Source of the DNA: a virus
Length of the DNA stretch: 64,000 bases
Reading direction: 5' to 3' (one strand)
Virus record (IMG/VR): IMGVR_UViG_3300010885_050982
Span: 39,388 to 103,387 of that record
Notes under the pieces: model-generated
Seen by the model: the letters and a program-made list of their open reading frames with translations, nothing else
Databases searched by the model: none
Told to the model about the DNA's origin: nothing
Shown: positions 1 through 64,000 of the stretch, piece by piece
Layout: every line of letters begins with the position of its first letter
How positions within the stretch are numbered: position 1 is the first letter of the stretch
Position numbers and translations under genes: made by a program

Positions 1-3000
1 CGTCTCGGTATCTGGGGTCGCGGAACGCCATTCGCGGACAAGAATTCGTTCATCAACGACATGTCCGAGGGCGGGGTCGCTGCGATGGAACAAATCGCTC
101 AGTCACTCAAGGCAACCGGAAGCTACTGCTCACGCGCAATCGCGATGGATGACGGTACGCCTAACGGCAAGGTGACATACGATCGATTGACGCATCACCT
201 GAGCGACGATCAGCACGAACAGTACAACGCATTGGCGGATGGCTGGCAGAGTGTTTTGGAAAATATCGACAAAGCATTGGAAATGACGGGCGGCAGCGAT
301 AGCCCACAAGCAAAATCAGCCGCCAGTTCGGCTTTCTGGGGGGCGCAACAGAGATTCTTCAATCAAGTCATGACGTCGATGCAGACACCGGCGGTCATTG
401 AGGCGATGTCGGCTGACATTAAAGAAGGTCGGTCACCGGTCATCCAACTCGTCAACACGATGGAAGCCTCTACGAAACGAGCGTTGGCCGAACGCGGCGA
501 GGACGACGAAGATGCCGATATCGACGTCTCGCCTCGCAAGATCCTTCAGCAGTACCTTGCCACGTGCTTCCCAACGGAGCGGTACGAAAGCTACACCGAC
601 GAGGACGGGAACGAGCGGTCGCGCATGGTCACGCAAGTGAAGCGTGACGAGCACGGAAAGCCCACGACCAATGACAAGGGTGAAGTCTTGATGGAACCGG
701 TCCACGACCCACGGGCGGTCGCGTTGCGTGACAAAATGCTTCAGGACGTTGCCGCTTACCGAATTCCAGATCCACCAATCGATCAGATCATCAACCATTT
801 CGGTCACGAAAAAGTTGCTGAAATAACCGGACGGTCGATTCGCAAGATTAAGATGGAGGAAGATGACGAGCCGAAGTTCTATCCGCGAAACTCAGCGGTC
901 GCGAATCAGGCGGAGTCCAAAGCGTTTCAAGATAACCAGAAAAACATCCTGATTTTTTCGGGGGCTGGGGACACAGGCTTTTCGTACCACGCTGCGCGAA
1001 ACATCAAAAACCAAGGTCGTCGTGTCCATTACATGCTTCAGCCAGGCTGGCGTGCGGACGCTGCCGTGCAAGGATTCGGTCGAACGAACCGAACCAACCA
1101 ATCGTCGGCACCGCATTATCGGCTTGTTGAAATCGACGAGTTGAAGGGTCAAAAGCGTTTCATCTCGACAATCGCTCGACGACTGGATCAACTGGGCGCG
1201 ATCACCAAGGGTCAACGTCAGACCGGCGGTGGCGGACTTTTCGCCGCCAGCGACAACTTGGAAAGCACCGAAGCGAAAGCCGCGCTGGAACAATTCTTCC
1301 ACAACCTCAAGGCCGGTGCGATTGAAGGGTTGGATCACACTGACGTCATGCGTCAGTTGGGCCTTGCAAAAAAAGAAGAGTCCAACCGAAAACAGGGCAA
1401 GGATACTCCTCCTCCAGAAATGGGGCAGTTCTTGAATCGCATGCTGTCCATGCGCGTCGGGATGCAGGGGAAAGTGTTCGAAGCGTACGAAAAGCAGCTT
1501 CAGCAAGTTGTCGCCAAGGCAATCGAAGACGGCACGCTCGACTCAGGGGTCGAGAATTACCCAGCAAGCCAGATCAACCGAAAACAAGACTCGGTCGTTT
1601 TCAGGGAGCCGAAGAGCGGCGCGGAAGCTCGGCACATCATCGCGAAGTGCAAAACCAAGTCCGACAAAATGCCGTTCAAGGAAATCGAATCCAAATCAAA
1701 ACAGCCGGAGAAGTTTGTCCGAAACAAGCAATCTGGTCACGTCTACGCTGCTTACAAGGGCGTCAACGAAACCGACCCAAAAACCGGCGAAGTCAAAGAG
1801 ACGTACGTTTTGGTTGGTGCATCTGGAAATCGTCGATCGGGAGTAGAGAAAGCTGACTTAGAAGGCGATTGGACAGCACGTCGATACAAGGACTGGAAAC
1901 AGCCGAAGTTCGACAAGCTCGACAAAGACGAAGCGGAGCGACTTTGGAAAGATCAGTACGACAAGATTCCAGACTTCAGCGAATCGGATCAGCATTTTCT
2001 GACAGGTGCGCTGCTGCCGATCTGGGACCGAATCCCAGGGAATAAGCCGAAGATCTATCGCATGCGTCTCGAAGACGGTCAAACGATCGTCGGTCGGCAC
2101 ATTCCAGCAAAGCACGTCCCAGAAATGCTCCAGCGACTTGGGGCACATGTGGAAGCCGAATCTCACACGGCAGCGGGAACACATTCCGCACTCACTGGAG
2201 GCCGACATCGAGCCGTGCTGGCAAACGGATGGAAACTCAAGCCGGTCATGGTGCAGGGTGAGCGGCGAATTGAGTTGGTTGGACCATCCTCAATGTCCGA
2301 GGTGCGCCAGATCGAAGCAGACGGAGTCAAGAAGGAACTCAAGGGTGGGTACGATCCGCACTATTACGTCCCGGTCGGTGAGGATGGCGTGAAAGTTCTG
2401 GAGAGACTGACGAAATCACGTCCGATTACGGAAGTGGCTGAAATCGAGAAGAGCAAGTATTCGCGACCGGCAACCACAGAAGGACGAATCCAGGCGGCAC
2501 GGGCAACTGTGATGCACGCCGTCGAGTTTGTCGCGATGCCTCGACGAGAGTTTTTCCAACAAGCGGCGGTGCCGAAATCCCGGTTCGAGATGGCGAAAGA
2601 GCGTTACGCCCGCCACAAGCCCGCGTCAGGGCAAATGTCGATGGAAAGCCACTGGATCACTCTCCACGGGGGCAGCGAAGGCGGCGGAACTCACGTTGAG
2701 GTCGACGGGAAAGGGAATATCACGAAAGGTCCGGCTGGATTGGCAGAGAAGGGGATTAAAAATCTCTCTGATTTCAAAAAAACCGAAGATAAAGAACCTG
2801 AATACCCAGCGAGAGACGATGGCCGACACATTAAAGAAGTGTGGCAAATGACAAAAGCGGAGCACGCCAAGATTTATGGAGGGAAACATGGAAATCATCG
2901 ACTTGGAAGCGAAGTGGGCACGCATCTTTCCGGAGACACAACACTGAAGCCGAATCAAGTAGATTTTGATTTTGCTGGGTCTTCACTTGGGATATCTGCA

Positions 3001-4890
3001 TCCGAAGCAAAGCGGGCATGGAACCAGTTTACTTGGGGCACGGAACTTCCGCCTGTAGACGTCGACAAGCGACACAAGCACCTTGTCGAGCAAGCCGTTC
3101 TTGCCGGAAAGAATGTTCCGGACCACATCTTGGCTGATTACCCGGATATTGCGAAACTGCGGAATACGAATCGGAAGCCTGTCACCGATGGAGATCTGGA
3201 TCGCCTAGCCGACAACGGGATCGACATCGTCAAACATCCAAAAGGCGGCTGGACCGCCGAGAGGGATAGTCATGACGAAAAGGGACCGTACCGGGAGCAC
3301 ATTGGCCAGTCGTTCGCGTCTCAGCAGGAAGCTGCGGACGCGGCGTTGAACTGGGCACAGCCGGAGAAAATCAAAGATCCATCACAAACAAAGCCTCACG
3401 AACTGTCCATGGGCGAATCCACAGAGAAAAGCTTGGGTGAGTTGAGAACAGAATTCAAATCGAAAATGGACGAGGTCGACAAGCGACTAGAGGCCACGAC
3501 TCGACAACTCCAAGGAGAAAAGTCGCGGGCCGGACGAAACATATCGAAAATCGAAGATATCGAAAATCGATATAAGCGAGCCAAACAGGAAGCAAGCGAC
3601 GAAAAACAGAAAATCGTCAGTCATTATAGTCCGCGAATGATTAACCACCCGGAACACAAAGCCCAGCAGGCAAAAGACGCGGAATCTTGGCGGACAAAGA
3701 AAGAGCAAGAAAACAAGAAGATTGCCGACAACGACAAGCTCATGAGAAAAGAGCAGTGGGACAAAATACAATCGTCCGGCGGGGTTGATGCCGCCAAGAA
3801 AACGGTTCAAGAGAATCTCAGGCAGTTGCAAATCAAGCACAATCGAACGAAAGAATCAAACCGCTGGAAACTGCCAAAACCAGAACGATTCAATCGCGAA
3901 TTGGAGTATCTTGAAGATTTACAGAAAGAGTTTGGTGGCGAAAGCGGGATCGACAGGGCACAGGAGGCAAAGTCGTCACCAGCGGTCAACCGAGAAGAAC
4001 TCGAAGGGCAAATGTTGATGTACAAGGACGCTATCGCAATCAAAAAAGCGAAAGGCGAACCTATTCCGCAAAAGTGGCTGGACGGAATGGCTGATATTTC
4101 CGACAAGCGTGGCGGGCGAACTCCAGAAACAGGTCTGGTCGCATCAAATCATGTTTTCGGTCACCCAGAAACAACGCAAGACCCGAAGTATGCAAACCTG
4201 ATTCCGATCCGGGTCGGCGACATTGAAAGCGTGAACCGAAAGACCGAGCAAGCACAGGAAATCTACAATCAGTTGGCGTCGAAGATATCAACTGCACAGT
4301 GGCAGGAGAAAAACAAGAAGACTAACCCAAAGGCCGCTAAAGCAGCGTCAGCGTATCTTCAGAGTCATGAAGGCCAAAGTGATATCCAGAATCGTGACAT
4401 GCTTCGCAACGAGACGATGCCGGAGCTTCAGCGGTTGCGTCGTGAATTAGCTGGGCAGAAACAATCGCCCCCCGAGCCAATCAATGGCGAGTATCACTCA
4501 AAAGACGTAGCCGACAAGCCGATCTCAAATGAAGTCTACGCCCAAGAAATGCGGAAGATGATCGAACTGGCAAATCAGCCGAAAGGCACGCTTTCCGGTA
4601 GAGCGAAAGAAGATTTCGACAGTTACAAGCCGATCATGGAGCGGGACGTAAATAAAGAAGTTACCCCGCGCAAACGGGCGAACGCGGCGATGTACGCGAT
4701 GCATGACTTACACCCAGACGCACAGCAGGCATTGTCAGATCACCTGAAAACGATCGCACCGGAAGCACATCAGCACTTCCATGCGAACAAGCCGATTCAT
4801 TTTGCGAATGTGAAAGCAGGAGACGACTCTCCAGAAAAGACGAAATACTCCAGAATCGCCAATGCTCGCATCCGATTTTGCGGTCGATGA
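1..4890 (+). CDS. 5'-partial polyvalent protein: Strawberry-notch-family SF2 helicase C-terminal half plus low-complexity/charged C-terminal domains
   Basis: Frame is open from base 1 (RLGIWGRGTPF...GGVAAME); FWGAQQRFF, AEITGR, GFSYHA, GWRADAAVQGFGRTNRTNQ, KRFISTIARRLDQLGA and FLNRML are Strawberry-notch motifs; later VWQMT...HLVEQAVLAGKNVP..ILADYP block. Confidence 0.88.
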   Translation, partial: RLGIWGRGTPFADKNSFINDMSEGGVAAMEQIAQSLKATGSYCSRAIAMDDGTPNGKVTYDRLTHHLSDDQHEQYNALADGWQSVLENIDKALEMTGGSDSPQAKSAASSAFWGAQQRFFNQVMTSMQTPAVIEAMSADIKEGRSPVIQLVNTMEASTKRALAERGEDDEDADIDVSPRKILQQYLATCFPTERYESYTDEDGNERSRMVTQVKRDEHGKPTTNDKGEVLMEPVHDPRAVALRDKMLQDVAAYRIPDPPIDQIINHFGHEKVAEITGRSIRKIKMEEDDEPKFYPRNSAVANQAESKAFQDNQKNILIFSGAGDTGFSYHAARNIKNQGRRVHYMLQPGWRADAAVQGFGRTNRTNQSSAPHYRLVEIDELKGQKRFISTIARRLDQLGAITKGQRQTGGGGLFAASDNLESTEAKAALEQFFHNLKAGAIEGLDHTDVMRQLGLAKKEESNRKQGKDTPPPEMGQFLNRMLSMRVGMQGKVFEAYEKQLQQVVAKAIEDGTLDSGVENYPASQINRKQDSVVFREPKSGAEARHIIAKCKTKSDKMPFKEIESKSKQPEKFVRNKQSGHVYAAYKGVNETDPKTGEVKETYVLVGASGNRRSGVEKADLEGDWTARRYKDWKQPKFDKLDKDEAERLWKDQYDKIPDFSESDQHFLTGALLPIWDRIPGNKPKIYRMRLEDGQTIVGRHIPAKHVPEMLQRLGAHVEAESHTAAGTHSALTGGRHRAVLANGWKLKPVMVQGERRIELVGPSSMSEVRQIEADGVKKELKGGYDPHYYVPVGEDGVKVLERLTKSRPITEVAEIEKSKYSRPATTEGRIQAARATVMHAVEFVAMPRREFFQQAAVPKSRFEMAKERYARHKPASGQMSMESHWITLHGGSEGGGTHVEVDGKGNITKGPAGLAEKGIKNLSDFKKTEDKEPEYPARDDGRHIKEVWQMTKAEHAKIYGGKHGNHRLGSEVGTHLSGDTTLKPNQVDFDFAGSSLGISASEAKRAWNQFTWGTELPPVDVDKRHKHLVEQAVLAGKNVPDHILADYPDIAKLRNTNRKPVTDGDLDRLADNGIDIVKHPKGGWTAERDSHDEKGPYREHIGQSFASQQEAADAALNWAQPEKIKDPSQTKPHELSMGESTEKSLGELRTEFKSKMDEVDKRLEATTRQLQGEKSRAGRNISKIEDIENRYKRAKQEASDEKQKIVSHYSPRMINHPEHKAQQAKDAESWRTKKEQENKKIADNDKLMRKEQWDKIQSSGGVDAAKKTVQENLRQLQIKHNRTKESNRWKLPKPERFNRELEYLEDLQKEFGGESGIDRAQEAKSSPAVNREELEGQMLMYKDAIAIKKAKGEPIPQKWLDGMADISDKRGGRTPETGLVASNHVFGHPETTQDPKYANLIPIRVGDIESVNRKTEQAQEIYNQLASKISTAQWQEKNKKTNPKAAKAASAYLQSHEGQSDIQNRDMLRNETMPELQRLRRELAGQKQSPPEPINGEYHSKDVADKPISNEVYAQEMRKMIELANQPKGTLSGRAKEDFDSYKPIMERDVNKEVTPRKRANAAMYAMHDLHPDAQQALSDHLKTIAPEAHQHFHANKPIHFANVKAGDDSPEKTKYSRIANARIRFCGR

Positions 4891-4950
4891 AATTCCCGGA
4901 AACAGATAAACTCTGCCAGCGACAATTTACCCAGAAGGGACACGATAAGC

Positions 4951-7728
4951 ATGACGATCGATACAGAAATCGCAAAACGTATTCAGGCGGCAAGGGTTGC
5001 GTACGATCATCAGCGTGAACTGTATGCGGGTCCGACACGGTGGATTACGGTCGGCGCGGTCGATCATCACGGCGGCACTCACGTCGAGATTGACGGACAA
5101 GGCAACATTTCCAAAGGTCCTTCCGGGATGAAGGGCAGTAATATTGCAAACCTGAAGAAGCCAGCATCAGTGGGGATTCCCGGACATCGACCGCCATCGA
5201 ATGTGGGGATTCCTGGACATCGACCGCCATCGAATGTGGGGATTCCCGGACATCGACCGCCATCGAATGTGGGGATTCCTGGACATCGACCGCCATCGAA
5301 TGTTGGAATGCCTGGCATGCGACCACCCAACCAAGACGGAATTCCAGGTCATAGGCCACCGTCCGGGCAGTCGATGCCGGGGAATCGAAATGCGGTTCCA
5401 CCACAGCAGGCGCAGCCAGCCGGGCAGAATCCGCAAGAGAAGCCAATTCCAGGCGAACCCGCCCCTTTGAAGCAAGCGGTGGAGCAACTTGGAGCGCAGC
5501 AGCAACCGACGACGCCACCGCCACCGGGACGACTGTATTCGCCGAACCCAGCGTTTGGAGAAGCGGCAAGAGTCGGGGTTCCCGGCAATAAAACTCCTCC
5601 ATTGCCGCCGCTTGAATACTTCAGACTGCCAAACCTGAACCCAGAAGAACGTGCAGTCGAAAAGGGTTTTATGGATCAGTACCAGTCCGATCCTGACGGC
5701 CAGGCCGATGCGATGATCCAAGCGATGGCAAAAGGCATGGGCGACGGTCCAAACATTTTCGCAACCGACGAGGCGAAAGGCTTGGTCAAGGAATGGAAGG
5801 GGACAAAAGTCCCTGAAATGGGGCCGGATGGAAAGCAAGCTGTCGACAAGGATGGGAATCCGAAATGGGATCTCAGTCCTGAAACAAAAGAGTATCGATC
5901 AAAGTACAACACGGCGCTTCACCAGACAGCGAACGCATTGGCGAAGCGAGCGTTCTTGAAATACCTCGATACCGTTGTTGCAAACGGTCCACCGGAAAAG
6001 AGAAACATTCTCGTTACTGCTGGTGGAGTTGCCTGTCACGGTAGAGGCACTCCTGTCGTGATGTTCGACGGAACCCTCAAGAATGTCGAAGATGTCGTTG
6101 AGGGCGATAAACTAATGGGTCCAGATTCAACTGAACGAACTGTAATGCTGACGCATTCAGGTCGCGACATGCTTTACAACGTAACTCCGCATCGTGGCGA
6201 CTCGTTTACGGCGAATGGTTCTCACGTTTTGGCGATTCACGCTCAGTTGCGACGAAAAGTGAATGGCGTCGAGATTCCGTATTCTGGCAAGATCACGATT
6301 ACTGTTGACGACTATCTTGCGAAAAGCGGTCGATTCAAGGCGAATTGCTATTTGTATCGAAGAGGGATTGAGTTTGCCGAGTCTCGTGTTCCGCTTGATC
6401 CATACTTCTTGGGATTGTGGCTTGGGGATGGAACGCATTGCCTGCCAGCGGTCACGTCTGCCGATCCAGAAATCGCGGAGTTCATGCAGCAGTTCACTCG
6501 CAAGCAACCACGAATGAAGCTGATGGTTCACGCAAAGCCGGACAATGCCGCATCCGTGTATCAAATGTCGTATCTGGATTCGACGCCACAGAAAGGCGAT
6601 GGATACCGAAAAGGGTGTCGCCCAAATCCAATCACGGCAAGACTGAAGGAGGCGGGTGTTTTAAGAAACAAACACATTCCTCAACAGTATTTAGCCAACT
6701 CCAGCTCCGTGAGGCTTCAATTGCTTGCTGGGTTGCTAGATTCAGATGGGTCGTACAATGCTGACCGGAAATCGTTTGAGATTACCACCAAAATCGAGCG
6801 TATGGCGAAAGAGATTCAGTTCCTTGCCAGATCAATTGGATTCCAAGCGTCGATCAATGAGAAGATCGTGAGAAATAATTGGACCGGGAAGTCAGGCGTC
6901 TATTTCCGTCTTCACATCGGCGGAAACGATCTTGAATTGATTCCGACAAAGATCCTGAGAAAGCAGGCGGAGTCAAGACCAGCAGAGCGAACAGACGGAA
7001 GGGTGTCTCGCGACGTTCGGCACTCAAGTTTCAGGGTCGATCCAATCGGAGAAGATGAGTTCTTCGGTTTCACGCTGAATAAAGATCATCTGTACTTGCT
7101 TGGCGACTTTACGGTTACCCACAATTCAGGCAAGGGGTTCGCGCTTGAGAATGTTGACCAGACGAAGAGCTTGCAAAAAATGGCTGGTGCTGTGTGGGAC
7201 ACTGCCGGAGAGCAGAACAGCACCGAACTCGGATGGGTCGCCGAAGAGTGCAAGAAACGTGGACTGAAGATGCACGCCGTATTCGTTCACTCCAAGCCAA
7301 GCGAGACATGGGAAAACCCGGAGCGAGGTGTGATCGAGCGAGCCAATAAAAAGGGCCGCATGGTCGACGCCAGAGCGTTCGCGGACTCTTACACGTATGG
7401 CGCGCAGAACTTCCACAAGTTTTCCCAGAAGTACGCGAACGACCCTAACGTTCACGTTACCGTTCTCGACAACACTCGGCCACCGGTGCCAGATCTGGAC
7501 GAAAACGGAGTTCAGAAGATCGACAAAAAGGGAAAGCCAGCCAAAAAGCCGGACGTCGTCGCGATCCCGTCTGTCCCGCAAGAAATGTTGTCGATGGACC
7601 CGGATGCATTGTACGCTCATTGCATCGAAGCACTGGCAAAATTCCCAGCCTCAGATGCCGTCAAGCAGGGCGGTTCCGCAGGTACAAGAATTTGGCCGGA
7701 AACGCTGACGGGCGGTCGAAAACAGTGA
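4951..7728 (+). CDS. Polyvalent protein with Pro-rich linker and zeta-toxin-like P-loop kinase, intein-containing
   Basis: After intein removal the Walker A reads ILVTAGGVA-SGKG; downstream VWDTAGE and AVFVH...IERANKKGRMV resemble zeta-toxin/AAA_33 kinases. Confidence 0.72.
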   Translation: MTIDTEIAKRIQAARVAYDHQRELYAGPTRWITVGAVDHHGGTHVEIDGQGNISKGPSGMKGSNIANLKKPASVGIPGHRPPSNVGIPGHRPPSNVGIPGHRPPSNVGIPGHRPPSNVGMPGMRPPNQDGIPGHRPPSGQSMPGNRNAVPPQQAQPAGQNPQEKPIPGEPAPLKQAVEQLGAQQQPTTPPPPGRLYSPNPAFGEAARVGVPGNKTPPLPPLEYFRLPNLNPEERAVEKGFMDQYQSDPDGQADAMIQAMAKGMGDGPNIFATDEAKGLVKEWKGTKVPEMGPDGKQAVDKDGNPKWDLSPETKEYRSKYNTALHQTANALAKRAFLKYLDTVVANGPPEKRNILVTAGGVACHGRGTPVVMFDGTLKNVEDVVEGDKLMGPDSTERTVMLTHSGRDMLYNVTPHRGDSFTANGSHVLAIHAQLRRKVNGVEIPYSGKITITVDDYLAKSGRFKANCYLYRRGIEFAESRVPLDPYFLGLWLGDGTHCLPAVTSADPEIAEFMQQFTRKQPRMKLMVHAKPDNAASVYQMSYLDSTPQKGDGYRKGCRPNPITARLKEAGVLRNKHIPQQYLANSSSVRLQLLAGLLDSDGSYNADRKSFEITTKIERMAKEIQFLARSIGFQASINEKIVRNNWTGKSGVYFRLHIGGNDLELIPTKILRKQAESRPAERTDGRVSRDVRHSSFRVDPIGEDEFFGFTLNKDHLYLLGDFTVTHNSGKGFALENVDQTKSLQKMAGAVWDTAGEQNSTELGWVAEECKKRGLKMHAVFVHSKPSETWENPERGVIERANKKGRMVDARAFADSYTYGAQNFHKFSQKYANDPNVHVTVLDNTRPPVPDLDENGVQKIDKKGKPAKKPDVVAIPSVPQEMLSMDPDALYAHCIEALAKFPASDAVKQGGSAGTRIWPETLTGGRKQ
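5170..5301 (+). repeat. 33-bp coding tandem repeat x4 (VGIPGHRPPSN), followed by two degenerate units
   Basis: gtggggattcc[c/t]ggacatcgaccgccatcgaat at 5170, 5203, 5236 and 5269. Confidence 0.97.
6034..7125 (+). mobile_element. Intein with LAGLIDADG homing endonuclease (364 aa)
   Basis: Starts CHGRGTPVVMFDG, block B FTANGSHVL, LAGLIDADG motifs PYFLGLWLGDG and LLAGLLDSDG, ends FTVTHN followed by Ser +1. Confidence 0.95.
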
Positions 7729-7793
7729 TCCAACCGTTCTTCAGAGACGTTTAGTCTTACGTGAGAACGAAACCCATAAGAAAAGAGGAAGTT

Positions 7794-8033
7794 ATGTCAG
7801 TTGGAACCATGCAAGGGCCTCCAGCGTACAAGTTCCCGGAAGCGCAAGCCCAAGCTGAAGCGATTATGTCAAATTTGTCCCAGAGTGACGACGAAATGGA
7901 TGCCGTTGAAGAGCGAAAGCACGCTCGGGACGTTGCTCGGGCAGAGGGTGGCGACAGCGGCCCCCAGATTGACCCTGAAAAGTCCAATCGAATCGACAAA
8001 GCGAAAACATCGTTCGACGTACGAGGTTTCTGA
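7794..8033 (+). CDS. Small hypothetical protein downstream of the zeta-like kinase
   Basis: GAGG RBS before ATG 7794; stop overlaps next start (TGATG). Confidence 0.6.
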   Translation: MSVGTMQGPPAYKFPEAQAQAEAIMSNLSQSDDEMDAVEERKHARDVARAEGGDSGPQIDPEKSNRIDKAKTSFDVRGF

Positions 8034-9325
8034 TGCTCAATATTCGCGACAGGATTGCGTCTGCCATCGAGCGATACCAGAAAGAACACTGGATCACGCT
8101 TCGGGGGACTCACGTACTGATCGACGAAGATGGGGAGATCCTAAAGGGTCCTCCGGCGCTCAAGGGTATTCAACTCGGGAAACCGGTCCCGAAGCGAAAG
8201 GCAGACGAATCAGAAAAGCAGTGGCTGAAACGTATTGCTCCTGATTTGCCAGCCCCAAGGCGACTTCCTGAAAATCATAGCGATTATTTCAACATGGATC
8301 GGGCGGACGCGACGGTATCGATCGGTCGACTGAAAAGTACGAAGACCGACGCCGAAAACGAAAAAGGCGGCGGGAACGCTCCAAAGTTCATGGATCTGTC
8401 GCGACGTGGATTGACCGGGAAACGTGATCCGATCACGGTTCGACCGAACGACAGCGGCGGCTATGACGTTGTCGACGGGAATGGAACATTCACTGGTGCG
8501 AAACATTACGGTTGGAAAACACTTCCAGTTCAGATCGAGAAGAAGCTTCCCGAAGAAAATCGGAAGCCATTCTTTACCGATGAGGAAATGAGTTTACCGA
8601 AAGAAAGACTTCAGCCGGTCGCGCAAGATGCTGGTTATGACGTGTTGGCTGCAAAAGCGAAAGTTGCCGATCATCAGTTGCGAACACTATTGGACTTCGG
8701 AAAGGGCCTTGGCGCGCAGCTTGGGTATGAGACCATCCTTCCGGGGGTCATGAAGTTGGATGAAATTGTAGAGCGGTGCAAGAAGCCAGGAGGTATCGTC
8801 TGGATTGGCGGCTTGAAGCCGGAAGCATCAGCGAAACGAAAAGTCCGGGACGATTACAATGGTCACTGGAATCGGCTTTTGGATATTGCGAGGGCAACTG
8901 TCGTCGTTGACGCGATTGACGATGTGCATAAGGTCATCGACAAAGCGAGGGCGATGGGGGCAAAATTGGCTCGTCGGCCAAAAGACCACATAACTAATCC
9001 AATACCCGATACGCATTACCGAGATATCAACATGAATCTGGAGATGCCAAACGGGATGATCGTGGAAATGCAAATCAATCTGAAACCGATGATCATCGCG
9101 AAGAAAACTGGGCACTTGGACTATGAAATCATTCGGGAAATATCAGGAAAACTTCACGCAGAAGGGGACCGAGAACCGACAGCGAGCGAGAAGTCGCGTC
9201 TTCAGCAGGCTCTCAACGCAAACGTGAAGCTCTACGATGCCGCTTGGGAAAAATGCTTGGGATCGAAAGAGAAATACTCTCGACGTTGCGAACTGGCTGA
9301 GTCGAGATTTCGGAAGATGTTTTGA
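8033..9325 (+). CDS. ParB/Srx-like domain fused to RelA/SpoT-type nucleotidyltransferase (small alarmone synthetase-like)
   Basis: DPITVRP...YDVVDGNGT...GWKTLPV (ParB-like); LKPEASAKRK, LLDIARAT, YRDIN and VEMQI match synthetase Syn1-4 spacing. Confidence 0.8.
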   Translation: MLNIRDRIASAIERYQKEHWITLRGTHVLIDEDGEILKGPPALKGIQLGKPVPKRKADESEKQWLKRIAPDLPAPRRLPENHSDYFNMDRADATVSIGRLKSTKTDAENEKGGGNAPKFMDLSRRGLTGKRDPITVRPNDSGGYDVVDGNGTFTGAKHYGWKTLPVQIEKKLPEENRKPFFTDEEMSLPKERLQPVAQDAGYDVLAAKAKVADHQLRTLLDFGKGLGAQLGYETILPGVMKLDEIVERCKKPGGIVWIGGLKPEASAKRKVRDDYNGHWNRLLDIARATVVVDAIDDVHKVIDKARAMGAKLARRPKDHITNPIPDTHYRDINMNLEMPNGMIVEMQINLKPMIIAKKTGHLDYEIIREISGKLHAEGDREPTASEKSRLQQALNANVKLYDAAWEKCLGSKEKYSRRCELAESRFRKMF

Positions 9326-9333
9326 GGTGGATC

Positions 9334-9549
9334 ATGGACAAAAATGCGCGATACGATTATTACGAATACGGCGATGACCTGCTGGCGAGGAAGATTGCCG
9401 GGGCTGGCGAGTTTTCCCTGTTTGACGTTTGGAAAATCGACCACTGGGAAAAGTCTTCAGACATGGCGAGATTCGTGTCGACCGCCACCAGGATTCGAGA
9501 CGTGGACGAGTATTTGAAAGCGAATCCGCGATTTTTGGCGGCGATTTGA
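9334..9549 (+). CDS. Small protein immediately downstream of the RelA/SpoT-like gene (candidate antitoxin)
   Basis: GAGGTGG RBS then ATG; position only, no family recognised. Confidence 0.55.
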   Translation: MDKNARYDYYEYGDDLLARKIAGAGEFSLFDVWKIDHWEKSSDMARFVSTATRIRDVDEYLKANPRFLAAI

Positions 9550-9766
9550 GAAACGCAAAAGGCAAAACATGAGTGTCTACCTGCCGGGAACCTGCTTCCG
9601 TTGTTTGAAGAGGATGAAACCGAAGACGGATATGCGTGCCAGAGCCAGTACGGGTTATTTGAGGCATTGATAGAAATGGCCCCTCGTTTGACGGTTCGAA
9701 TTCCGCTTACCACTGCGGACACTCCACTGCTGCCGCGTTGAATCCTGTCGCGGTCCGTTGGTTTTT

Positions 9767-9967
9767 TCATTTGACCTCCTGCAAGCGCTGCAATGCAGCG
9801 AGAATTCGCGCGTTGCGCTCTCGGTGGTCGAATTTCTGTCGATGTTCCAGGTACGACAGAAATCGAGACTCGTGATCGCGAGCGACTATGTCGCGACATT
9901 CTTGGGCGATCGGGGCGAGCACAAGCCCGACAAAACAGCAAGCGAGAACGTAGAGTATTTCTTTCAT
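9767..9967 (-). CDS. Small membrane-anchored hypothetical protein
   Basis: Hydrophobic N-terminus; part of a tightly packed minus-strand run. Confidence 0.5.
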   Translation of the reverse strand: MKEILYVLACCFVGLVLAPIAQECRDIVARDHESRFLSYLEHRQKFDHRERNARILAALQRLQEVK

Positions 9968-9971
9968 GATT

Positions 9972-10235
9972 TCATTCCGTATCTTTTAAGTGTTCCGCAT
10001 CACAGGCGTCGTCAATTTCGGCGTGAGTCATGTTCGGGTATCGTGTGTGAGTTGGACATCGGTATCCGAACCCCATTTCATGGGACCACCCTGCTTTGAG
10101 TATCTCGCCTTTTGCGACTCCGTTAAACCAGGCCCGATTGTCGCGGAACTCAGCACAGGCGCAGCATGCAGGTTCATCGCAGGATATTATGGCAACTAAG
10201 TCAATTCTGAATCCCATCTCGGAAGCATCCTTCAT
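9972..10235 (-). CDS. Cys-containing phage hypothetical protein
   Basis: ISCD..AC ... GW ... YRCPTH pattern; overlaps neighbour by 4 nt. Confidence 0.55.
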   Translation of the reverse strand: MKDASEMGFRIDLVAIISCDEPACCACAEFRDNRAWFNGVAKGEILKAGWSHEMGFGYRCPTHTRYPNMTHAEIDDACDAEHLKDTE

Positions 10236-10480
10236 TCATTACGTTTGAATTGCCAAATTCCGGGATATTGAGACTCAATATATTCTATTCTGTCAACCAC
10301 CCAATTGGCTCTATCTTCCGACGTGGCCGACAATGCTTGAGGAATATCCTCGGACAACACTACGCGTCCGTCGCGCGTCGTGAATTTAATTGATATGAAC
10401 TGGTCGCGACTGTCGCGTCCGATTTGAACAATCCCGCCGCCGTCCATGAAACGCCCCTCTCGTGAGACCATTACTTTCAA
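10232..10480 (-). CDS. Hypothetical protein
   Basis: Overlapping start/stop junctions on both sides. Confidence 0.5.
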   Translation of the reverse strand: MKVMVSREGRFMDGGGIVQIGRDSRDQFISIKFTTRDGRVVLSEDIPQALSATSEDRANWVVDRIEYIESQYPGIWQFKRNE

Positions 10481-11088
10481 ACATTGGCAGAGTAAAGATC
10501 AGTAACTGACGACTCGACCTGCTTGGGCGCGAACCGCGCCAAGAACTCGGCAACGGACCCATAGGGCCGACGTCGATTGATCACGCCATACGCTTTGATC
10601 CCGTAAACTCGCCGGGTTTCCATGTCGACCATGTAGTATCCCGACCCGTTGTAGTCGATATTGACGTATTTCCGGCCTCGCTTCAGGATGACTTTCGTTC
10701 CCCAGTGAGCATCCATTGGGCAGTCGTCGTGTTTTTGTCGTTCGATCGCTCGGGCCAACGCAACCAGTTCCGCGTCGAATTCGTCAGCCGTTGGGGCGAC
10801 ATGCTTCGGGACCGGGTCGGTTTCCTTGCGAGGAGCCTCGAAGAACTCGTATTCGCTCTCCAAGGGAAAATGGCTGAACTCGTAAGACTTGACGATCCAT
10901 CCGCTATACCGATGGTCGCCAATCCAGTTGCCCTCACCGAACGAGTAGTTGTCCCGGTGCTCGTGATCTTTTCCGTAGTGAGCAGTGGGAGGGAACTTGC
11001 TTGCGGCGTCCAACATCTGTTTGAACGATTCACGCGAGCCATACCCGAAGCCGATCACGACTTCGCGAACAGTCCTGCCGTATGACAA
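10477..11088 (-). CDS. Hypothetical phage protein (start uncertain)
   Basis: GRKYVNID...YMVDMET..VYG.KAYG motif typical of phage early proteins. Confidence 0.55.
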   Translation of the reverse strand: MSYGRTVREVVIGFGYGSRESFKQMLDAASKFPPTAHYGKDHEHRDNYSFGEGNWIGDHRYSGWIVKSYEFSHFPLESEYEFFEAPRKETDPVPKHVAPTADEFDAELVALARAIERQKHDDCPMDAHWGTKVILKRGRKYVNIDYNGSGYYMVDMETRRVYGIKAYGVINRRRPYGSVAEFLARFAPKQVESSVTDLYSANV

Positions 11089-11704
11089 CTGGATGATGTT
11101 TGTTGATGCTATTCATCGATCCGGACCACAAATAAAGATACTTGCGACCGATTTTCGCGACTCTCACTGTTTCGATGATCGGTTCCGGGTTGCTAGACAA
11201 CTTTCTTGTGCTTCTGCGATACGATTGATCCACCTCGCGGTACAGCACGTCACCAACCTTGATCGGTGGCAGTTCAAGCGGCGTTTTCGTCATGGCGTTT
11301 CCTTAGCAGGGGAAGTCGTTTTGAAACAATATCAGCAGCAACAATGTTCGCCGGGCAACCAAACAAATCCGCTAACAAGCAAGTGGAAACGAGACCAGCC
11401 ACCTCGGTACTGTCAAGGCAATCAGGTTCGTCGTTTAACGCAATCCACTCAACGCCGAACCAATAAGACGGCGTCTTGTACTTTCGCTTTCGGTCGTACA
11501 CCTTCAAATCGGCTCCGCTTTTCGACATGCCAGATTTCCTTTAACAGCAGGGGAATTGAGTTGGAATTAAAATTCGGACAAGATCGTTTTCAGGACCAAG
11601 TCGAAAAGAGATCGCATCCAAGCAAGGTCCGTCAGTTGCCAGTGAGATATCCAATGATCGTATCGCAAGATCTCATCATCTTTGGGGACGCGAACTTCAA
11701 CTCC

Positions 11705-11980
11705 TTACAATTCGATCGCATGCCCATGCTTCGCTGCAAGTTCGCGACCCGCATCAGTGAAGTCGACGTACATGTCCTTGGCGCGACCCTTTCCTTCATT
11801 GTCGTGGATTACGATGAGCCCCTTCTTGACAAGGTCCGACAGGTTTCCACGATGCTCTTTCGTTGGAGCGATGTTCCCGCAGGATACCCAGGGGGTTCCT
11901 GACCAATTACCGGCGTCGGCGGCATACATCAGGAAAGTTGCCAGCGATGCGTCGGTCAATTCGAGTGATTTGTCTGACAT
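11705..11980 (-). CDS. Winged-helix-like hypothetical protein
   Basis: GAGGAG RBS before ATG; RGNLSDLVKKGLI...FTDAGRELA resembles a wHTH C-terminus. Confidence 0.6.
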   Translation of the reverse strand: MSDKSLELTDASLATFLMYAADAGNWSGTPWVSCGNIAPTKEHRGNLSDLVKKGLIVIHDNEGKGRAKDMYVDFTDAGRELAAKHGHAIEL

Positions 11981-12192
11981 TTTTCGTCTCCTCAATTTGC
12001 TGCTTTTCTCATCCCCCACGTTATTGCAAACGCACGTCAGCACGGAAGGATCACGAACAGGGACAAGAATTTTTGAGAATTCATGAAATTGTTTTTTCAA
12101 TTTTCTTTCCAATTTCCGTGATCCTTTCCGGCCTCGGTGCGTTTGCCCTTATGTGGGGACAATAAAAACGAAAACGAGAAGCGGAGAGAATC

Positions 12193-12480
12193 ATGAAACG
12201 TAAAGAGATGTCGCTTCGAGACTATCACAACTCTCTGAAAAACGGAGCGGAGTACTTGTGGGTGTGCGGCATCGGTTATCCAACAGGATGCGATTTCCGT
12301 AACAACCTTGAAGAGTCGGAGTCGATGGAATACTGCGACCTGAACGAGATTATCGATCAGCTTGGGTTGTGGGACCTGAATGGGATTGTTGACCAAAATA
12401 ACCGCTGGGAGTGGGACGGGGCCGGAAACCCAGTTGACCATCAAGGAAATTCGATACTCAACATCAAGGCTATGCCTTAG
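12193..12480 (+). CDS. Hypothetical protein
   Basis: GGAG RBS; divergent from the minus-strand cluster. Confidence 0.55.
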   Translation: MKRKEMSLRDYHNSLKNGAEYLWVCGIGYPTGCDFRNNLEESESMEYCDLNEIIDQLGLWDLNGIVDQNNRWEWDGAGNPVDHQGNSILNIKAMP

Positions 12481-12491
12481 GGAGCGGGATC

Positions 12492-13001
12492 ATGAAGGAA
12501 CGATGGGAAGTCTACGTCAGCGGCGGGAAGCATCAACTTGAAATCGAGTCGGAACGAGACGAGCACTCCGTCCGAATCGAAGCGGCGGGAATGATCGGTG
12601 TCGACGTCATGAAAGTGTCTGTCGCGATGATCGCCTACTGCAATCGCAAGATGGACGGAAAACGGGTCGACGGTGTTGTTGTTCCGCGAAGATACTCCAA
12701 GGAATCGCTTGCGAACGGGCGAATGTTTCAACTCGGGAACGACTGGGAGGTTATCCCCAGTGGAGACGGCGGCTGGCATGTGGCGAAGACCGTAGAAAAG
12801 AAGGGTTACGTCTACGAATCGAAAGACAGCGAGAACAACATTACGTCTCGGGTGTACAAGAAAGATAACGGGGCGTATTCAGTTCGCACGATCGACGGCG
12901 ATTCAGGACAACCGATCGAAATCCGCAACGGGTATCGATCGGAAGACGACGCCAAGAGACACGCAAACAAAATGACTGGGAAAGGAAGTGAAACCAGATG
13001 A
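12492..13001 (+). CDS. Hypothetical protein
   Basis: GGAG RBS; ORF continuity. Confidence 0.55.
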   Translation: MKERWEVYVSGGKHQLEIESERDEHSVRIEAAGMIGVDVMKVSVAMIAYCNRKMDGKRVDGVVVPRRYSKESLANGRMFQLGNDWEVIPSGDGGWHVAKTVEKKGYVYESKDSENNITSRVYKKDNGAYSVRTIDGDSGQPIEIRNGYRSEDDAKRHANKMTGKGSETR

Positions 13002-13211
13002 GCCATTCACCGGGGCCGTGGAAGATAGGTCAAAAGTTTTCTGGCAATATGGATGAAATCGAACAGCCAGACGGGCGAGCTATTGCTGTTGTATGGACGA
13101 GGATACTCGACCTACTGTCGCGCTAATTTTTGAGATTCTGGCAAAAAACCTAATTTGATATGCTCGCCGGTCAATACCGAGCGAGCATTTTCATTTTTCG
13201 GACGATCAGCC

Positions 13212-14822
13212 ATGCTTTCCAATGCCGAACGAATCGAACAGGCAAAAGATCGATACAAAAAGCACATTGAAAGCGGTCCAGGACAGAGGGATTTGTTCAC
13301 GGGCGAGACTCGGAAGTCGGCGAAAACGCAAGGGAAATTCCACTGGATCACGCTAAAGTCTCACGATGGAGAACCGACAACTCACGTCGAGATCAGCGAC
13401 GATGGCAAGGTTCGCAAGGGTCCTGCGGGACTGACCGGGAAATCGCTTTTCGATCACGAATCGAAATCGCCGGATACTGAGAAACCGAAAATCGTCAAAG
13501 TTCCTGCTCGGCCTGCTGTTCATCATGGTACGGCACGACGGGAACCGGCGGCACCGGCGTCTCATTTACGGCATTTGCCAGACGGTCGAGTTGTTGGACC
13601 GACCGTTATGTCGATCGACGATTTGCACGTCGACCCCGAGCGATTCCAGTACAAGGTCAGTGGGATTAACAAGGAAACCGGGACCAATTCCGAGATTCGC
13701 GACAACACGATCTACAACCCCGAGTTGGGCGGACAGTTGCTGGTCTGGAAAGATCCTGCTGACGGCAAGACGTACGTCGTCAACGGTCACCACCGCGCAG
13801 AGTTGGCGAAAAAATCTCCACGGTCGAGCGAAATCGGAGAGTTCAACGGGTCGCATCCCGTCTACTACATCAACGCCAGGGACCACGTGGAGGCCCGCGC
13901 GCACGGAGCGTTGGCCAATATTGCCGAGGGACGCGGGACAGCGACTGACGCGGCGAAATTCATGCGAGACATGGGCGTCGGTCCCGAACATTTCAAAAAG
14001 CACGGAATCAGCCACAAGGGCGCTCTGGCTGCGGCGGCGATGGAGTTGAAAAAGCTTTCACCGATGATCTTCCAGAAGTTGACGAATGGGATGATTTCGG
14101 AAGGCCGGGCGGCGATGATCGGAAAGCACCTTCCGAACGAAGACGCCCAGGATCAGCTCTACCGATGGATCGAGAAACACGAAAAGCAACCCGGCGACTA
14201 TTCCGACCGGAAAGTTGCCGAAATGGCAAAGTCGACGGCGGCAATGAAACCGAAGCAAGCCGGTATGGGTGGCGGACTGCTCGGGGACTGGTTCGATGAG
14301 TTTCCGATCGAACAAAGAGCCGACATCGCCGACCATGTTGCTCGAACCCTGTCAGGCGAAACGAAATCGCTTCGAGACGCATCGTCAGAACGTCGCAAGG
14401 GAGTGATCGAAGCCGAAGGGGACAATAAGATTGACGCGGTCACCAATCGTGCCAGGGCGATGAAATCGGCGGCGGCACTGGAAGAATTCGATCACCGCGT
14501 GAACGCTCAAGGACATCCGATCGCACAGCTTTTAGACCAATATGCAGAAAGGCTCGCAAGTGAACCAAAAAAACGAACAGCCATCCTCAAAGAAGCCCTC
14601 GCAGAAGTCAGGAAACTCGCTGAAGCTGGATCGGGAGGGAAAACCGATGACGGAGCAGCAGATCGAACACATGTTCGGCCACTTCAAGGAGATGGTCCGG
14701 GACGGCGCGATTCAGAACAGCCAGCTTCAAATGGAGTGAGTCGGTTTTCCAGGCTGGAGGCGGCAGAGGCTAATTATCGGTATTATTGCGAGAGAGTCGC
14801 CGGTAAGAATTCTCAGTCTTAG
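13212..14822 (+). CDS. Polyvalent protein with ParB-like domain
   Basis: VDPERFQYK...LLVWKDPADGKTYVVNGHHRAELA...LANIAEG; N-terminal shared linker motifs support ATG 13212. Confidence 0.75.
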   Translation: MLSNAERIEQAKDRYKKHIESGPGQRDLFTGETRKSAKTQGKFHWITLKSHDGEPTTHVEISDDGKVRKGPAGLTGKSLFDHESKSPDTEKPKIVKVPARPAVHHGTARREPAAPASHLRHLPDGRVVGPTVMSIDDLHVDPERFQYKVSGINKETGTNSEIRDNTIYNPELGGQLLVWKDPADGKTYVVNGHHRAELAKKSPRSSEIGEFNGSHPVYYINARDHVEARAHGALANIAEGRGTATDAAKFMRDMGVGPEHFKKHGISHKGALAAAAMELKKLSPMIFQKLTNGMISEGRAAMIGKHLPNEDAQDQLYRWIEKHEKQPGDYSDRKVAEMAKSTAAMKPKQAGMGGGLLGDWFDEFPIEQRADIADHVARTLSGETKSLRDASSERRKGVIEAEGDNKIDAVTNRARAMKSAAALEEFDHRVNAQGHPIAQLLDQYAERLASEPKKRTAILKEALAEVRKLAEAGSGGKTDDGAADRTHVRPLQGDGPGRRDSEQPASNGVSRFSRLEAAEANYRYYCERVAGKNSQS

Positions 14823-14828
14823 AAAATC
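14808..14828. promoter_or_regulatory. Palindromic site copy 1 (TTCTCAGTCTTAGAAAAT)
   Basis: Matches copies at 36199 and 55997; overlaps the stop codon of the ParB-like gene. Confidence 0.5.
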
Positions 14829-14846
14829 AAGCTTTGGAGCAAGATC

Positions 14847-15032
14847 GTGAGTTTCGACAAGAAATACCCTAAAAGGAAAGATCATCGACGGCAGTACGTC
14901 TCCGGTTCGCGTCGATTCGACCGTACTTGCCGTACTGGAGGATCATGCCCGCACTGCATTGGAAACCGGCTCCACAACAGTCGAGTACGGTCGGAAAAGG
15001 CGTCAATTTCCATGTATCTGAGGGAAGACTGA
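14847..15032 (+). CDS. Small basic Cys-containing phage protein
   Basis: GGAG RBS; FDRTCRTGGSCPHCIGNR motif. Confidence 0.6.
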   Translation: MSFDKKYPKRKDHRRQYVSGSRRFDRTCRTGGSCPHCIGNRLHNSRVRSEKASISMYLRED

Positions 15033-15033
15033 G

Positions 15034-15345
15034 ATGCGATTGAGCGAGTTGGAGCCAAGGTGGATTCACCCCAGCATGTTCGTTTTCAAGTGTCCCTGTT
15101 GCCGTAATGTCTGGTTGACATGCAAGAGCAGTCCGATGACCCGGCAGGAAACATGGAATATCTTGAGAAGTGGACTCGGCGAGGACTGGAATCAAATTGT
15201 CGTTCCCCCGAGCCCGGAAACGCAATGGTCAATTTCCAATAACGTCCCAAGAGGATTCGCGGATAACATTTCGGTTACGCCCTCGATCGACGCCAGCGCA
15301 TCCGGTCATTGGCATGGGTTCATCACCAATGGGGAAATCAAGTGA
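15034..15345 (+). CDS. DUF6527-like hypothetical protein
   Basis: FKCPCC...SVTPSID...HWHGFITNG. Confidence 0.6.
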   Translation: MRLSELEPRWIHPSMFVFKCPCCRNVWLTCKSSPMTRQETWNILRSGLGEDWNQIVVPPSPETQWSISNNVPRGFADNISVTPSIDASASGHWHGFITNGEIK

Positions 15346-16460
15346 TGTCTATTGCTGAGCGAATCCAGGTGGCCAAAACACGATTCTTGTCGTGGCCAGA
15401 CCAGTACGCAAAGTTCAAAGTTGCGCATGGCCAAAAATCGTTGTGGGGCGAAGAGGATGAGGTAAAGCATCCCCGTAACGAAATCGGCGAATTCGCAAAA
15501 AAAGACTCTCCAGCAGTGATCCGAGCGGATAAGGGTAACGTTTCTCCTATTGGTGACGAAAACAAACCTAACGGAGAAAAGAAAATGGAAGCGAAAGAAT
15601 TCACTGGAAATGGCGGCGCGAAAGCAGTTGTAAAACCAGCAAGCGACGGCAACGGACATTCAGCCGTTATTGAATGGAAAGCTGGAAACAGCCTTCATCG
15701 CGACATCGCTGGAAAGGATTTCAAGGGGCGGCTTGTTCGGTTCGGTGCCGATGGCGTGCAGCACGTGATGACCGGGCATGGTGAAGTCATGCTGGATATC
15801 GGTATCGTTAAGATCGAAGGTAAATCGCGGGCGATGAAGGTTCGCGTTTCCGACAAGCCGGAGCTGCAAGCTGCGGCGGAAGTATTGCTGCCGGAATACA
15901 AAGCTGGGTGGGAAAAACACCTAAAGACACAAGCGGATCTTGAGCAGCAAGAAAAACAACGCCGCGAAGCTACGAGAAGCGATTCGCACAAGATCGCTCC
16001 GATTTACCATGACGGCGAATACCTGAGCGGATATCAAGTATACGGCGATGAAGCCGAAATACTGAAGGATCTTGGGTTGGCAAAGCATGTCAGCGGGTGG
16101 GGTTACGAAGTCTCGCAAAAGGTCATCAAAGATCTTGGAAAAGAGTTCACCGTTGAGCAAGCCAAGGCGTACGCCAAGCCTGCAATGGACGCCAAAGCCG
16201 AATCTGACGCCACGCGAGAAGAGGCAAACAAAGCTAAACGTGAAGTCATCGAAAATAAGAAGTCGGAAATGGTTGACGCCGGAAAGTCGTTCGCGACTCC
16301 AAAGCAGATCGCGGTGATCGAACGAGCAAGACGAGACTGGTTCGATATTTTCGACGGCGCGGGCGGCTATGGAATGAACGGGCCAACCGACGAACAGTTG
16401 GAGTTGATGACCAAAGACGAAGCGTCGAGCCTGATTTCAGAAATCTTGGCTTCACGATAA
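15345..16460 (+). CDS. Polyvalent-family protein of unknown function
   Basis: MSIAERIQVAK...DQYAK...GQKSLW...KHPRNEIGEF leader; C-terminal ATPKQI...MTKDEASSLI motif. Confidence 0.75.
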   Translation: MSIAERIQVAKTRFLSWPDQYAKFKVAHGQKSLWGEEDEVKHPRNEIGEFAKKDSPAVIRADKGNVSPIGDENKPNGEKKMEAKEFTGNGGAKAVVKPASDGNGHSAVIEWKAGNSLHRDIAGKDFKGRLVRFGADGVQHVMTGHGEVMLDIGIVKIEGKSRAMKVRVSDKPELQAAAEVLLPEYKAGWEKHLKTQADLEQQEKQRREATRSDSHKIAPIYHDGEYLSGYQVYGDEAEILKDLGLAKHVSGWGYEVSQKVIKDLGKEFTVEQAKAYAKPAMDAKAESDATREEANKAKREVIENKKSEMVDAGKSFATPKQIAVIERARRDWFDIFDGAGGYGMNGPTDEQLELMTKDEASSLISEILASR

Positions 16461-16475
16461 TCGAGGACGCCTTGC

Positions 16476-19400
16476 ATGGAAACGACCGAACGAATCGCCA
16501 GAGCGATGGAACGATACTCGAAGGAATTCGAGTCGAAGCATCCCCGCGATCAGGATGGGATGTTTGCTGAAAAAATAGAGTCGACAGCAGCGATGGCAGA
16601 CGGGGCATTCAATCCATCCTGGAGCGTCCGTAAGCATGGTCGCATGGACTGCTTGATGCCAGTCAACCACGACAGCAAGCCGTTTGTTGCAGAGCTGCAA
16701 AGAATCAGCAGTTCGCTATATGATCTCGATAAAGACGATCCTGAGCAAAAGTTCGCAATCGACATCGAGAATCGCATAGGACAGGCTGTCCACGAATTCA
16801 CATTCAGGAACGTTCACACGGAATACGGAAACGAAAAGTCGGCATTTGGCGTCACTGGGACTGGATCTGCCACGGAGGTCGTCAAGAATGCTGCGGCATG
16901 CTTAATCAAGGCGATCAAGTTGTATTCGCACGCTCTTCCTGTAATCTACTTCACTGCCGCAGAGAGAAGCCGAATTGGCTTGTATTCGCTGCTTTCTAAA
17001 CGGGCTGAAAAAGTGACTGGATATATTGGATACCGCGTTGATCTTGGAAATTCCGATCATGCGCTGTTTGCTCTTGTCGACCCAAGCAAGGCGACGGAGT
17101 TCGAGTCTGTAATCAGACGCCAAAATGCTAAAGTTGAGCGATACCAGAAATGGGACGAGTCGAAGCACGTTCGCGACGAAGTCGGAAAGTTCGCAAATAA
17201 ATCGTCATCAGGTTCGATCAGCGAATCCGACAAAGTTGCGATGCCGTTCGATCCATTCCCGAAAACATTCAAGGAAATGAAGAACCGGGATTATGTCGAC
17301 GTATGGCATGGAACAACATTACAGCGGCTTGAGAAGATTATCGAAAGCGGTAAGACGAAAACTGGCGAGCGAGGTCAGTTTTTGGTGTCCCCAAGATTCC
17401 GCCATGCAAGCCAATATCCAGAGTTCCCTGGAGAAGACGAAGATCCAATCGTCGTCTCGATTCGAGTTCCAGTGAGCAATCTCCTTCCAGACGAAAATGA
17501 TCAACCGGGAATTAGCCTTGAGCAATCGCTTTTTGGCAATCACTTCGGGCTTGCTGCTGATGTCGATGGAGGAATAGACATCTCTCAGATTCGCGGAGTC
17601 TACGGTGAGTCTGTCGATGATGCATGGACAGTTGCTGAAACTGGCAGGCATGTTGCCGAATCAATTCTCAAAAACAAGTCGAATCGGCTCGATCCTGTCG
17701 AGTCTGCTCGCATTGATTACGCCGAAAACGGCACGAAATCAAAAGCGTTTAAGGCATGGTTCGGCGACTCGAAGGTTGTCGATTCCGATGGCGAGCCACA
17801 AGAAACGCACGGGACCGCGAAACCGGTCTACCACGGGACCCCGCATGACTTCGAAGCTTTCGACAGCAGTACGCAAGACTGGTCGTGCGAGGTCGGGAAA
17901 GGGTTCTACTTCACGGACAACGAAGAACTGGCGAGATCAGAATATTCGAAGGGCGGAAAAGTCATCGCCGCGTACCTGAAGATTGACAAGCCTTTGGATT
18001 TGGACAAACCAATCTCCGACTCTGATCGTGACGCGATCATGGAAGCGGGCAAGAAAAAATTCAATCATGTCGACTGGAACGCTCCCAGCGGACTGACCGG
18101 GGACGGCATTCACAGGTGGATCGACAATCAGCTCGGAACAGCATTCGTCAACGACGTCATTGAGGCTGCTGGTTTCGATGGGATCACTCACATTGCGAGA
18201 AATAAACTGGGGGGTCGCGATAAAAAGAAGATGGATGACTTCGGTCGCGTCTGGATTGCGTTTGCCCCCTCGCAAGTGAAAAGTACTGACAATCGAGGGA
18301 CGTTTGACCCGAAAGACAATCGCATGGCATATTCCAAGAGAATTGCGAATGCTATCGAGATGTATTCGTTCGACCCAAGTCAACCACGGGACAAGTCTGG
18401 CCAATGGACAGCCTACGACATCGGCCACAAATCGGGGATGAACGGGTTTGTCAGCAAAAGAGAAAGGCAAAAAGCCCTTCGCGAAAACGGGCACGATATT
18501 GCTGATTCAAAAGTGATGCAAGAGTTCAATCGTGGGCACAGCGATGCTATAAGCCAAAAGCAGAACGAAAGGGAGCAGGCGAAGAATCTGCGACTCGCCC
18601 CATTCATAGAGGCTGCGAGGAAAAACTGGAAGCCTGGAGATTTCGACATTGACGATAGCGATACGCAAGCATGGGAGGCGAAATTAAAATCGATCGCTGA
18701 GGAAGATGCAGACAATGCAGACAATGAAATGGATGCTGAGAACGAAAAACAGCAACAAATCAATCGAGACATGAAAAAACACCTTGTTTCCGAAGAAGTT
18801 ACATCAAGAGCCAGAAAGATTGTTGGCGATTGGGCGAAAGATCATGGATGGGAAGTATCGAACGAACATTCGTCTCGAACGAATTCGCATTACTGCACCC
18901 TTGCGAAAAGAAACGGAGACGAGGAGGAATCGTTTACTGTTCGCGTTTCGGATCATCACGCACCGCATGGAAGCGGCTTCAATGAGGCTAAGCAGGAGTA
19001 CCATGAGCCATCTGATGTGAATATTGTTCCTGAACTACCACCTTATGATGACGAATCAGACTGGAAAGAGTTTGACGTTAAGTCTGGCCCGGATTGGTCA
19101 AGATTCACCGTTGACACCACTGAACTTGATAAGATGGCGAGAGGCGATGCCACAGACAGGCAGTCCTATTCCAAGAGAATCCAATCCGTCCTTGAACGGT
19201 ACTCGAAAAAACCAGGCGAGAAGAAAGAGCACAAATTCAGTTCGACTCAAATCGACGTTCCACCAGAGATCGCAGAGAAAATCAGGAAACTTGCCGAGCG
19301 AATCCCGGACAATCAGCTTGCCGACGATGGTCGCGAAACAGACTTCCACATTACGGCGCTTTTCGGCCTGCACACGAACGATCCTGACGACGTGAAGGAA

Positions 19401-20939
19401 GTTCTGTACGGCCAGCGTCCAGTAACGATCGTCTTTGGGAAGACGTCAATCTTCTCGAATGCCGATGCGGACGTCCTGAAACTCGAGATACTGGGCGACG
19501 GTATTCGGGAATTGAACAAGCGGCTGAAGAAAGGATGCGAACACACAGAAACTCACCCGACGTACCAGCCGCATTGTACGGTCGCCTATCTCAAGCCGGG
19601 GAAAGGCCACTTCTGGGTCGGCGGCGAAATGTTCGATCAATTGAAGTTCGATGCTGATGAAGTACAGTTCTCGAATAAGCAGCGGGAAAAGACGCCGATC
19701 TATTTGGTTTCAGAATCGAAGGAAATCGACGGTCGGATAATTCGAGCGAAAGAGTTGTACGCCAAGCATAAACCAGCAGCAGGGCAATCTTCGTTCAACT
19801 GGGATGAATCAAGAGTCACAAGGGATGATGAAGGGAAATTTGAGCACTGGAACACCGGCGAAGTGTCGGCATCGGCGCGTCCGCTTATCGTCGATTTTGA
19901 ACGACAAAATGATCGAGTGGAATTCAAACCACCGTCGCAATGGACAGATTCCGATAAGAGAAAAGCGAAACGACTGATCGCAGGTGCAAAAGCGGCAATG
20001 GAAGATCCACATTCAACAGGTCCATCGCTGTCGCATCCGATCCATACCAAGGAGTCTGCCGAAAAAGCAATGTGGAAAGCGTTGGAGGTCAGGAATTTTG
20101 GGACAGCCATGAGCAATCGATACGACGGCGATGATGGCGGACTGGAGAGCCTTGGACGCAAAATGCTTCAAGCTGCCAAGGACGAGATGGAATATGGTTA
20201 TGAGAAACGTCAGTTGGCGACACTGAAGAAGCCAAGGCAGAAAACAGGATTTGACCGGGAACTGGAAATCATGTTTGCAGCAGACAACTACTCAAGAGCC
20301 AAGCAGATCGTCGAAATCTACGGGAAGAAACCCGCAGGCGGACAACGGTCAATGTTTGACGAAGAGGATCATCCACGGGACCCGGCAAGCGGTGAGTTCG
20401 TCGAAAAGGATGGCGGCGCGGCCGCGAACGCATGGAAACCAGAGAATCACGTCAAAATCGCAGCCGATTCGATCGAGCGACTGCGCGGCGGAGACGTGTA
20501 TCGGCTTCTCGATTCGTCCCCGCCGGGAAACATGAATCAGATGGCTGAGTACATCCGTAAAAGCAGGCCGGACCTCGCCGGGCATGTTCAGGAAGCGACG
20601 GACGACATCAACGAAGATCGCGGAACGAAACCGCCAGAGCCGAAGCCAATGGAGCGTGTCGGCGTGCCAGGCATGCAAAAGAACCTGTTCGACGAAGAGC
20701 CGAGCGGACAAAAGCAGTTGTTCGACTACATCGCACCCAGCAAGAAAGACGTCAAGAAAGCGAAACAGGAAGACTTGCTTGCTGGCGTCAACTCTCGACT
20801 GAAGGAGCAACTTAAAAACAAGGAAACTCTGTCACCGGCGGACCTGCTCACGAACGTAACTCATGAGCCTCTCGCCGGGCAGCGTGATTTATTCACAAAG
20901 CGATTCGATATCGCTAAAGAACGGTTCAATCGGAAGTAA
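16476..20939 (+). CDS. Polyvalent protein: two ADP-ribosyltransferase-like domains, 2H phosphoesterase and other modules
   Basis: VWHGTT (ART-like); FKAWFGDSKVVD...VYHGT...GFYFTD...GFDGI...QVKS..NRGTFD (ART-PolyVal-like); HITALFG and PHCTVAY (two HxT motifs). Confidence 0.85.
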   Translation: METTERIARAMERYSKEFESKHPRDQDGMFAEKIESTAAMADGAFNPSWSVRKHGRMDCLMPVNHDSKPFVAELQRISSSLYDLDKDDPEQKFAIDIENRIGQAVHEFTFRNVHTEYGNEKSAFGVTGTGSATEVVKNAAACLIKAIKLYSHALPVIYFTAAERSRIGLYSLLSKRAEKVTGYIGYRVDLGNSDHALFALVDPSKATEFESVIRRQNAKVERYQKWDESKHVRDEVGKFANKSSSGSISESDKVAMPFDPFPKTFKEMKNRDYVDVWHGTTLQRLEKIIESGKTKTGERGQFLVSPRFRHASQYPEFPGEDEDPIVVSIRVPVSNLLPDENDQPGISLEQSLFGNHFGLAADVDGGIDISQIRGVYGESVDDAWTVAETGRHVAESILKNKSNRLDPVESARIDYAENGTKSKAFKAWFGDSKVVDSDGEPQETHGTAKPVYHGTPHDFEAFDSSTQDWSCEVGKGFYFTDNEELARSEYSKGGKVIAAYLKIDKPLDLDKPISDSDRDAIMEAGKKKFNHVDWNAPSGLTGDGIHRWIDNQLGTAFVNDVIEAAGFDGITHIARNKLGGRDKKKMDDFGRVWIAFAPSQVKSTDNRGTFDPKDNRMAYSKRIANAIEMYSFDPSQPRDKSGQWTAYDIGHKSGMNGFVSKRERQKALRENGHDIADSKVMQEFNRGHSDAISQKQNEREQAKNLRLAPFIEAARKNWKPGDFDIDDSDTQAWEAKLKSIAEEDADNADNEMDAENEKQQQINRDMKKHLVSEEVTSRARKIVGDWAKDHGWEVSNEHSSRTNSHYCTLAKRNGDEEESFTVRVSDHHAPHGSGFNEAKQEYHEPSDVNIVPELPPYDDESDWKEFDVKSGPDWSRFTVDTTELDKMARGDATDRQSYSKRIQSVLERYSKKPGEKKEHKFSSTQIDVPPEIAEKIRKLAERIPDNQLADDGRETDFHITALFGLHTNDPDDVKEVLYGQRPVTIVFGKTSIFSNADADVLKLEILGDGIRELNKRLKKGCEHTETHPTYQPHCTVAYLKPGKGHFWVGGEMFDQLKFDADEVQFSNKQREKTPIYLVSESKEIDGRIIRAKELYAKHKPAAGQSSFNWDESRVTRDDEGKFEHWNTGEVSASARPLIVDFERQNDRVEFKPPSQWTDSDKRKAKRLIAGAKAAMEDPHSTGPSLSHPIHTKESAEKAMWKALEVRNFGTAMSNRYDGDDGGLESLGRKMLQAAKDEMEYGYEKRQLATLKKPRQKTGFDRELEIMFAADNYSRAKQIVEIYGKKPAGGQRSMFDEEDHPRDPASGEFVEKDGGAAANAWKPENHVKIAADSIERLRGGDVYRLLDSSPPGNMNQMAEYIRKSRPDLAGHVQEATDDINEDRGTKPPEPKPMERVGVPGMQKNLFDEEPSGQKQLFDYIAPSKKDVKKAKQEDLLAGVNSRLKEQLKNKETLSPADLLTNVTHEPLAGQRDLFTKRFDIAKERFNRK

Positions 20940-21168
20940 AATACTTTTGGTGCAAAATACGCGGCAATCCATCCAAAATCATCACGCGATAACCTGGATC
21001 TCCCTGTCGCGCCAGTTCCGCGCAACGAGTTCGGCAGACAGCGAATTCTCCGTCGTTGCGTGTACTCGGAGCGTCTTCAACGGGGGTCCCCGCCGGAAAT
21101 GTGCGATGGTACTCGGTCCCGTCTTCGTGGCGGTCAATGAAGACGAGGTTTTGGATCAGTTTTGGCAT
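20926..21168 (-). CDS. Hypothetical protein
   Basis: GGAG RBS directly upstream; convergent with the 16476 gene. Confidence 0.45.
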   Translation of the reverse strand: MPKLIQNLVFIDRHEDGTEYHRTFPAGTPVEDAPSTRNDGEFAVCRTRCAELARQGDPGYRVMILDGLPRILHQKYFTSD

Positions 21169-21217
21169 TCTCCATCCAGTAAAAAAGCGTCAGGAAGCTT
21201 CTCGATGCTCAATGACG

Positions 21218-21550
21218 TCATTGATCGTCATCCAGTACAGTGAATTCGCGCGACATCCAGTATTCACGTACCAGACGGTCACCAATTCGATACGTGACAA
21301 AGTGTCCTTTGGTGGATTCGTAGTGGCCAAGATGGTAGCCGATTATTCCGGTCAGGTGCCTGCATCGAGTTCGCGTCATGTACAATTGGCAAGACGTTTC
21401 GTTGTACCTTGGGAATGGCGAGTCATCTGGAGAATCCGGTTGTTGCCGTGGCCAAACAGCCATCGCCCCGAAAACCAGACCGATGATGCATGCGTATGCA
21501 CCGAAAGCGACACGGGTGAAGGTTTTGATTTGCACATAATCCCTTTTCAT
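21218..21550 (-). CDS. Membrane-anchored hypothetical protein
   Basis: One hydrophobic helix (VAFGAYACIIGLVFGAMAVW). Confidence 0.5.
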   Translation of the reverse strand: MKRDYVQIKTFTRVAFGAYACIIGLVFGAMAVWPRQQPDSPDDSPFPRYNETSCQLYMTRTRCRHLTGIIGYHLGHYESTKGHFVTYRIGDRLVREYWMSREFTVLDDDQ

Positions 21551-21627
21551 TCGTAGGTGGCGTTAGTCAGATGGCATCATTCGCTTCAACTTGAATGCGG
21601 CCATGAGTCGACGACCGTGAAGTTTCG

Positions 21628-23400
21628 TCACGGCTTCACCTGTTTAACTTTCAGTGAATAAAGTTCGTTTCCACGGAAAAAATGAGTGTTTAACCCTTCC
21701 GCCGAAAGTGTCATGTCTGTGGAAATCATAGGGTCGCTGAAAACGCTCAGCTTCGTTGGATCGTCAAGTCTCAGGCCCTCCAACAATCCGTCGCGGACGA
21801 TTTGTGTGAACGTCCCCCGTCCGTTGACCGTGAAGTTCAATCCTTCGCTGGTGCAATTTCCGTCAGTGATCACGAGCTTTAATTCGTCGTTGTGACCGGC
21901 GAAATAAAGATAGCGAGAGTACACGCCTTTCTTCTCACTAAGAACCATCAGGGCGCCATTGTCGTACTTTGCGTCAACAATCTGACCGCCCTCGCAATCG
22001 ATCAATCGCGTCATCACGCACCGACCTGGAATCGGGAACGTTGAGCATCGCCACGAACCCAGCATGTTTTGAATAATGCATCCTGGGAATGCTCGGGTCG
22101 CGTTTGGCATGTCGACGACTTGGCCGACCTGTTTTGTGCGAACGGTAACAGTCCCGTCTCCACGAAGATCAATTAACTCGACCTCCAAGGCTTGTGAGTT
22201 GCTAATGGCAATCAGTCGACCGTCAGTTGTCGAGACCACAGAAGACGCATTGATGACAGTTCGGTCGAAGCTGTTCAGGCCAGAATCACGCAAGCAAAGG
22301 CGACCGGATTCGACCCATGCCAGAATCGGATTGTCCTTGTTTGTGTAAGCGACGACGACATCCGCCGGAGAGACGCCTTTCGGGTAATCGTGAGCCTGAT
22401 TGTCGATAAACCATTTCTGTGTCGTCAGGATTGTCCGCTTCAGGTTCGGCTTGGATACCGAAATGATGTCCCCGACTGCGGTAAACAGGCGAACGATGTC
22501 AAACTTCGCACTGCTGTTCAGAACGTCCGTTTTTCGGACTGCTGCCACGATCTCGAAATCGACCGGCGGCGGCACTCGGACGTCAGACTCCAGTGTTGAT
22601 TGAATCCAGCGACGGAGCGCGGCTGGGATCGAATCCAGTGGATAGCAGGCCCGGTTGAGCGCGCATTCAGGCCGGAAGAAAGACACCCGATCTTGCATCA
22701 TCGCTTCCATTCTCGGGCGACGATTGATTCCGTTGTCGATCGTCGCCTTCAGGAGTGACATGTATTTCGGATGGTCGCACTCGAACGGATGTTTTCCGAT
22801 ATACAGATTGGCGAGAAGGATTGCGTGGGCGTACCAGTCCGCGCCGCTGCCAGGCTTATTGAACGGGTCCTTGATGTTCAGCATGATCATCGTCGACGGA
22901 AACGATGGCGTCTGCCAATTGCCGGTGTCGATCGCGAAAACGGATTTGAAATCGTTCGAAAGCAACCAGTTGTTTTCGTTGTTGTCGACGATGAAGATAT
23001 CGTGTTTATGAGCATCCTCAACGATCAAATTCATGATCTTGGTGATGGCTGCAATCTTCCTTTCGTCCAGTCCGTGTTTTTTTCTAAACGTCATCGTGAA
23101 AAGGCTCGTCAGGACCCACGGATCTTGAACGGCAAGCATCGTCTCGCCGACCCGCTTGGAAGACTTGTAAAGCAACCCATGTGGTTTAATGATTCCGGGA
23201 TGCGTCAACACGGACAACTCGGCACACTTGGCTTCGGGCATCACGCATTTTGGATCGTGATAAACTCCCAGCGCAAGCTGCCCTTTGACGTAGATTGATT
23301 TCTCGCCGCCGCGACCCTTGAAATCTTTCGTCTCGTCAACGGAGAGTTCCGTTTTCGCTCCGGTCGCCAAATTCATTTCCGTGTATTTTGGCATTCTCAA
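21628..23400 (-). CDS. Ser/Thr protein kinase-like (TerY-P triad kinase type) with beta-rich C-terminal region
   Basis: GRGGEKSIY Gly loop, IVDNNENNWL catalytic loop, AIDTGNWQ, DWYA...GKHPF. Confidence 0.8.
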   Translation of the reverse strand: MRMPKYTEMNLATGAKTELSVDETKDFKGRGGEKSIYVKGQLALGVYHDPKCVMPEAKCAELSVLTHPGIIKPHGLLYKSSKRVGETMLAVQDPWVLTSLFTMTFRKKHGLDERKIAAITKIMNLIVEDAHKHDIFIVDNNENNWLLSNDFKSVFAIDTGNWQTPSFPSTMIMLNIKDPFNKPGSGADWYAHAILLANLYIGKHPFECDHPKYMSLLKATIDNGINRRPRMEAMMQDRVSFFRPECALNRACYPLDSIPAALRRWIQSTLESDVRVPPPVDFEIVAAVRKTDVLNSSAKFDIVRLFTAVGDIISVSKPNLKRTILTTQKWFIDNQAHDYPKGVSPADVVVAYTNKDNPILAWVESGRLCLRDSGLNSFDRTVINASSVVSTTDGRLIAISNSQALEVELIDLRGDGTVTVRTKQVGQVVDMPNATRAFPGCIIQNMLGSWRCSTFPIPGRCVMTRLIDCEGGQIVDAKYDNGALMVLSEKKGVYSRYLYFAGHNDELKLVITDGNCTSEGLNFTVNGRGTFTQIVRDGLLEGLRLDDPTKLSVFSDPMISTDMTLSAEGLNTHFFRGNELYSLKVKQVKP

Positions 23401-23406
23401 TCTTCC

Positions 23407-23778
23407 TCATGTGTATAATTCTACCGCCCAGCGTTGACGCAAATACAACTCGTCCGCCAGCTCGTCGACAGAATCGTGATCTATCCAAAGCTGGTACTTC
23501 AGTACCAGCAAAAACTTCTGGTAAACTTCGGGGCACATCGTGAAACTACCATCTTCGTGATGCCCGACTGGATGATCAACGAGCGGAACGATTGGCTGTT
23601 TTGGCTCAGCGACAGCGGGAACAGCATAAAGCCCGCGAGACTCTGCTCGTTCAGTTGCGATCAGTTGACTCAATGCAGATTTGCAATCAGCACAATCCGG
23701 GTCGAGTCTCGGCGTGTGCGCATGGCAACTACCGGCACGATTCAAATAAGCAATTCTGGTTTCTTCCACGATTCTCAC
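23407..23778 (-). CDS. Hypothetical protein inside the kinase/phosphatase operon
   Basis: Overlaps the PP2C stop; same strand. Confidence 0.55.
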   Translation of the reverse strand: MRIVEETRIAYLNRAGSCHAHTPRLDPDCADCKSALSQLIATERAESRGLYAVPAVAEPKQPIVPLVDHPVGHHEDGSFTMCPEVYQKFLLVLKYQLWIDHDSVDELADELYLRQRWAVELYT

Positions 23779-24659
23779 TCCACGTAAATCGCCGCCATTG
23801 AAAAGTCGTCGGTATGAACAATCCCCTGTTCGGCATATTCCCGCAAAACCATTCGAGCCTTACGGTACACGAACTCGCCTCTCAATCCCTTGATGTCGAG
23901 AAAAGGCTTGATTGCGTCAATCACCGGTAAAGAAGTCGGCTGGTCCCCTGGAGTCTTCTTGACGAAGCTTCCGATGCCGTCCGAGAACATTGCAACCATG
24001 TCGCATCTTTCGATAGGCACCCACCCTCTGATGCAGGGGATAAGTACAGGGCTGTGTCCGTGCTTAACCCTCCACTCGCTTTCGATGGAAAAGTCAGGTC
24101 GCAGGTTGTATTTTGTCGAGAAGACACCTTTCGAGCTATCCGCGAACCACTTTTCGCGGTCGCTTTTGTTAAGCTCGTAGCGCAAGTAGTATGGCGATCC
24201 TGAATCGTAATTAACGCTGTCGACGCTCCAAGCCTTGGATTCCCGCAGCCTGAATGCGACAACACCATCGCCAACCATGAACCAACGGATGGCATCTTCG
24301 TCGATGTGACAAAAAAGAAGAGTAGCCGAAAGCGAATTGAGGCCGATTCTTGTTGCGTCGGCCATCGAAGACGCCAGCCACGCGATCTGAGTTAGCGTTG
24401 GGCTTTCGCCAAATAAACTATCGTAGTCGCCACAAAATCGCTGCTGAGTGGCGAGTGCCAAGAACCGGCTGCCGAAGTCCGTCCGAGCGGAGATCGGCTC
24501 ACCGGCGCTGTTCAGGCAAAGCGAGCAGCCGTCCGAAAGAACGGCATGGCACCTGTTCGCCGCCAACGTCGACCCAGATGAGTCCGCATAGTCTTCGCAA
24601 ACTTTGTGCGACGAGCCCATGCGGAAAATATGACCTGAATTCCAAAACTTTGGCAGCAT
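23775..24659 (-). CDS. PP2C-family phosphatase
   Basis: GSSHKVCEDYA, AVLSDGCS, SATLL, VGDG, MFSDGI, HTDDFS. Confidence 0.88.
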   Translation of the reverse strand: MLPKFWNSGHIFRMGSSHKVCEDYADSSGSTLAANRCHAVLSDGCSLCLNSAGEPISARTDFGSRFLALATQQRFCGDYDSLFGESPTLTQIAWLASSMADATRIGLNSLSATLLFCHIDEDAIRWFMVGDGVVAFRLRESKAWSVDSVNYDSGSPYYLRYELNKSDREKWFADSSKGVFSTKYNLRPDFSIESEWRVKHGHSPVLIPCIRGWVPIERCDMVAMFSDGIGSFVKKTPGDQPTSLPVIDAIKPFLDIKGLRGEFVYRKARMVLREYAEQGIVHTDDFSMAAIYVE

Positions 24660-24692
24660 AAACAGGCTCCAGTAAATGTGGCGTGACGGCGA

Positions 24693-24908
24693 TTAGACCG
24701 GCTCAAAATTGTCAGCGAAGTATTGGCCAGCGACAAGCCACTGGTCGTCGTGATTCTTCGGATTGCGCGCGATCATGTCGCCAACCTGTGGCGACCCGTT
24801 CTTTTTGTCGGCCTCGCTCACGCTTACGTTTGCCGGGAGGACTTCCCCCTCAACGAACGGACGTAACTCAGCGATTTGCGATCTTCGATACTTCTTGAAC
24901 TCAGACAT
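24693..24908 (-). CDS. Conserved small phage protein
   Basis: GSPQVGDMIARNPKNHDDQWLVA..YFADNFE motif. Confidence 0.65.
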   Translation of the reverse strand: MSEFKKYRRSQIAELRPFVEGEVLPANVSVSEADKKNGSPQVGDMIARNPKNHDDQWLVAGQYFADNFEPV

Positions 24909-25080
24909 ACCATCCCTTTGCAAAAAAAAGCGAAACCATACTCTCTGTCAAACATTAACACAGCGTTTTCCGGCGGCTCGATCACGACCTTCACGGATGA
25001 AGAGTGTTGTTCGCGACTCAATCGAGCGTTGTCAAAACGAAAAGCTACTGATCCAAGCAAAGCAACGTCAGGCGAGCGCT

Positions 25081-25190
25081 GGCGCGACTCCAGTGTCGTT
25101 AGCGACAACTTTGCGGCGCTGGCCGTACCGGGAGCCGAGCCACTGGTTGGCTGGGCGCGACTCCAAGGTCGTTAGCGACGACTTTGCGGC
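25081..25190. repeat. 37-bp imperfect direct repeat x2 (34/37 identical) separated by 36 bp
   Basis: ggcgcgactcca[gt/ag]gtcgttagcgac[a/g]actttgcggc at 25081 and 25154. Confidence 0.9.
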
Positions 25191-25452
25191 CTCCGTTGAC
25201 GTCATCCTCAATACGGCAGTCTGGGACAAAGCACAACGCTTCGGCAACATTCGAACCCTGTTGCGTGGTGACCTGAACCAGACAGCCGAGGCCGGGGACT
25301 TCCATCGCCTTGGTCGACTTCATCCAGCCCTGCTCTTTTGAAGACGCCTTGCAAATAAGCTGGAACGTATCGCCGTTCCCGACGACAACGACATCGGAAA
25401 TCTTCTTCTGTGCGTCTTCGACGCTCGTCACACTCAAATCTTTTTCAGTCAT
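25099..25452 (-). CDS. Conserved phage hypothetical protein
   Basis: KASSKEQGWMKSTKAME...GCLVQVTTQQ...AEALCFVP. Confidence 0.7.
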   Translation of the reverse strand: MTEKDLSVTSVEDAQKKISDVVVVGNGDTFQLICKASSKEQGWMKSTKAMEVPGLGCLVQVTTQQGSNVAEALCFVPDCRIEDDVNGGRKVVANDLGVAPSQPVARLPVRPAPQSCR

Positions 25453-25515
25453 GAAAACTTACCTTCAACTAAAACAATCAAAACGACCGACGAAACACTC
25501 GTCAGTCAACTCAAC

Positions 25516-26340
25516 TCAAATCGTCGAGGCAATCGCCTGCGACGGTCCGCCAGTTCCCCTTGCCTGGCTTTGACTGGAAACAGACTCCGAAACAAACTTG
25601 CCGATTTTGCCGATCGTTTTAGGCGAAGCGTCATCAAGAGCGATCATCTCTTGAGTAAACCCAACACCGGTGTGAATCGACTCCAACTTATCCCGGCACG
25701 ACCCAAGATTAACGCCAATCAGAATCGAGACGTACGATTCCATCGCTTCTCCCGTCAACGGCAGCTTCATCGCTGATGCGGTCGTTTTCAGGCACTTTTC
25801 GTAAAGGTCTTTACTCGGGTATGGATGGCCAAGCGAATCGAGACCGGCAAAATTCTTCCCGGAATTGTTCATCCCGTCTGTGATGACAATCATGATTCCA
25901 TTGACGTCGTAGCCCTGTTTTCGGAGCGCGTCGGCATAGTGGAATGCAGCTTCGGAGCCGGAAATGATCGCGTCGAACAATGCTGTCGCGCCCTTCGGAG
26001 ACAACGACCCAGTCAGTGAATCGATATCGATATTGGCGAGCAGCGTGTAGCCGATCACCTCTTCGACTTGGTCGTGGAAACGAGTGATTCGAACCATCAT
26101 CGAGTCGGCTTTCGGGTGCGGCTTCACGCCGGTTGCCGGATCACCTTTCAGTGAAACGATCGCGCACTTCAATGCGGATTCCATTTCTTTCTCGAACGGA
26201 CCTGTCGAGCCGCTGACGTCAACAACAATATCGGCCAGCGTGTATCCAGAAGACTCCAATTCGTCAATCGACTGAGCGGTGAAACCGAACGTACCGACGT
26301 TGTACTGTTCTAGTTGTGTGTCGTCTGCAAATTTTGGCAT
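25516..26340 (-). CDS. von Willebrand factor A domain protein (TerY-like)
   Basis: MIDAS motif DVSGS, GATALFDAI, IVITDG; GGAG RBS before ATG 26340. Confidence 0.88.
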   Translation of the reverse strand: MPKFADDTQLEQYNVGTFGFTAQSIDELESSGYTLADIVVDVSGSTGPFEKEMESALKCAIVSLKGDPATGVKPHPKADSMMVRITRFHDQVEEVIGYTLLANIDIDSLTGSLSPKGATALFDAIISGSEAAFHYADALRKQGYDVNGIMIVITDGMNNSGKNFAGLDSLGHPYPSKDLYEKCLKTTASAMKLPLTGEAMESYVSILIGVNLGSCRDKLESIHTGVGFTQEMIALDDASPKTIGKIGKFVSESVSSQSQARGTGGPSQAIASTI

Positions 26341-26395
26341 GAACTTTCTCCAGTTTTGAAAATGAAATAATAGGATTTGCGCGGTTATTTCCCGA

Positions 26396-27361
26396 TCAGC
26401 TACGAAGCCATTCTTCGCAAGTTGCCGTGCGCATTCCTTTTGATGTCGCAGCCGTGACAAATGCGTCCCCAAGGAACTCCAAATTCGTGACGTCTGCGGT
26501 CCCGTCAGTCAGCAGAACAAGACGGCGGAAGAAATCTTCCGGGGTCGGGAATTCGTTCGCCAAGTCCATCGCTGTGTTTGCCAAACAGTGGCCACGAGCG
26601 AGACCAGCGATTCCGATTTCCTGATCAGGGTCTGACAGGATTTTTACGAAATGGCTGTTCGGTTGCGTCGAACTGTCGTCCGGGTCAGGGACCTCGGCGC
26701 GAACGGCACCGAAATGCTCGCACTTGATGTTCGACCCTTTCGTAATTGGCGTCGAGACAGCGAATTCGGTTCTCTCCCAGTGTAACCGAGCTTCACGGAT
26801 CGAATCCACAAGCAGGCCGGATGGTGTGCCGATACGGCAGTGCGGCGGCCAAATCATGTGGGGATAGCGACCGCCAGACGCAAGGTGCTCGTTATACGAG
26901 ACAGTCCATCGCTCAAACCCCGGATGCATGCACGATACGTGCTCGATTGGATTGAATTGGCCAGTGTTGCCAATGATCCCAAGCAAGAGCGAGCCATTTT
27001 TTGCAACGATTGTCGTGAATGGCGCAGGCACTGCGACCTGCTGACCTTTCACTTCCATGAAGTCGTAAATCTGGCGATCGATACCGTCAATCTTTACGAA
27101 CTTCTGAGACGGCGTCTTAACGAACCGATACCAAATTGGATGTGCGATGTGCAACTCCTGATGGCAATCGTATGTGATAGTCAAATCGTCAAGAGCCCGG
27201 CTGTACCTGATGATTGCAGCGGCGACCCGATCAAGAGCTTCGTATCCACCGGCGACACACAACTCTCCATCCATTTTGATTTGTTGCTCTGCCGGATCGA
27301 CCTTCGCGGCAAAGCCCCGCTGCGGGTCGATCAACAATAGATGCTTTTTCATTCGCGACAT
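26396..27361 (-). CDS. Nicotinamidase/isochorismatase-family cysteine hydrolase
   Basis: LLLIDPQ, TYDCH, IWPPHC..GT, ITKG, AGLARGHCL. Confidence 0.85.
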   Translation of the reverse strand: MSRMKKHLLLIDPQRGFAAKVDPAEQQIKMDGELCVAGGYEALDRVAAAIIRYSRALDDLTITYDCHQELHIAHPIWYRFVKTPSQKFVKIDGIDRQIYDFMEVKGQQVAVPAPFTTIVAKNGSLLLGIIGNTGQFNPIEHVSCMHPGFERWTVSYNEHLASGGRYPHMIWPPHCRIGTPSGLLVDSIREARLHWERTEFAVSTPITKGSNIKCEHFGAVRAEVPDPDDSSTQPNSHFVKILSDPDQEIGIAGLARGHCLANTAMDLANEFPTPEDFFRRLVLLTDGTADVTNLEFLGDAFVTAATSKGMRTATCEEWLRS

Positions 27362-27521
27362 AAAATTTCCTTGAAAGTTTTGCCCATCAGTTCATTGCCA
27401 CCTGGCCACTGGGCACATAACGATTTTGGCTGCGGCATGGATCACAAAAATCTTTTTGGAATTAAAAAATGATCCAACGTGACGATTTGTTCGTTGTCAT
27501 CGAAGTAACAAGGAGCACGAA

Positions 27522-28061
27522 TTGACAACTTCAAAATGGATTGGAGACGGACCGTTCGGTGCAGTTTTCTCGCCATGCCGAAAGTATCGATACTCGCTCT
27601 GGCGACGGTGGGGACGAGAAAAGACTTTATTTGACACTCCCGTGTCTGGTAGCGATTGCCTCTGCGGATTCATCGGCGTCAACCCGTCAACTGCTGACGA
27701 AATCGAAAACGACCGAACCGTCAGCCGATGCATCGCATTCGCCCGTGACTGGGGCTTCACTGGGATGGTCATGCTGAACTGCTTTGGGTATCGCAACAAA
27801 GACCCGGAAATCATGTTTGCGGAAGATGAGCCTGTCGGGCCAGAGAACAACGAAGCTCTCGGATACTTCGTTAACACTTTGCCGAGAATCGTTGCAGCAT
27901 GGGGCAACGCGGGGTTGCATCGGGGGAGATCGACGGAAGTGAGGAGTATCTTACGTGGTCGGGACAGCGTGTTCCATTTGGGGATGACTGAAGCGGGCGA
28001 ACCGAAGCATCCTCTTTATCTTTCACGAGCAACGGAGCCGGAATTGTGGACGATCGATTGA
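27522..28061 (+). CDS. DUF1643 family protein
   Basis: YRYSLWRRW, FIGVNPSTAD, IVAAWG, GEPKHPLYL; AAGGAG RBS before TTG. Confidence 0.9.
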   Translation: MTTSKWIGDGPFGAVFSPCRKYRYSLWRRWGREKTLFDTPVSGSDCLCGFIGVNPSTADEIENDRTVSRCIAFARDWGFTGMVMLNCFGYRNKDPEIMFAEDEPVGPENNEALGYFVNTLPRIVAAWGNAGLHRGRSTEVRSILRGRDSVFHLGMTEAGEPKHPLYLSRATEPELWTID

Positions 28062-28194
28062 GTGCCATTGAAGAGCAGCAAGTTCGACTTTCTCTGATCG
28101 CCAGAGAGCCGATTCCAGCCGATCTTGCTGAAAAGGCGATTGCCGAACTGGATTACTTACGGATGCTGCTTGGACTTAAAGAGCCGAGATCGCA

Positions 28195-28842
28195 ATGCGG
28201 AAAAAGCTAGGAAAACGAAATGTCGCACACACAGGGGCCATGTGGCAACCCGGCGACTGGTCGTACATCCAATCGCATTATTGTAGTGGTCACTGGATCG
28301 GAGCCAACATCGAATGGTGGTATTCGGAGTGTGTAATCGCATCAAATCGGTCCGCGACCGTCGACTTTGAGGCAATGGTCGGTCGTGAACCGTTTATCGC
28401 GGATGATGTCAAGCCGGATGGATCTACGGTTCGCCAGAGGGAGCGACTTGCAGTCGGGTTTTTCTTTCGGTGGAAGAATCAGATGGTGACAGTCAATTCG
28501 TTCGCGAAAGACGGTTCGTACCTGAACGCGACGACGTATTTTAGCGAGAACCAAATGTGCGATTCTTTAACACCAAACCGCCGGGGGGTTAAGCGATTCA
28601 AGATCACGCGACAGGCAATTATCGACGATCGGGCAGAGCGAAAAGAGCGAGCAGAGATCGAGAGCAAACTGACAGACTTTGCCATTCAAGCCGATCGAAC
28701 GCAGCCGGAAGCGAAAATGGTGGCAAAGATCCTGAAGTCTCTCGGCGTCAAGAAGCGATGCGAACTCGCATCCATGCCGATAGAAAAATTACGAAGTGTG
28801 GCGGAAAAGTATCTCGGTAAACAAACGAAAGAGAAAAAATGA
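28195..28842 (+). CDS. Hypothetical protein (start uncertain)
   Basis: Stop overlaps the dnaN start. Confidence 0.5.
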   Translation: MRKKLGKRNVAHTGAMWQPGDWSYIQSHYCSGHWIGANIEWWYSECVIASNRSATVDFEAMVGREPFIADDVKPDGSTVRQRERLAVGFFFRWKNQMVTVNSFAKDGSYLNATTYFSENQMCDSLTPNRRGVKRFKITRQAIIDDRAERKERAEIESKLTDFAIQADRTQPEAKMVAKILKSLGVKKRCELASMPIEKLRSVAEKYLGKQTKEKK

Positions 28843-29939
28843 ACTTGGTATTCAATCGACATCAAATCACAGACGCCTTCAAGGCAATCTCGGGTGTTAT
28901 CAATCCCAGGACTCCGAAAGAGATATTGAAATCGGTCAAGCTCCAGTGGGGAGGGAACCGATTCTTGCTACTGGGGTCGGACTCGGAAATCAATATGCGA
29001 GTCCATATTGACGTTCCCTTGGAAGAATCGGGCGAGTCCCTGATCCCTGTTGCCAGGGTGAATCAGATCTTGTCGACACTCAGGGAAGACACTGTTGCAT
29101 TCTCGATTACAAGTAAGCGAATCGACATCAAAAGCGGACCGGCAAAGTTTTCTCTTGCGACCGAGAACGCTCAGGACTTCCCGCCAATCGAAGATTTCAC
29201 GGAAACGGACTTCTATCAAATTACAGCCGCCAACTTGCGGACATTGATTTCGCAAACGGTTTTCGCCGTAGATGAGACGTCGACCAGATATTCTCTTGGC
29301 GGGTTGTGTATGGAGCTTGATGGTGACATCTTTACGATGGTCTCGACGGACTCTCGAAGGCTTGCTGCTGCTCAATCGGCAGTAAAAGTTGTTGGCAAGC
29401 CGGAATGGCAAAGCCGACCTGTTATACCAGAGAAAGCGGCAAAACTGATTAAGTCGGTATGCACTGACGGGGACGTTCAGTTTGCAATTCGACCAAATTC
29501 AGCGACATTTCGAACAAAAGATTCCGTGATTGTCGCGAACCTAGTTACGGGGAGGTTTCCTGACTACAAAGCAGTGATTAGATCTGTTTCCGCTTGGAAA
29601 ACAGAATTTGTTGCCGGGCCACTTCTTTCTGCAATCCGACAGTCGATGATCGTGAAAACGAACACAGAATCACGGGGAGTCGATTTTGTTTTTGGAAACG
29701 GGACCCTGAAACTCTCCAGCGAACAGGCGTCAGTCGGTGAGTCCGTGGTGGAGATCCCGATTTCGCACGAATCTCCGCAAATCTGCATTTGCCTTGACCC
29801 TAACTGGTTCGTGGACTATCTCTCGACGTTCGAGCCTACGCAATTGATAGAAATCGGAATCGAAACAGAAAACCATCCGGTTACCCTGACGACCCCCGAT
29901 TATCAATATGTCATCATGCCAATCGGAGCATCGAGATAG
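28839..29939 (+). CDS. dnaN: DNA polymerase III beta sliding clamp
   Basis: 366 aa; QTVFAVDETSTRYSLGG, STDSRRLA, GRFPDYKAVI, YVIMPI. Confidence 0.93.
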   Translation: MNLVFNRHQITDAFKAISGVINPRTPKEILKSVKLQWGGNRFLLLGSDSEINMRVHIDVPLEESGESLIPVARVNQILSTLREDTVAFSITSKRIDIKSGPAKFSLATENAQDFPPIEDFTETDFYQITAANLRTLISQTVFAVDETSTRYSLGGLCMELDGDIFTMVSTDSRRLAAAQSAVKVVGKPEWQSRPVIPEKAAKLIKSVCTDGDVQFAIRPNSATFRTKDSVIVANLVTGRFPDYKAVIRSVSAWKTEFVAGPLLSAIRQSMIVKTNTESRGVDFVFGNGTLKLSSEQASVGESVVEIPISHESPQICICLDPNWFVDYLSTFEPTQLIEIGIETENHPVTLTTPDYQYVIMPIGASR

Positions 29940-29992
29940 ACGTTTCGTTTGGGGTTTTCTTGATTTTCGGTTTGGTTTAGACTGCTGAAATT

Positions 29993-30046
29993 AAATTTTG
30001 GTGACGTGAAAACGAGCCGCAATCCTTCTGGATTCGCGGTTTTTTT
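29993..30046 (+). promoter_or_regulatory. Conserved leader element copy 1 (motif + hairpin + U-tract)
   Basis: AAATTTTGGTGACGTGAAAACGAGCCGC-AATCC-ttct-GGATT-cGCGGTTTTTTT upstream of 30073. Confidence 0.75.
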
Positions 30047-30072
30047 GTTTTTCGGTAAAAGGAGCACACAAT

Positions 30073-31293
30073 ATGGCTGCGACGATTGTTACTGGACCGT
30101 ATGGTCACGATATTGCTGGCCCAACGGCAAAAGTGCCGACGAACGTAGAGCCAGGCATGGAATACATGGACACGGACCTAAATGTCCTGCTGGCAGCTCA
30201 AGCAGACGGCGTCTTGCGTCCAGTTGTCGGCCAGATTGGCGTGTCGACTTACGCCGCAGCAGGGACAAATCAGTCGACCGCGACCGCAATTCTCGGCAGT
30301 CGACTGGCGACTGTTACCGCAGCAGACGGAACAAAAGGCGTATTGCTGCCTGTTATCGCACTCGGCACAATGGTGAGGGTTTACAATTCGAGCGCAAGCC
30401 CGCTGAAGGTTTATCCTGCGGGAACATCAACAATTAACGGAGGCTCCGCGTCAGTCGCAGTGACCGTACCAGCCAACACGCTCGTAACGTTTGCGGCGTC
30501 TTCCGCAACGAACTGGGCTTTCGACTTGCCGTCGAGCAGCACAGGCAACCAAATCGTCGACAGCCTGACTGGCGGGTTAGCCACACTGCCGATCAACGGT
30601 CTTGCTGCTGCTCAAGGTGGGTCTGTAACGATCACTGGTGGAACGTCGTCAACCGCCGGTAACGCTGGTGGGGCGGCTGGTCTGGTCGGTGGAACCCCAG
30701 GCATCACGGGCGTTGGCGGTGCAGTCAGCATCACATCAGGCCCAGGCGGAGCGACTTCCGGGGCTGCCGGTGCGATTACGATCGCTGTCGGCGCAGCAAC
30801 ATCCGGAGCCGGATCTGGCATCACAATCACTGCCGGGGCCGGGGCTGGCGGCACTTCGGCGGGCGGAAACCTAAACTTGGTTGGCGGGACAGCAGTGTCA
30901 ACTGGCATTCCCGGTGAAGTCCAAGTGAACGGCGACTCGGCGTTCATGCATGTCAGTGAAGCGTTGACTGCGACCGACGCGACTCGAACCGTTCTGGTTT
31001 GCGTTCGCCCATGTCGACTGAAGTACGTCCGTGAAGTTCACACTACCGCTTCGTCTTCAGGAACATTGACGGTCGAGAAAGCCACTGGAACAACCGCCCC
31101 AGGCTCTGGAACCGCGTTGCTGACTGGAACAATGTCGCTGGCCGGAACCGCCAATACTGTTGTCAGCGGAACCCTGATCGCGACTGTTGCCAGCTTGACA
31201 TTCGCCGCCGGGGATCGGATGAATATCGTGATTGCGGGGACCATGACAGGCTTGGCGGGAAGCCGCGTAACAATCGGCCTTGCTCCGTGCTGA
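30073..31293 (+). CDS. Gly/Ala/Thr-rich putative virion surface (head fibre/decoration) protein
   Basis: Repeated GGxVxITxG beta-helix-like units; shares leader element with capsid genes. Confidence 0.65.
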   Translation: MAATIVTGPYGHDIAGPTAKVPTNVEPGMEYMDTDLNVLLAAQADGVLRPVVGQIGVSTYAAAGTNQSTATAILGSRLATVTAADGTKGVLLPVIALGTMVRVYNSSASPLKVYPAGTSTINGGSASVAVTVPANTLVTFAASSATNWAFDLPSSSTGNQIVDSLTGGLATLPINGLAAAQGGSVTITGGTSSTAGNAGGAAGLVGGTPGITGVGGAVSITSGPGGATSGAAGAITIAVGAATSGAGSGITITAGAGAGGTSAGGNLNLVGGTAVSTGIPGEVQVNGDSAFMHVSEALTATDATRTVLVCVRPCRLKYVREVHTTASSSGTLTVEKATGTTAPGSGTALLTGTMSLAGTANTVVSGTLIATVASLTFAAGDRMNIVIAGTMTGLAGSRVTIGLAPC

Positions 31294-31366
31294 TCGTTGG
31301 GGTTGAAACAAAACCAGAGCGTGACCATAATTTGGTCACGCTTTTTTATTTCACGGAGGAACCAGA

Positions 31367-31564
31367 ATGTCAGTGGCAACAGCGAACCAGCAAATCGTCG
31401 AATTGCATCGTGTGCGGGAAATGGAATCAAACTACGCGAAAACGCTGCTGTTGCTTCGTCTGCTCAAAAGCGGCGAAGTCACCATTGACGACTTCAGTAT
31501 CACCGAAAACGGGTGGACTCTTGTTTTGCCTAATCCGCAACAAGACGCGAACATTGCACCATGA
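31367..31564 (+). CDS. Small hypothetical protein
   Basis: GGAGG RBS; overlapping stop/start with next ORF. Confidence 0.55.
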   Translation: MSVATANQQIVELHRVREMESNYAKTLLLLRLLKSGEVTIDDFSITENGWTLVLPNPQQDANIAP

Positions 31565-31791
31565 CCACAGGAACAATCGGACCGTTCCCGGAATGCAGCG
31601 ATTACTGCAAGGGTTGTGGCAAAACGCTGACGATTGAAAACGCGTGGATGACGGACGGGTGCCCGTGTAATTCCATACTCGGGGTTAACGACATGAACCA
31701 GACCCGATGGAGACTGTTAATGCAGTTACAGCAACAGCAGGCGAGGAATGTCGAGTTTTTGAGGCAAGCCACGAAACCATCAAAAAACTGA
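31561..31791 (+). CDS. Small Cys-rich hypothetical protein
   Basis: CKGC...DGCPCN. Confidence 0.5.
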   Translation: MTTGTIGPFPECSDYCKGCGKTLTIENAWMTDGCPCNSILGVNDMNQTRWRLLMQLQQQQARNVEFLRQATKPSKN

Positions 31792-32593
31792 GGCTACGGA
31801 TGGCCAACGGGACCTGTCTTTCATGCTGCGCAGATCTGTCGCCGAGCGCGAGGCGACGAGTTCCGTTGTTCATTGAGTGCTGTGCTCACTGTTGGAGAAG
31901 AGTTCCAATCGCAGACCGCCTTCGGTTGTCCATCGCTGTCCGCGACCGTACGGCTGGTGGGGTTCTGAACGAGCTTGCTGACGTTCTCACTCGGACGATT
32001 CAGCTTCAGCAGAATGGAGAATGCGATGACTGAGCGAAACGACAGTCGCGTAGGCGAAGGAAGAACCGAATGAGTGAACACATTCCAGAAACGACCGGCC
32101 CTCGCTGCTCTCGCTGTACTGGCCCGCTTGGCAAGTGGGGTCAAGACGGAGTTTGTATGGAATGCTTGGATGGCGATGTTGCCGATCCTATCAATCGAAC
32201 AGAAGAGATTCGCGACCGAGACGACTCAGGTCGACATCGGTATGCGAAGCGGGACGACAGCACGAAGTCAGTAGTCGTACCGGTGAACGGGTCCACACGG
32301 CCAGTATGATTTGAACTCTAAGTCGCGAATATCGTGCATTGGAAATTCACGCCTCACGATTTTCTTCGCTTCGGGAATACGTGCGTTGAAGTAAACGGCC
32401 AATCGAACCCACATGTACCCATCGTATTCCACGACTTCGGTTATCATGTCCACCTCACGCCTGTTGAATGCAAAACCAATAGGTATAACGCAAAAACTCT
32501 CTCTTGGATCACAGAAATCGCAATTACAATATTGACCCCATTTTCAAATTGACTTAAACGTATGTGATTAATCGAACAATCGAGACACGAAAC

Positions 32594-32648
32594 AAATTTT
32601 GGCAACGTGAAAACGAGCCGCACACCCGATGGGTGGAGCGGCTTTTTT
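32594..32648 (+). promoter_or_regulatory. Conserved leader element copy 2
   Basis: AAATTTTGGCAACGTGAAAACGAGCCGCa-CACCC-gat-GGGTG-gaGCGGCTTTTTT upstream of the protease gene. Confidence 0.75.
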
Positions 32649-32667
32649 CGTTTATGGAACCCGAAAA

Positions 32668-34521
32668 ATGTCCGCCGGACTTTTGGAACAACCGATGGCT
32701 CGACCTGCTCAACAGCAGTCGACGGTGTTTCCAATGGAAGGCGAGACGCAATCGCAATTCTTCGATCGCGCTTGGCGAGCGATGAAGCAATCGATTCCAA
32801 AACCGAATTCACGTACGCAAGCAATCATCCGAATTTGGCAGCAGTCGGGCGGTGATCAAGATCTCCGCCAAACTGCTCAAGAGCGATTTTCGGAAGATCG
32901 ATTCACTCATTATGGTCCGCGATGCATTTTCCTGAGTCACACGATCCCAGAAGTCGCTGAAGAACGTGACGAAAATGATGAAGTGACTCAGCCTGGTCGC
33001 GAAGGGACTGTGTACGACCGGAAGAATCTGCAAAAGTTGGTCGACTACGCCAACTATCGAATTCGAAATGCCGATCATTTCGCGGCGCTATCCGAAGGGC
33101 ACATGCCGACCTCGGACGAGAAGCGCGCGGGTCAAGGTGATGCCGAGGTTCTTGGGTATGCGGGGCCGTTCTACATTGGGTTGTTCGGCAACGAAAAACC
33201 TCAATGGTCGATTTGGTGTGACGAATGGGTCCACAACGAAGATGTCGCCAAGGCCGAAAAGCTTCAACGCCGATCTCCGGAGATTTGGTGCAAAGAACCG
33301 ATCGAACGCCGAACGATGGACCCGATTGCCATGCTGGGCAGTGAAACGCCTCGTCTCGACAGCGGCATGAATTTGTACGCGAAACGGGCTGATGGCCAGC
33401 TTGTGATGCGTTACTCGATGGGAATGTCGATGGCGCTGCCCGGCGCTGACAACTCCTATGTTCCCGGATCAGAGGCCGGGCACAAACAAAAATATGGAGC
33501 CGAACAAATGCCATTTCCCGGACAGCAAGGACAGCAACCTGGAACTCCAGACGGCGCTGCCGGTCAAGGTGGGATCTCGGTCGAGACTGTCGCGCAAGTT
33601 CTTGCACAAATGATGCCTGCAATCACTGACGCGGTTTTCAAGATCTTGAATCAAAACAATCCTACGGACGACGATGCTGTCCCACAGGACGGCATGGACG
33701 GTGGGCCAGGTCAAGACGGTGAAGACGGTATTCCGCGTGGTATCGATGCCCCGGAAGATGACGGTCAGCAAACCGCCAAGCCGCAAGCTCCTCCACAGCA
33801 CCAAGCGTCACCGACACCTCCATCCCCAAAACCAGTTTCACCAAGTCCACAAAGCGCTACTCCGGGTGGTAACTCAAGTGGACCGCCAAGCCCTCCGTCT
33901 GTCGCCGGTGGGGATGCTCCGAATCCACACTCTCCGCAGTCGACTCCAGCCAAAACCCATATTGACGATAAACACGCCCAATACGCCGCGATGTCTCCCG
34001 AGTGCGGGAATGCATACGCGGCGGGGTACTCCGCTTGCTCCATGAAAGGACGACCTATGACCGAGAATTACAGCAAAATCGAGGAACTCCAGCGAGAACT
34101 GGCGGCGTGCCGAACTCGGATCAATGACCTGGAGCAGGACAAGCGAGACGTCACTCTGTACGCCAAAATTCACGCGATCGCGGCGGAGCATGAAATTGGA
34201 GACGAAGCCGAGCACATGGCCGCGTGCCTCGACATGGACGAAGATGGTGTCGAGAAATATTGCAAGGCGTTGTCGTACGCTCCAAAAAAGAATGAAATCA
34301 CGAGCGTTGATCTTTACGACGATCCGAACTTCGACGAACCGGAGCGGTATTCCCGTGGTGGCCGATCTGCTGGCCGACAACCAAGCAAATCCGATATCGA
34401 TCGTTATCGGCGTGAGGCAGGGGACCTTGCCGTGCGCAAGCGACAAAAAGGAGTCGAAACGAACTTCGAGACCGAGTTCAACACAATCCTCTTGGCCAAC
34501 GGTTATCCAGCGGCAAGCTGA
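32668..34521 (+). CDS. Prohead protease (Mu gpI-like) fused to scaffold
   Basis: YDRKNLQKLV, SEGH, VLGYA, RRSPEI, IAMLGSETP followed by Pro/Gln-rich linker and coiled coil; sits upstream of decoration and capsid genes; ATG 32668 chosen because earlier starts lie in the leader hairpin. Confidence 0.78.
   Translation: MSAGLLEQPMARPAQQQSTVFPMEGETQSQFFDRAWRAMKQSIPKPNSRTQAIIRIWQQSGGDQDLRQTAQERFSEDRFTHYGPRCIFLSHTIPEVAEERDENDEVTQPGREGTVYDRKNLQKLVDYANYRIRNADHFAALSEGHMPTSDEKRAGQGDAEVLGYAGPFYIGLFGNEKPQWSIWCDEWVHNEDVAKAEKLQRRSPEIWCKEPIERRTMDPIAMLGSETPRLDSGMNLYAKRADGQLVMRYSMGMSMALPGADNSYVPGSEAGHKQKYGAEQMPFPGQQGQQPGTPDGAAGQGGISVETVAQVLAQMMPAITDAVFKILNQNNPTDDDAVPQDGMDGGPGQDGEDGIPRGIDAPEDDGQQTAKPQAPPQHQASPTPPSPKPVSPSPQSATPGGNSSGPPSPPSVAGGDAPNPHSPQSTPAKTHIDDKHAQYAAMSPECGNAYAAGYSACSMKGRPMTENYSKIEELQRELAACRTRINDLEQDKRDVTLYAKIHAIAAEHEIGDEAEHMAACLDMDEDGVEKYCKALSYAPKKNEITSVDLYDDPNFDEPERYSRGGRSAGRQPSKSDIDRYRREAGDLAVRKRQKGVETNFETEFNTILLANGYPAAS
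34468..34501 (+). repeat. 34-bp exact repeat, inverted partner at 60467-60500
   Basis: gagaccgagttcaacacaatcctcttggccaacg. Confidence 0.93.
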
Positions 34522-34574
34522 ACCTCGCAGCTCCCGTTCACCCGACAATAAAAACCTGTTGAAAAGGTATAAAA

Positions 34575-35000
34575 ATGCCGACAAATCAGCTTCAAAACAT
34601 GTACGCGAACAGCACGATTCCGTGCTCCGTGTTCGTCGTGCCGGACTCGTCGCACAACAACTCCGTCAAAGTGTCGGTGGCGGCCACCAACGCTCTACGT
34701 CCTTCGGGAATCAGTCAGAACAGCAACCGAACGCGACCGGACCCGGACTTTTCGTTGACAACGCAAGCACAGCAAATCGCGGCGATTGCAGGAGAAAACG
34801 TCGGGGTGTGGTGCGACGGTGCTACTGGAGTTGATCTGGTTTGTGCCGCCACATGGGCCGCTGGCGACCTGATCATGTCGGACGCCAGCGGATATGGAGT
34901 GGTTTGCACCAGCGGCAAGTTTTATGGTGCCCGCGCTCAGTCAGCCGGTGTGATTGGCGCGCTGTGTCCTGTCGACGTCGTTATCGGCTACCTCCCTTGA
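34575..35000 (+). CDS. Capsid decoration/cement protein (DUF2190-like)
   Basis: AAIAGENVGV...AAGDLIMSDASGYGV...A..AGVIGAL; between scaffold and capsid. Confidence 0.75.
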   Translation: MPTNQLQNMYANSTIPCSVFVVPDSSHNNSVKVSVAATNALRPSGISQNSNRTRPDPDFSLTTQAQQIAAIAGENVGVWCDGATGVDLVCAATWAAGDLIMSDASGYGVVCTSGKFYGARAQSAGVIGALCPVDVVIGYLP

Positions 35001-35047
35001 TGTTTGCGGACGGTTGAACAATCGGCGTCGTGTTGATGCCAATCGAG

Positions 35048-35105
35048 AAAATTTGGCAACGTGAAAACGAGCCGCACCCAAGTTTGGGATGCGGCTTTTA
35101 TTTTT
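35048..35105 (+). promoter_or_regulatory. Conserved leader element copy 3
   Basis: AAAATTTGGCAACGTGAAAACGAGCCGCA-CCCAA-gt-TTGGG-aTGCGGCTTTTATTTTT upstream of the major capsid gene. Confidence 0.75.
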
Positions 35106-35118
35106 GAAAGGCTCCACG

Positions 35119-36186
35119 ATGGCTCCAGCGCTCAATAAGGTTTTACCAAACGCGTACAACGTTTACGTTCCGAATGCCAAAGACAGCGGAAATCTGTTTG
35201 TCGATTTCTCGCGAAATATGACGGACTGGGCCGTCAATCGGTACTGCCAAATTGTTCCTGTACAACAAACGGTTGGTATCTGGTATCAGATGGGCTTGGA
35301 TCAGCGTGCTCGTTTGATCGATAACGACCGGGCAAAGTATCGTTGGGCGCCGGGGCAGGATCGGCCTGATCCACACGACCAAGGAGATTATTTCTCGGAA
35401 CTGGGTTTCAGGTGTCAGCGGAACACGTATGTTGATCGGCTCGATAAAATGATGAACGAGCAGGCGGTCTGGGACGAGCGGAAGCGTCGAACCGACGCAC
35501 TCGCTCAGCTTGCGATGACCGCGCGAACCAATGCGGTGCTCGCCAAATTGACCGACTCGACGCAGTATCCATCGTCGCACGTACTTGACCTGTCGACCAG
35601 CGCATTCACTGGCCAGACGGGGAACTGGGCGGCTTCGACGAGCGCCCGCGAAACAATCAAGCGGACGCTGAACTACGCCAAAAAGATTATCACATTGGAT
35701 ACCCGCGCTGCGGTCAAATCCAAGAACCTGCTGATCGTCATGGGGCCGGAAACTGCCGAGCAAATTTCCGTGACTCAGGAAATTGTCGAGCTTGTCAAGC
35801 AAAACGCGAATGGAATCGACTATTTGCGAAACAAAGGCGAGTTTTCAAAGATGAATTATGGTCTTCCTGACCGTCTTTACGACACGGAATACGTGATCGA
35901 AGACACAGTGTACGTGAGCACGCAACGTGGTCTGATCACTCAGACGGCGGCGTTCTCACTGCCAATTGGGACCGTGCTCGTCCTTCACCGACCAAACGAC
36001 CTGGAAGGCGTCGAAGGCGGTCGTAGCTTCTCGACAGTGTCGATGCACATCTACCGTCAAGACGACATGATGGTCGAATCGGACAGCGATAGCTGGAACC
36101 GGGTTGAAAAGATCGCCGTCACCGATACCTGGGACGTGAACATGACCGCACCGGTGTCCGGCGTCCTGTTGCAGAACGTGTGCTGA
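35119..36186 (+). CDS. Major capsid protein (HK97 fold)
   Basis: 355 aa, position after protease and decoration genes, C-terminal APVSGVLLQNV typical of gpE-like capsids. Confidence 0.82.
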   Translation: MAPALNKVLPNAYNVYVPNAKDSGNLFVDFSRNMTDWAVNRYCQIVPVQQTVGIWYQMGLDQRARLIDNDRAKYRWAPGQDRPDPHDQGDYFSELGFRCQRNTYVDRLDKMMNEQAVWDERKRRTDALAQLAMTARTNAVLAKLTDSTQYPSSHVLDLSTSAFTGQTGNWAASTSARETIKRTLNYAKKIITLDTRAAVKSKNLLIVMGPETAEQISVTQEIVELVKQNANGIDYLRNKGEFSKMNYGLPDRLYDTEYVIEDTVYVSTQRGLITQTAAFSLPIGTVLVLHRPNDLEGVEGGRSFSTVSMHIYRQDDMMVESDSDSWNRVEKIAVTDTWDVNMTAPVSGVLLQNVC

Positions 36187-36198
36187 TCCAAGGACGCC

Positions 36199-36225
36199 TG
36201 GATTTTCTAAGACTTAGAAAATCCA
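36199..36225. promoter_or_regulatory. Palindromic site copy 2 (perfect 13-bp arms)
   Basis: TGGATTTTCTAAG-A-CTTAGAAAATCCA just after the capsid stop. Confidence 0.6.
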
Positions 36226-36262
36226 TGGTGTCTGTTCCATTCAAAAAAATTAGAAAACATCC

Positions 36263-36811
36263 ATGACAGTAACATCTTACGCCGATGGGAACGCTTTTCT
36301 TCAGCGGTACGATTACCGACTGATTGGCGACCTCGTCCGTGATGATGGGACGCAAGAGAACCCGGCGACGCTGCCGACAAACCCGAATCTCCTGACGGCG
36401 CTGTCGGACGCATATGGAGATATTGTTGCGGCGGCTGTGGTTGGTGACCGGTACACGGTGTCGCAGCTTGACCCGGCGAATCTATCACCGGCAGCTTTGT
36501 CCTATCTGATTCGGCTGAACTGCGATATCGCGCTGATCATGATCAAGCGGCGTCGCGGAAAATTCGATCCAGAGAAAGACGGAGCGCTGCTGAAAGAAAA
36601 CAAGGAAAAGCTGGCCGGATTGAAAGATGGCTTGGCACAGATGTTGGGTATCCATGACGCAAACGCGCAAGCGTCGGTCATTGGTATGGCTCAGCCGGAA
36701 TTGATTCCGATTGAGCAAAGAAACTCGATTCGGTGGAACACTCGCAACTACTACCCAGCCCGATACTACTACAACAGTAAAAACCGTCAGTACACAAGCG
36801 GCGGAAACTGA
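36263..36811 (+). CDS. Head-tail connector (Mu gp36/DUF1320-like)
   Basis: SYAD..AFLQRYD..LI...ALSDA..DI...RY...LIRLNCDIA. Confidence 0.72.
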   Translation: MTVTSYADGNAFLQRYDYRLIGDLVRDDGTQENPATLPTNPNLLTALSDAYGDIVAAAVVGDRYTVSQLDPANLSPAALSYLIRLNCDIALIMIKRRRGKFDPEKDGALLKENKEKLAGLKDGLAQMLGIHDANAQASVIGMAQPELIPIEQRNSIRWNTRNYYPARYYYNSKNRQYTSGGN

Positions 36812-36826
36812 TAAGGGGATTGATTC

Positions 36827-37372
36827 ATGGCCGCAAACACTCTTCCAACCGGGATTGTGGTCCCATGCTTTTACGTGACGGGCCCACTCCAGATCTGGGG
36901 CAATACCGGTACGGCGGGCGCGATGGAGTTTCTCGGCTGGACACGTGGCGGTCTGGAAATCCAGGAACAGCCGTTCATTTCGGAACTGAAGTCGGACTAT
37001 TCCGGTGGAGAGCAAGGTCCATTCGCGGATATTCAATGGTTAGGTGAAGTCCATCAATTGACGGCGGAGCTTGGCCAGTACAATCCCGCGATCCTTGCGA
37101 AATATGCCCGTCGCGTGCAGGCGGGTGTGGCAAGTCGAACAAAGGGCATGCTGATCGGCTGCTCGTCCGGGTATTTCCGGGTTCTATTCTTGGCAGCCAA
37201 CTTCGCTCGCAACTACACACGAGTTTTCATTAACGATCCGATTTCGTACGCGCCAATCGGGACCCCAGCAACGTTCCCTCGACTCACGTTCACGGGTTTG
37301 GAAGATCCGGCAATCGCGGATGGCGGCCCGTGGAATTCTTCCTACACGGTCAGCGGTTCTGTCGTGACATGA
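36827..37372 (+). CDS. Putative tail tube protein
   Basis: FLGWTRGGLEI...SDYSGG..GP.ADIQWLGE; precedes chaperone gene. Confidence 0.68.
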   Translation: MAANTLPTGIVVPCFYVTGPLQIWGNTGTAGAMEFLGWTRGGLEIQEQPFISELKSDYSGGEQGPFADIQWLGEVHQLTAELGQYNPAILAKYARRVQAGVASRTKGMLIGCSSGYFRVLFLAANFARNYTRVFINDPISYAPIGTPATFPRLTFTGLEDPAIADGGPWNSSYTVSGSVVT

Positions 37373-37429
37373 ACGGGATTACGTGTTATTCTTGTGCCGG
37401 GATTTATTTTTTGGCACAAGGAGAATGCG

Positions 37430-37972
37430 ATGTTGCGACGTCTGATAATCTGGATTCTTCAATGCCTCGGGTTCGATCCCAGGGGCATTTTCTCGTTTTG
37501 GGATGGCAAACGGTGGCGACATGCCGATCCGTTTGTGGTCGCGCGAAAGCTGTGGGCCGTCGAGATTCCTGACAATGCGATCCCAAACATCAAGGGGCCA
37601 CTCGTTCCATTTGAATCTGAATCTTCACGCCGCCTGATTCAAAGCGGGATCGGGAGCCAGATTGAGCGAGGGTACTCGGAGGTGTCGAGCGCTGTCCGGG
37701 CGGCGTTCGGCGTCGTTCCATTGAGAGAAGGTGGTCTTACGGAAGCGGAGTGCGATGATCTTCTCCAGAGGTTCGAAAACTACATGGGTGACGTAAAAAA
37801 AAATGGCAGTGGCTCGCCGACTTCGCCACTCAGTACGGATTCGACCGAAAAATCAACCACGAACAGCGGTTCGGCTGCTGGCTCAACCTCAACCGATCAA
37901 GCCTTCGTTCTTCCCGATGTGTCGGGTATGGAACTCACTTCGGGAGAGATTTTTCACTCGACCAATGCATAG
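37430..37972 (+). CDS. Tail assembly chaperone (zero-frame product)
   Basis: AAGGAG RBS; follows tail tube; A9 slippery run at 37795-37803. Confidence 0.7.
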   Translation: MLRRLIIWILQCLGFDPRGIFSFWDGKRWRHADPFVVARKLWAVEIPDNAIPNIKGPLVPFESESSRRLIQSGIGSQIERGYSEVSSAVRAAFGVVPLREGGLTEAECDDLLQRFENYMGDVKKNGSGSPTSPLSTDSTEKSTTNSGSAAGSTSTDQAFVLPDVSGMELTSGEIFHSTNA

Positions 37973-38061
37973 CCGGGAACGAGACTGTTCTTCGCGGGCA
38001 AATGGAAGCGTGGGAAATTGACCGGGAAATAGACCGTAGAAAAAGGATATTCGGACGATGA
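37430..38061 (+). CDS. Tail assembly chaperone -1 frameshift product (gpGT-like)
   Basis: -1 frame after the A9 run is open: KWQWLADFATQYGFDRKINHEQRFGCWLNL... to TGA 38059-38061, which overlaps the next ATG. Confidence 0.72.
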
Positions 38062-38736
38062 ACGCTTGGGTTGAAATCAGGGCCGGTGAAGGTGGAGACG
38101 ACGCGAAATCGCTTGTTCGCGAACAAGCTTCGGTTTATTCGAAAGCAGCGAGACGGAGGTCGCTTTGACGTAGAAATTGTCGACGATCGTGCCGGTATGA
38201 TCGTCATGCGAATTGTCGGGAAAGATTCGTGGAGTCTCTTCAAGCACGAATCTGGAGGTCATCGATGGCAGCGCATTCCACCAAATGAACGCAAGGGTAA
38301 GGTTCACTCGTCGACAGTCACGGTCGCTGTTTTCAGGGACGTTCCGACAGCGGAGTTTCGGCTCAACGAAAATGATCTGGAAATTTCGACGTGCCGAGGT
38401 TCAGGTCCAGGTGGACAGCACCGCAACAAAACCGATTCGGCGGTTCAGGTAAAGCACAAGCCGACCGGGATGATCGTCAGGTGCGAAACAGAGCGATCGC
38501 AGCAGCAGAACAAGCATTCGGCCATCGCGTTACTCACGTCCCGGCTGGCGTCAATCCAGCAAGCTTCCGCTATGCGATCGGAAGACGACAACCGAAGGCG
38601 GCAAATAGGCAGCGGTGAGCGATCCGACAAGATCCGGACCGTCCAGATGCAAAACGGGCAGGTTGTCAATAACGTGACTGGAAAAAGAATGTCGGTCGAA
38701 GCATACATGAAAGGCGACATCGACTCGATACAGTAA
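38058..38736 (+). CDS. Truncated class-1 peptide chain release factor (RF1-like, about 225 aa), expressed via +1 frameshift
   Basis: ORF A 38058-38168 MNAWVEIRAGEGGDDAK...RRRSL*; ORF B from 38167 DVEIVD...ESGGHRWQRIPPNERKGKVHSSTVTVAV...GSGPGGQHRNKTDSAV...ERSQQQNK...GERSDKIRT. Confidence 0.9.
38155..38169 (+). promoter_or_regulatory. prfB-type +1 programmed frameshift cassette
   Basis: GGAGG-TCG-CTT-TGA-C: internal SD, 3-nt spacer, in-frame CUU-UGA-C. Confidence 0.88.
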
Positions 38737-38910
38737 TCCGGACGAATAAAAAGTTTGATCCAGTTGGAGATTTCGTTCGTTGTTGAGATTGCCGATCCTT
38801 GTCTTGCGGACGTTACAGGCCGCACGATACAACAATATTTTGTCAAGCCCCTCTTTTAGCCATATCTGTAACTATGGCTGATTGCAGGGGTTTTTTATTC
38901 GGCTCGGGTT

Positions 38911-39471
38911 ATGGCAAAAGGATTTGATCCGTCTTTCCCGTTCTACTGCAACGACTGGCTATCCTCATCCCAAGTAGGTGTGATGTCGAAAGAAGAGCAG
39001 GCCGATTTTATTTGGCTCCTCTGCCATTGCTGGGCCAGTCAAGATGCGTCTTTAATTGACGACGATGTCTTTTTGGCCAAACTTTCCCGCCAAGGTGACA
39101 ATTGGATGGGTGGCCAGGTCCGGAAGCAATTCTGCCAGCACCCAACAAAAAAAGGCCATCTCACGAACATGAAACTGTTCACGGTCTGGGAGGAACGACA
39201 GGAGTATCGAGCCGAGCAAAAACGAAAAGGTAAGCTTTCCGCAGAAAAACGAAAGAGATCGGCGTCTGCCAGCGTTACATTGCGCCAACGGGTCGAAATC
39301 GTGGAAGAAGCAGTTGATGATATTTCAACCGCACTTGAACCACGGTTCAACCACGGTTCAACCGATCCATCAACCGACCATCAACCAAACTTCAACTCTT
39401 CTTCTTCGCTTAAGAGAAAACACGACAAAACGACACAAAACGTGGCGTTCGGGGTGCTCCCGGACGGATAA
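38911..39471 (+). CDS. YdaU/DUF1376-like replication initiator N-terminal domain protein
   Basis: PSFPFYCNDWLS...MSKEEQADFIWLLCHCW; preceded by a hairpin and T-tract at about 38846-38898. Confidence 0.7.
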   Translation: MAKGFDPSFPFYCNDWLSSSQVGVMSKEEQADFIWLLCHCWASQDASLIDDDVFLAKLSRQGDNWMGGQVRKQFCQHPTKKGHLTNMKLFTVWEERQEYRAEQKRKGKLSAEKRKRSASASVTLRQRVEIVEEAVDDISTALEPRFNHGSTDPSTDHQPNFNSSSSLKRKHDKTTQNVAFGVLPDG

Positions 39472-39570
39472 GAGAAGACGAAGAGCCTTGAGTGAAGTGT
39501 TTACGATGGTTTCCGAGCAGGTTGGAAGCCGAGCGAGTCGAGTGTCAAACTGTTTTCAAGAAAGAGAATA

Positions 39571-40218
39571 ATGTCTTCAAGTCGTCCGCAAATGCCAAGG
39601 TCTTCCGGTGGTCCACTGTTGTCAAGAATTAAGAAAGCGGACCGGCCTAGTGCCAAAGCGAGACCCAAGATCGACGAGCCGCCAGCGAAATCAAAGAAGC
39701 CGCTTGGTCAACCAAAAGCGAAGGAACCGCACGGTCTGGAATACTTCCAAAACCGACTGAAGACCGCGCACGGGAAGATGGTCGCGGCGGCGAGGAACGT
39801 GGCAGGCAGCAAGCCCAGGTCAAAGGCGATTTGTGAAATGGAGCCTGTCATCGCCAGTTATGTCGGTCGTCAGAAGTGGATTAAACAGAATTTCGACGCT
39901 CAGGGGACCCGCATCACTCCAGAAGCCGTCGACAAGCCTCGGAGTGAACCGTGGAAAAGAGTCTGGCCGAAGGAAGGAGACAGCACATTCACGGTTCAGC
40001 GAGCCAAGTACGACGCATTGAAAGATATCGCTTTTCGGTCGATCTGTGCGATCGTCGCTGAACCGGAAAGTTCGGAAGTGATTGAAGTCGCGAGGAAAGC
40101 CGTCGCTCGATTTAATAATTTCAGGTTCATTCACAAGCGGCAATGGACCCGGAACGGAGAATGGAAAACTCTCGGCGCGAAAAAGAAACCTGAAAAGGAT
40201 TCTGAGAATTCGCAATGA
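39571..40218 (+). CDS. Basic hypothetical protein
   Basis: Long ORF, Lys/Arg/Pro rich. Confidence 0.55.
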   Translation: MSSSRPQMPRSSGGPLLSRIKKADRPSAKARPKIDEPPAKSKKPLGQPKAKEPHGLEYFQNRLKTAHGKMVAAARNVAGSKPRSKAICEMEPVIASYVGRQKWIKQNFDAQGTRITPEAVDKPRSEPWKRVWPKEGDSTFTVQRAKYDALKDIAFRSICAIVAEPESSEVIEVARKAVARFNNFRFIHKRQWTRNGEWKTLGAKKKPEKDSENSQ

Positions 40219-40617
40219 TTTTGGAATTTTCTTTTCGATTCCGTGATCTTTCTGGAACGCCTTGCGTTTCTAATAGTGTGGGGGATGAAAAAAACAGGAA
40301 CGCGACTTCTTCTGATAACCAAACAAAGGAACGACGAAATGATCAGCAAGACAAAACGCCGAAACACAGAGCTTGCTGAAATATCCGCAATGCTCTACGC
40401 ACCTGATGGAACCACCGACCAATACACCGTTGACGCATATTCCAAAGCAGATGCTCGCAAGAAAATCGCTAAGATTTTTCGTGATAATACGCCACCACCG
40501 AGCGCGGGGTTTTATCCATTTTCTCAAATGCGATTGGTGTGGATCGATTGATACCGATCGGCAACCCCCGGTCGCTGTGACCGGGCCTCTTTCTCATCAC
40601 GCAAGGAATGAAGCACC

Positions 40618-40869
40618 ATGAAAGTTTACTATGTGCAAGTCGCAATTGTTAAGGAGTTTGCGGTTAAGGCCAGCGACGAACTCCAGGCTGAACGTGCCGC
40701 ATTCGATGAGTGCAAAGATCGTGCAAGTATCGTCGCCATGAAATGCTACGGCATTGCCGACGATTACGATGGATGCGGCGCATTGACAGGAGATGGATTG
40801 GCGGACGTTGCAGAGCTTCGGACGTTCTCGGAGATTAATCAAGAATGGTGCGAACAGGCACCTCAATGA
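40618..40869 (+). CDS. Small acidic hypothetical protein
   Basis: AAGGA RBS. Confidence 0.5.
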   Translation: MKVYYVQVAIVKEFAVKASDELQAERAAFDECKDRASIVAMKCYGIADDYDGCGALTGDGLADVAELRTFSEINQEWCEQAPQ

Positions 40870-41066
40870 TCATTTCCCCGCTGATGTCGCGATGAATGTT
40901 CGCATGACATCACTGGCTCTTCCGAGTCGCGACTGGCTCGTTGCCGCGTGGGATGACGAGCAAGTCTATTACGTTGATCCGGGATGTGACCGTCGTCAGT
41001 AACGGCAAGAGGTGGGTGGCACTGGAAAGTTTCATTGCAACACGAGCTTCGACATTAAAGGGTTAG

Positions 41067-41456
41067 TTGATGCCGATGACAAAAAAAGAAAAGGCGGAAG
41101 TGGATTCCTTAAAGAAGCGGATTTCAGAGCTTGAAATGGAGGCTCTGGTCGCGAAGGCTCTGCGGTTCACGGATCGAGTTGAGCCTGACGTGAATTCCTC
41201 GGGTAAATTGGCGAAGGGATGGGCATTTAATTCGTACCGAGAATTCTCTAGGGTTGTGCGCGCATGTTCGAGTGCTTCCTCGCACGGGTTCGGGCAAGAC
41301 AGCGAAACCACTTCTCAGCGACCAATTCCCATCTACAGCACAGAGCTGCGAGCATGGAGGGCGATGAGAAATGAACTCGAATGCCGGTTCTCAAGGTCCT
41401 TGGCGGAAGTTGATGCGGAAATCTTGAAGCTTTCCGCTTCCGAGAAGACTGTATAG
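41067..41456 (+). CDS. Hypothetical protein
   Basis: ORF with protein-like composition. Confidence 0.5.
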   Translation: MMPMTKKEKAEVDSLKKRISELEMEALVAKALRFTDRVEPDVNSSGKLAKGWAFNSYREFSRVVRACSSASSHGFGQDSETTSQRPIPIYSTELRAWRAMRNELECRFSRSLAEVDAEILKLSASEKTV

Positions 41457-41510
41457 CCACGAAAATCCGATTCAATTAAAATCACCGGCAAACCACCCAC
41501 AAAAGGGAAT

Positions 41511-43376
41511 TTGCCGGTGAACAGTCTTGCATCCATCATTCAACTGATTTCGTCAGCCGTCTCGGCAAAAATGACAATGACGCTGTCTGAGCGGATTGCC
41601 CAGATGACTGCCAGAAACGGTCCCGATAGCGGGTGGGTCGACCGTACCCGTGCTGGTATTGCGATACAGAACCGTAAAATCGGGTCGTCTGCCAAATCGT
41701 TGGATTACGCTCGTTCCGCCCACGAACTCGCGGCAATTGATCGAGCAAAGGCCGAAAACGAGCTTTTGCAGGAACAGGCTCACTCTACTGGTCGAAGCCT
41801 GTCAGATCTGGCCGATGCAGCCGATGCAGCGAAAAAGAAGTTCGAAGCGACTTCTGACGCTCTCGCCCGTGCTACCTCGAATTACGATAAAGTTCGCGCG
41901 TCAGCACTCTCGAAGACGGATCTTGTGAGACTTCAAAAGTCATCGCAGATCGTTGAGTCTGCCAGCGAGCGGAAAGCGTCGACCCGTGGTAGGCTTGCTC
42001 ACGTTCAGGGTGCGATTGACGCTGAGAGAGCGAACCCGACCGGGATGTCTGCCGACGATATGGCGCTCTTGGAAGACGCTGCCCAATACCTGAAGCTCCA
42101 GTATGAGGATGCGTCAGACTCTTTAACGAGGCTAACGGCGGAGCAGGACAAGCTTCGAGCATCTATCGATTCGCAACTTCGCTTCCGAGACAACATGTCG
42201 AAGGAAGACTTCGACGCAACGTCAGAATCTTCGGGGGCCGTTCAGGCAGCGACAGACGCTCGTAATGCGATCCAGAAAAAGCTGCATGACATTGCGGACG
42301 AGTTTGAGGAAAAGGCGTTTTCACATGGGGGGATATCCCAGCAGGACAGTGACCGCCTACGTGCTGCTGACGATCGGTATCGAATCGAACTCGACAAGGC
42401 GACGGCAGCGCTCGAAAAACTGACGAAAGCCCACGAAGACGATGTCCAAGCTGCGATTCGACACAGTCGAGCACAGAATGCCTCGAGCGATCGGCAGCCA
42501 CAGACGGCGTTGGGACGCGCGGCGAGACGAATCTCTTCGAATTTCAGACGTAAGCTCGGATCACGAGGCCGTCAGTTCCTGAATCGCGGATCGAAATTCA
42601 AGAAGGATATCCAGAAGCAACTTGATCGATTCAACCCCAAGAAGGTCCGTAAACGAATCGAAGATTCGAAGCGGGAGCATGAAGAGGCGGAATCTGAGTA
42701 CAAGAAAAACCAGACTCCAGCAAACAAGTTGAACTTGGACAACAAAATGGCCACACTTACGGAAGCGGAATCCGACGCTGCGCTGGCGGAAAGTGCCGGG
42801 CTTGCCGTGGAGGCTTTGGGGGCGGTGGCTGCCGTAGTCGGCGTTCTGGTTGCTGCGGTGGCGGCGTCGGTTCAATTTATCCAAAACGAGTTAGCAGCAG
42901 GGAAAAGGGAGGTTGAACGATTTCGTTCTGAGAGAAGCCGGTTCTCGGCGCAAGTCAGCGGTGCTATTGCGCGGTATGACATGCAGTCGATACAACTCGA
43001 AAGGCGAAGTACGGCGGCAACATCGGGATCGGCAACAGGTGCTGTAAAGGCTACAATGCGGCTGCGCGAATCAAACCAAGGCCGAAGTGAGAAATACGAG
43101 GTGATCGGAAATCAAATCCTCGAACAGTCGATTGCAATCGCGACTATGTTTAGCGACGGACTCGCCATAATTGACTTCATCACGCCAAGCATTGAAGCTT
43201 TGGTTACAGTCCAGCGAGAGATGTTGAAGATGATTGGAGTGAAACTGGAGGACATTTCTAAAAACACGAGAAACGGCGATCTTAATGTTGGACTGGATGT
43301 CATCAAGCAGCTAAACAATGACAACCGAAACGCCAGACAAAACAAGGCGTTCCCGCCATTAAAGCCAATCAAGTGA
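41511..43376 (+). CDS. Putative tape measure protein
   Basis: Ala-rich coiled coil with one hydrophobic segment, upstream of tail genes. Confidence 0.62.
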   Translation: MPVNSLASIIQLISSAVSAKMTMTLSERIAQMTARNGPDSGWVDRTRAGIAIQNRKIGSSAKSLDYARSAHELAAIDRAKAENELLQEQAHSTGRSLSDLADAADAAKKKFEATSDALARATSNYDKVRASALSKTDLVRLQKSSQIVESASERKASTRGRLAHVQGAIDAERANPTGMSADDMALLEDAAQYLKLQYEDASDSLTRLTAEQDKLRASIDSQLRFRDNMSKEDFDATSESSGAVQAATDARNAIQKKLHDIADEFEEKAFSHGGISQQDSDRLRAADDRYRIELDKATAALEKLTKAHEDDVQAAIRHSRAQNASSDRQPQTALGRAARRISSNFRRKLGSRGRQFLNRGSKFKKDIQKQLDRFNPKKVRKRIEDSKREHEEAESEYKKNQTPANKLNLDNKMATLTEAESDAALAESAGLAVEALGAVAAVVGVLVAAVAASVQFIQNELAAGKREVERFRSERSRFSAQVSGAIARYDMQSIQLERRSTAATSGSATGAVKATMRLRESNQGRSEKYEVIGNQILEQSIAIATMFSDGLAIIDFITPSIEALVTVQREMLKMIGVKLEDISKNTRNGDLNVGLDVIKQLNNDNRNARQNKAFPPLKPIK

Positions 43377-43387
43377 GGAGTTAGAGA

Positions 43388-45496
43388 GTGGCATCCGGTT
43401 ATACTAAAGTGCAATTTGGGAATGTGTTTCTTTATCGATGCACAACAAGAAATATTTCTCAACAGGAATCTCTTGATCAGAGCAATACAGACCTGAAATT
43501 CATGGAAACGACAATCAGTGTTTCCGGTCGGATGAACGGGCATGTTCCGGGGACGCCAGTTGGGCCTGCGTCTACGCCTGTCTGGCAATATGGACTGACT
43601 GAAGACAGCACGGGAATTGATCCTGCCGGAAATGCCAGCACCCGAGAGCAGCAGATCCGCAGACAACTTCCGCCACGACAACTGTTCGTGATGACTGTTG
43701 GAACAGACTGGAATGGTCAAGGTGGGAACGTTCTGATTTCCGCGAAACCGGCTCCGGCTACGATGAACCCAGGGGGCGTTGGTCGAATTCCGGGAGTCCA
43801 AGGGCCGCAGGAATCCGTGGCTCCTGTTGGCATGAACGTTTCTAACGTTGACCTTCGAAATGGCCCACATTGCACAAGCTTCGTCATCACGAAAATTGTT
43901 GGAGATGAGTGCTATGACGTGGAAGCAACGTTTGTGATTTGTAAAATCGAATGCGACCAATATGGGAATGTTCCAAACAACACAAAAGGGGTTATTTCCA
44001 ATCGCTGGACCTGCCAGGACACGATGGACGCCAATTTGCGGACATCGCGGGTCTACACCGGGCAAATGTGCCTGACGTCGGCAAATCTCAATATGCAACA
44101 CTTGAGATGGATTGTCCTCCCGCCGATCGTACCCATGATGCGGCGAGACAGTATACAAATCGTCGCCTCTGAAGACGGGCTTCGAATGGATTGGTCCGTC
44201 ACAGACGTTGAGATCGCCATGTCGGCACCGTACCCAGCCCGTACATGGTCGGTGACTCACACGAATTCAGCGCGGTTTGCGATGTTCGGTGAGTCGCATA
44301 TCGAAGTCAACCTGAGTGGTGATTCGAACGTCAATAAAGCCGATCTTATTGAGTTGGCGCTTTACATTATCACCGCGAAAATGTTTGGGACGACCCCACC
44401 AAACCTTAATAATCTCGCGGTCCACCCAGCAGACTTCTGGTCGCAATTCAACGTTACAAATATTGAGTTGATAGACGTTATTGGTGACGAAAACCGGATC
44501 GTCGCGCGAGCAAGCGTCAAGAAAACGATGGACGGCCAAAACGGATTCGCAGCGATCGTTGGCGATATCGCGAATACGTTTGGAAAGCCGCTTGGACCGG
44601 GAGACTTAACGACATCTGCGATCGCCCGAGACGGTCGACCGGCTTACGACAGGGCTTTTTCTTGGGGCGGGTACGCTGGGGATGCTCCGCCATACCAAAG
44701 CCCGGCGGTCAGTGTGGTTAGTATTTTTGCGTGTTACTTGCAGTCACCGTGCAATGACTTGCACACCACAGCCGCACCGCCAACTGGTGGCGTCCGCAGC
44801 AATATCGCAGGAAATCAATTGTCTGTTGAGTTTAATCAGACCACAGCCGCACCGCCAACTGGTGGCGTCCGCAGCAATATCGCAGGAAATCAATTGTCTG
44901 TTGAGTTTAATCAGACTCCCTCGCAAGCATCGCAAGTCCCATTCAATGCGACCATCGTGTCGTCGCTGGCTCCGATGGATACTCCGAATCCTTATATTTC
45001 GACAAACCCCCTGAGTAAATCGAACGCTTACACTTGGTGGCAACTTGAGAATCTCTACAAAACAAGAACGCTTAAGGTTGCGCTCCCGACCGGCGGCAGC
45101 CCACCGGCGGCTGGTGCGAACTTTGCCTCAACTGTCTCGGTCGTTCAACTTGGTCAAGGAATCTCTTACCGTGTTGTCCGCGTAAAGGCAGAGCGAGTTA
45201 ACAAGGAACCTCAGTTCCCAGACGGGAATATGATCCCAGCACCCCCAGGTCAATCTTTTTATCGCGACAGCGACAAAATAAAGCAAACGCTAGTCAAAAC
45301 GACAATTCGCGCATGCACCCCAACGCAAACCCCAATGGGTCAGACGATTTACCGGTCCGAGGCGGAGTACGTTCTTGTGTTGAATAGGCCGTTGAATCCG
45401 GGCGAGCAGTTGGCATTGGGGAATGACATGTGGTCAATTTTGGGAAGCCAAGCAACCGCAGTAGACGGAACTTTGACAGAATCCAACTGGAGCTAA
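43388..45496 (+). CDS. Putative tail/baseplate protein
   Basis: GAGGAG RBS; follows tape measure; beta-rich. Confidence 0.6.
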   Translation: MASGYTKVQFGNVFLYRCTTRNISQQESLDQSNTDLKFMETTISVSGRMNGHVPGTPVGPASTPVWQYGLTEDSTGIDPAGNASTREQQIRRQLPPRQLFVMTVGTDWNGQGGNVLISAKPAPATMNPGGVGRIPGVQGPQESVAPVGMNVSNVDLRNGPHCTSFVITKIVGDECYDVEATFVICKIECDQYGNVPNNTKGVISNRWTCQDTMDANLRTSRVYTGQMCLTSANLNMQHLRWIVLPPIVPMMRRDSIQIVASEDGLRMDWSVTDVEIAMSAPYPARTWSVTHTNSARFAMFGESHIEVNLSGDSNVNKADLIELALYIITAKMFGTTPPNLNNLAVHPADFWSQFNVTNIELIDVIGDENRIVARASVKKTMDGQNGFAAIVGDIANTFGKPLGPGDLTTSAIARDGRPAYDRAFSWGGYAGDAPPYQSPAVSVVSIFACYLQSPCNDLHTTAAPPTGGVRSNIAGNQLSVEFNQTTAAPPTGGVRSNIAGNQLSVEFNQTPSQASQVPFNATIVSSLAPMDTPNPYISTNPLSKSNAYTWWQLENLYKTRTLKVALPTGGSPPAAGANFASTVSVVQLGQGISYRVVRVKAERVNKEPQFPDGNMIPAPPGQSFYRDSDKIKQTLVKTTIRACTPTQTPMGQTIYRSEAEYVLVLNRPLNPGEQLALGNDMWSILGSQATAVDGTLTESNWS
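44765..44914 (+). repeat. Exact 75-bp in-frame tandem duplication
   Basis: TTAAPPTGGVRSNIAGNQLSVEFNQ encoded twice with identical DNA (44765, 44840). Confidence 0.97.
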
Positions 45497-45499
45497 ACT

Positions 45500-45997
45500 A
45501 TGACAGTCACAACAACCATCAACGCCAGTCTCTCGGTGCAATCGACTGTGAACAAATCACAGAGCGTTGGCGACCCCACCGCCGGGAATATTACGTTACC
45601 ACTAAGTATTACCGGATTATCGCAGACATGGAATCCAGGCACGACGATAAACGGGCTTGATGCATGGTCTGGTGTTGTGACTTTGGTGGCAGGGACGGCA
45701 ACGATCGACCTGACATCCCTGACTCAACTCGGCCTGTCAACAGCAGTGAATATGACTGGATACAAGCTGCGGTTCATTCAGTGGTTCGCGCCAGCGGCGA
45801 ACGTCGCGAACGTGAAAATTGCTCCGGGTGCCAGCAATGGGTATGCTCCGGTCGGAGTCGTCGACACGATTGCTCCAGGGGACCCCGGCGTAAAGCCCAC
45901 CCTTTCGTCAACTGCTGTCGGGGCGTCGTCAAAGAATATTACGATTACAGGGACGGGAACGGATTCGATTCAATTACTACTGGTGTTCGGAAACTGA
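45500..45997 (+). CDS. Thr-rich putative virion protein
   Basis: Composition and position in tail module. Confidence 0.6.
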   Translation: MTVTTTINASLSVQSTVNKSQSVGDPTAGNITLPLSITGLSQTWNPGTTINGLDAWSGVVTLVAGTATIDLTSLTQLGLSTAVNMTGYKLRFIQWFAPAANVANVKIAPGASNGYAPVGVVDTIAPGDPGVKPTLSSTAVGASSKNITITGTGTDSIQLLLVFGN

Positions 45998-46009
45998 ACG
46001 GAGTCGTGG

Positions 46010-46567
46010 ATGTCAATCGGGTTTTCCCCAGAAGCTCAAGTTCGTCCGACAACACAAGCTGAAGTTTTGCTGGCGGTGGCGCAGAAGATACGCGCAAGCG
46101 TTCCGCTACTGACAAACGAAAGCGTTTGCTTTGTCTCGGACACACCCGAGCCGAGCGTCGAAGAACAAAGCAACTTGTTCGCGACCGTCTGTCCGGCTGA
46201 TGGTCAATACGACAACGGGATCATCGACGGCGCGGGGAACGTTGGTGTTGCCGAAGTATCCCCGATCATCGTCACGATCTTTTCGCGGATTGAGGTCGAT
46301 CAAATCGAGCACTTCCAGCAAGGGTTTGTCGATGCGACTCGTGGACTATTCACGATAAAGAAACAGGTCCTAACGGCATTGGCTGGCAAGAACCTTGACG
46401 GCGGACAGTACAACGGATTCGGGTCACTGCTGTTAATGGAGTCGCTGACTCCGTCGCGGTCGCGACATCCGCAGTCAAAGGGCCGTGGCGACGAGTTCGC
46501 GTCGTGCGGAATTGTGTTTGACGCGAAATTTACGTGGGAACTTGGGTCTGTTTCGAGCATCACATGA
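46010..46567 (+). CDS. Putative tail completion/terminator-like protein
   Basis: Size, alpha/beta pattern and position; family not firmly recognised. Confidence 0.45.
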   Translation: MSIGFSPEAQVRPTTQAEVLLAVAQKIRASVPLLTNESVCFVSDTPEPSVEEQSNLFATVCPADGQYDNGIIDGAGNVGVAEVSPIIVTIFSRIEVDQIEHFQQGFVDATRGLFTIKKQVLTALAGKNLDGGQYNGFGSLLLMESLTPSRSRHPQSKGRGDEFASCGIVFDAKFTWELGSVSSIT

Positions 46568-47274
46568 ACATTTTCGATAAAGCCTACGTCATTTCATTGC
46601 CAAATCGCAGAGATCGACTGGACGCGTTCTTGCGCGATTGCCCGAGTTCCATCAGAGCAATGGACATCGAAGTCTGGCCAGGCGTGACGGGAGTCAAACC
46701 GCCGGAATGGGCGACGCCGAGCGATGGCGCGTGGGGCGCGTTTCTCGCTCACTTCCAGATCCTCGCCCACGCCATCCGAAACAAGATGAATTCGCTGTTG
46801 ATACTGGAGGACGACGCATGCTTTCTTGGTGGTTTCAACGCTAAACTGGAAACTTTTGCCGCGAACCTTCCAGACTGGCAGCAGGTGTATTTGGGTGGCC
46901 AACTGTTGCATCACATCCAGTTTCCTCCAACAAAAGTGAATGATCACGTCTACGCTCCCCACAACGTGAATCGAGCGCACGCCTACGCGATACACAAATC
47001 AGGATACCAGGCGATCTACGAGCACATGCTGAAACCGTTCGGCGACGTGTTCGATCACCAATTCGGGCGACTCCACGAAACAGGAACGTTCAAGGTGCTC
47101 TGTCCGGCTCAGTGGCTCGTGGGACAGCGAGAAGGGAAGTCGGACGTTGCAGTGAACGGTCAACGATCCTATGATGAATATTGGCTTGATCCAGGAGCGA
47201 TCTGGGAAGCCGACCAGATGATGAAGTCGTACCGTCAACGTCAAGGGAGTGACGATGCCGCTGTCCTATGCTAA
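46564..47274 (+). CDS. Glycosyltransferase family 25
   Basis: YVISLPNRRDRL, GAWGAFLAH, LILEDDA, VYLGG, AHAYAI. Confidence 0.87.
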   Translation: MNIFDKAYVISLPNRRDRLDAFLRDCPSSIRAMDIEVWPGVTGVKPPEWATPSDGAWGAFLAHFQILAHAIRNKMNSLLILEDDACFLGGFNAKLETFAANLPDWQQVYLGGQLLHHIQFPPTKVNDHVYAPHNVNRAHAYAIHKSGYQAIYEHMLKPFGDVFDHQFGRLHETGTFKVLCPAQWLVGQREGKSDVAVNGQRSYDEYWLDPGAIWEADQMMKSYRQRQGSDDAAVLC

Positions 47275-48652
47275 CGTACCGCTGCTTTTGCACGATCCAA
47301 GCGGGGCAGCGAATGACCATATTCGCCGGTATCTCGACGAACGGATGGCGTCCATCTTCACGCCTGAACTGACGTGCTACACCGATGATCGGTCAGGTCC
47401 CCGTACGAACAATTCTCAACCGTCGATCCAGCAGGTCGGGTTGCCTGTCCCGAATTACCCATCTCAACCAAGGCCGAAAATCAATACGCTGTATTGGCCT
47501 ACCGGGGCAACACGCTGGGCACAGGGGTTGTTCCTCATTGACGGCGAGAATCTGACGCGAATCAATAACGCGATGGCAACGAGCGGTCTCTACAATAAGG
47601 CCAACACACCTCAATCGTTCAAGATGTCAACGCCAGAGATCGGAGACGATGGCCTGTCGTCATCGCTGTATATGCTCCCGCCGAGGCCGGTTTCTCCGAA
47701 GAATACGCCGAGCGATCAGAGACTCTGGATTCTCCCGCTGGTTGATGTGAGGTACTTCTGGCAGTTCAGTGCGGTATCAGTATTCGCGTCTTGTGGCTGG
47801 TCCGATCTGTTTTCACAACTCGGAACAGCCTTGGGAGTCACGTTGTCCGTTGGGGCGGTGTCGGGTAACTATTTTTATCCTGACCCTGTTGAGTGGAGAC
47901 GCGATTACGAAAATGCTGCAATGCTTCTCGACGCGGCCTGTCATACTGTCGGGATGAGGTTCGTCAGAAACACGATCGGTGATTGCTATGTGATGAACTC
48001 CACTCTGTCGGCAACTAAATTGGCCGGAAACCTGACGAACACTTCACGGCAAGAAATTGCCGGTGGCGACATGTCTTCGCTGGGGTTTGCTTCGATGGTC
48101 CCAGGAAATGTTATCGTCACGTATCGGAACGGCGACAACTCGAACATCAAGGGGGTTGACACTGTTGCGGCGACAATCAGCCCAAATGATCCGAACTGGG
48201 AAAAGGTTTTTCATACCACTGCATTGCAATCACGAACTTCGACTGGACTTTCCGGTCAGATTGCGTCGGATTATTACAGTTGGCTAACGACCCGGTACGA
48301 TTACGATTCCGCTGGGATTCTGTCGTGGCAACCAGGCGGGTTCGATGATTTTATTTTGTGGGAATACGGAGTCAAAAAAGGCCGACAAAAGGAGTATCAC
48401 GCCCAAACTCGATCTCAGTCTATGCCGTACAATTTTGGCGTCACGAATCTGCCGATCACGTTCACGAATCCGTGCTCGACATCATCTTCAAGCTCTTCGA
48501 TTTCGAGTTCCTCAAACAGCGGGTCGAGCGGTAGTGGGAGCGGGTCTGCAAGCACGTCCGGTGCGTGCGGATGCGTGCCTGTGGTCACGGGCGTCTCTTG
48601 TTCTGGCGGCTCGCTGGTCGTCACGTATGGTCAAGCGAGGGGCTGTTGCTGA
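47249..48652 (+). CDS. Putative tail protein with C-terminal Ser/Gly tract and Cys cluster
   Basis: Position; STSSSSSSISSSSNSGSSGSGSGS...CGC...GCC. Confidence 0.6.
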   Translation: MTMPLSYANVPLLLHDPSGAANDHIRRYLDERMASIFTPELTCYTDDRSGPRTNNSQPSIQQVGLPVPNYPSQPRPKINTLYWPTGATRWAQGLFLIDGENLTRINNAMATSGLYNKANTPQSFKMSTPEIGDDGLSSSLYMLPPRPVSPKNTPSDQRLWILPLVDVRYFWQFSAVSVFASCGWSDLFSQLGTALGVTLSVGAVSGNYFYPDPVEWRRDYENAAMLLDAACHTVGMRFVRNTIGDCYVMNSTLSATKLAGNLTNTSRQEIAGGDMSSLGFASMVPGNVIVTYRNGDNSNIKGVDTVAATISPNDPNWEKVFHTTALQSRTSTGLSGQIASDYYSWLTTRYDYDSAGILSWQPGGFDDFILWEYGVKKGRQKEYHAQTRSQSMPYNFGVTNLPITFTNPCSTSSSSSSISSSSNSGSSGSGSGSASTSGACGCVPVVTGVSCSGGSLVVTYGQARGCC

Positions 48653-49107
48653 TGGCCGGTGAATACCAAGTCACTTTGTCGAATTGTCCGTGTTGCGGCG
48701 CGACCGGTAGCTCGAGCAGTTCCAGCAGTTCATCGAATTGCGTCGATTGCACGTTGAATGTTCCGACAATGACGCTGACAATCAATGGCGGACAAACTTT
48801 TGTCGGCCTATCTACATTTACGCTGGCAAAACAAATTAACGCCCTTTGGCTGTTGAGTGGCGTTACAGTCGACGATGTGTCATGGACGATCACAGTATAT
48901 TGCGTGGGATTTGGGTCTGGATGGCAAGTGGCAATGACCAGAGACGGCACGCCGTCAGCATGTACGTGGAGTCTGGCCTTGAACGATTGCTCAAACGTTT
49001 TTTCCAGCCGACCGACGTTTCAAAATGGAGTTACATTCACGATGGCAACTCTTGAACCAGGATTTTGCCTGCCGAACTATTACGAAAGCCTGACGATCAC
49101 ATGGTAA
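48652..49107 (+). CDS. Cys/Ser-rich putative tail-tip protein
   Basis: CPCCGATGSSSSSSSSSNCVDC; TGATG overlap. Confidence 0.6.
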   Translation: MAGEYQVTLSNCPCCGATGSSSSSSSSSNCVDCTLNVPTMTLTINGGQTFVGLSTFTLAKQINALWLLSGVTVDDVSWTITVYCVGFGSGWQVAMTRDGTPSACTWSLALNDCSNVFSSRPTFQNGVTFTMATLEPGFCLPNYYESLTITW

Positions 49108-49478
49108 CGTCGTTGTGCCGCAATTTTTTCGTGATGTTGAGGATGGCGGCGGCGGATGGCGTTGTCGATCCGTTCCTTTTAGACAAGTGCCGTGAATGCG
49201 GTTACGATGTTTCAGGGTTTGAGCAAAAGAAATCTCCGTCATGGATAATTCGCGGAGTCAATTTCGCGGGAGCAATGTCGGCTCACGCGGCAGACGGGTT
49301 TCGTCGATGCTCGCAAGAGCAAATTGACGCACGGCTCGCAATCTGCCAAGCGTGCCCGCAACTGGTCAACAATCACTGCTCTCTCTGCGGATGCGCGTGC
49401 GTGGCCGAGAATCAACTCGTCAACAAACTCGCGTTGAAGTCGTCTGAGTGCCCGATCGCAAAATGGGGAAAGTTATGA
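49101..49478 (+). CDS. Cys-rich protein (DUF6171-like)
   Basis: RLAICQACP...CSLCGC...KL...ECPIAKW. Confidence 0.65.
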   Translation: MVTSLCRNFFVMLRMAAADGVVDPFLLDKCRECGYDVSGFEQKKSPSWIIRGVNFAGAMSAHAADGFRRCSQEQIDARLAICQACPQLVNNHCSLCGCACVAENQLVNKLALKSSECPIAKWGKL

Positions 49479-49735
49479 AAAAGTCCGCAGTGAAGAGGAA
49501 AAGCGGGGCGATACTTCCGGTGCCCGTGGAGCCAACACCAAAAGAGCAAGTCGCCGCGAACGTCACAGCGGCGACGCAAGCTGGTCGATGGCTGATTGCG
49601 GCGTTCCGCGTCGAGGGCGAGGTGCTGCGCCTTGACAGAGTGGCGGTCAACTTCCCGAAAGCGGACGTCGATTTGGCGTGTCGACTGTTCGTGGAGAACA
49701 TTCAACAATTAAAAGGCGGTAGTGAGGAAAATTGA
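49475..49735 (+). CDS. Hypothetical protein
   Basis: Overlapping junctions. Confidence 0.55.
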   Translation: MKKSAVKRKSGAILPVPVEPTPKEQVAANVTAATQAGRWLIAAFRVEGEVLRLDRVAVNFPKADVDLACRLFVENIQQLKGGSEEN

Positions 49736-51460
49736 GTGATGTTTACTAAAGCGTTCGTAATCAATTTGACGTTCAAGACTGATCGCCTCGCAAATTTTCA
49801 AAAGTCGTATCCGTCGATTCTACCGCCTTGCGAAGTCTGGCCAGCGGTTCACGGCGACTCTGTAAGACACCCAGACTGGTGGCAGGCCGGGAGTGGAGCC
49901 TGGGGGTGTTACAGGTCACACATGCAGATTTTGGAGTATTGTTATCAGCGGAATATCGAGTCGTACATCGTATTCGAAGACGATGCAATCTTCCGGGCAG
50001 ATTTCAATGAGCGTTCACTTCAGTTCATGGAATCTCTGCCGAGCGATTGGGAGCAAATCTATCTTGGTGGTCAATTGCTGCATGAACACCAATACCCACC
50101 ACAAAAAATAACTGACCATGTCTATTTTCCGCGAAACGTGAACAGGACCCACTGTTTTGCGGTTCACCGTCGCGGGTACGAGAAGATTTACAAGCACCTA
50201 AATGCGGTTCTTACTGCACGGGACCACATTGACCATCATCTTGGTAGATTGCACGACACCGGTAATCTTCGCCTTTATGTGCCTGGGAAATGGCTTGTCG
50301 GTCAGGATGGAGGCCCCTCCAATATCAGCGGAAACAACAACTCTGCGACATTTTGGACGGACCCGGAAAACCTGGCGATCGACAACCGATCGGAACCGAA
50401 ACCGGTAAAAACCGTTTTTCTTGAGGCGACAATTGAAGTCGCAGTGGAATTAGAGCGTAGGGGGTGGCACCGAGGCCACTGGCAGAATGAGTATCGACTG
50501 GACCGGGGTGTTTGCAATGCAGTGGCTGGAAACAACTTGGACGGAGACCTGAAGGAATGGGAGAAATGCGTCCTACCGGAAGCGGTGCGAGAAGGAAGGT
50601 CCTGTATTTGCCTGTACCACCCTTCGCTGACATGGGAGCGTGTTCAGTCGTGTGGTTTGAAAATAACCAGAATTGTCGCTTCCGACGTGGGGGAGGCCGA
50701 AAAAAAGCTGGCGGATGTTATTGCATCGTCAAGTGAGGTGGTTGCTGTGCAACGAAATTTGATTTACCACGTCTGGCCGAAGAAAGGGAACGGTGTTTGG
50801 CAGTGGAATGCTTCCGAACTGATAAAACGGATCGGACAGTTTGACGGAGTTCGCACAATTGGCGTGGTAACAGACAAGGATTCGGACGACCTGGTTGACG
50901 TACAGCGAGCGTTCGATGGCGTTCGAATCGATAACTGGATCTCGTTCCCAAACTCACCAGATCTTGGTGAAGTCGTAACGTTCGAAAAAATGCTGGAAAC
51001 ACTGCCGAGGTACGGCGGAATTACGTTCTACGGCCATGCCAAAGGCGTCAGTCAGGACGGACTCTACAATACGAAGCGGTGGACAGAAATCATGTATCAC
51101 ACGTGCCTCGACTATCCAGAGTTCGTCGCGTCACTGCTCGAAAACTCGATCATGGCAGGTCCTTTCAAACGCGACTACCCTGATGGTGGATGGCACTATT
51201 CTGGATCGTTCTTCTGGATGCGTAATCCGGAAGTGTTCCGTGGCAACTGGAAGGACCTTGCGCCGCAGCGGCACTCTGTCGAGAACTGGCCACCAAAAAT
51301 ATGCGGATCTGGGCACGCGGCATCGATCTTTGGTTGTGGGGTTGGTCATCTTTACGATGATGCTGAGTGGCCAAACATTGAGCGGTGGATATCCGATTGG
51401 GATTCCCAAGCTAATCGCGAAACGGATGAGCGCCGAATCCTTAGTGCGGAGGATTCTTGA
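49736..51460 (+). CDS. GT25 glycosyltransferase fused to a second putative glycosyltransferase-like domain
   Basis: FVINL..KTDRL, GAWGCYRSH, VFEDDA, IYLGGQ; C-terminal FYGHAKGVS...HYSGSFFW. Confidence 0.82.
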   Translation: MMFTKAFVINLTFKTDRLANFQKSYPSILPPCEVWPAVHGDSVRHPDWWQAGSGAWGCYRSHMQILEYCYQRNIESYIVFEDDAIFRADFNERSLQFMESLPSDWEQIYLGGQLLHEHQYPPQKITDHVYFPRNVNRTHCFAVHRRGYEKIYKHLNAVLTARDHIDHHLGRLHDTGNLRLYVPGKWLVGQDGGPSNISGNNNSATFWTDPENLAIDNRSEPKPVKTVFLEATIEVAVELERRGWHRGHWQNEYRLDRGVCNAVAGNNLDGDLKEWEKCVLPEAVREGRSCICLYHPSLTWERVQSCGLKITRIVASDVGEAEKKLADVIASSSEVVAVQRNLIYHVWPKKGNGVWQWNASELIKRIGQFDGVRTIGVVTDKDSDDLVDVQRAFDGVRIDNWISFPNSPDLGEVVTFEKMLETLPRYGGITFYGHAKGVSQDGLYNTKRWTEIMYHTCLDYPEFVASLLENSIMAGPFKRDYPDGGWHYSGSFFWMRNPEVFRGNWKDLAPQRHSVENWPPKICGSGHAASIFGCGVGHLYDDAEWPNIERWISDWDSQANRETDERRILSAEDS

Positions 51461-52134
51461 TGTGGTTCATGGTTTCGTACAATAGAGCAAAACAGTGCGG
51501 AGACGTGATCCAGTCTATGATCGATTGCGGGATCTCGACACCGGGGAGACTGATCGTACAGGGCCGTGAGCAAGAATCTGAATACAGGTCTATTAATCTT
51601 CCGCTAGGCTGGGAGATCGACGTCCTGACGCAAAACATCGGGCTTTGCGGAGCGTTATCGAAATCGTTCCGAGAATACCCAACTGAGCAATGCTACTCAG
51701 TTCTGGCCGACGATGAATTCGTGCATACCAAGGGGTTTGACCTTCGAATCATGGAAGCGGCTGGAAGATGGGGTATCGCCCACGGAAATGACGGTTGGAG
51801 AACGGATCAGGGATGGTATCACACTCTCGTTACGCACGGCGGCGATCTTGTTCGCGCCGTCGGATGGTGGGCACTCCCAGGTTTGTGGCACAACTACTTC
51901 GATAATGCGTGGCAGCACATTGGAGCCGAATTCGGACTAAGGCGATATTGCCGTGACATGCGGACGACACACTTGAATGTCGATAAAGACGAAAAGGGCG
52001 GCGGGACCGCTGAGTGGGACGACACGTATCGAGTAGGTCGACAAAGAGCGGAAAGCGACCGGGCAATTTTCGAGGCATGGAAAATGAATGAGTACCCTCA
52101 AATTCGCCGCCGACTGAAGCTGTTGTTGCGGTAA
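51457..52134 (+). CDS. GT-A fold (GT2-like) glycosyltransferase
   Basis: NIGLCGAL, VLADDE, LVRAVGWW...HNYFDNAW. Confidence 0.72.
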   Translation: MMWFMVSYNRAKQCGDVIQSMIDCGISTPGRLIVQGREQESEYRSINLPLGWEIDVLTQNIGLCGALSKSFREYPTEQCYSVLADDEFVHTKGFDLRIMEAAGRWGIAHGNDGWRTDQGWYHTLVTHGGDLVRAVGWWALPGLWHNYFDNAWQHIGAEFGLRRYCRDMRTTHLNVDKDEKGGGTAEWDDTYRVGRQRAESDRAIFEAWKMNEYPQIRRRLKLLLR

Positions 52135-52277
52135 CGCCAAAAAAAATTTTGATCCATTCGTCCGGAAAACCCGTTACAGTCCCAGTGGCCAAGAAAACTG
52201 GCGGAGATCAAGTTTTCGAAAACGGCTACATTCGCCGAGAGTTGGCGAATTTCAAACAATTCATGGAGGGTTTTTCG

Positions 52278-52463
52278 ATGTCTTCAGAAACTGGCGGCGG
52301 ATTGTGTATTTCTCGGCATGCTGGTCAGTCGTTTACGATTGGTGAATCTACGACAATCGAAGTCGTGGAAATCCGTGGGGACAAGGTTCGGTTGCGGATC
52401 GTCGCGCCGAAAGAACTCGAAATATTGCGTGATAACGCGATCAACAAGAACCCGAAGGTGTAA
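52278..52463 (+). CDS. csrA: Carbon storage regulator (RNA-binding translational regulator)
   Basis: LCISRHAGQSFTIGE...EIRGDKVRLRIVAPKELEILR; GGAGG RBS. Confidence 0.88.
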   Translation: MSSETGGGLCISRHAGQSFTIGESTTIEVVEIRGDKVRLRIVAPKELEILRDNAINKNPKV

Positions 52464-52593
52464 AATGGCGCTGAACCCGGAGTGCATACAGAGATTAAAG
52501 CGTGGGTCGACACGGAATAATAATTTGTGATCCAGTTTGCAGTCTCGCTCGTATGGATACGGCGGACTCAAGTAAGAATTAAAAAGGAATAGC

Positions 52594-53694
52594 ATGAGTA
52601 ACACGGAACTGGCCATCGAGAAGCCGCAGCCAGAGCAGGTTTTGTTGACGGTGACGATGGAGACGATCCAATCCCTTGCGGAAAAAGCGAAAAAGATCAC
52701 TCTCGCTGGCGTCGTTCGTGATGGCGACGATATTCAGGTCGTTGACCCGGCTGCGATGATTGCTGATAAAGATGGCCTGAAGTTAGTCAAGGAAACTCGC
52801 ATGTTCGCAGTCAAGCAGCGGACAAAATGCAAGGCGGAGCATGCTTCCATTAAAGAGGATGCTTTGCGGGAATGCCAGCGAATCGATGAGTCTCGCCGGG
52901 CGCATGAGTCGGCAATTGAGGCAATCGAATCTACGCTGCTGGCGATTGAGCAAAAGGTCGAAGATGAACTCGATCGACTTGCAGCCGAAAAAGCCCAGCG
53001 AATCTGGGAAGCTCGAAAATCAATGCTGATTAACGTCGGTGCTCGTGAAGACGAGATCAACGAAGATCTGATCCGAAAAATGGACGAGGACGCATTTGGT
53101 CGTCAGGTGATTTTTGTTTCGGCTGAGAAAAAGAGGAAATTTGAAGCCGAGCAAGAGGCGGCCAGGATTAAGGCCGAGCAGGAAGCTGAAGCTGCCCGCA
53201 TCCGTGAAGCGAACCGAATTGCCGCCGAAGAGCTTGCCGCAAAACAGAAAAAGTTTGCCGAAGAGCAGGCGGAAGCGGCAAAACTAAAAAGGGCTGAAGA
53301 TGCTCGTCAGCAAGCGATTCGCTACGAGCACGACCGGAAGATGTGTGAGCAGCAAGCCGCGATTGATGCCGAACGAGCGGAATCGGCTCGACTGCTGAAA
53401 GTCGAGCAAGACAAGCTTGCTGCTGCCAAAGCGGAGCACGACCGAGCGGTGGAGGCCGAGCGGCAGAAACTTGCCGAGCAGCAGAGAAAACAGGAAGAAA
53501 CAGCGAGCCTCCAGCGAGAAGAGTTCGATCCTTACGCTGGCGTGCGACAAATCAGGCAGGTGTGCCAGTGGCACCTGGATGCTGCAAAAGAGATTCAAGA
53601 TCAGATGGTCGCATATGTCGGCGAATCCTTTTTTGTCGACATGTGCGCCGAAATTATCCGAAAACACGACCCGGCTCGATGTATTCGTGCGTGA
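52594..53694 (+). CDS. Coiled-coil phage protein upstream of the recombination nuclease
   Basis: Long E/A/R/K-rich helix. Confidence 0.65.
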   Translation: MSNTELAIEKPQPEQVLLTVTMETIQSLAEKAKKITLAGVVRDGDDIQVVDPAAMIADKDGLKLVKETRMFAVKQRTKCKAEHASIKEDALRECQRIDESRRAHESAIEAIESTLLAIEQKVEDELDRLAAEKAQRIWEARKSMLINVGAREDEINEDLIRKMDEDAFGRQVIFVSAEKKRKFEAEQEAARIKAEQEAEAARIREANRIAAEELAAKQKKFAEEQAEAAKLKRAEDARQQAIRYEHDRKMCEQQAAIDAERAESARLLKVEQDKLAAAKAEHDRAVEAERQKLAEQQRKQEETASLQREEFDPYAGVRQIRQVCQWHLDAAKEIQDQMVAYVGESFFVDMCAEIIRKHDPARCIRA

Positions 53695-53797
53695 CGGATG
53701 CGATTGGGGGACTGAATAACTTCGTCGCCGAGCAAGCAACTCCCAATGTTGAATTGCACGTTCGAATCGTGCCGGTGGTTTTTTGATTGGTGTTTTT

Positions 53798-54637
53798 ATG
53801 TCTGACGCATCGTATCACGACGAAACTGAGACGCTGAGTTGTTCTCAGTTCAAGATCTACTGCGAGTCTCCAGTAGAATACTATGAAACGTTTGTGACCA
53901 AGCGGATGAAAAAACGCGAGGCCACAAACGCGATGAAGCTTGGGACGATTGAGCATGCGTTGTGTCTCGAAAAAAAGGCGATCGACGATATTTGCAGGGC
54001 ATACCCAACGACGTGCCTGAAGGCGAACGGTCATCTTAATCCGAAACCAGCGAGAGCGTTTGCCGAGAAGATCTGGCCACTGATCGCCGCGACCGACCAG
54101 CAGATCGAGCAAGCTTTAATGATTCAAGAAAATGTTATGAAATCAGAGCTTGGCGATATTCTGCGGCTGGATGCGCAGTTTGAGAAGAGAGTTGAATCGG
54201 TGGTCAACGGGGTTCCGGTGCGATGTAAACCGGATATTCATTCTGTTATCGGCGAGTCTGGCACGATATGGGACCTTAAGTGTACTGCGAGAATTCGTCC
54301 GGATGACTGGTGGAGGACGGCAAGTCAACTGAAATACTTCCTGCAAGATGCGTGGTACACTCTCGGGGCACAAGCGAAGTACGATGTTCCGTTCCAGTTC
54401 AGGTTTTGGGCGATCGAAAACAAGTTCCCTTACCGCGTTGCACCATACTGGTACGACGATCGCAGTCGCGAGATAGCGCAAGAGTACGTTCGGAACAAAC
54501 TGGACGAATTCAAGCAGCGACAAGCGACTGGTGACTGGTCTGATAACTGGGAGAATTCTGGGTCCGTGACGCCGTGGCAACTCGGCGCGAATGACGACGG
54601 CGAGATCGTGGCGTATGAAGGAGATTCAAGTGAGTGA
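53798..54637 (+). CDS. PD-(D/E)XK exonuclease (RecE/ExoVIII, DUF3799-like)
   Basis: LSCSQFK, MKLGTIEHALCLE, RCKPD, IWDLKCT, YFLQDAWY. Confidence 0.85.
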   Translation: MSDASYHDETETLSCSQFKIYCESPVEYYETFVTKRMKKREATNAMKLGTIEHALCLEKKAIDDICRAYPTTCLKANGHLNPKPARAFAEKIWPLIAATDQQIEQALMIQENVMKSELGDILRLDAQFEKRVESVVNGVPVRCKPDIHSVIGESGTIWDLKCTARIRPDDWWRTASQLKYFLQDAWYTLGAQAKYDVPFQFRFWAIENKFPYRVAPYWYDDRSREIAQEYVRNKLDEFKQRQATGDWSDNWENSGSVTPWQLGANDDGEIVAYEGDSSE

Positions 54638-55133
54638 TGCTGTTCCTGTTAACGACACGAATTTCAGCCGGATTGATGCTGGAAAAGATTACATGAAGTG
54701 CATGGATCTTCTGATCGACGGTGAGTTCAAAACCGTCAAGCTGGTGATCGCAGAATACTTCCCACCAAATACGTTCGTTGGTGCCGACAAGAAGCAGATC
54801 AAAGACCCTTGCATCAGTTTCACCACGGCGAAAAAACGAATGATTCTGAACGCTACGAATCAAGAAGTGTTGCATCTCGTGACAGGCCAGTCTAACGGCT
54901 ACAAGACTGTGGGTCACGAAGTCCGGGTCGAAGCGAGAGTCGTTCCTTTTGGGGGTGAAGCGATTCTTGGCTTGAGGATTATGCCGACCCCTGGCACCCT
55001 AATGCGCAAGGGGCTGAAAAAGCATCTTGGCTCTCCAGCCAAGTGGCAGGGGCCGGAAACCATCAACCAAGGCGGAAAGGAACCCAATGGCACGACAGAG
55101 GCCGGAAAAAATGACGGAGCGGCAGATAAATAA
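54630..55133 (+). CDS. Putative ssDNA-binding/recombination partner protein
   Basis: CISF...KRMILNATN motif; adjacent to exonuclease. Confidence 0.5.
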   Translation: MSDAVPVNDTNFSRIDAGKDYMKCMDLLIDGEFKTVKLVIAEYFPPNTFVGADKKQIKDPCISFTTAKKRMILNATNQEVLHLVTGQSNGYKTVGHEVRVEARVVPFGGEAILGLRIMPTPGTLMRKGLKKHLGSPAKWQGPETINQGGKEPNGTTEAGKNDGAADK

Positions 55134-55533
55134 GGAGAACGCCGAGTCGATCAATCAGGCGTGGGACAAGTATTTTGCGTGCCCGCCATCGCGGGAAAGC
55201 GCAGATCGTCTTTCGGAAATTAAGCGGCGTCTGGCGGGAGCTGGTGGCAACGATGAGTAGTCGATCGATGGTTCGAGAAGCCGAAAACGCGATGACCCGC
55301 GAGCGACTTGCAAGGAACAGTAGCTTCCGGGCGCAGGCGGTTTGCGAATATCCGATGCGTGTCTACAAAATGTGTGAACAGTTGAGCCTGATGATTTCCA
55401 TGTTCAGGTTTACTGACCCGCCCCCAAGCACTCAATCGTTAATGCGTGAGCTTGAAGAGCAGATATGTCGAGAGTTCGAGAAGTCTTTTGGTCACTCGAT
55501 GTTTGCCGAAATTAATGAAAAAGGAGAATAGTC

Positions 55534-55995
55534 ATCGCGTCTTTTAACAAAGTCATCCTTGTAGGCAACCTGACACGTGACCCGCAGGTGAAGTACACCC
55601 AAGGCGGAACCGCAATCGCCGAGCTTGGATTGGCTGTCAATCGACAATGGTTCGACAAAACAACAAGTCAGAAAAAAGAAGAGGTGACGTTTGTTGATAT
55701 CACGCTTTGGGGTCGCACCGCCGAAGTCGCGGGTGAATATCTTGCGAAAGGCAAGCAGATCTTGATCGAAGGGTATCTCAAGCTCGATCAGTGGGACGAC
55801 AAAGAAACAGGACAGAAGCGATCAAAGCTCAAGGTTATTGGCGAGTCGATGACCATGTTGGGTAGCGGTGGCGGTGGCGGTGGCGGTGGCAGTGAAGGTG
55901 GAGAAGGGGGAGGTCAAAACGGGAATCGTGAGACTCGACAAGAGTCATCCGGATACGGGGAATCCACGTCCGGCGGCGACGAAGTCCCGTTCTGA
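55534..55995 (+). CDS. ssb: Single-stranded DNA-binding protein (ATC start)
   Basis: (M)ASFNKVILVGNLTRDP...TFVDITLWGRTAE...DEVPF; AAGGAG 7 nt before ATC; in-frame TGA at 55516. Confidence 0.92.
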   Translation: MASFNKVILVGNLTRDPQVKYTQGGTAIAELGLAVNRQWFDKTTSQKKEEVTFVDITLWGRTAEVAGEYLAKGKQILIEGYLKLDQWDDKETGQKRSKLKVIGESMTMLGSGGGGGGGGSEGGEGGGQNGNRETRQESSGYGESTSGGDEVPF

Positions 55996-55996
55996 G

Positions 55997-56016
55997 TTTT
56001 CTCAGTCTTAGAAAAT
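55997..56016. promoter_or_regulatory. Palindromic site copy 3
   Basis: TTTTCTCAGTCTTAGAAAAT immediately after the ssb stop. Confidence 0.55.
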
Positions 56017-56028
56017 TGAAAGATCAGC

Positions 56029-57072
56029 ATGACCAGAGAAATCATCGACCTTGAGCCCGCAGTCGACGAGAAGACAACGAAACTTCGTGTTGACGCAATA
56101 ACTGTTCAAATCAAGCGGAACCTGCATGCCAATGCTGAGTTGTATCTTGCGCTTGCAAGGGAGTTTGTTCGCATTCGTGACAAAAAGCTTCATATCGCTG
56201 GTGGATTCACCACACTGCCCGCGTATGTTTTTAAGAATTGGGAAGTTGCCCCGTCCAGTCTCGCGCGACTGCTGGCATACGCCGCAACTCACGATGAACT
56301 TAAGTCGGTGGCTGGTGACGGGGCGTCGGTCCCTCTGCTTCAGGAGCATGTGTTCGCTCTGAAGGCGATATCTCATGACCCGACGACCCAGTTGAAGGTG
56401 TGGTCTACTGCGGAAGATGTCGCCGCTCAAGATGGGACTCAGGTGACCGCTGCGATAATCAAAAAGGCGGCAGAAACACTAGCCGGTAAGCAGTCGGACC
56501 CAGAACCGCCTATCGAGTCTTCGAGTCAGTCGCAAGATCCTGAGATAGATGCTGAAGCACCAAAAGAAACGAAACTCGAATCGCAATATCAACCTCCGGA
56601 GCCAGGATCAATTCACACTGTTTCCGAGTCAGCGAGGAAGAAGCCGCCCGAGATTCAGCATGGGACGGAATTCAATCCTTCTGCATGGGAGCCGAAAGAG
56701 CCAGAAGAAAAGGCCCAAGAGGTCGAGGACGGGACGCCGGAGCATTTGATTCAGGTGATTATCGGGACGAAGCACTGGAGCGATATCCGTAAAGCTTTGA
56801 CGCAGCTTAAAAAGAATTGCCGTTCGCATGAAGAGGACCCTTCCTCGCATTACGTCAACATGCAAGAGATCGACCGGCTGATCGATCAGTTGTCATCGGA
56901 GATCAAATGCCGAATGTTCGGCTGCAATTGCCCGGTTTGCAAAAACAAGCTCCAAATTAAGTGCCCCAGGTGCGGCGGAGTTGGGTGGCTTCCGGTTGCG
57001 AGACTGGGGAACAATACCGATGCGGAGAAGGCATGGCTCGAAAAGCAACCGAAAGTTAAGGCTTCAAAATGA
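56029..57072 (+). CDS. Hypothetical protein with C-terminal Zn-finger
   Basis: CPVC...CPRCGGVGW. Confidence 0.65.
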   Translation: MTREIIDLEPAVDEKTTKLRVDAITVQIKRNLHANAELYLALAREFVRIRDKKLHIAGGFTTLPAYVFKNWEVAPSSLARLLAYAATHDELKSVAGDGASVPLLQEHVFALKAISHDPTTQLKVWSTAEDVAAQDGTQVTAAIIKKAAETLAGKQSDPEPPIESSSQSQDPEIDAEAPKETKLESQYQPPEPGSIHTVSESARKKPPEIQHGTEFNPSAWEPKEPEEKAQEVEDGTPEHLIQVIIGTKHWSDIRKALTQLKKNCRSHEEDPSSHYVNMQEIDRLIDQLSSEIKCRMFGCNCPVCKNKLQIKCPRCGGVGWLPVARLGNNTDAEKAWLEKQPKVKASK

Positions 57073-59078
57073 GCGAGTTTGATTTTGAATCCGAAGAAGT
57101 TATTGACTACGGTTCGGCGGATGCTCCGTTAGACGACCAGCCAAAGCCTGATGATGACCCCGCAGAGTTTAGGCTTTGCGAGATCATTCCGAAGCTCGGC
57201 GGGGATGGGTTCTTCCAGTTGAGGCCATACCAGAATGAATGCGTAGACTCTGTATTTCGTGATTTGAATGATTTCCAATCAACACTAATCGTAAAAGCGA
57301 CCGGCTTAGGGAAGACTATCACCGTTGCGGAGATTGCAATCCGGTGGCCAGACGAACTGGGTCGCGTTCTGGCGATCGCACACACAACTGAGTTGATTGA
57401 TCAACTGGCGGAAAAGATTGGCCTCCATCTCGACGAAGCGACTGGAATCGAGATGGGTGATCGGCGCGAGTCTAAGGGCGGAGGAATGTTCGGCGGACGA
57501 AAGAAAGTTCTTGTCGCATCAATCCAGACTCTTTCTCGCAAAAAGCGGCTTGAGAAGCTGAACCCGAAAGATTTCGGACTGATCATCTACGATGAGGCAC
57601 ATCACTCGGTGTCGCCATCGGCGCGGGCGGTTATTAAGTATTTCTTGATGGGTAACCCTCAGATTCGGATTGTCGGTCCCACGGCAACTGCGGAGCGCGG
57701 CGACAAAAAAGCGTTGGGGGACCTGTACCAGTCTGTCGCTTTCGAAATGGATATCCGTGAAGGAATCGAGCAGGGATGGTTGGTCGACATCGAGCAAAAG
57801 ATTGTCGTCGTCGAAGGGCTGGACTTCTCAAAATGCCGAACGACAGCAGGAGACCTCAATAAAGGTGACCTGAATTCCCTGATGATGGGTCGAAAGATTG
57901 AACTCAAAAATGGAGCAGAGATTCCTGACGACGGCGACACAGAGAAAGAGCTTTTTTTTGAGTCTGAGCCAAAGCTGGCGGAAGTAACCCAAGAGGATAT
58001 CGAGCAGCAAGAGAAGATGCTGCACGCGATCGTGGACCCAGCGATTAAAGAGGCGGCAGGGCGGCAGTCTCTTGTGTTTTGCGTGACAAAGGCGCACGCC
58101 GAGCGAATAACGGAGATCTTCAATCGTTGGCCAGGCGTGTTTGCGGAGTTCATCACGGACGATACACACCCAGAGGATCGCAAAAGGCTTATTCGGCGGT
58201 TTGAGGCGCGAGAGTTTCAGTTTTTAGTCAACGTGGCTGTTTTGACGGAAGGGTTCGATTCCCGCGTTGACGTGATCGTGAATGCCGCGCCGACAAAGTC
58301 TGTGTCGAGATACATTCAGAAGGTGGGTCGCGGGACAAGGCCACTGAAGGGTTTGGTTGATCGCTACTCGACAGCCGAAGAACGGCGGGAAGCGATCGCG
58401 AATTCAGAGAAGCCGATCGTCACAGTGATCGACTTCTCTGGCGATGCTGGCAAACATAGCCTGTGCTCGACTGCCGATATCCTTGGTGGGGAATACTCTG
58501 AAGACGTTATTGCTGCGGCCAAGGCCAAGCTGCGAAGCGGGTCGACGGAAGTTATTTCCGAGCTTTTGGCGAAAACAGCACAAGAAATCGAGGACGCGGC
58601 GAAAGCGGCGGAAGAGGCGAAAAATAAGTTCATCGCAGAGCAGGCCGAGCGATCTCGACTCGAAAAGGAACGCGCAGAGAAAGAGCGATTGGCAAGGTTG
58701 GCGGAAGCCGAGAAGCGAAAATCGATTCGCGCTCAGGTCCAGTACAAAACAGAAATCGTCAAGACGGGCGTCGTCATTCCGGCGACGGTTGGCGTCGGTG
58801 TAGAGTTTCGTGGTGGTGCGACGGATAATCAGGTCAAGTATCTGATGCGACTTGGCGTCAGCGAGCAGGCGGCGTGCCGATTCACCCGTGGCCAGGCGGG
58901 GAAGGTCATTGATGAGTTGTCGAACAAAACGGGCGGAGAGTACAGACTTCAGTTTGGGAAGTGGACGGGAAGGGAGATTTCCGAGGTGCCATCTCCGTAC
59001 CTTGACTGGGCCATTGAAAACATGAACAACCCGCAATTGATTGAAAATATTCGAAAGTGGAGGAGCGAGCAGAAATGA
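57069..59078 (+). CDS. SF2 DEAD/DEAH-box helicase (ResIII/UvsW-like)
   Basis: LRPYQ, ATGLGKT, DEAHH, TAT, LTEGFD, QKVGRGTR; C-terminal FGKWTGREISEVPSPYLDW. Confidence 0.92.
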   Translation: MSEFDFESEEVIDYGSADAPLDDQPKPDDDPAEFRLCEIIPKLGGDGFFQLRPYQNECVDSVFRDLNDFQSTLIVKATGLGKTITVAEIAIRWPDELGRVLAIAHTTELIDQLAEKIGLHLDEATGIEMGDRRESKGGGMFGGRKKVLVASIQTLSRKKRLEKLNPKDFGLIIYDEAHHSVSPSARAVIKYFLMGNPQIRIVGPTATAERGDKKALGDLYQSVAFEMDIREGIEQGWLVDIEQKIVVVEGLDFSKCRTTAGDLNKGDLNSLMMGRKIELKNGAEIPDDGDTEKELFFESEPKLAEVTQEDIEQQEKMLHAIVDPAIKEAAGRQSLVFCVTKAHAERITEIFNRWPGVFAEFITDDTHPEDRKRLIRRFEAREFQFLVNVAVLTEGFDSRVDVIVNAAPTKSVSRYIQKVGRGTRPLKGLVDRYSTAEERREAIANSEKPIVTVIDFSGDAGKHSLCSTADILGGEYSEDVIAAAKAKLRSGSTEVISELLAKTAQEIEDAAKAAEEAKNKFIAEQAERSRLEKERAEKERLARLAEAEKRKSIRAQVQYKTEIVKTGVVIPATVGVGVEFRGGATDNQVKYLMRLGVSEQAACRFTRGQAGKVIDELSNKTGGEYRLQFGKWTGREISEVPSPYLDWAIENMNNPQLIENIRKWRSEQK

Positions 59079-59884
59079 GAGTAGTGATGCGAAAATTGCC
59101 TGTGAACAACTTGAAGTCCGAGACGGTATCCGTCCTTAATTACGGCGGCGGTCGCCAGACGGTCGCCATAGTTACACTCATTCTGCGAGGTGAATTGGAA
59201 AAACCCGACAGAATCATTTGTGCTGACACTGGTAGGGAAAATCCGACTACATGGGAGTATTTGGATAGGTGGGTTACGCCTGCATTGGCAGATATTGGTT
59301 TGCATGTCGAGATCATTCCGCCAAAAACCGCTTACGATTTGTGGTCTGGCACTGGAGAAACGATCCTGATTCCAGTGTGGCTTGCGAATGGCAAAATGAG
59401 TTCGTTTTGCAGTGGCATGTGGAAGCGAGACAGAATGGATACTCATCTTCGATCCACCGGAGTTTCTGGGGGCGAGAGATGGATCGGGTTTGCCGCAGAC
59501 GAAAGAAAGCGAATTGACAGACTTCTGAGCAGTGAACGTGCTCCACAATGGAACTATCGCTTCCCGCTCACGGAATTCTGTCTTGATTCGGCTGGCGCTT
59601 GCGATGTGGTCAAGTCGTTCGGTTGGCCGTTGCCAGAGATCTCGGCTTGCTGGATATGCCCGCTCAAGCATAACAACGAGTGGAAACTCATTCGCGATTT
59701 GTATCCTCATTTGTGGAAAGAAGCCTGCCGGATTGACGAGGAAATCAGGGAAGCGGATCGCGAACGCGGAGGATCTGGCATGTGGCTTCATCATAGCCGT
59801 GTGCCGCTGGCAGGAGCCGACCTCGACTCTGATGATAGACCGAAAGGCGTTCGCCCGTGTTCCCTCGGGATGTGCATGATTTGA
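59075..59884 (+). CDS. PAPS reductase-like (PP-loop) protein
   Basis: VLNYGGGRQT, ADTGRE, CSGMWK, WIGF..DE, SACWICP. Confidence 0.82.
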   Translation: MRVVMRKLPVNNLKSETVSVLNYGGGRQTVAIVTLILRGELEKPDRIICADTGRENPTTWEYLDRWVTPALADIGLHVEIIPPKTAYDLWSGTGETILIPVWLANGKMSSFCSGMWKRDRMDTHLRSTGVSGGERWIGFAADERKRIDRLLSSERAPQWNYRFPLTEFCLDSAGACDVVKSFGWPLPEISACWICPLKHNNEWKLIRDLYPHLWKEACRIDEEIREADRERGGSGMWLHHSRVPLAGADLDSDDRPKGVRPCSLGMCMI

Positions 59885-60038
59885 AGGGATTGTTACCTGG
59901 GAAGATTGGTACGATGATGAAACCGGAGAAGACGATCCGGTTAAGTTCGTCGAGCGATTAGTATAGCGGCCCACAAAAGGAAGATTTCTCACGCGCAGGC
60001 GCGAAGCCGCGACGCCGCGAAGATAAGAAGGATCAATC

Positions 60039-60191
60039 ATGGAACGAAGCAAATACTACCTTGAAGGCCGCCTGGCTTTTGAAGCGCAAGGGGACGCAGC
60101 CGAAAACCCATACGCGCCAGGCTCATTTCAACATGCTGAATGGAACGCAGGTTGGCGAAGTAAAAAAGAACTTTGGCCATATGGATGGTGA
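60039..60191 (+). CDS. Ribosome modulation factor-like small protein (50 aa, absent from ORF track)
   Basis: MERSKYYLEGRLAFEAQGDAAENPYAPGSFQHAEWNAGWRSKKELWPYGW; AAGGA RBS; G-x-x-A...NPY...W-x-x-GW pattern. Confidence 0.6.
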   Translation: MERSKYYLEGRLAFEAQGDAAENPYAPGSFQHAEWNAGWRSKKELWPYGW

Positions 60192-60281
60192 CACAAATGA
60201 GACCATTGGCCCCCGCTAAATAAGGGGTCGAACGAACGACGAGAGGCTGGAAGCTTGGCGTTCCGAGGAAGAAGGTTTTGA

Positions 60282-60422
60282 AACCGACGCGAAGGGGGAA
60301 GGTCTCACGCGAAGATGGATAAAGACGCTTGGTACACGCCGATTGAAATCATCCAAGGATTGGGGGAATTTGACCTTGATCCGTGTTGTGGTCGACGAGT
60401 GCGGCGAACCGATTGGGTGTGA
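60282..60422 (+). pseudogene. N-terminal fragment of a phage Dam-type N6-adenine methyltransferase
   Basis: GRSHAKMDKDAWYTPIEIIQGLGEFDLDPC then stop about 10 codons later; no NPPY/F motif. Confidence 0.65.
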
Positions 60423-60693
60423 CTGCTGCGACACGGAGGACTGCCCGGTTACTACACGCGAATTGTCGTTGGCCAAGAGGATTGTGTTGAACTCGGTCTC
60501 CGACGCGTCCGGTCGGGAGAGAGTCACTGAGTCAGTAAACCTTTGTGAGATCTGCGACAGCACGTATTTGACGCATCTGATCCAGTTTCCTGATCAATTT
60601 ACTCATTCAGAACATAAGATCATGAAAACGATCGCAATCATCGGGAATATGATCCTGAAAGAGATTCGCAATCAAATCGGAACGAGATTATGA
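60343..60693 (+). CDS. Cys-rich hypothetical protein, probably chimeric at its 5' end
   Basis: CDCC...LCEICDST; overlaps the methylase fragment and contains the 34-bp inverted copy. Confidence 0.45.
   Translation: MKSSKDWGNLTLIRVVVDECGEPIGCDCCDTEDCPVTTRELSLAKRIVLNSVSDASGRERVTESVNLCEICDSTYLTHLIQFPDQFTHSEHKIMKTIAIIGNMILKEIRNQIGTRL
60467..60500 (-). repeat. Inverted partner of 34468-34501
   Basis: cgttggccaagaggattgtgttgaactcggtctc is the exact reverse complement. Confidence 0.93.
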
Positions 60694-61148
60694 CGGACGA
60701 CGACCTGATCGACGAAATCTTACGGAGCGAGCCGGAAGTGTTGACTCCACTGCACATGTTTACGATTTTCGCAGTGGCAAGCATGAAGGCCGAGCAGCGA
60801 GCGGCGGTTGATCCGACGAAGTATTTCGGGATCGTCGACGAAGTTCGGGAATCTGCCAACGAGCCGATCAAGGCCCTGCAAAAACTCTTCGAACGAACAT
60901 GCGGACAGGGCGTCCAATGGAACGGGAAAGACGGGGTCTACAATTGGATTCTAACCGAGAGCGAAACGGCGTGCAGGGTGGACTTTTCGGTCGCGGAATG
61001 GGGGGTGAGTCAGCGACGCCGAGAGGATGCGGTTCGGATCGTGCGGATGGCGAAAGCTGTTCCAGGTTCAGTCGGGCAGATAGCGCTGTCGGAAGCGAAA
61101 GCTTTGCTGTTGACGGAGCGGAAACCGAACCCGAAAGACTCTGTGTAG
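60690..61148 (+). CDS. Hypothetical protein
   Basis: ATGA overlap with upstream ORF. Confidence 0.55.
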   Translation: MTDDDLIDEILRSEPEVLTPLHMFTIFAVASMKAEQRAAVDPTKYFGIVDEVRESANEPIKALQKLFERTCGQGVQWNGKDGVYNWILTESETACRVDFSVAEWGVSQRRREDAVRIVRMAKAVPGSVGQIALSEAKALLLTERKPNPKDSV

Positions 61149-61229
61149 ATTGCGGGGACGAAGTTGTTCTGCTGATCGGTTATTATCATTGTCTCGGATG
61201 TGGTCGAGACTCGAATATGTGAGTTTAGT

Positions 61230-61724
61230 ATGTGTTTTTATCAAGACTATGGATGGTACGCGGCAGTGAACGATGCCCTTGATACGCTGGCATGGAAAGA
61301 ATCGACATGTTTTGAGTGCGACAGCAAGATTTGTGTTGGCGACGTCTGTCGGGTTATTCATCAGCAGGAGCACGAGTCGTGCCAAATTTGCGAAGAGCCA
61401 GACAGCAGTGATTTTGCTGGGTCGTTCAACGAAAGAACCAATGAACCGACGTATCCGCCTCCATGCGAAGACGGTGAGCATGATTACGGTGAAATATTCG
61501 ACGCGACGATCTGCCTGAATTGCCTGAAGACGCTGGAGTCGATCAAGGACTTCGAGACAAGAGAAGGGTGCCCAGAAGGCGAAAGCCAGCCTGGGTATGG
61601 TGAGTTGGGGGAAGTCTTTCTCCAGCACGAAAGCAAATGGGACTATGCTGAAGCGTGCGTCGACAAGTTCCCAGAACTAGCCGAGCACGCATGGATAAAG
61701 ACTATTCTGGAGCGAGATGAATGA
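61230..61724 (+). CDS. Cys-rich acidic hypothetical protein
   Basis: CFEC, CQIC and CLNC motifs. Confidence 0.6.
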   Translation: MCFYQDYGWYAAVNDALDTLAWKESTCFECDSKICVGDVCRVIHQQEHESCQICEEPDSSDFAGSFNERTNEPTYPPPCEDGEHDYGEIFDATICLNCLKTLESIKDFETREGCPEGESQPGYGELGEVFLQHESKWDYAEACVDKFPELAEHAWIKTILERDE

Positions 61725-62098
61725 GCAATGGATTGAACATTCCAGTGAAGCACCCGAAATTCCCGAGCCTACACGAAGAGCAAGCGTGGCTTGAGTCGCA
61801 GAGGTTGCATGCCCAAGTCGAAATGAAAGAGATCGGACACAAACTTTCAGTTCCAGGTCATATGCACGAAAAAGAGACGTTGCTAGGAAAGCACCTCAAG
61901 CTAAAGAGGGCGGTCATAGAGATTGAGACCCAACTTCTTCAGACGAAGGCAAAATTAAAGGCACAGAAAGCGGAGTCGGCTAACAACCGCGAAAACGATC
62001 CGATCCCGTTGATTGTTGACCTGACAGGCATTGCCTTGCAGGTCTTGGCGGAATTGCAGGACATCAACCGAAAGCTTCCTGAACCGAAAGCGGAGTAG
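61721..62098 (+). CDS. Coiled-coil hypothetical protein
   Basis: Overlapping junction. Confidence 0.55.
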   Translation: MSNGLNIPVKHPKFPSLHEEQAWLESQRLHAQVEMKEIGHKLSVPGHMHEKETLLGKHLKLKRAVIEIETQLLQTKAKLKAQKAESANNRENDPIPLIVDLTGIALQVLAELQDINRKLPEPKAE

Positions 62099-62102
62099 TG
62101 AG

Positions 62103-62699
62103 ATGTCGCGTAGCTGCGAAGAAAGTGCTGAAGGCGGCACACTCAATATCCAGTTGAGTGGGGGTGGTTCGAATCCAACCTCTTCGCTTTTCAAAATAGC
62201 GAGGCTTCACTACTCTAAGGGATGCTCAAATACCGCAGTGTATTGCCATGGATTGTTCCCACGGGGGCATTTTTGGGAATCTGAAGCGGCGGGCGTTGCG
62301 CTATGGCTTCCGCCGACAAAGTCAGCAGCATTGTCGGTGAACCAAAATTGGAATGGGGTCCTGTCGTTGAGTAGACTGGCTATCGAAGAACGGGTCCCAA
62401 AAAACGCGGCGTCGTTTTTGATACGACACTCAATGGGTTTTGTGGATCGTGTTCGATGGCCGGTCCTGATTTCATACGCGGACGAATGGAGAAAGCACAC
62501 TGGATCGATTTATTTGGCAAGCGGGTGGTCACATGACGGCTACACGAAGCCAGAGAAAACGTACGTCCTGAATGGAAGGATGGTGTCGCGAAAGGCTGGG
62601 CCGAAAACAAGAACTCACGCCGAGATGCTCGCACTGGGCGCTGAGTGCGTTGGCGCATTTCGGAGAATTCGCTTCATTCATCGACTTGGGGACAAATAA
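62103..62699 (+). CDS. Mom-like (GNAT-fold) DNA modification protein
   Basis: HYSKG, LSLSRLAI...PKNAASFLI, LISYAD...HTGSIYLASGW. Confidence 0.75.
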   Translation: MSRSCEESAEGGTLNIQLSGGGSNPTSSLFKIARLHYSKGCSNTAVYCHGLFPRGHFWESEAAGVALWLPPTKSAALSVNQNWNGVLSLSRLAIEERVPKNAASFLIRHSMGFVDRVRWPVLISYADEWRKHTGSIYLASGWSHDGYTKPEKTYVLNGRMVSRKAGPKTRTHAEMLALGAECVGAFRRIRFIHRLGDK

Positions 62700-63112
62700 T
62701 GGGTATGCAAGAATCTCTCGGTGTTGACGCTGTCAAAAAGCTGATTGGCAAATCGAAGTTCGCGGGAAAACGAGACGGTAGCCGGTACGGAAAGCGTCAT
62801 GTCCCAAGTCAAATGAACGCTACCGAATCGGCGTTCGCGGAATGGTGCGAATCCCGTAAAATATGTGGCGAAATTGTGGAGTGGAGATTCGAATCGCATG
62901 ATTTTATGATCACGCCGAGTCTTCGATACAAAAGCGATTTCGAGTTGATTTTTCCGGACGGGACAAAAGAGTTCGTGGACACGAAAGTCGCCGTCAAGGA
63001 CCGGGTTTCGATCAACAAGATAAAATGCTGCGCGGATAAGTTCTGGGAGTACACGTTCGTGATTTACGAGCGTCTCCCGAAAAAGGCTGGATGGAAACGG
63101 ATTGAATTCTGA
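62699..63112 (+). CDS. Small PD-(D/E)XK nuclease (DUF1064-like)
   Basis: MNATESAF, RYKSDF...EFVDTK. Confidence 0.65.
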   Translation: MGMQESLGVDAVKKLIGKSKFAGKRDGSRYGKRHVPSQMNATESAFAEWCESRKICGEIVEWRFESHDFMITPSLRYKSDFELIFPDGTKEFVDTKVAVKDRVSINKIKCCADKFWEYTFVIYERLPKKAGWKRIEF

Positions 63113-63137
63113 AGGTAAAAACTGAACTGAGGGAATC

Positions 63138-63581
63138 ATGCGAGGCGAAGAGGTCAATAACCAAAGCAGTGCGCAACATCCAGAACCAGACTGGGATGAG
63201 ATGCGAACTGTTCCGAGATGCGCATTTGAAAACTGTCGGCATTTTGACGGAAAACGATGCGCACTCATGGGATTCGAGCCAGGTTCTTTGTGTGAGCCAG
63301 CGGTCCAACAAATGGGTGAAGTCATTGGTGTTCTGCTGGCTAACCGCGAATACACGGAAGCGCAGCGGGAGGAGTATCTGCTAGGCGCTCTTCACTTGAC
63401 GCGGGAAGAGTTCGAAAGAATCGGAGAAGGAATTTGGTCTCACCCGGTGAACGATGATCAGCCGGTTGAACGCGCGAAGAAAGAGATTCGCCTGTGTAGC
63501 GATTGCCGTGTTCCGCTGGAGCCGTTTACTGCTGCGGATGTTAAATGGTGTCCGACCTGTAAGAAAACGGTCTTTGATTGA
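63138..63581 (+). CDS. Cys-rich hypothetical protein
   Basis: GAGG RBS; C-terminal CSDC...CPTC. Confidence 0.55.
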   Translation: MRGEEVNNQSSAQHPEPDWDEMRTVPRCAFENCRHFDGKRCALMGFEPGSLCEPAVQQMGEVIGVLLANREYTEAQREEYLLGALHLTREEFERIGEGIWSHPVNDDQPVERAKKEIRLCSDCRVPLEPFTAADVKWCPTCKKTVFD

Positions 63582-63658
63582 CATAAATTTCCTGTTGCTG
63601 TAGGTTGTCGCGGAATCGACAATCCATAAATCAAAATGGCATTCAAAAGGGCATTCAA

Positions 63659-63892
63659 ATGGCTGCGACCGTCAACCTGCCTCTCGTCAATGCAATCCGG
63701 GCCGAGATTGAAGCGTTCATCGCTCAGGAGGGTGAGAATGGGCTCGCGTTGTTGCAGTCGGAAATCGCAAGCGGGACCCTGACTGGAGCCTTTGCCCAAT
63801 TCCAAGCCCAGTACGCGGAGATCAAGCTGGTTGTTGGTTTTTTGGGCTTCCTGGCTCGTCTCAAATCAGTTTGTCCGATTGCCGGAAGCTGA
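63659..63892 (+). CDS. Small protein with C-terminal hydrophobic helix
   Basis: LVVGFLGFLA segment. Confidence 0.45.
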   Translation: MAATVNLPLVNAIRAEIEAFIAQEGENGLALLQSEIASGTLTGAFAQFQAQYAEIKLVVGFLGFLARLKSVCPIAGS

Positions 63893-64000
63893 TTCCTGTT
63901 GTCGACGATCGCAATAACATTCCTGTCCCAAAAAATGAGGCATGTGACATGACGATTCTGAAGCGAGCGCGTTTATGGCTGTTTTTGGCAGCGGGTATCG

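Follow-up and report, generated by a model that had tools for sequence, protein, structure and literature searches.

In an uncultured phage of 103 kb, the portal gene is followed by seven genes whose proteins share a short peptide motif, which stands at their termini and domain borders, is conserved in the protease-scaffold protein encoded downstream and co-varies with the scaffold in other phage lineages. We consider it probable, at roughly 60%, that these junctions are cleavage sites of the capsid protease, probably cut between Tyr and Ser (Y|S), in cargo polyproteins. Positions are given for the window, i.e. the whole stretch of 64,000 nucleotides analysed (39,388 to 103,387 of IMG/VR record IMGVR_UViG_3300010885_050982), and all genes described lie on the + strand. 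The first cargo gene is directly 3' of the portal gene, which matches phrog_113, and the protease-scaffold and capsid genes are located downstream of the cargo block.

In the mechanism proposed here, the seven post-portal genes would encode head-cargo (‘polyvalent’) proteins that are made as precursors, with a cassette at each protein end and enzyme-domain border. The cassette would consist of an amphipathic helix of about 10 residues, R-I-x-x-A-x-E-R, ending in [R/N/K]-Y-S-[K/R], and at internal borders would also begin with the same signal. The precursors would enter the prohead, where a protease resembling gp21 and assemblin may cut scaffold and cargo at their shared sites, probably between Tyr and Ser, removing short leaders and tails and freeing individual enzyme domains. 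The freed fragments, each with a small WIT beta module or a GQxxLF/HPRD tag at its start, would then be able to exit with the DNA.

A strict form of the motif, R[IF]..A.[ED].Y[SAQK][KR], is matched five times, and a looser nine-residue pattern, [RK][IFV]..[AV].[EDTVA].[YF], has 11 matches, all of them in the cargo block that extends from the portal gene to position 20939 of the window, with none in the remaining 25,000 residues that the 103-kb genome encodes. When the cargo proteins were shuffled in 2000 trials, the mean was 0.37 matches and the maximum three, versus the 11 observed. The individual copies quoted in an earlier, sequence-only reading of this DNA are all present at their positions. 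Exact tripeptide counting within the single genome did not single out RYS. Copies are placed at N-termini, C-termini and domain borders, and six cargo proteins begin with leaders of 14–25 residues ending in ERY-[S/A/Q]-K. The codons used vary between copies, which indicates that selection acts on the peptide.

The same signal is found in the gene at 32668..34521, which we regard as a putative prohead protease-scaffold fusion on the basis of its position and a modest fold match, using 63 homologues, an alignment, an AlphaFold model and fold comparisons. The major capsid protein gene (35089..36186; phrog_1005, major head protein, E 1.6e-6) lies downstream, and the gene is therefore read as a head-maturation gene. 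The encoded protein has a folded N-terminal domain followed by a disordered and helical, acidic, Pro-rich C-terminal part. In VIA-align the N-terminal domain shows a modest resemblance to T4 gp21 (5jbl_A; Z 5.4, 117 residues aligned, rmsd 4.3) and to the VZV and HCMV proteases (Z 5.0 and 4.3, also modest), and Foldseek returned six herpesvirus proteases among its matches at E ~1; profile searches of Pfam, PHROGs and the PDB gave no match by sequence. His158 and Ser216, a candidate catalytic pair, are invariant in 21 homologues and lie 58 residues apart with His first. The sequence-only reading had also pointed to copies of the signal in this protein, which are present. Nine Tyr columns (codons at 33376, 33412, 33493, 33982, 34015, 34069, 34159, 34348 and 34405) show either no variation or conservation of at least 90% across the 21 homologues, at about 40% identity. 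These sites are mostly [R/N/K]-Y-S-[K/R] within an otherwise variable scaffold region, with Tyr as the best-conserved position, and they are placed directly after the protease domain (two copies), between helices of the scaffold and ahead of those at the C-terminus, where the AlphaFold model has low-confidence linkers or helix starts.

A site matrix trained exclusively on scaffold sites from other phages and applied at a threshold of 10 recognised seven sites in the cargo of this phage versus one elsewhere (P ~1e-4), and all the cargo sites so recognised fall outside Pfam domains. The earlier proposal that Y-[SA] is a cleavage site is supported in part: a site common to cargo and scaffold is backed by conservation, the matrix, its location in flexible segments beyond the folded domains and co-variation, while cutting at this site is something that we infer, the prohead protease being the most economical choice of enzyme.

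Cargo gene 1 occupies 1..4890 with the C-terminal 1629 residues of a protein of 2708 aa; the full ORF begins immediately 3' of the portal gene, 3236 nt upstream of position 1. The protein is DarB-like, with an N6-methyltransferase-like region and a Strawberry-notch-type helicase (Pfam AAA_34, Helicase_C_4) preceding an unknown C-terminal region. Its internal junction (2449..2613), defined by motif positions and matrix scores, consists of K-Y-S-R (Tyr 2458-2460), a spacer, the helix RFEMAKERY (2581-2607) and R-Y-A-R, with the two sites scoring 11.1 and 8.2 in the scaffold-trained matrix, and 3' of it is the small beta module HWITL...GTHVxVDxxGxIxKGP (2650..2733). The C-terminal half unit (4837..4887; score 16.0) comprises K-Y-S-R, the helix RIANARIRF and the stop codon. 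Another leader and WIT module at the N-terminus of this protein, and the C-terminal helix of the 79-aa protein described below, are copies additional to those noticed earlier.

Cargo protein 2 (4951..7728, 925 aa; motif positions and Pfam) has a leader helix at 4978-5004, a second Tyr (ELYAG), a WIT module at 5038-5121 and a Pro-rich repeat region, as well as a P-loop-like domain split by an intein (Hint and LAGLIDADG). It is followed by an acidic protein of 79 aa with its own ribosome-binding site (7794..8033), which has the helix RIDKAKTSF (7989-8015) at its C-terminus with no preceding Tyr-Ser site. Cargo protein 3 (8033..9325, 430 aa; Pfam, AlphaFold and Foldseek) combines ParB-like and Tas1/small-alarmone-synthetase-like (RelA/SpoT-like) domains, Tas1 (6ox6_A, E 3.6e-7) being its top Foldseek match, and carries a leader helix at 8051-8077 (Tyr15), a WIT module at 8087-8152 and a C-terminal half unit at 9266-9322 (Tyr415). 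Its AlphaFold model has a helix at residues 4-14 and strands at 19-38, in which the leader helix ends at Tyr15 and the sole segment of pLDDT <50 (412-420) contains Tyr415.

The leader helix of cargo protein 4 (13212..14822, 536 aa; motif positions and phrog_21) at 13230-13256 is followed by GQRDLF (13281-13298) and a WIT module (13341-13424), and the protein includes a ParB-type domain such as other phages fuse to their portals (phrog_21 positions 1021-1324, E 1e-64). In cargo protein 5 (15345..16460, 371 aa), delimited by motif positions, the leader helix (15360-15386) precedes a second Tyr (DQYAK), GQKSLW (15429-15446), a KHPRNxxGxF tag and then an unknown domain. The starts at 13212, 15345 and 32668, as chosen in the sequence-only reading, agree better with the homologues than do those of the longest ORFs. 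Cargo polyprotein 6 (16476..20939, 1487 aa; Pfam, motif positions and matrix hits) has six junction helices, at 16491-16517, 18339-18365, 19176-19202, 19734-19760, 20295-20321 and 20901-20927, and an extra ERY site at residue 223; the junctions flank ART-PolyVal (residues 444-610) and 2H phosphoesterase (929-1043) domains, and matrix hits fall at residues 14, 223, 898, 909 and 1272. The internal linkers with two tyrosines and the C-terminal half units conform to their earlier description.

Where relatives have a protease of the same family, the code is retained in their cargo and in the portal tail, on different effectors. The effector domains of this phage are found elsewhere without the leader and relatives bear the leader on other domain sets, which supports the idea of a plug-in cassette put forward before. 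Co-variation of scaffold and cargo residues in other phages, suggested earlier as a test, was found across three protease/scaffold families, and no sequence similarity of the family of this phage to either of the other two was detected. In the unrelated phage L007 the motif is [L/M]SR, which occurs eight times in the linkers of a polyvalent protein and six times in an adjacent scaffold-like protein of 406 aa, for which neither homologues nor fold evidence were found, and only once in the remaining 2823 residues. The HK97-type record G013 uses hydrophobic-K-S: its protease-scaffold has 10 such motifs (21 per 1000 vs 1.4 in the rest), an unbiased scan returned LKS as the top tripeptide (P 1e-8), the three copies in its capsid protein are all in the N-terminal propeptide region, and its portal-fused cargo protein has a copy directly ahead of each of three WIT modules. 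When motif class is set against lineage, the 3x3 matrix is diagonal both for scaffold and for cargo.

Several other explanations for the shared motif have to be considered. The cargo may copy a scaffold peptide that binds shell, portal or scaffold, and so be co-assembled into the prohead and remain uncut, for which co-variation would be equally expected. The presence of the cassette at a terminus of every cargo protein and of a helix that lacks a Tyr-Ser site, the one closing the 79-aa protein, also fits such docking, but we think this unlikely as the whole explanation, given that the nine conserved scaffold copies, of which two immediately follow the protease domain and several fall in disordered linkers, have the pattern of release and degradation sites, that the matching motif in the capsid proteins of G013 and of the further record G011 is confined to the propeptide region with its last copy just ahead of the mature capsid domain, and that binding alone does not readily account for internal double sites around a 10-residue helix. 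A docking role for the helix alongside cleavage is plausible by analogy with the targeting peptides of T4; the short, removable leader on every cargo protein and the siteless helix of the 79-aa protein speak for it, and the retention of only a looser helix ahead of the site in distant relatives speaks against it. Common descent of a mobile leader domain, duplicated among cargo genes, with the likeness of the scaffold Tyr sites due to short-motif chance, would account for the way in which the helix, GQxxLF and WIT or HPRD module travel together, for the wide spread of the WIT module as a repeated unit (its profile matched 403 protein clusters, with up to six copies per protein) and for a site core of only 3-4 residues. 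This seems improbable, however, as half units also stand at C-termini and after domains with no WIT or HPRD module, a matrix derived from foreign scaffolds finds the cargo sites, the residues just ahead of WIT modules change by lineage and match the scaffold of that same lineage, and codon usage gives no sign of recent DNA copying among the copies.

Cleavage could instead be due to a host protease, to another phage protease or to processing after injection into the next cell. Iyer et al. (2017) proposed zinc-protease processing of polyvalent proteins by embedded zincin-like domains, in a paper from which the word ‘linker’ is absent (PMC5512222), and such domains are present in polyvalent proteins of L007, G013 and a further phage, L005. 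Here, none of the seven cargo proteins has an HExxH zinc protease motif or a peptidase family recognised by Pfam, so another protease would be needed, and the motif is common to the protease-scaffold and, in the HK97-type lineage, to the capsid propeptide, both classical prohead-protease substrates, which leaves cutting by a different enzyme with a low probability. That the Tyr serves other chemistry, such as phosphorylation, nucleotidylation or cross-linking, would suit its conservation, the highest within the motif, but is very improbable, as Leu or Lys occupies the same place in other lineages, meaning that the hydroxyl is not required, and no enzyme that modifies Tyr is associated with the module.

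The reading of the junctions as capsid-protease sites has its closest parallel in T4, where the internal proteins IPI-III and Alt have N-terminal capsid targeting leaders, are packed in the head and are injected; each leader ends in a consensus site of the prohead protease gp21, which also cuts the scaffold core, with Glu before the cut (the system is discussed in PMC10052503). Alike here is the short terminal leader ending in a motif class common to the scaffold, and the protease may be of the same fold class, given the modest match above (Z 5.4). Unlike in T4, the signal also joins many domains per chain and occurs at C-termini, internal borders have a double site around a helix, and Tyr rather than Glu precedes the presumed cut. 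In the herpesvirus assemblin-scaffold, one site follows immediately on the protease domain and another precedes the capsid-binding tail at the C-terminus, with an Ala|Ser rule. Fusion of protease to scaffold and similar site positions are features of the present system too, and the resemblance at fold level is modest, whereas there is no sequence similarity and the motif is another; to our knowledge, herpesviruses do not load enzyme polyproteins via junction signals. DarB of phage P1, like gene 1, is a very large methyltransferase-helicase among head-associated genes and expected to be packed and injected. P1 loads via the helper proteins DarA and Hdf, and we know of no shared junction code among its Dar proteins.

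In the giant phages SPN3US, phiKZ and 201phi2-1, similarly, cleavage by the prohead protease takes place at one short motif (A/S/G-X-E) in many head and ejected proteins as well as in the protease itself, and propeptides are cut at several sites; for gp245 of SPN3US, the site in ejection and head proteins is AXE, with Ser preferred at P1' (PMC10052503). Nearly all cuts in SPN3US remove N-terminal propeptides, whereas the sites here would divide multi-enzyme chains, and both motif and protease family differ at the sequence level from those of the giant phages. HK97 has a removable scaffold domain of 103 residues (PMC10275583). Polyvalent proteins likewise combine unrelated effectors (ART-PolyVal, ParB-type, 2H, helicase/methylase) in a single polypeptide encoded next to virion genes, with injection as the prediction (PMC5512222), and at least two unrelated effectors per polypeptide occur here, namely ART-PolyVal with 2H, ParB-like with RelA/SpoT-like, and a methylase region with a helicase. 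The zincin-like hub domain frequent in polyvalent proteins was not found in the cargo proteins of this phage, which instead have a junction code in common with the capsid protease-scaffold. No published description of such junction codes was found.

Whether tailed phages follow a general rule, by which the junctions of polyvalent cargo polyproteins have the motif that the capsid-maturation protease of the same phage cleaves, is a more tentative matter, to which we give somewhat less than even odds. If true, matching cargo linkers to scaffolds and capsid propeptides would make the specificities of unknown prohead proteases readable from genomes, and Tyr|Ser would be a novel specificity among proteases of this class. 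The leader helix with its site would then be a portable tag that loads any protein into the capsid and releases it there.

In this phage the portal gene is followed by the cargo genes, then by replication genes including a sliding clamp, the protease-scaffold gene (window 32668-34521) and the major capsid gene (35089-36186). Taken from a single virus record of 103,387 bp, the window forms its right-hand 64 kb; in that record the portal lies at 34357-36099, i.e. window -5030 to -3288 (phrog_113, E 9e-19). The seven cargo genes lie on the plus strand and extend to window 20939; the first has a true length of 2708 aa and carries one extra leader at its start, outside the window. No near match was found among deposited phages, nor any close relative in single-protein scans of viral contigs, and the gene context of relatives was read within IMG/VR. 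The head genes have homologues in metagenomes and in assemblies that bear the labels Schlesneria and Planctomycetes, which makes a planctomycete the probable host. The cargo block is broken up at 9332-12480 by small minus-strand ORFs (9972-10235, 10232-10480 and 10477-11088) and a reversed GC skew; these ORFs lack the leader motif and the stretch looks like an insertion.

Every motif quoted by the sequence-only reading was found in the sequence. The looser form [RK][IFV]..[AV].[EDTVA].[YF] occurs 11 times in the cargo genes and not once in the other 25,000 residues of the proteome; shuffling the cargo proteins yielded 0.37 copies on average and no more than 3. The cassette takes a form that depends on its place in the protein. 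At N-termini, Met and 3-9 residues precede the helix R-I-x-x-A-x-E-R and then Y-[S/A/Q]-K; at borders within the chain, x-Y-S-[K/R] leads into the helix and a second Y-S-K, the two tyrosines being 10-11 residues apart; at C-termini, K-Y-S-R precedes the helix, and Phe replaces the second Tyr. Where the copies agree in a residue, they use the same codon only 40% of the time; selection therefore acts on the peptide and not on a DNA repeat, and the idea of a recombination hot-spot was rejected.

The cargo sites flank Pfam domains, with 0 inside a domain. This is illustrated by the 1487-aa cargo protein, which has an ART-PolyVal domain at 444-610 and a 2H domain at 929-1043, and sites at residues 14, 223, 619/630, 898/909, 1095 and 1272/1282. 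The AlphaFold model of the 430-aa cargo protein (window 8033-9325; mean pLDDT 86.7) places the helix at residues 4-14 and a three-stranded sheet at 19-38, and Tyr415 falls within the sole stretch of pLDDT <50, ahead of a terminal helix. The C-terminal domain of this protein, which is joined to a ParB-like domain, has a small alarmone synthetase fold; the type VI effector Tas1 ranks first among its matches (6ox6_A, E 3.6e-7) and CapRel next.

Downstream of the cassette come two types of module. The first is a small beta module, H-W-I-T-L ... G-T-H-V-x-I-D-x-x-G-x-I-x-K-G-P (the WIT module), found at window 2650-2733, 5038-5121, 8087-8152 and 13341-13424, with two more copies upstream of the window. 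It has no Pfam entry, and its profile matches 403 protein clusters (50% identity), mostly very large phage proteins with up to 6 copies each; the module alignment was too variable for a scan of the collection and a DNA pattern was substituted. The second type consists of G-Q-x-x-L-F and/or K-H-P-R-D-x-x-G-x-F, the former recurring at 13281-13298, 15429-15446, 19782-19799, 20340-20357, 20706-20723 and 20877-20894. This repeat resembles the bacterial sliding-clamp-binding motif, Q-L-x-L-F, and the phage has a sliding clamp gene of its own (28839-29939, phrog_947); G-Q-x-x-L-F may serve to position injected enzymes on DNA.

Other features of the cargo genes deserve mention. Cargo protein 2 (4951-7728) contains an intein (Hint plus LAGLIDADG endonuclease, approximately residues 362-725) inside a Gly-rich, P-loop-like segment, which is unusual for a presumed injected effector, and a tandem Pro-rich repeat, N-V-G-I-P-G-H-R-P-P-S, in 4-5 copies near residues 80-125. 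The 79-aa gene that follows (7794-8033) has its own ribosome-binding site and its product ends in the helix; a TGATCC-N16-CGTTT promoter-like element and the ribosome-binding site AAGAGGAAG lie at 7726-7800, upstream of the ATG at 7794, so this is a separate gene and not a frameshifted tail of its neighbour. The portals of this phage (Q-R-Y-A-K...H-R-Y-G-G) and of its 51%-identical relative end in one or two copies of the Tyr site of the cassette, and portals of other lineages are fused directly to cargo domains (P0067; G013, a comparison phage, 55977-62684).

The protease-scaffold product is 617-630 aa long and has 63 homologues. In an alignment of 21 of these (mean identity approximately 40%), the scaffold part is poorly conserved apart from nine Tyr positions that are invariant or nearly so: Y250 (N-L-Y), Y262-S263 (V-M-R-Y-S-M), Y289 (K-Y-G-A), Y452, Y463, Y481 (N-Y-S-K), Y511 (R-Y-S-K), Y574 (E-R-Y-S-R-G-G) and Y593 (R-Y-S-R-x-A-A). 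Exact tripeptide enrichment in this one scaffold did not single out RYS; seeing the signal takes either the family alignment or counting by the Y-[S/A] class. Searches of Pfam, PHROGs and PDB profiles assigned no sequence family. In the predicted structure, a folded domain at 31-236 has capsid proteases as its only non-helical structural matches, namely T4 gp21 (Z 5.4) and the proteases of varicella-zoster virus (Z 5.0) and cytomegalovirus (Z 4.3); six herpesvirus proteases are among the Foldseek matches listed, at E of about 1. Together with the invariant His158 and Ser216 and the position of the gene, this fold suggests with moderate certainty a gp21/assemblin-like prohead protease fused to its scaffold. 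Two of the sites come directly after the protease domain and two ahead of the last helices, an arrangement shared with the release and maturation sites of herpesvirus protease-scaffold fusions.

A position matrix was trained on five conserved scaffold sites taken from 19 other phages, with this phage and its 85% relative excluded, and was run over the whole proteome, of which cargo makes up 21% of residues. At a score of 10 it found 7 sites in cargo, 5 in the scaffold and 1 elsewhere, and at a score of 8, 11, 6 and 6, respectively (P about 1e-4 in both cases).

The residues directly before the WIT module fall into lineage-specific types, two of which can be paired with their head genes. In phage L007, the polyvalent protein has eight copies of [R/K]-[L/M]-S-R ahead of WIT-like modules, and the adjacent 406-aa scaffold-like protein, encoded on the side of the capsid gene, contains six [L/M/F]-S-R, compared with 1 in 2823 other residues; this protein has no relatives in the loci or viral contigs. 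Phages G013 and G011 have HK97-type heads (Pfam Phage_capsid and the phrog_80 head maturation protease). The G013 protease-scaffold carries ten hydrophobic-K-S motifs (21 per 1000 residues versus 1.4 in the rest of the proteome), and LKS ranks first in an unbiased tripeptide scan (P 1e-8). Its portal-fused 2235-aa cargo protein has hydrophobic-K-S directly before 3/3 WIT modules and after the 2H domain. The capsid proteins of G013 and G011 hold 3 and 4 copies, all in an N-terminal propeptide-like region, the last just ahead of the mature domain; HK97 has a removable scaffold domain of 103 residues (PMC10275583).

The sequence-only reading had proposed testing whether related phages co-vary the residue in scaffold and cargo. 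In each of the three lineages the lineage's own class is the highest in both. Per 1000 residues, [R/K/N/Q/E]-Y-[S/A], [L/M/F]-S-R and hydrophobic-K-S stand at 6.3, 0 and 0 in the scaffold of this phage and 2.1, 0.3 and 1.2 in its cargo; at 0, 14.8 and 0 in the L007 scaffold-like protein and 0.4, 3.3 and 0.4 in its cargo; and at 0, 2.1 and 21.1 in the G013 scaffold and 0.9, 0.4 and 2.7 in its cargo. The lineages are taken as independent, since hhalign detected no homology between this protease-scaffold family and the L007 or G011 protein. In each of the three motifs the variable residue is followed by Ser, which fits a cut before Ser, as for phage SPN3US, where Ser is preferred at P1' (PMC10052503).

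Relatives that share the protease family carry the same signals. In the 51%-identical relative (G001; L038/L039) the portal ends in I-Q-R-Y-S-R-R and three small cargo proteins start with x-R-I-x-x-A-...-Y-S-F, after which comes an HPRG or KRD tag. Compact relatives (24-33% identity) encode a polyvalent protein directly upstream of the protease, with V-[E/D/N]-R-Y-[A/S] ahead of its WIT and HPRD modules and also in the scaffold. In other lineages, the alarmone-synthetase-like effector has homologues without the leader, and in two relatives the leader, WIT module and ParB domain are present but this effector is not; thus, the code is bound to the lineage and the effectors are exchangeable. Co-variation of Y to F within the protease family looked suggestive at L003, but the counts were not robust. 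The motif is not a universal feature of polyvalent proteins, being absent from approximately 115 other ART-PolyVal proteins. Some other polyvalent proteins are punctuated by a junction motif of another kind, [N]-x-F-C-P-T-G-x-G-G-G-x-D-x-[S/T]-C (at least 10 copies in P0068), which in many phages separates MuF or portal domains from the modules appended to them (loci L042-L116, 75 IMG/VR stretches).

That prohead proteases process packed proteins is well established in T4 and giant phages, and polyvalent proteins are an already described class. Our conclusions are drawn from sequence and predicted structure, and the core of the site is short; on this basis, the junctions are most simply explained as sites of the phage's own capsid protease, and the cargo proteins as polyproteins. 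The protease would cut these at the junctions within the prohead, at a bond we infer to be Tyr|Ser, and each fragment set free would then begin with the WIT module. A motif serving purely for binding, descent from a leader domain without function, or cutting by another protease would each explain less well the pattern seen in scaffolds and capsid propeptides. Iyer et al. proposed that polyvalent proteins are self-processed by zinc proteases (PMC5512222), but the cargo proteins of this phage lack a zinc-protease motif, so that route is unavailable here. Docking is a candidate role for the R-I-x-x-A helix, by analogy with T4 targeting peptides: each cargo protein bears a short, putatively removable leader, and the 79-aa protein carries the helix alone. 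Distant relatives, however, keep only a loose helix, which could simply belong to the protease recognition surface.

No publication describing junction motifs shared with the scaffold was found; the word 'linker' is absent from Iyer et al., who mention assemblin-like peptidases only as rare C-terminal domains (PMC5512222). What is new here is the Tyr-Ser dialect, the defined double-site helix cassette and the three-lineage co-variation test. These bear on two questions about the very large multi-enzyme polyvalent proteins: how they are packaged, and whether they work intact or as fragments. A junction code in agreement with the capsid-protease sites, and shifting with them by lineage, offers a concrete, testable mechanism and predicts a new protease specificity, Tyr|Ser. 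By this code, the functional units of counter-defence arsenals would be single domains with a small N-terminal module, and the code points to a natural tag with which foreign proteins might be loaded into phage capsids.

Follow-up and report, generated by a model that had tools for sequence, protein, structure and literature searches.

A phage gene for a 225-aa release factor of RF1 descent is in all likelihood expressed through a programmed +1 frameshift. The gene lies in a 103,387-bp linear IMG/VR virus record (CheckV completeness 82%), whose 3' 64 kb, the whole stretch of DNA analysed here, is referred to as the window. The two-frame architecture of the gene, the continuous RF1 homology and fold over the junction of the frames, and the conservation of the cassette among relatives were shown by sequence comparison and structure prediction.

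Gene layout and the joined protein

The features of the gene are collected in Table 1. Its ATG (38058-38060) is preceded by an in-frame TAG seven codons upstream, and the preceding ORF stops at 37972, leaving a gap of 85 nt. The initial annotation had placed the ATG over an upstream TGA; the two do overlap, at 38059-38061, but that TGA is not the end of any ORF of at least 30 aa. From the ATG, 36 sense codons are read before the TGA at 38166-38168. The resulting peptide, MNAWVEIRAGEGGDDAKSLVREQASVYSKAARRRSL, begins MNAWVEIRAGEGGDDAK and ends RRRSL, and corresponds to the first strand and helix alpha5 of release factor domain 2, including the tip motif GEGGDDA. The +1 frame starts with GAC at 38167 (DVEIVDD...) and runs through QRIPPNE and GGQ to a TAA at 38734-38736. 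Reading CTTT as a single step gives the joined 225-aa protein (P0001). Re-reading of the sequence confirmed that the ORF track starts this gene in the wrong frame, and confirmed the ATG, the TGA after 36 codons and the context GGAGG-TCG-CTT-TGA-C (38155-38169), as the initial annotation had described.

Table 1. Positions of the features of the release factor gene in the window
Feature	Position	Strand	Basis or remark
Putative ribosome binding site AAGGA	38043..38047	+	10 nt 5' of the ATG; read from sequence, weak, consensus-like match only
ORF1, frame 0: 36 codons and TGA	38058..38168	+	PCRF match, codon-position variability
Internal Shine-Dalgarno-like GGAGG	38155..38159	+	3 nt before CTT
Shift site CTT TGA C	38163..38169	+	Leu codon in P site, UGA in A site, then C
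ORF2, +1 frame: residues 37-225 and TAA	38167..38736	+	Remaining domain 2, domains 3 and 4
Codon-recognition loop QRIPPNE (PPN vs PxT of RF1)	38269..38289	+	Translation, alignments
GGQ catalytic motif	38410..38418	+	Residues 118-120; invariant in family alignments
Intrinsic terminator: nested hairpin, then U run	38845..38900	+	About 110 nt past the TAA

The 64-kb window contains the 15-nt cassette GGAGGNNNCTTTGAC a single time (0.01 expected), whereas CTTTGAC alone is no commoner there than chance predicts (11 found vs 11.2 expected). What makes the site significant is therefore its position and phase within a release factor gene, and its conservation in relatives.

The phage origin given in the initial annotation is borne out by the viral record in IMG/VR and by a head-protein gene nearby. 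With 52% GC, the record is densely packed with coding sequence when read in the standard code (coding density 0.886, table 11), and no tRNA genes were found in its 103 kb; on these two grounds an alternative genetic code was rejected. TGA terminates 74 of the 113 ORFs in the record (65%, a crude ORF-based count), and is thus a common gene end, as had been stated before. The gene follows a block with the major head protein gene (35089-36186), and the strong terminator (-25 kcal/mol, z -5.5, none of 200 shuffles as stable) precedes a primosomal-like gene downstream. This position between head-gene block and terminator, in the gene order of a single phage, suggests late expression. No conserved gene neighbours were found in relatives.

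Three other plus-strand genes of the window were noted. A 925-aa ORF (4951-7728) carries Hint and LAGLIDADG homing-endonuclease domains mid-protein and looks like an intein in a phage gene; a 1487-aa polyvalent protein (16476-20939) contains ART-PolyVal ADP-ribosyltransferase and 2',5' RNA ligase superfamily domains; and a phage DNA polymerase III beta sliding clamp, complete in its three domains, is encoded at 28839-29939.

P0001 matched PCRF (PF03462, 4.4e-20) over residues 2-89, across the junction at 36/37, and the RF-1 domain (PF00472, 1.9e-30) over residues 99-202. Its NCBIfam scores were 216.4 bits for RF1, 145 for RF2, 94.1 for PrfH and 39.7 for ArfB, all under the curated cut-offs (400 bits for the RF1 equivalog, NF001859 / TIGR00019; 166.65 for PrfH; 100 for ArfB). 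The RF1 match covered only positions 105-334 of the 347 in the model; domain 1 (about 105 residues) is absent, and P0001 starts at the first strand of domain 2. Its alignment to RF1 structures is continuous, with ...AARRRSL/DVEIVD... (junction at the slash) lying on ...AERKGWNLEVAE... of T. maritima RF1. The AlphaFold2 model of P0001 had a mean pLDDT of 83.6, with 95-97 around the junction, which forms a turn between helix alpha5 and the next strand. The model superposed on ribosome-bound, open RF1 with a TMq of 0.85-0.88. P0001 is domains 2, 3 and 4 of RF1, with GGQ and without domain 1, and the RF1-type product lacking domain 1 that had been described from the sequence is upheld by the top-scoring model, the start of the match and the RF1-like fold.

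The recognition loop, earlier called an RF1-like variant, is one: it has PPN instead of PxT. In the decoding pocket the equivalent of Gln181, which belongs to the third-base pocket of RF1, is retained. Three positions are changed: Thr186 of PxT is Asn, Thr194 is Ser (HSST vs HTST) and Glu119 at the alpha5 tip is Asp. These residue numbers, mapped via the alignment to RF1 structures, are those we take to apply to T. thermophilus RF1. Asp at the alpha5 tip is a hallmark of the family (138 of 147 members), and the tripeptide of relatives is PPT or PPN, PPT in most. Since the pocket differs from that of RF1, specificity cannot be read from the sequence.

Conservation and origin of the frameshift cassette

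DNA was compared at 80 viral, 80 bacterial-genome and 80 metagenome loci. The bacterial-genome set held 7 short factors, the rest being true prfA, and deduplication gave 147 unique short-factor genes from phages, metagenomes and a few bacterial genomes. An IMG/VR query with the single protein gave no pattern match for close relatives, but a query with the family alignment did retrieve them.

A +1 shift at the same codon is needed in 117 of the 147 genes, and every shift is +1. Another 20 have an in-frame stop at or near the site without a change of frame, and 10 are unbroken. The codon before the stop is CTT in all 117 frameshifted genes, with zero entropy at all three bases, including the synonymous third base. 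The stop is TGA in 83, TAG in 30 (26%) and TAA in 4 (3%), and the base after it is C in 97 (83%), G in 15, A in 4 and T in 1. GGNGG stands exactly 3 nt 5' of CTT in 65 of the 117. Where Arg-Arg is encoded at the Shine-Dalgarno position, the codons are CGG-AGG in 32 of 37 cases (first 65 genes), with the second Arg always AGG or AGA; the Arg codons appear to be chosen so as to spell GGAGG. The initial annotation had proposed a check on homologues for conservation of the cassette at this codon, and CTT-stop was indeed found there in diverged relatives, often with the SD-N3 before it. No conserved RNA structure was seen around the site (0 pairs in 30 sequences), nor does the shift require one.

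For the 117 relatives, entropy per column in the 90 nt 5' of the stop was 0.86/0.70/1.49 at frame-0 codon positions 1/2/3. Past the site it followed the +1 phase (1.36/0.99/1.67), so that the phase switches exactly at the site. Among the nearest 120 database proteins, 58 are unbroken ORFs of 220-230 aa, and 47 have unrelated N-termini ending in ...F-D/E, F-S or F-N. These endings are the +1-frame reading of xTT-TGA, xTT-TAG and xTT-TAA.

An assembly or sequencing indel, or a decaying pseudogene, is hardly credible as the source of the two frames. The record is a single metagenomic assembly, but the same +1 break occurs at the same CTT-stop in 117 independent diverged genes from many samples, a random event would not produce SD-N3-CTT-TGA-C, and coding constraint persists in both halves of the gene. 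It is also very unlikely that the locus makes two products, with the 36-aa ORF a leader or untranslated and the protein starting in the +1 frame at TTG 38071 or ATG 38197 behind GGAGG as ribosome binding site. No stop interrupts the +1 frame after TTG 38071, and gene callers choose that start (P0002, 221 aa); yet the frame-0 peptide corresponds to the conserved domain 2 strand and helix (EIRAxEGGDDAK) and evolves as coding sequence in frame 0, while in relatives the N-termini read in the +1 frame vary in length and are unrelated junk. Moreover, no start codon stands at a usable distance past GGAGG, the first ATG being about 38 nt off, and the invariant CTT would have no role. Indel, pseudogene and two separate proteins were all rejected, as they cannot account for the comparative data.

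Two further observations were made on the frameshifted genes. Their own terminators are TAA in 64 of 117 cases, even in GC-rich contigs with TGA-dominated neighbours. The Archangium gephyra SDU49 chromosome (3540019-3546679, L085) contains a short release factor gene with CTT-TAG-C; this myxobacterium can be cultivated, its genome is complete, and it might serve for experiments.

The 20 in-frame-stop genes (among them L194, L004, L006, L008, L196, L198, L201, L203, L208, L212 and L219) mostly have TGA followed by C or A, with no slippery CTT and no frame change. On plasmid 2 of Variovorax sp. SRS16 (L194, 3959-4663), the TGA stands at the conserved Trp of RF1 (AKG*LNLEV vs KGWNLEV, the asterisk being the stop), and PGAP splits this relative into two CDS. 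The in-frame-stop genes may represent readthrough gating of the same family, or may belong to recoded phages; the loci were examined through 5.6-kb flanks, where local coding density fits neither reading specifically.

Some of these relatives are huge and carry tRNA genes (G001, locus L008; G002, locus L004; G003, locus L006; tRNA loci L164-L193). In two huge proviruses the short release factor gene stands between tRNA-Glu(ctc) and tRNA-Glu(ttc), in arrays of 47 and at least 18 tRNAs. G002 has a tRNA with anticodon tta, and G003 has one with anticodon cta and a tmRNA; these suppressor tRNAs do not fit the in-frame TGA of their own release factor genes, and no suppressor tRNA matching the in-frame stop was seen in the tRNA-bearing huge relatives. 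A tRNA gene was present in the fetched flanks of 60 of 166 loci.

The origin of the cassette was addressed with a maximum-likelihood tree from a quick search, with SH-aLRT support only and a bacterial RF1 sample that spans few phyla. In this tree 81 short factors formed a single clade (support 100) beside 27 bacterial RF1 sequences. The two deepest branches of the clade were unbroken genes and the frameshifted forms filled the rest, with a few unbroken or in-frame-stop forms nested within them. TAG and TAA versions were interspersed with TGA ones (9 changes for 10 TAG rows). Since the basal genes carry no break, the cassette arose inside the RF1-derived family and not by inheritance from prfB. 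The shift site aligns to the end of helix alpha5 in domain 2 (the 'RKGW' position of RF1), which is non-homologous to the prfB site; together with the unbroken basal genes, this supports the earlier statement that the cassette was not inherited in place from prfB. The basal genes read ...CGG CGT GGT TTT GAG... (RRGFE). Insertion of one C before TTT would give GGT CTT TGA G, that is, the cassette, with the Shine-Dalgarno-like element supplied by the Arg-Arg codons.

Proposed mechanism and what the stop may sense

CUU-UGA-C with a Shine-Dalgarno element 3 nt upstream is the signal of prfB, and UGA-C is a weak terminator. In the phage gene, ribosomes would start at the ATG, read 36 codons and pause when CUU occupies the P site and UGA-C the A site, and during the pause GGAGG would pair with 16S rRNA. 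A host factor, RF2 here because the stop is UGA, could then terminate and release a useless 36-aa peptide. Alternatively, the peptidyl-tRNA(Leu) would slip from CUU to UUU, GAC would be read next, and the full factor would be made. Synthesis of the phage factor would thus depend inversely on the speed of host termination at that stop. The full factor would end translation at stops, most likely UAA and UAG, without needing RF3; Mora and colleagues reportedly found in 2003 that RF1 and RF2 lacking domain 1 still perform codon-dependent peptide release but are not functional with RF3. Such extra RF1-type activity could remove UAA sites from RF2. As an RF1-type factor cannot relieve slow UGA termination, control by RF2 would be heterologous and its benefit is conjectural.

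Our preferred reading is that the yield of the factor is tied to slow host termination, by RF2 at UGA-C in this phage. A different possibility, raised in the initial annotation, was that the PPN loop confers UGA reading. This was not supported, since relatives with PPT carry the same cassette and the stop does not co-vary with PPT or PPN: TGA sites are found with 40 PPT and 29 PPN loops, and TAG sites with 15 PPT and 9 PPN. The nearest relative compared at the DNA level (L195, 67% identical, also PPN) has CTT-TAG-C. Among the family members compared, no covariation of the shift-site stop with the tripeptide or with other pocket residues was detected, and sister pairs that differ in the stop showed no consistent pocket change. 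Sensing of host RF2 fits better than UGA reading conferred by PPN.

True autoregulation, in which the short factor reads UGA or all three stops through its altered pocket and controls itself as RF2 does, is rather improbable. It would draw on the Asp in place of the alpha5-tip Glu in nearly all members, on PPN and HSST in this protein and on TGA being the main stop codon of the phage; if all stops were read, TGA, TAG and TAA could freely replace one another at the site and every gene would still be under its own control. However, the protein fits RF1 models with a much higher score than RF2 models and keeps the Gln of the RF1 third-base pocket, and the lack of covariation between tripeptide and shift-site stop speaks against this reading as well. 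If a factor tolerated G at both the second and the third position, it would recognise UGG (Trp) too, which would be harmful.

The main rival to host-termination sensing, which we consider doubtful but less so than autoregulation, is a fixed attenuation with no feedback, in which a slow A-site codon lets a roughly constant small share of ribosomes make a factor that is harmful in excess. Close relatives differ in whether they use TGA, TAG or TAA, as would equally be expected if it made little difference which stop occupies the site, and three stops that switch as often as the tree indicates are in favour of attenuation. The same can be said of the 20 relatives with an in-frame stop and no slippery codon. 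We also found no link between the shift-site stop and stop usage in neighbouring genes (TGA 46% vs 49% of neighbouring stops), which was alike at TGA-site and TAG-site loci. Overproduction of release factor lowers fitness in B. subtilis according to a recent survey (PMC12421855). Against attenuation, a weak promoter or weak ribosome binding site would be a cheaper route to the same end. The sites further combine all the prfB elements of efficiency and release-factor sensitivity, namely the Shine-Dalgarno element at exact spacing, CTT, and a C after the stop that is almost never replaced by T. In addition, any stop in the A site is inherently read in competition with release factors.

Host-termination sensing can be extended to the family as a whole. 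We propose tentatively, as possible though not probable, that the family is a stop-gated sensor of termination capacity, working by +1 shift or by readthrough, with either cross-specificity control by RF2 or a factor that reads all stops.

Relation to known release factors and significance

Frameshifting of the +1 type at CUU-stop has for forty years been the textbook self-regulation device of a single gene, prfB, and the autoregulatory programmed frameshift of this bacterial RF2 gene was reportedly described by Craigen and Caskey in 1986. The phage gene shares with prfB the identical CUU UGA C, the Shine-Dalgarno-like element with a 3-nt spacer, the Leu-Asp junction and the lack of downstream RNA structure. 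Both are class-I release factor genes, with a yield that would depend on release-factor activity via the A-site stop. In contrast to prfB, the phage gene is of RF1 and not RF2 descent, and its site lies at codon 36 in domain 2 of a protein without domain 1, while that of prfB lies in domain 1, near codon 25. Where the stop is UGA, the factor sensed (RF2) is probably not the factor made. The stops differ as well: TAG and TAA make up 26% and 3% of the phage family sites, whereas for prfB the survey gives TAG in 0 of 8,164 genomes and TGA in 98.6% (PMC12421855).

Bacterial RF1 (prfA) is the best match of the phage protein in sequence and fold (about 40% identity), and the two share GGQ, the third-base-pocket Gln and a P-x-[T/N] loop. 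The phage protein differs in the missing domain 1, in its score (216 vs 400 bits), in PPN for PxT and in Asp for the alpha5-tip Glu. Moreover, prfA has no known programmed frameshift according to two sources (PMC12421855; PMC5009743). PrfH (RF-H, paired with RtcB) also lacks domain 1 and keeps domains 2-4, but it is a weak match for the phage protein (94.1 vs 166.65 bits), which retains RF1 decoding elements. No RtcB was found in the 103-kb record; the PrfH/RtcB pair was rejected on this ground and on the score below cut-off. ArfB was rejected as well, as its match (39.7 vs 100 bits) covers the GGQ segment only and P0001 has domains 2 and 4.

Among viral factors, the RF1 and RF2 genes of huge or recoded phages are likewise phage-borne and often stand beside tRNA genes (PMC7162821; bioRxiv 10.1101/2021.08.26.457843). 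The accessible parts of the same two sources mention no frameshift, internal stop or loss of domain 1, and the present phage differs in its standard code and lack of tRNA genes. The eRF1-type gene of Mimivirus and Megavirus is also a viral termination factor gene interrupted by recoding signals, and needs frameshift and readthrough (PMC3521657). It differs from the phage gene in belonging to the unrelated archaeo-eukaryotic eRF1 family, in its eukaryotic host and in its other signals (PMC3521657).

The literature at hand holds no counterpart of this arrangement. A 2025 survey covering over 12,000 genomes reports programmed frameshifting for prfB and no conserved signal in prfA, with TAG absent among 8,164 prfB sites (PMC12421855). 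A major review states that a counterpart with UAG in the RF1 gene is unknown (PMC5009743), and in RECODE all CUU-stop cases are prfB (PMC10885494). A survey of how release factors evolved is silent on both phages and frameshifts in the part available. No description of a frameshifted short phage release factor was found in the literature searched, which held few subscription journals and some papers as partial text. GenBank phage and plasmid records carried no programmed-frameshift annotation, and in the phage records that contain the gene it is unannotated.

Judged from these gene sequences, the same device has evolved independently in an RF1-derived phage family, with UGA, UAG and UAA versions side by side. 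Gene calls are corrected by this result, as databases hold genes of the family as N-terminally wrong or split proteins. The family is a natural experiment on what the stop of a frameshift site senses, and it suggests that phages bring to the host ribosome a class of small termination factors, probably independent of RF3. If the tentative sensor reading is true, an RF3-independent, RF1-derived factor would be made only when ribosomes wait too long at a chosen stop. This would be either the first case of one release factor (host RF2) controlling a factor of opposite specificity, or a case in which the altered pocket, with its Asp tip and PPN or PPT, reads all three stops and every version of the gene would be self-regulating.
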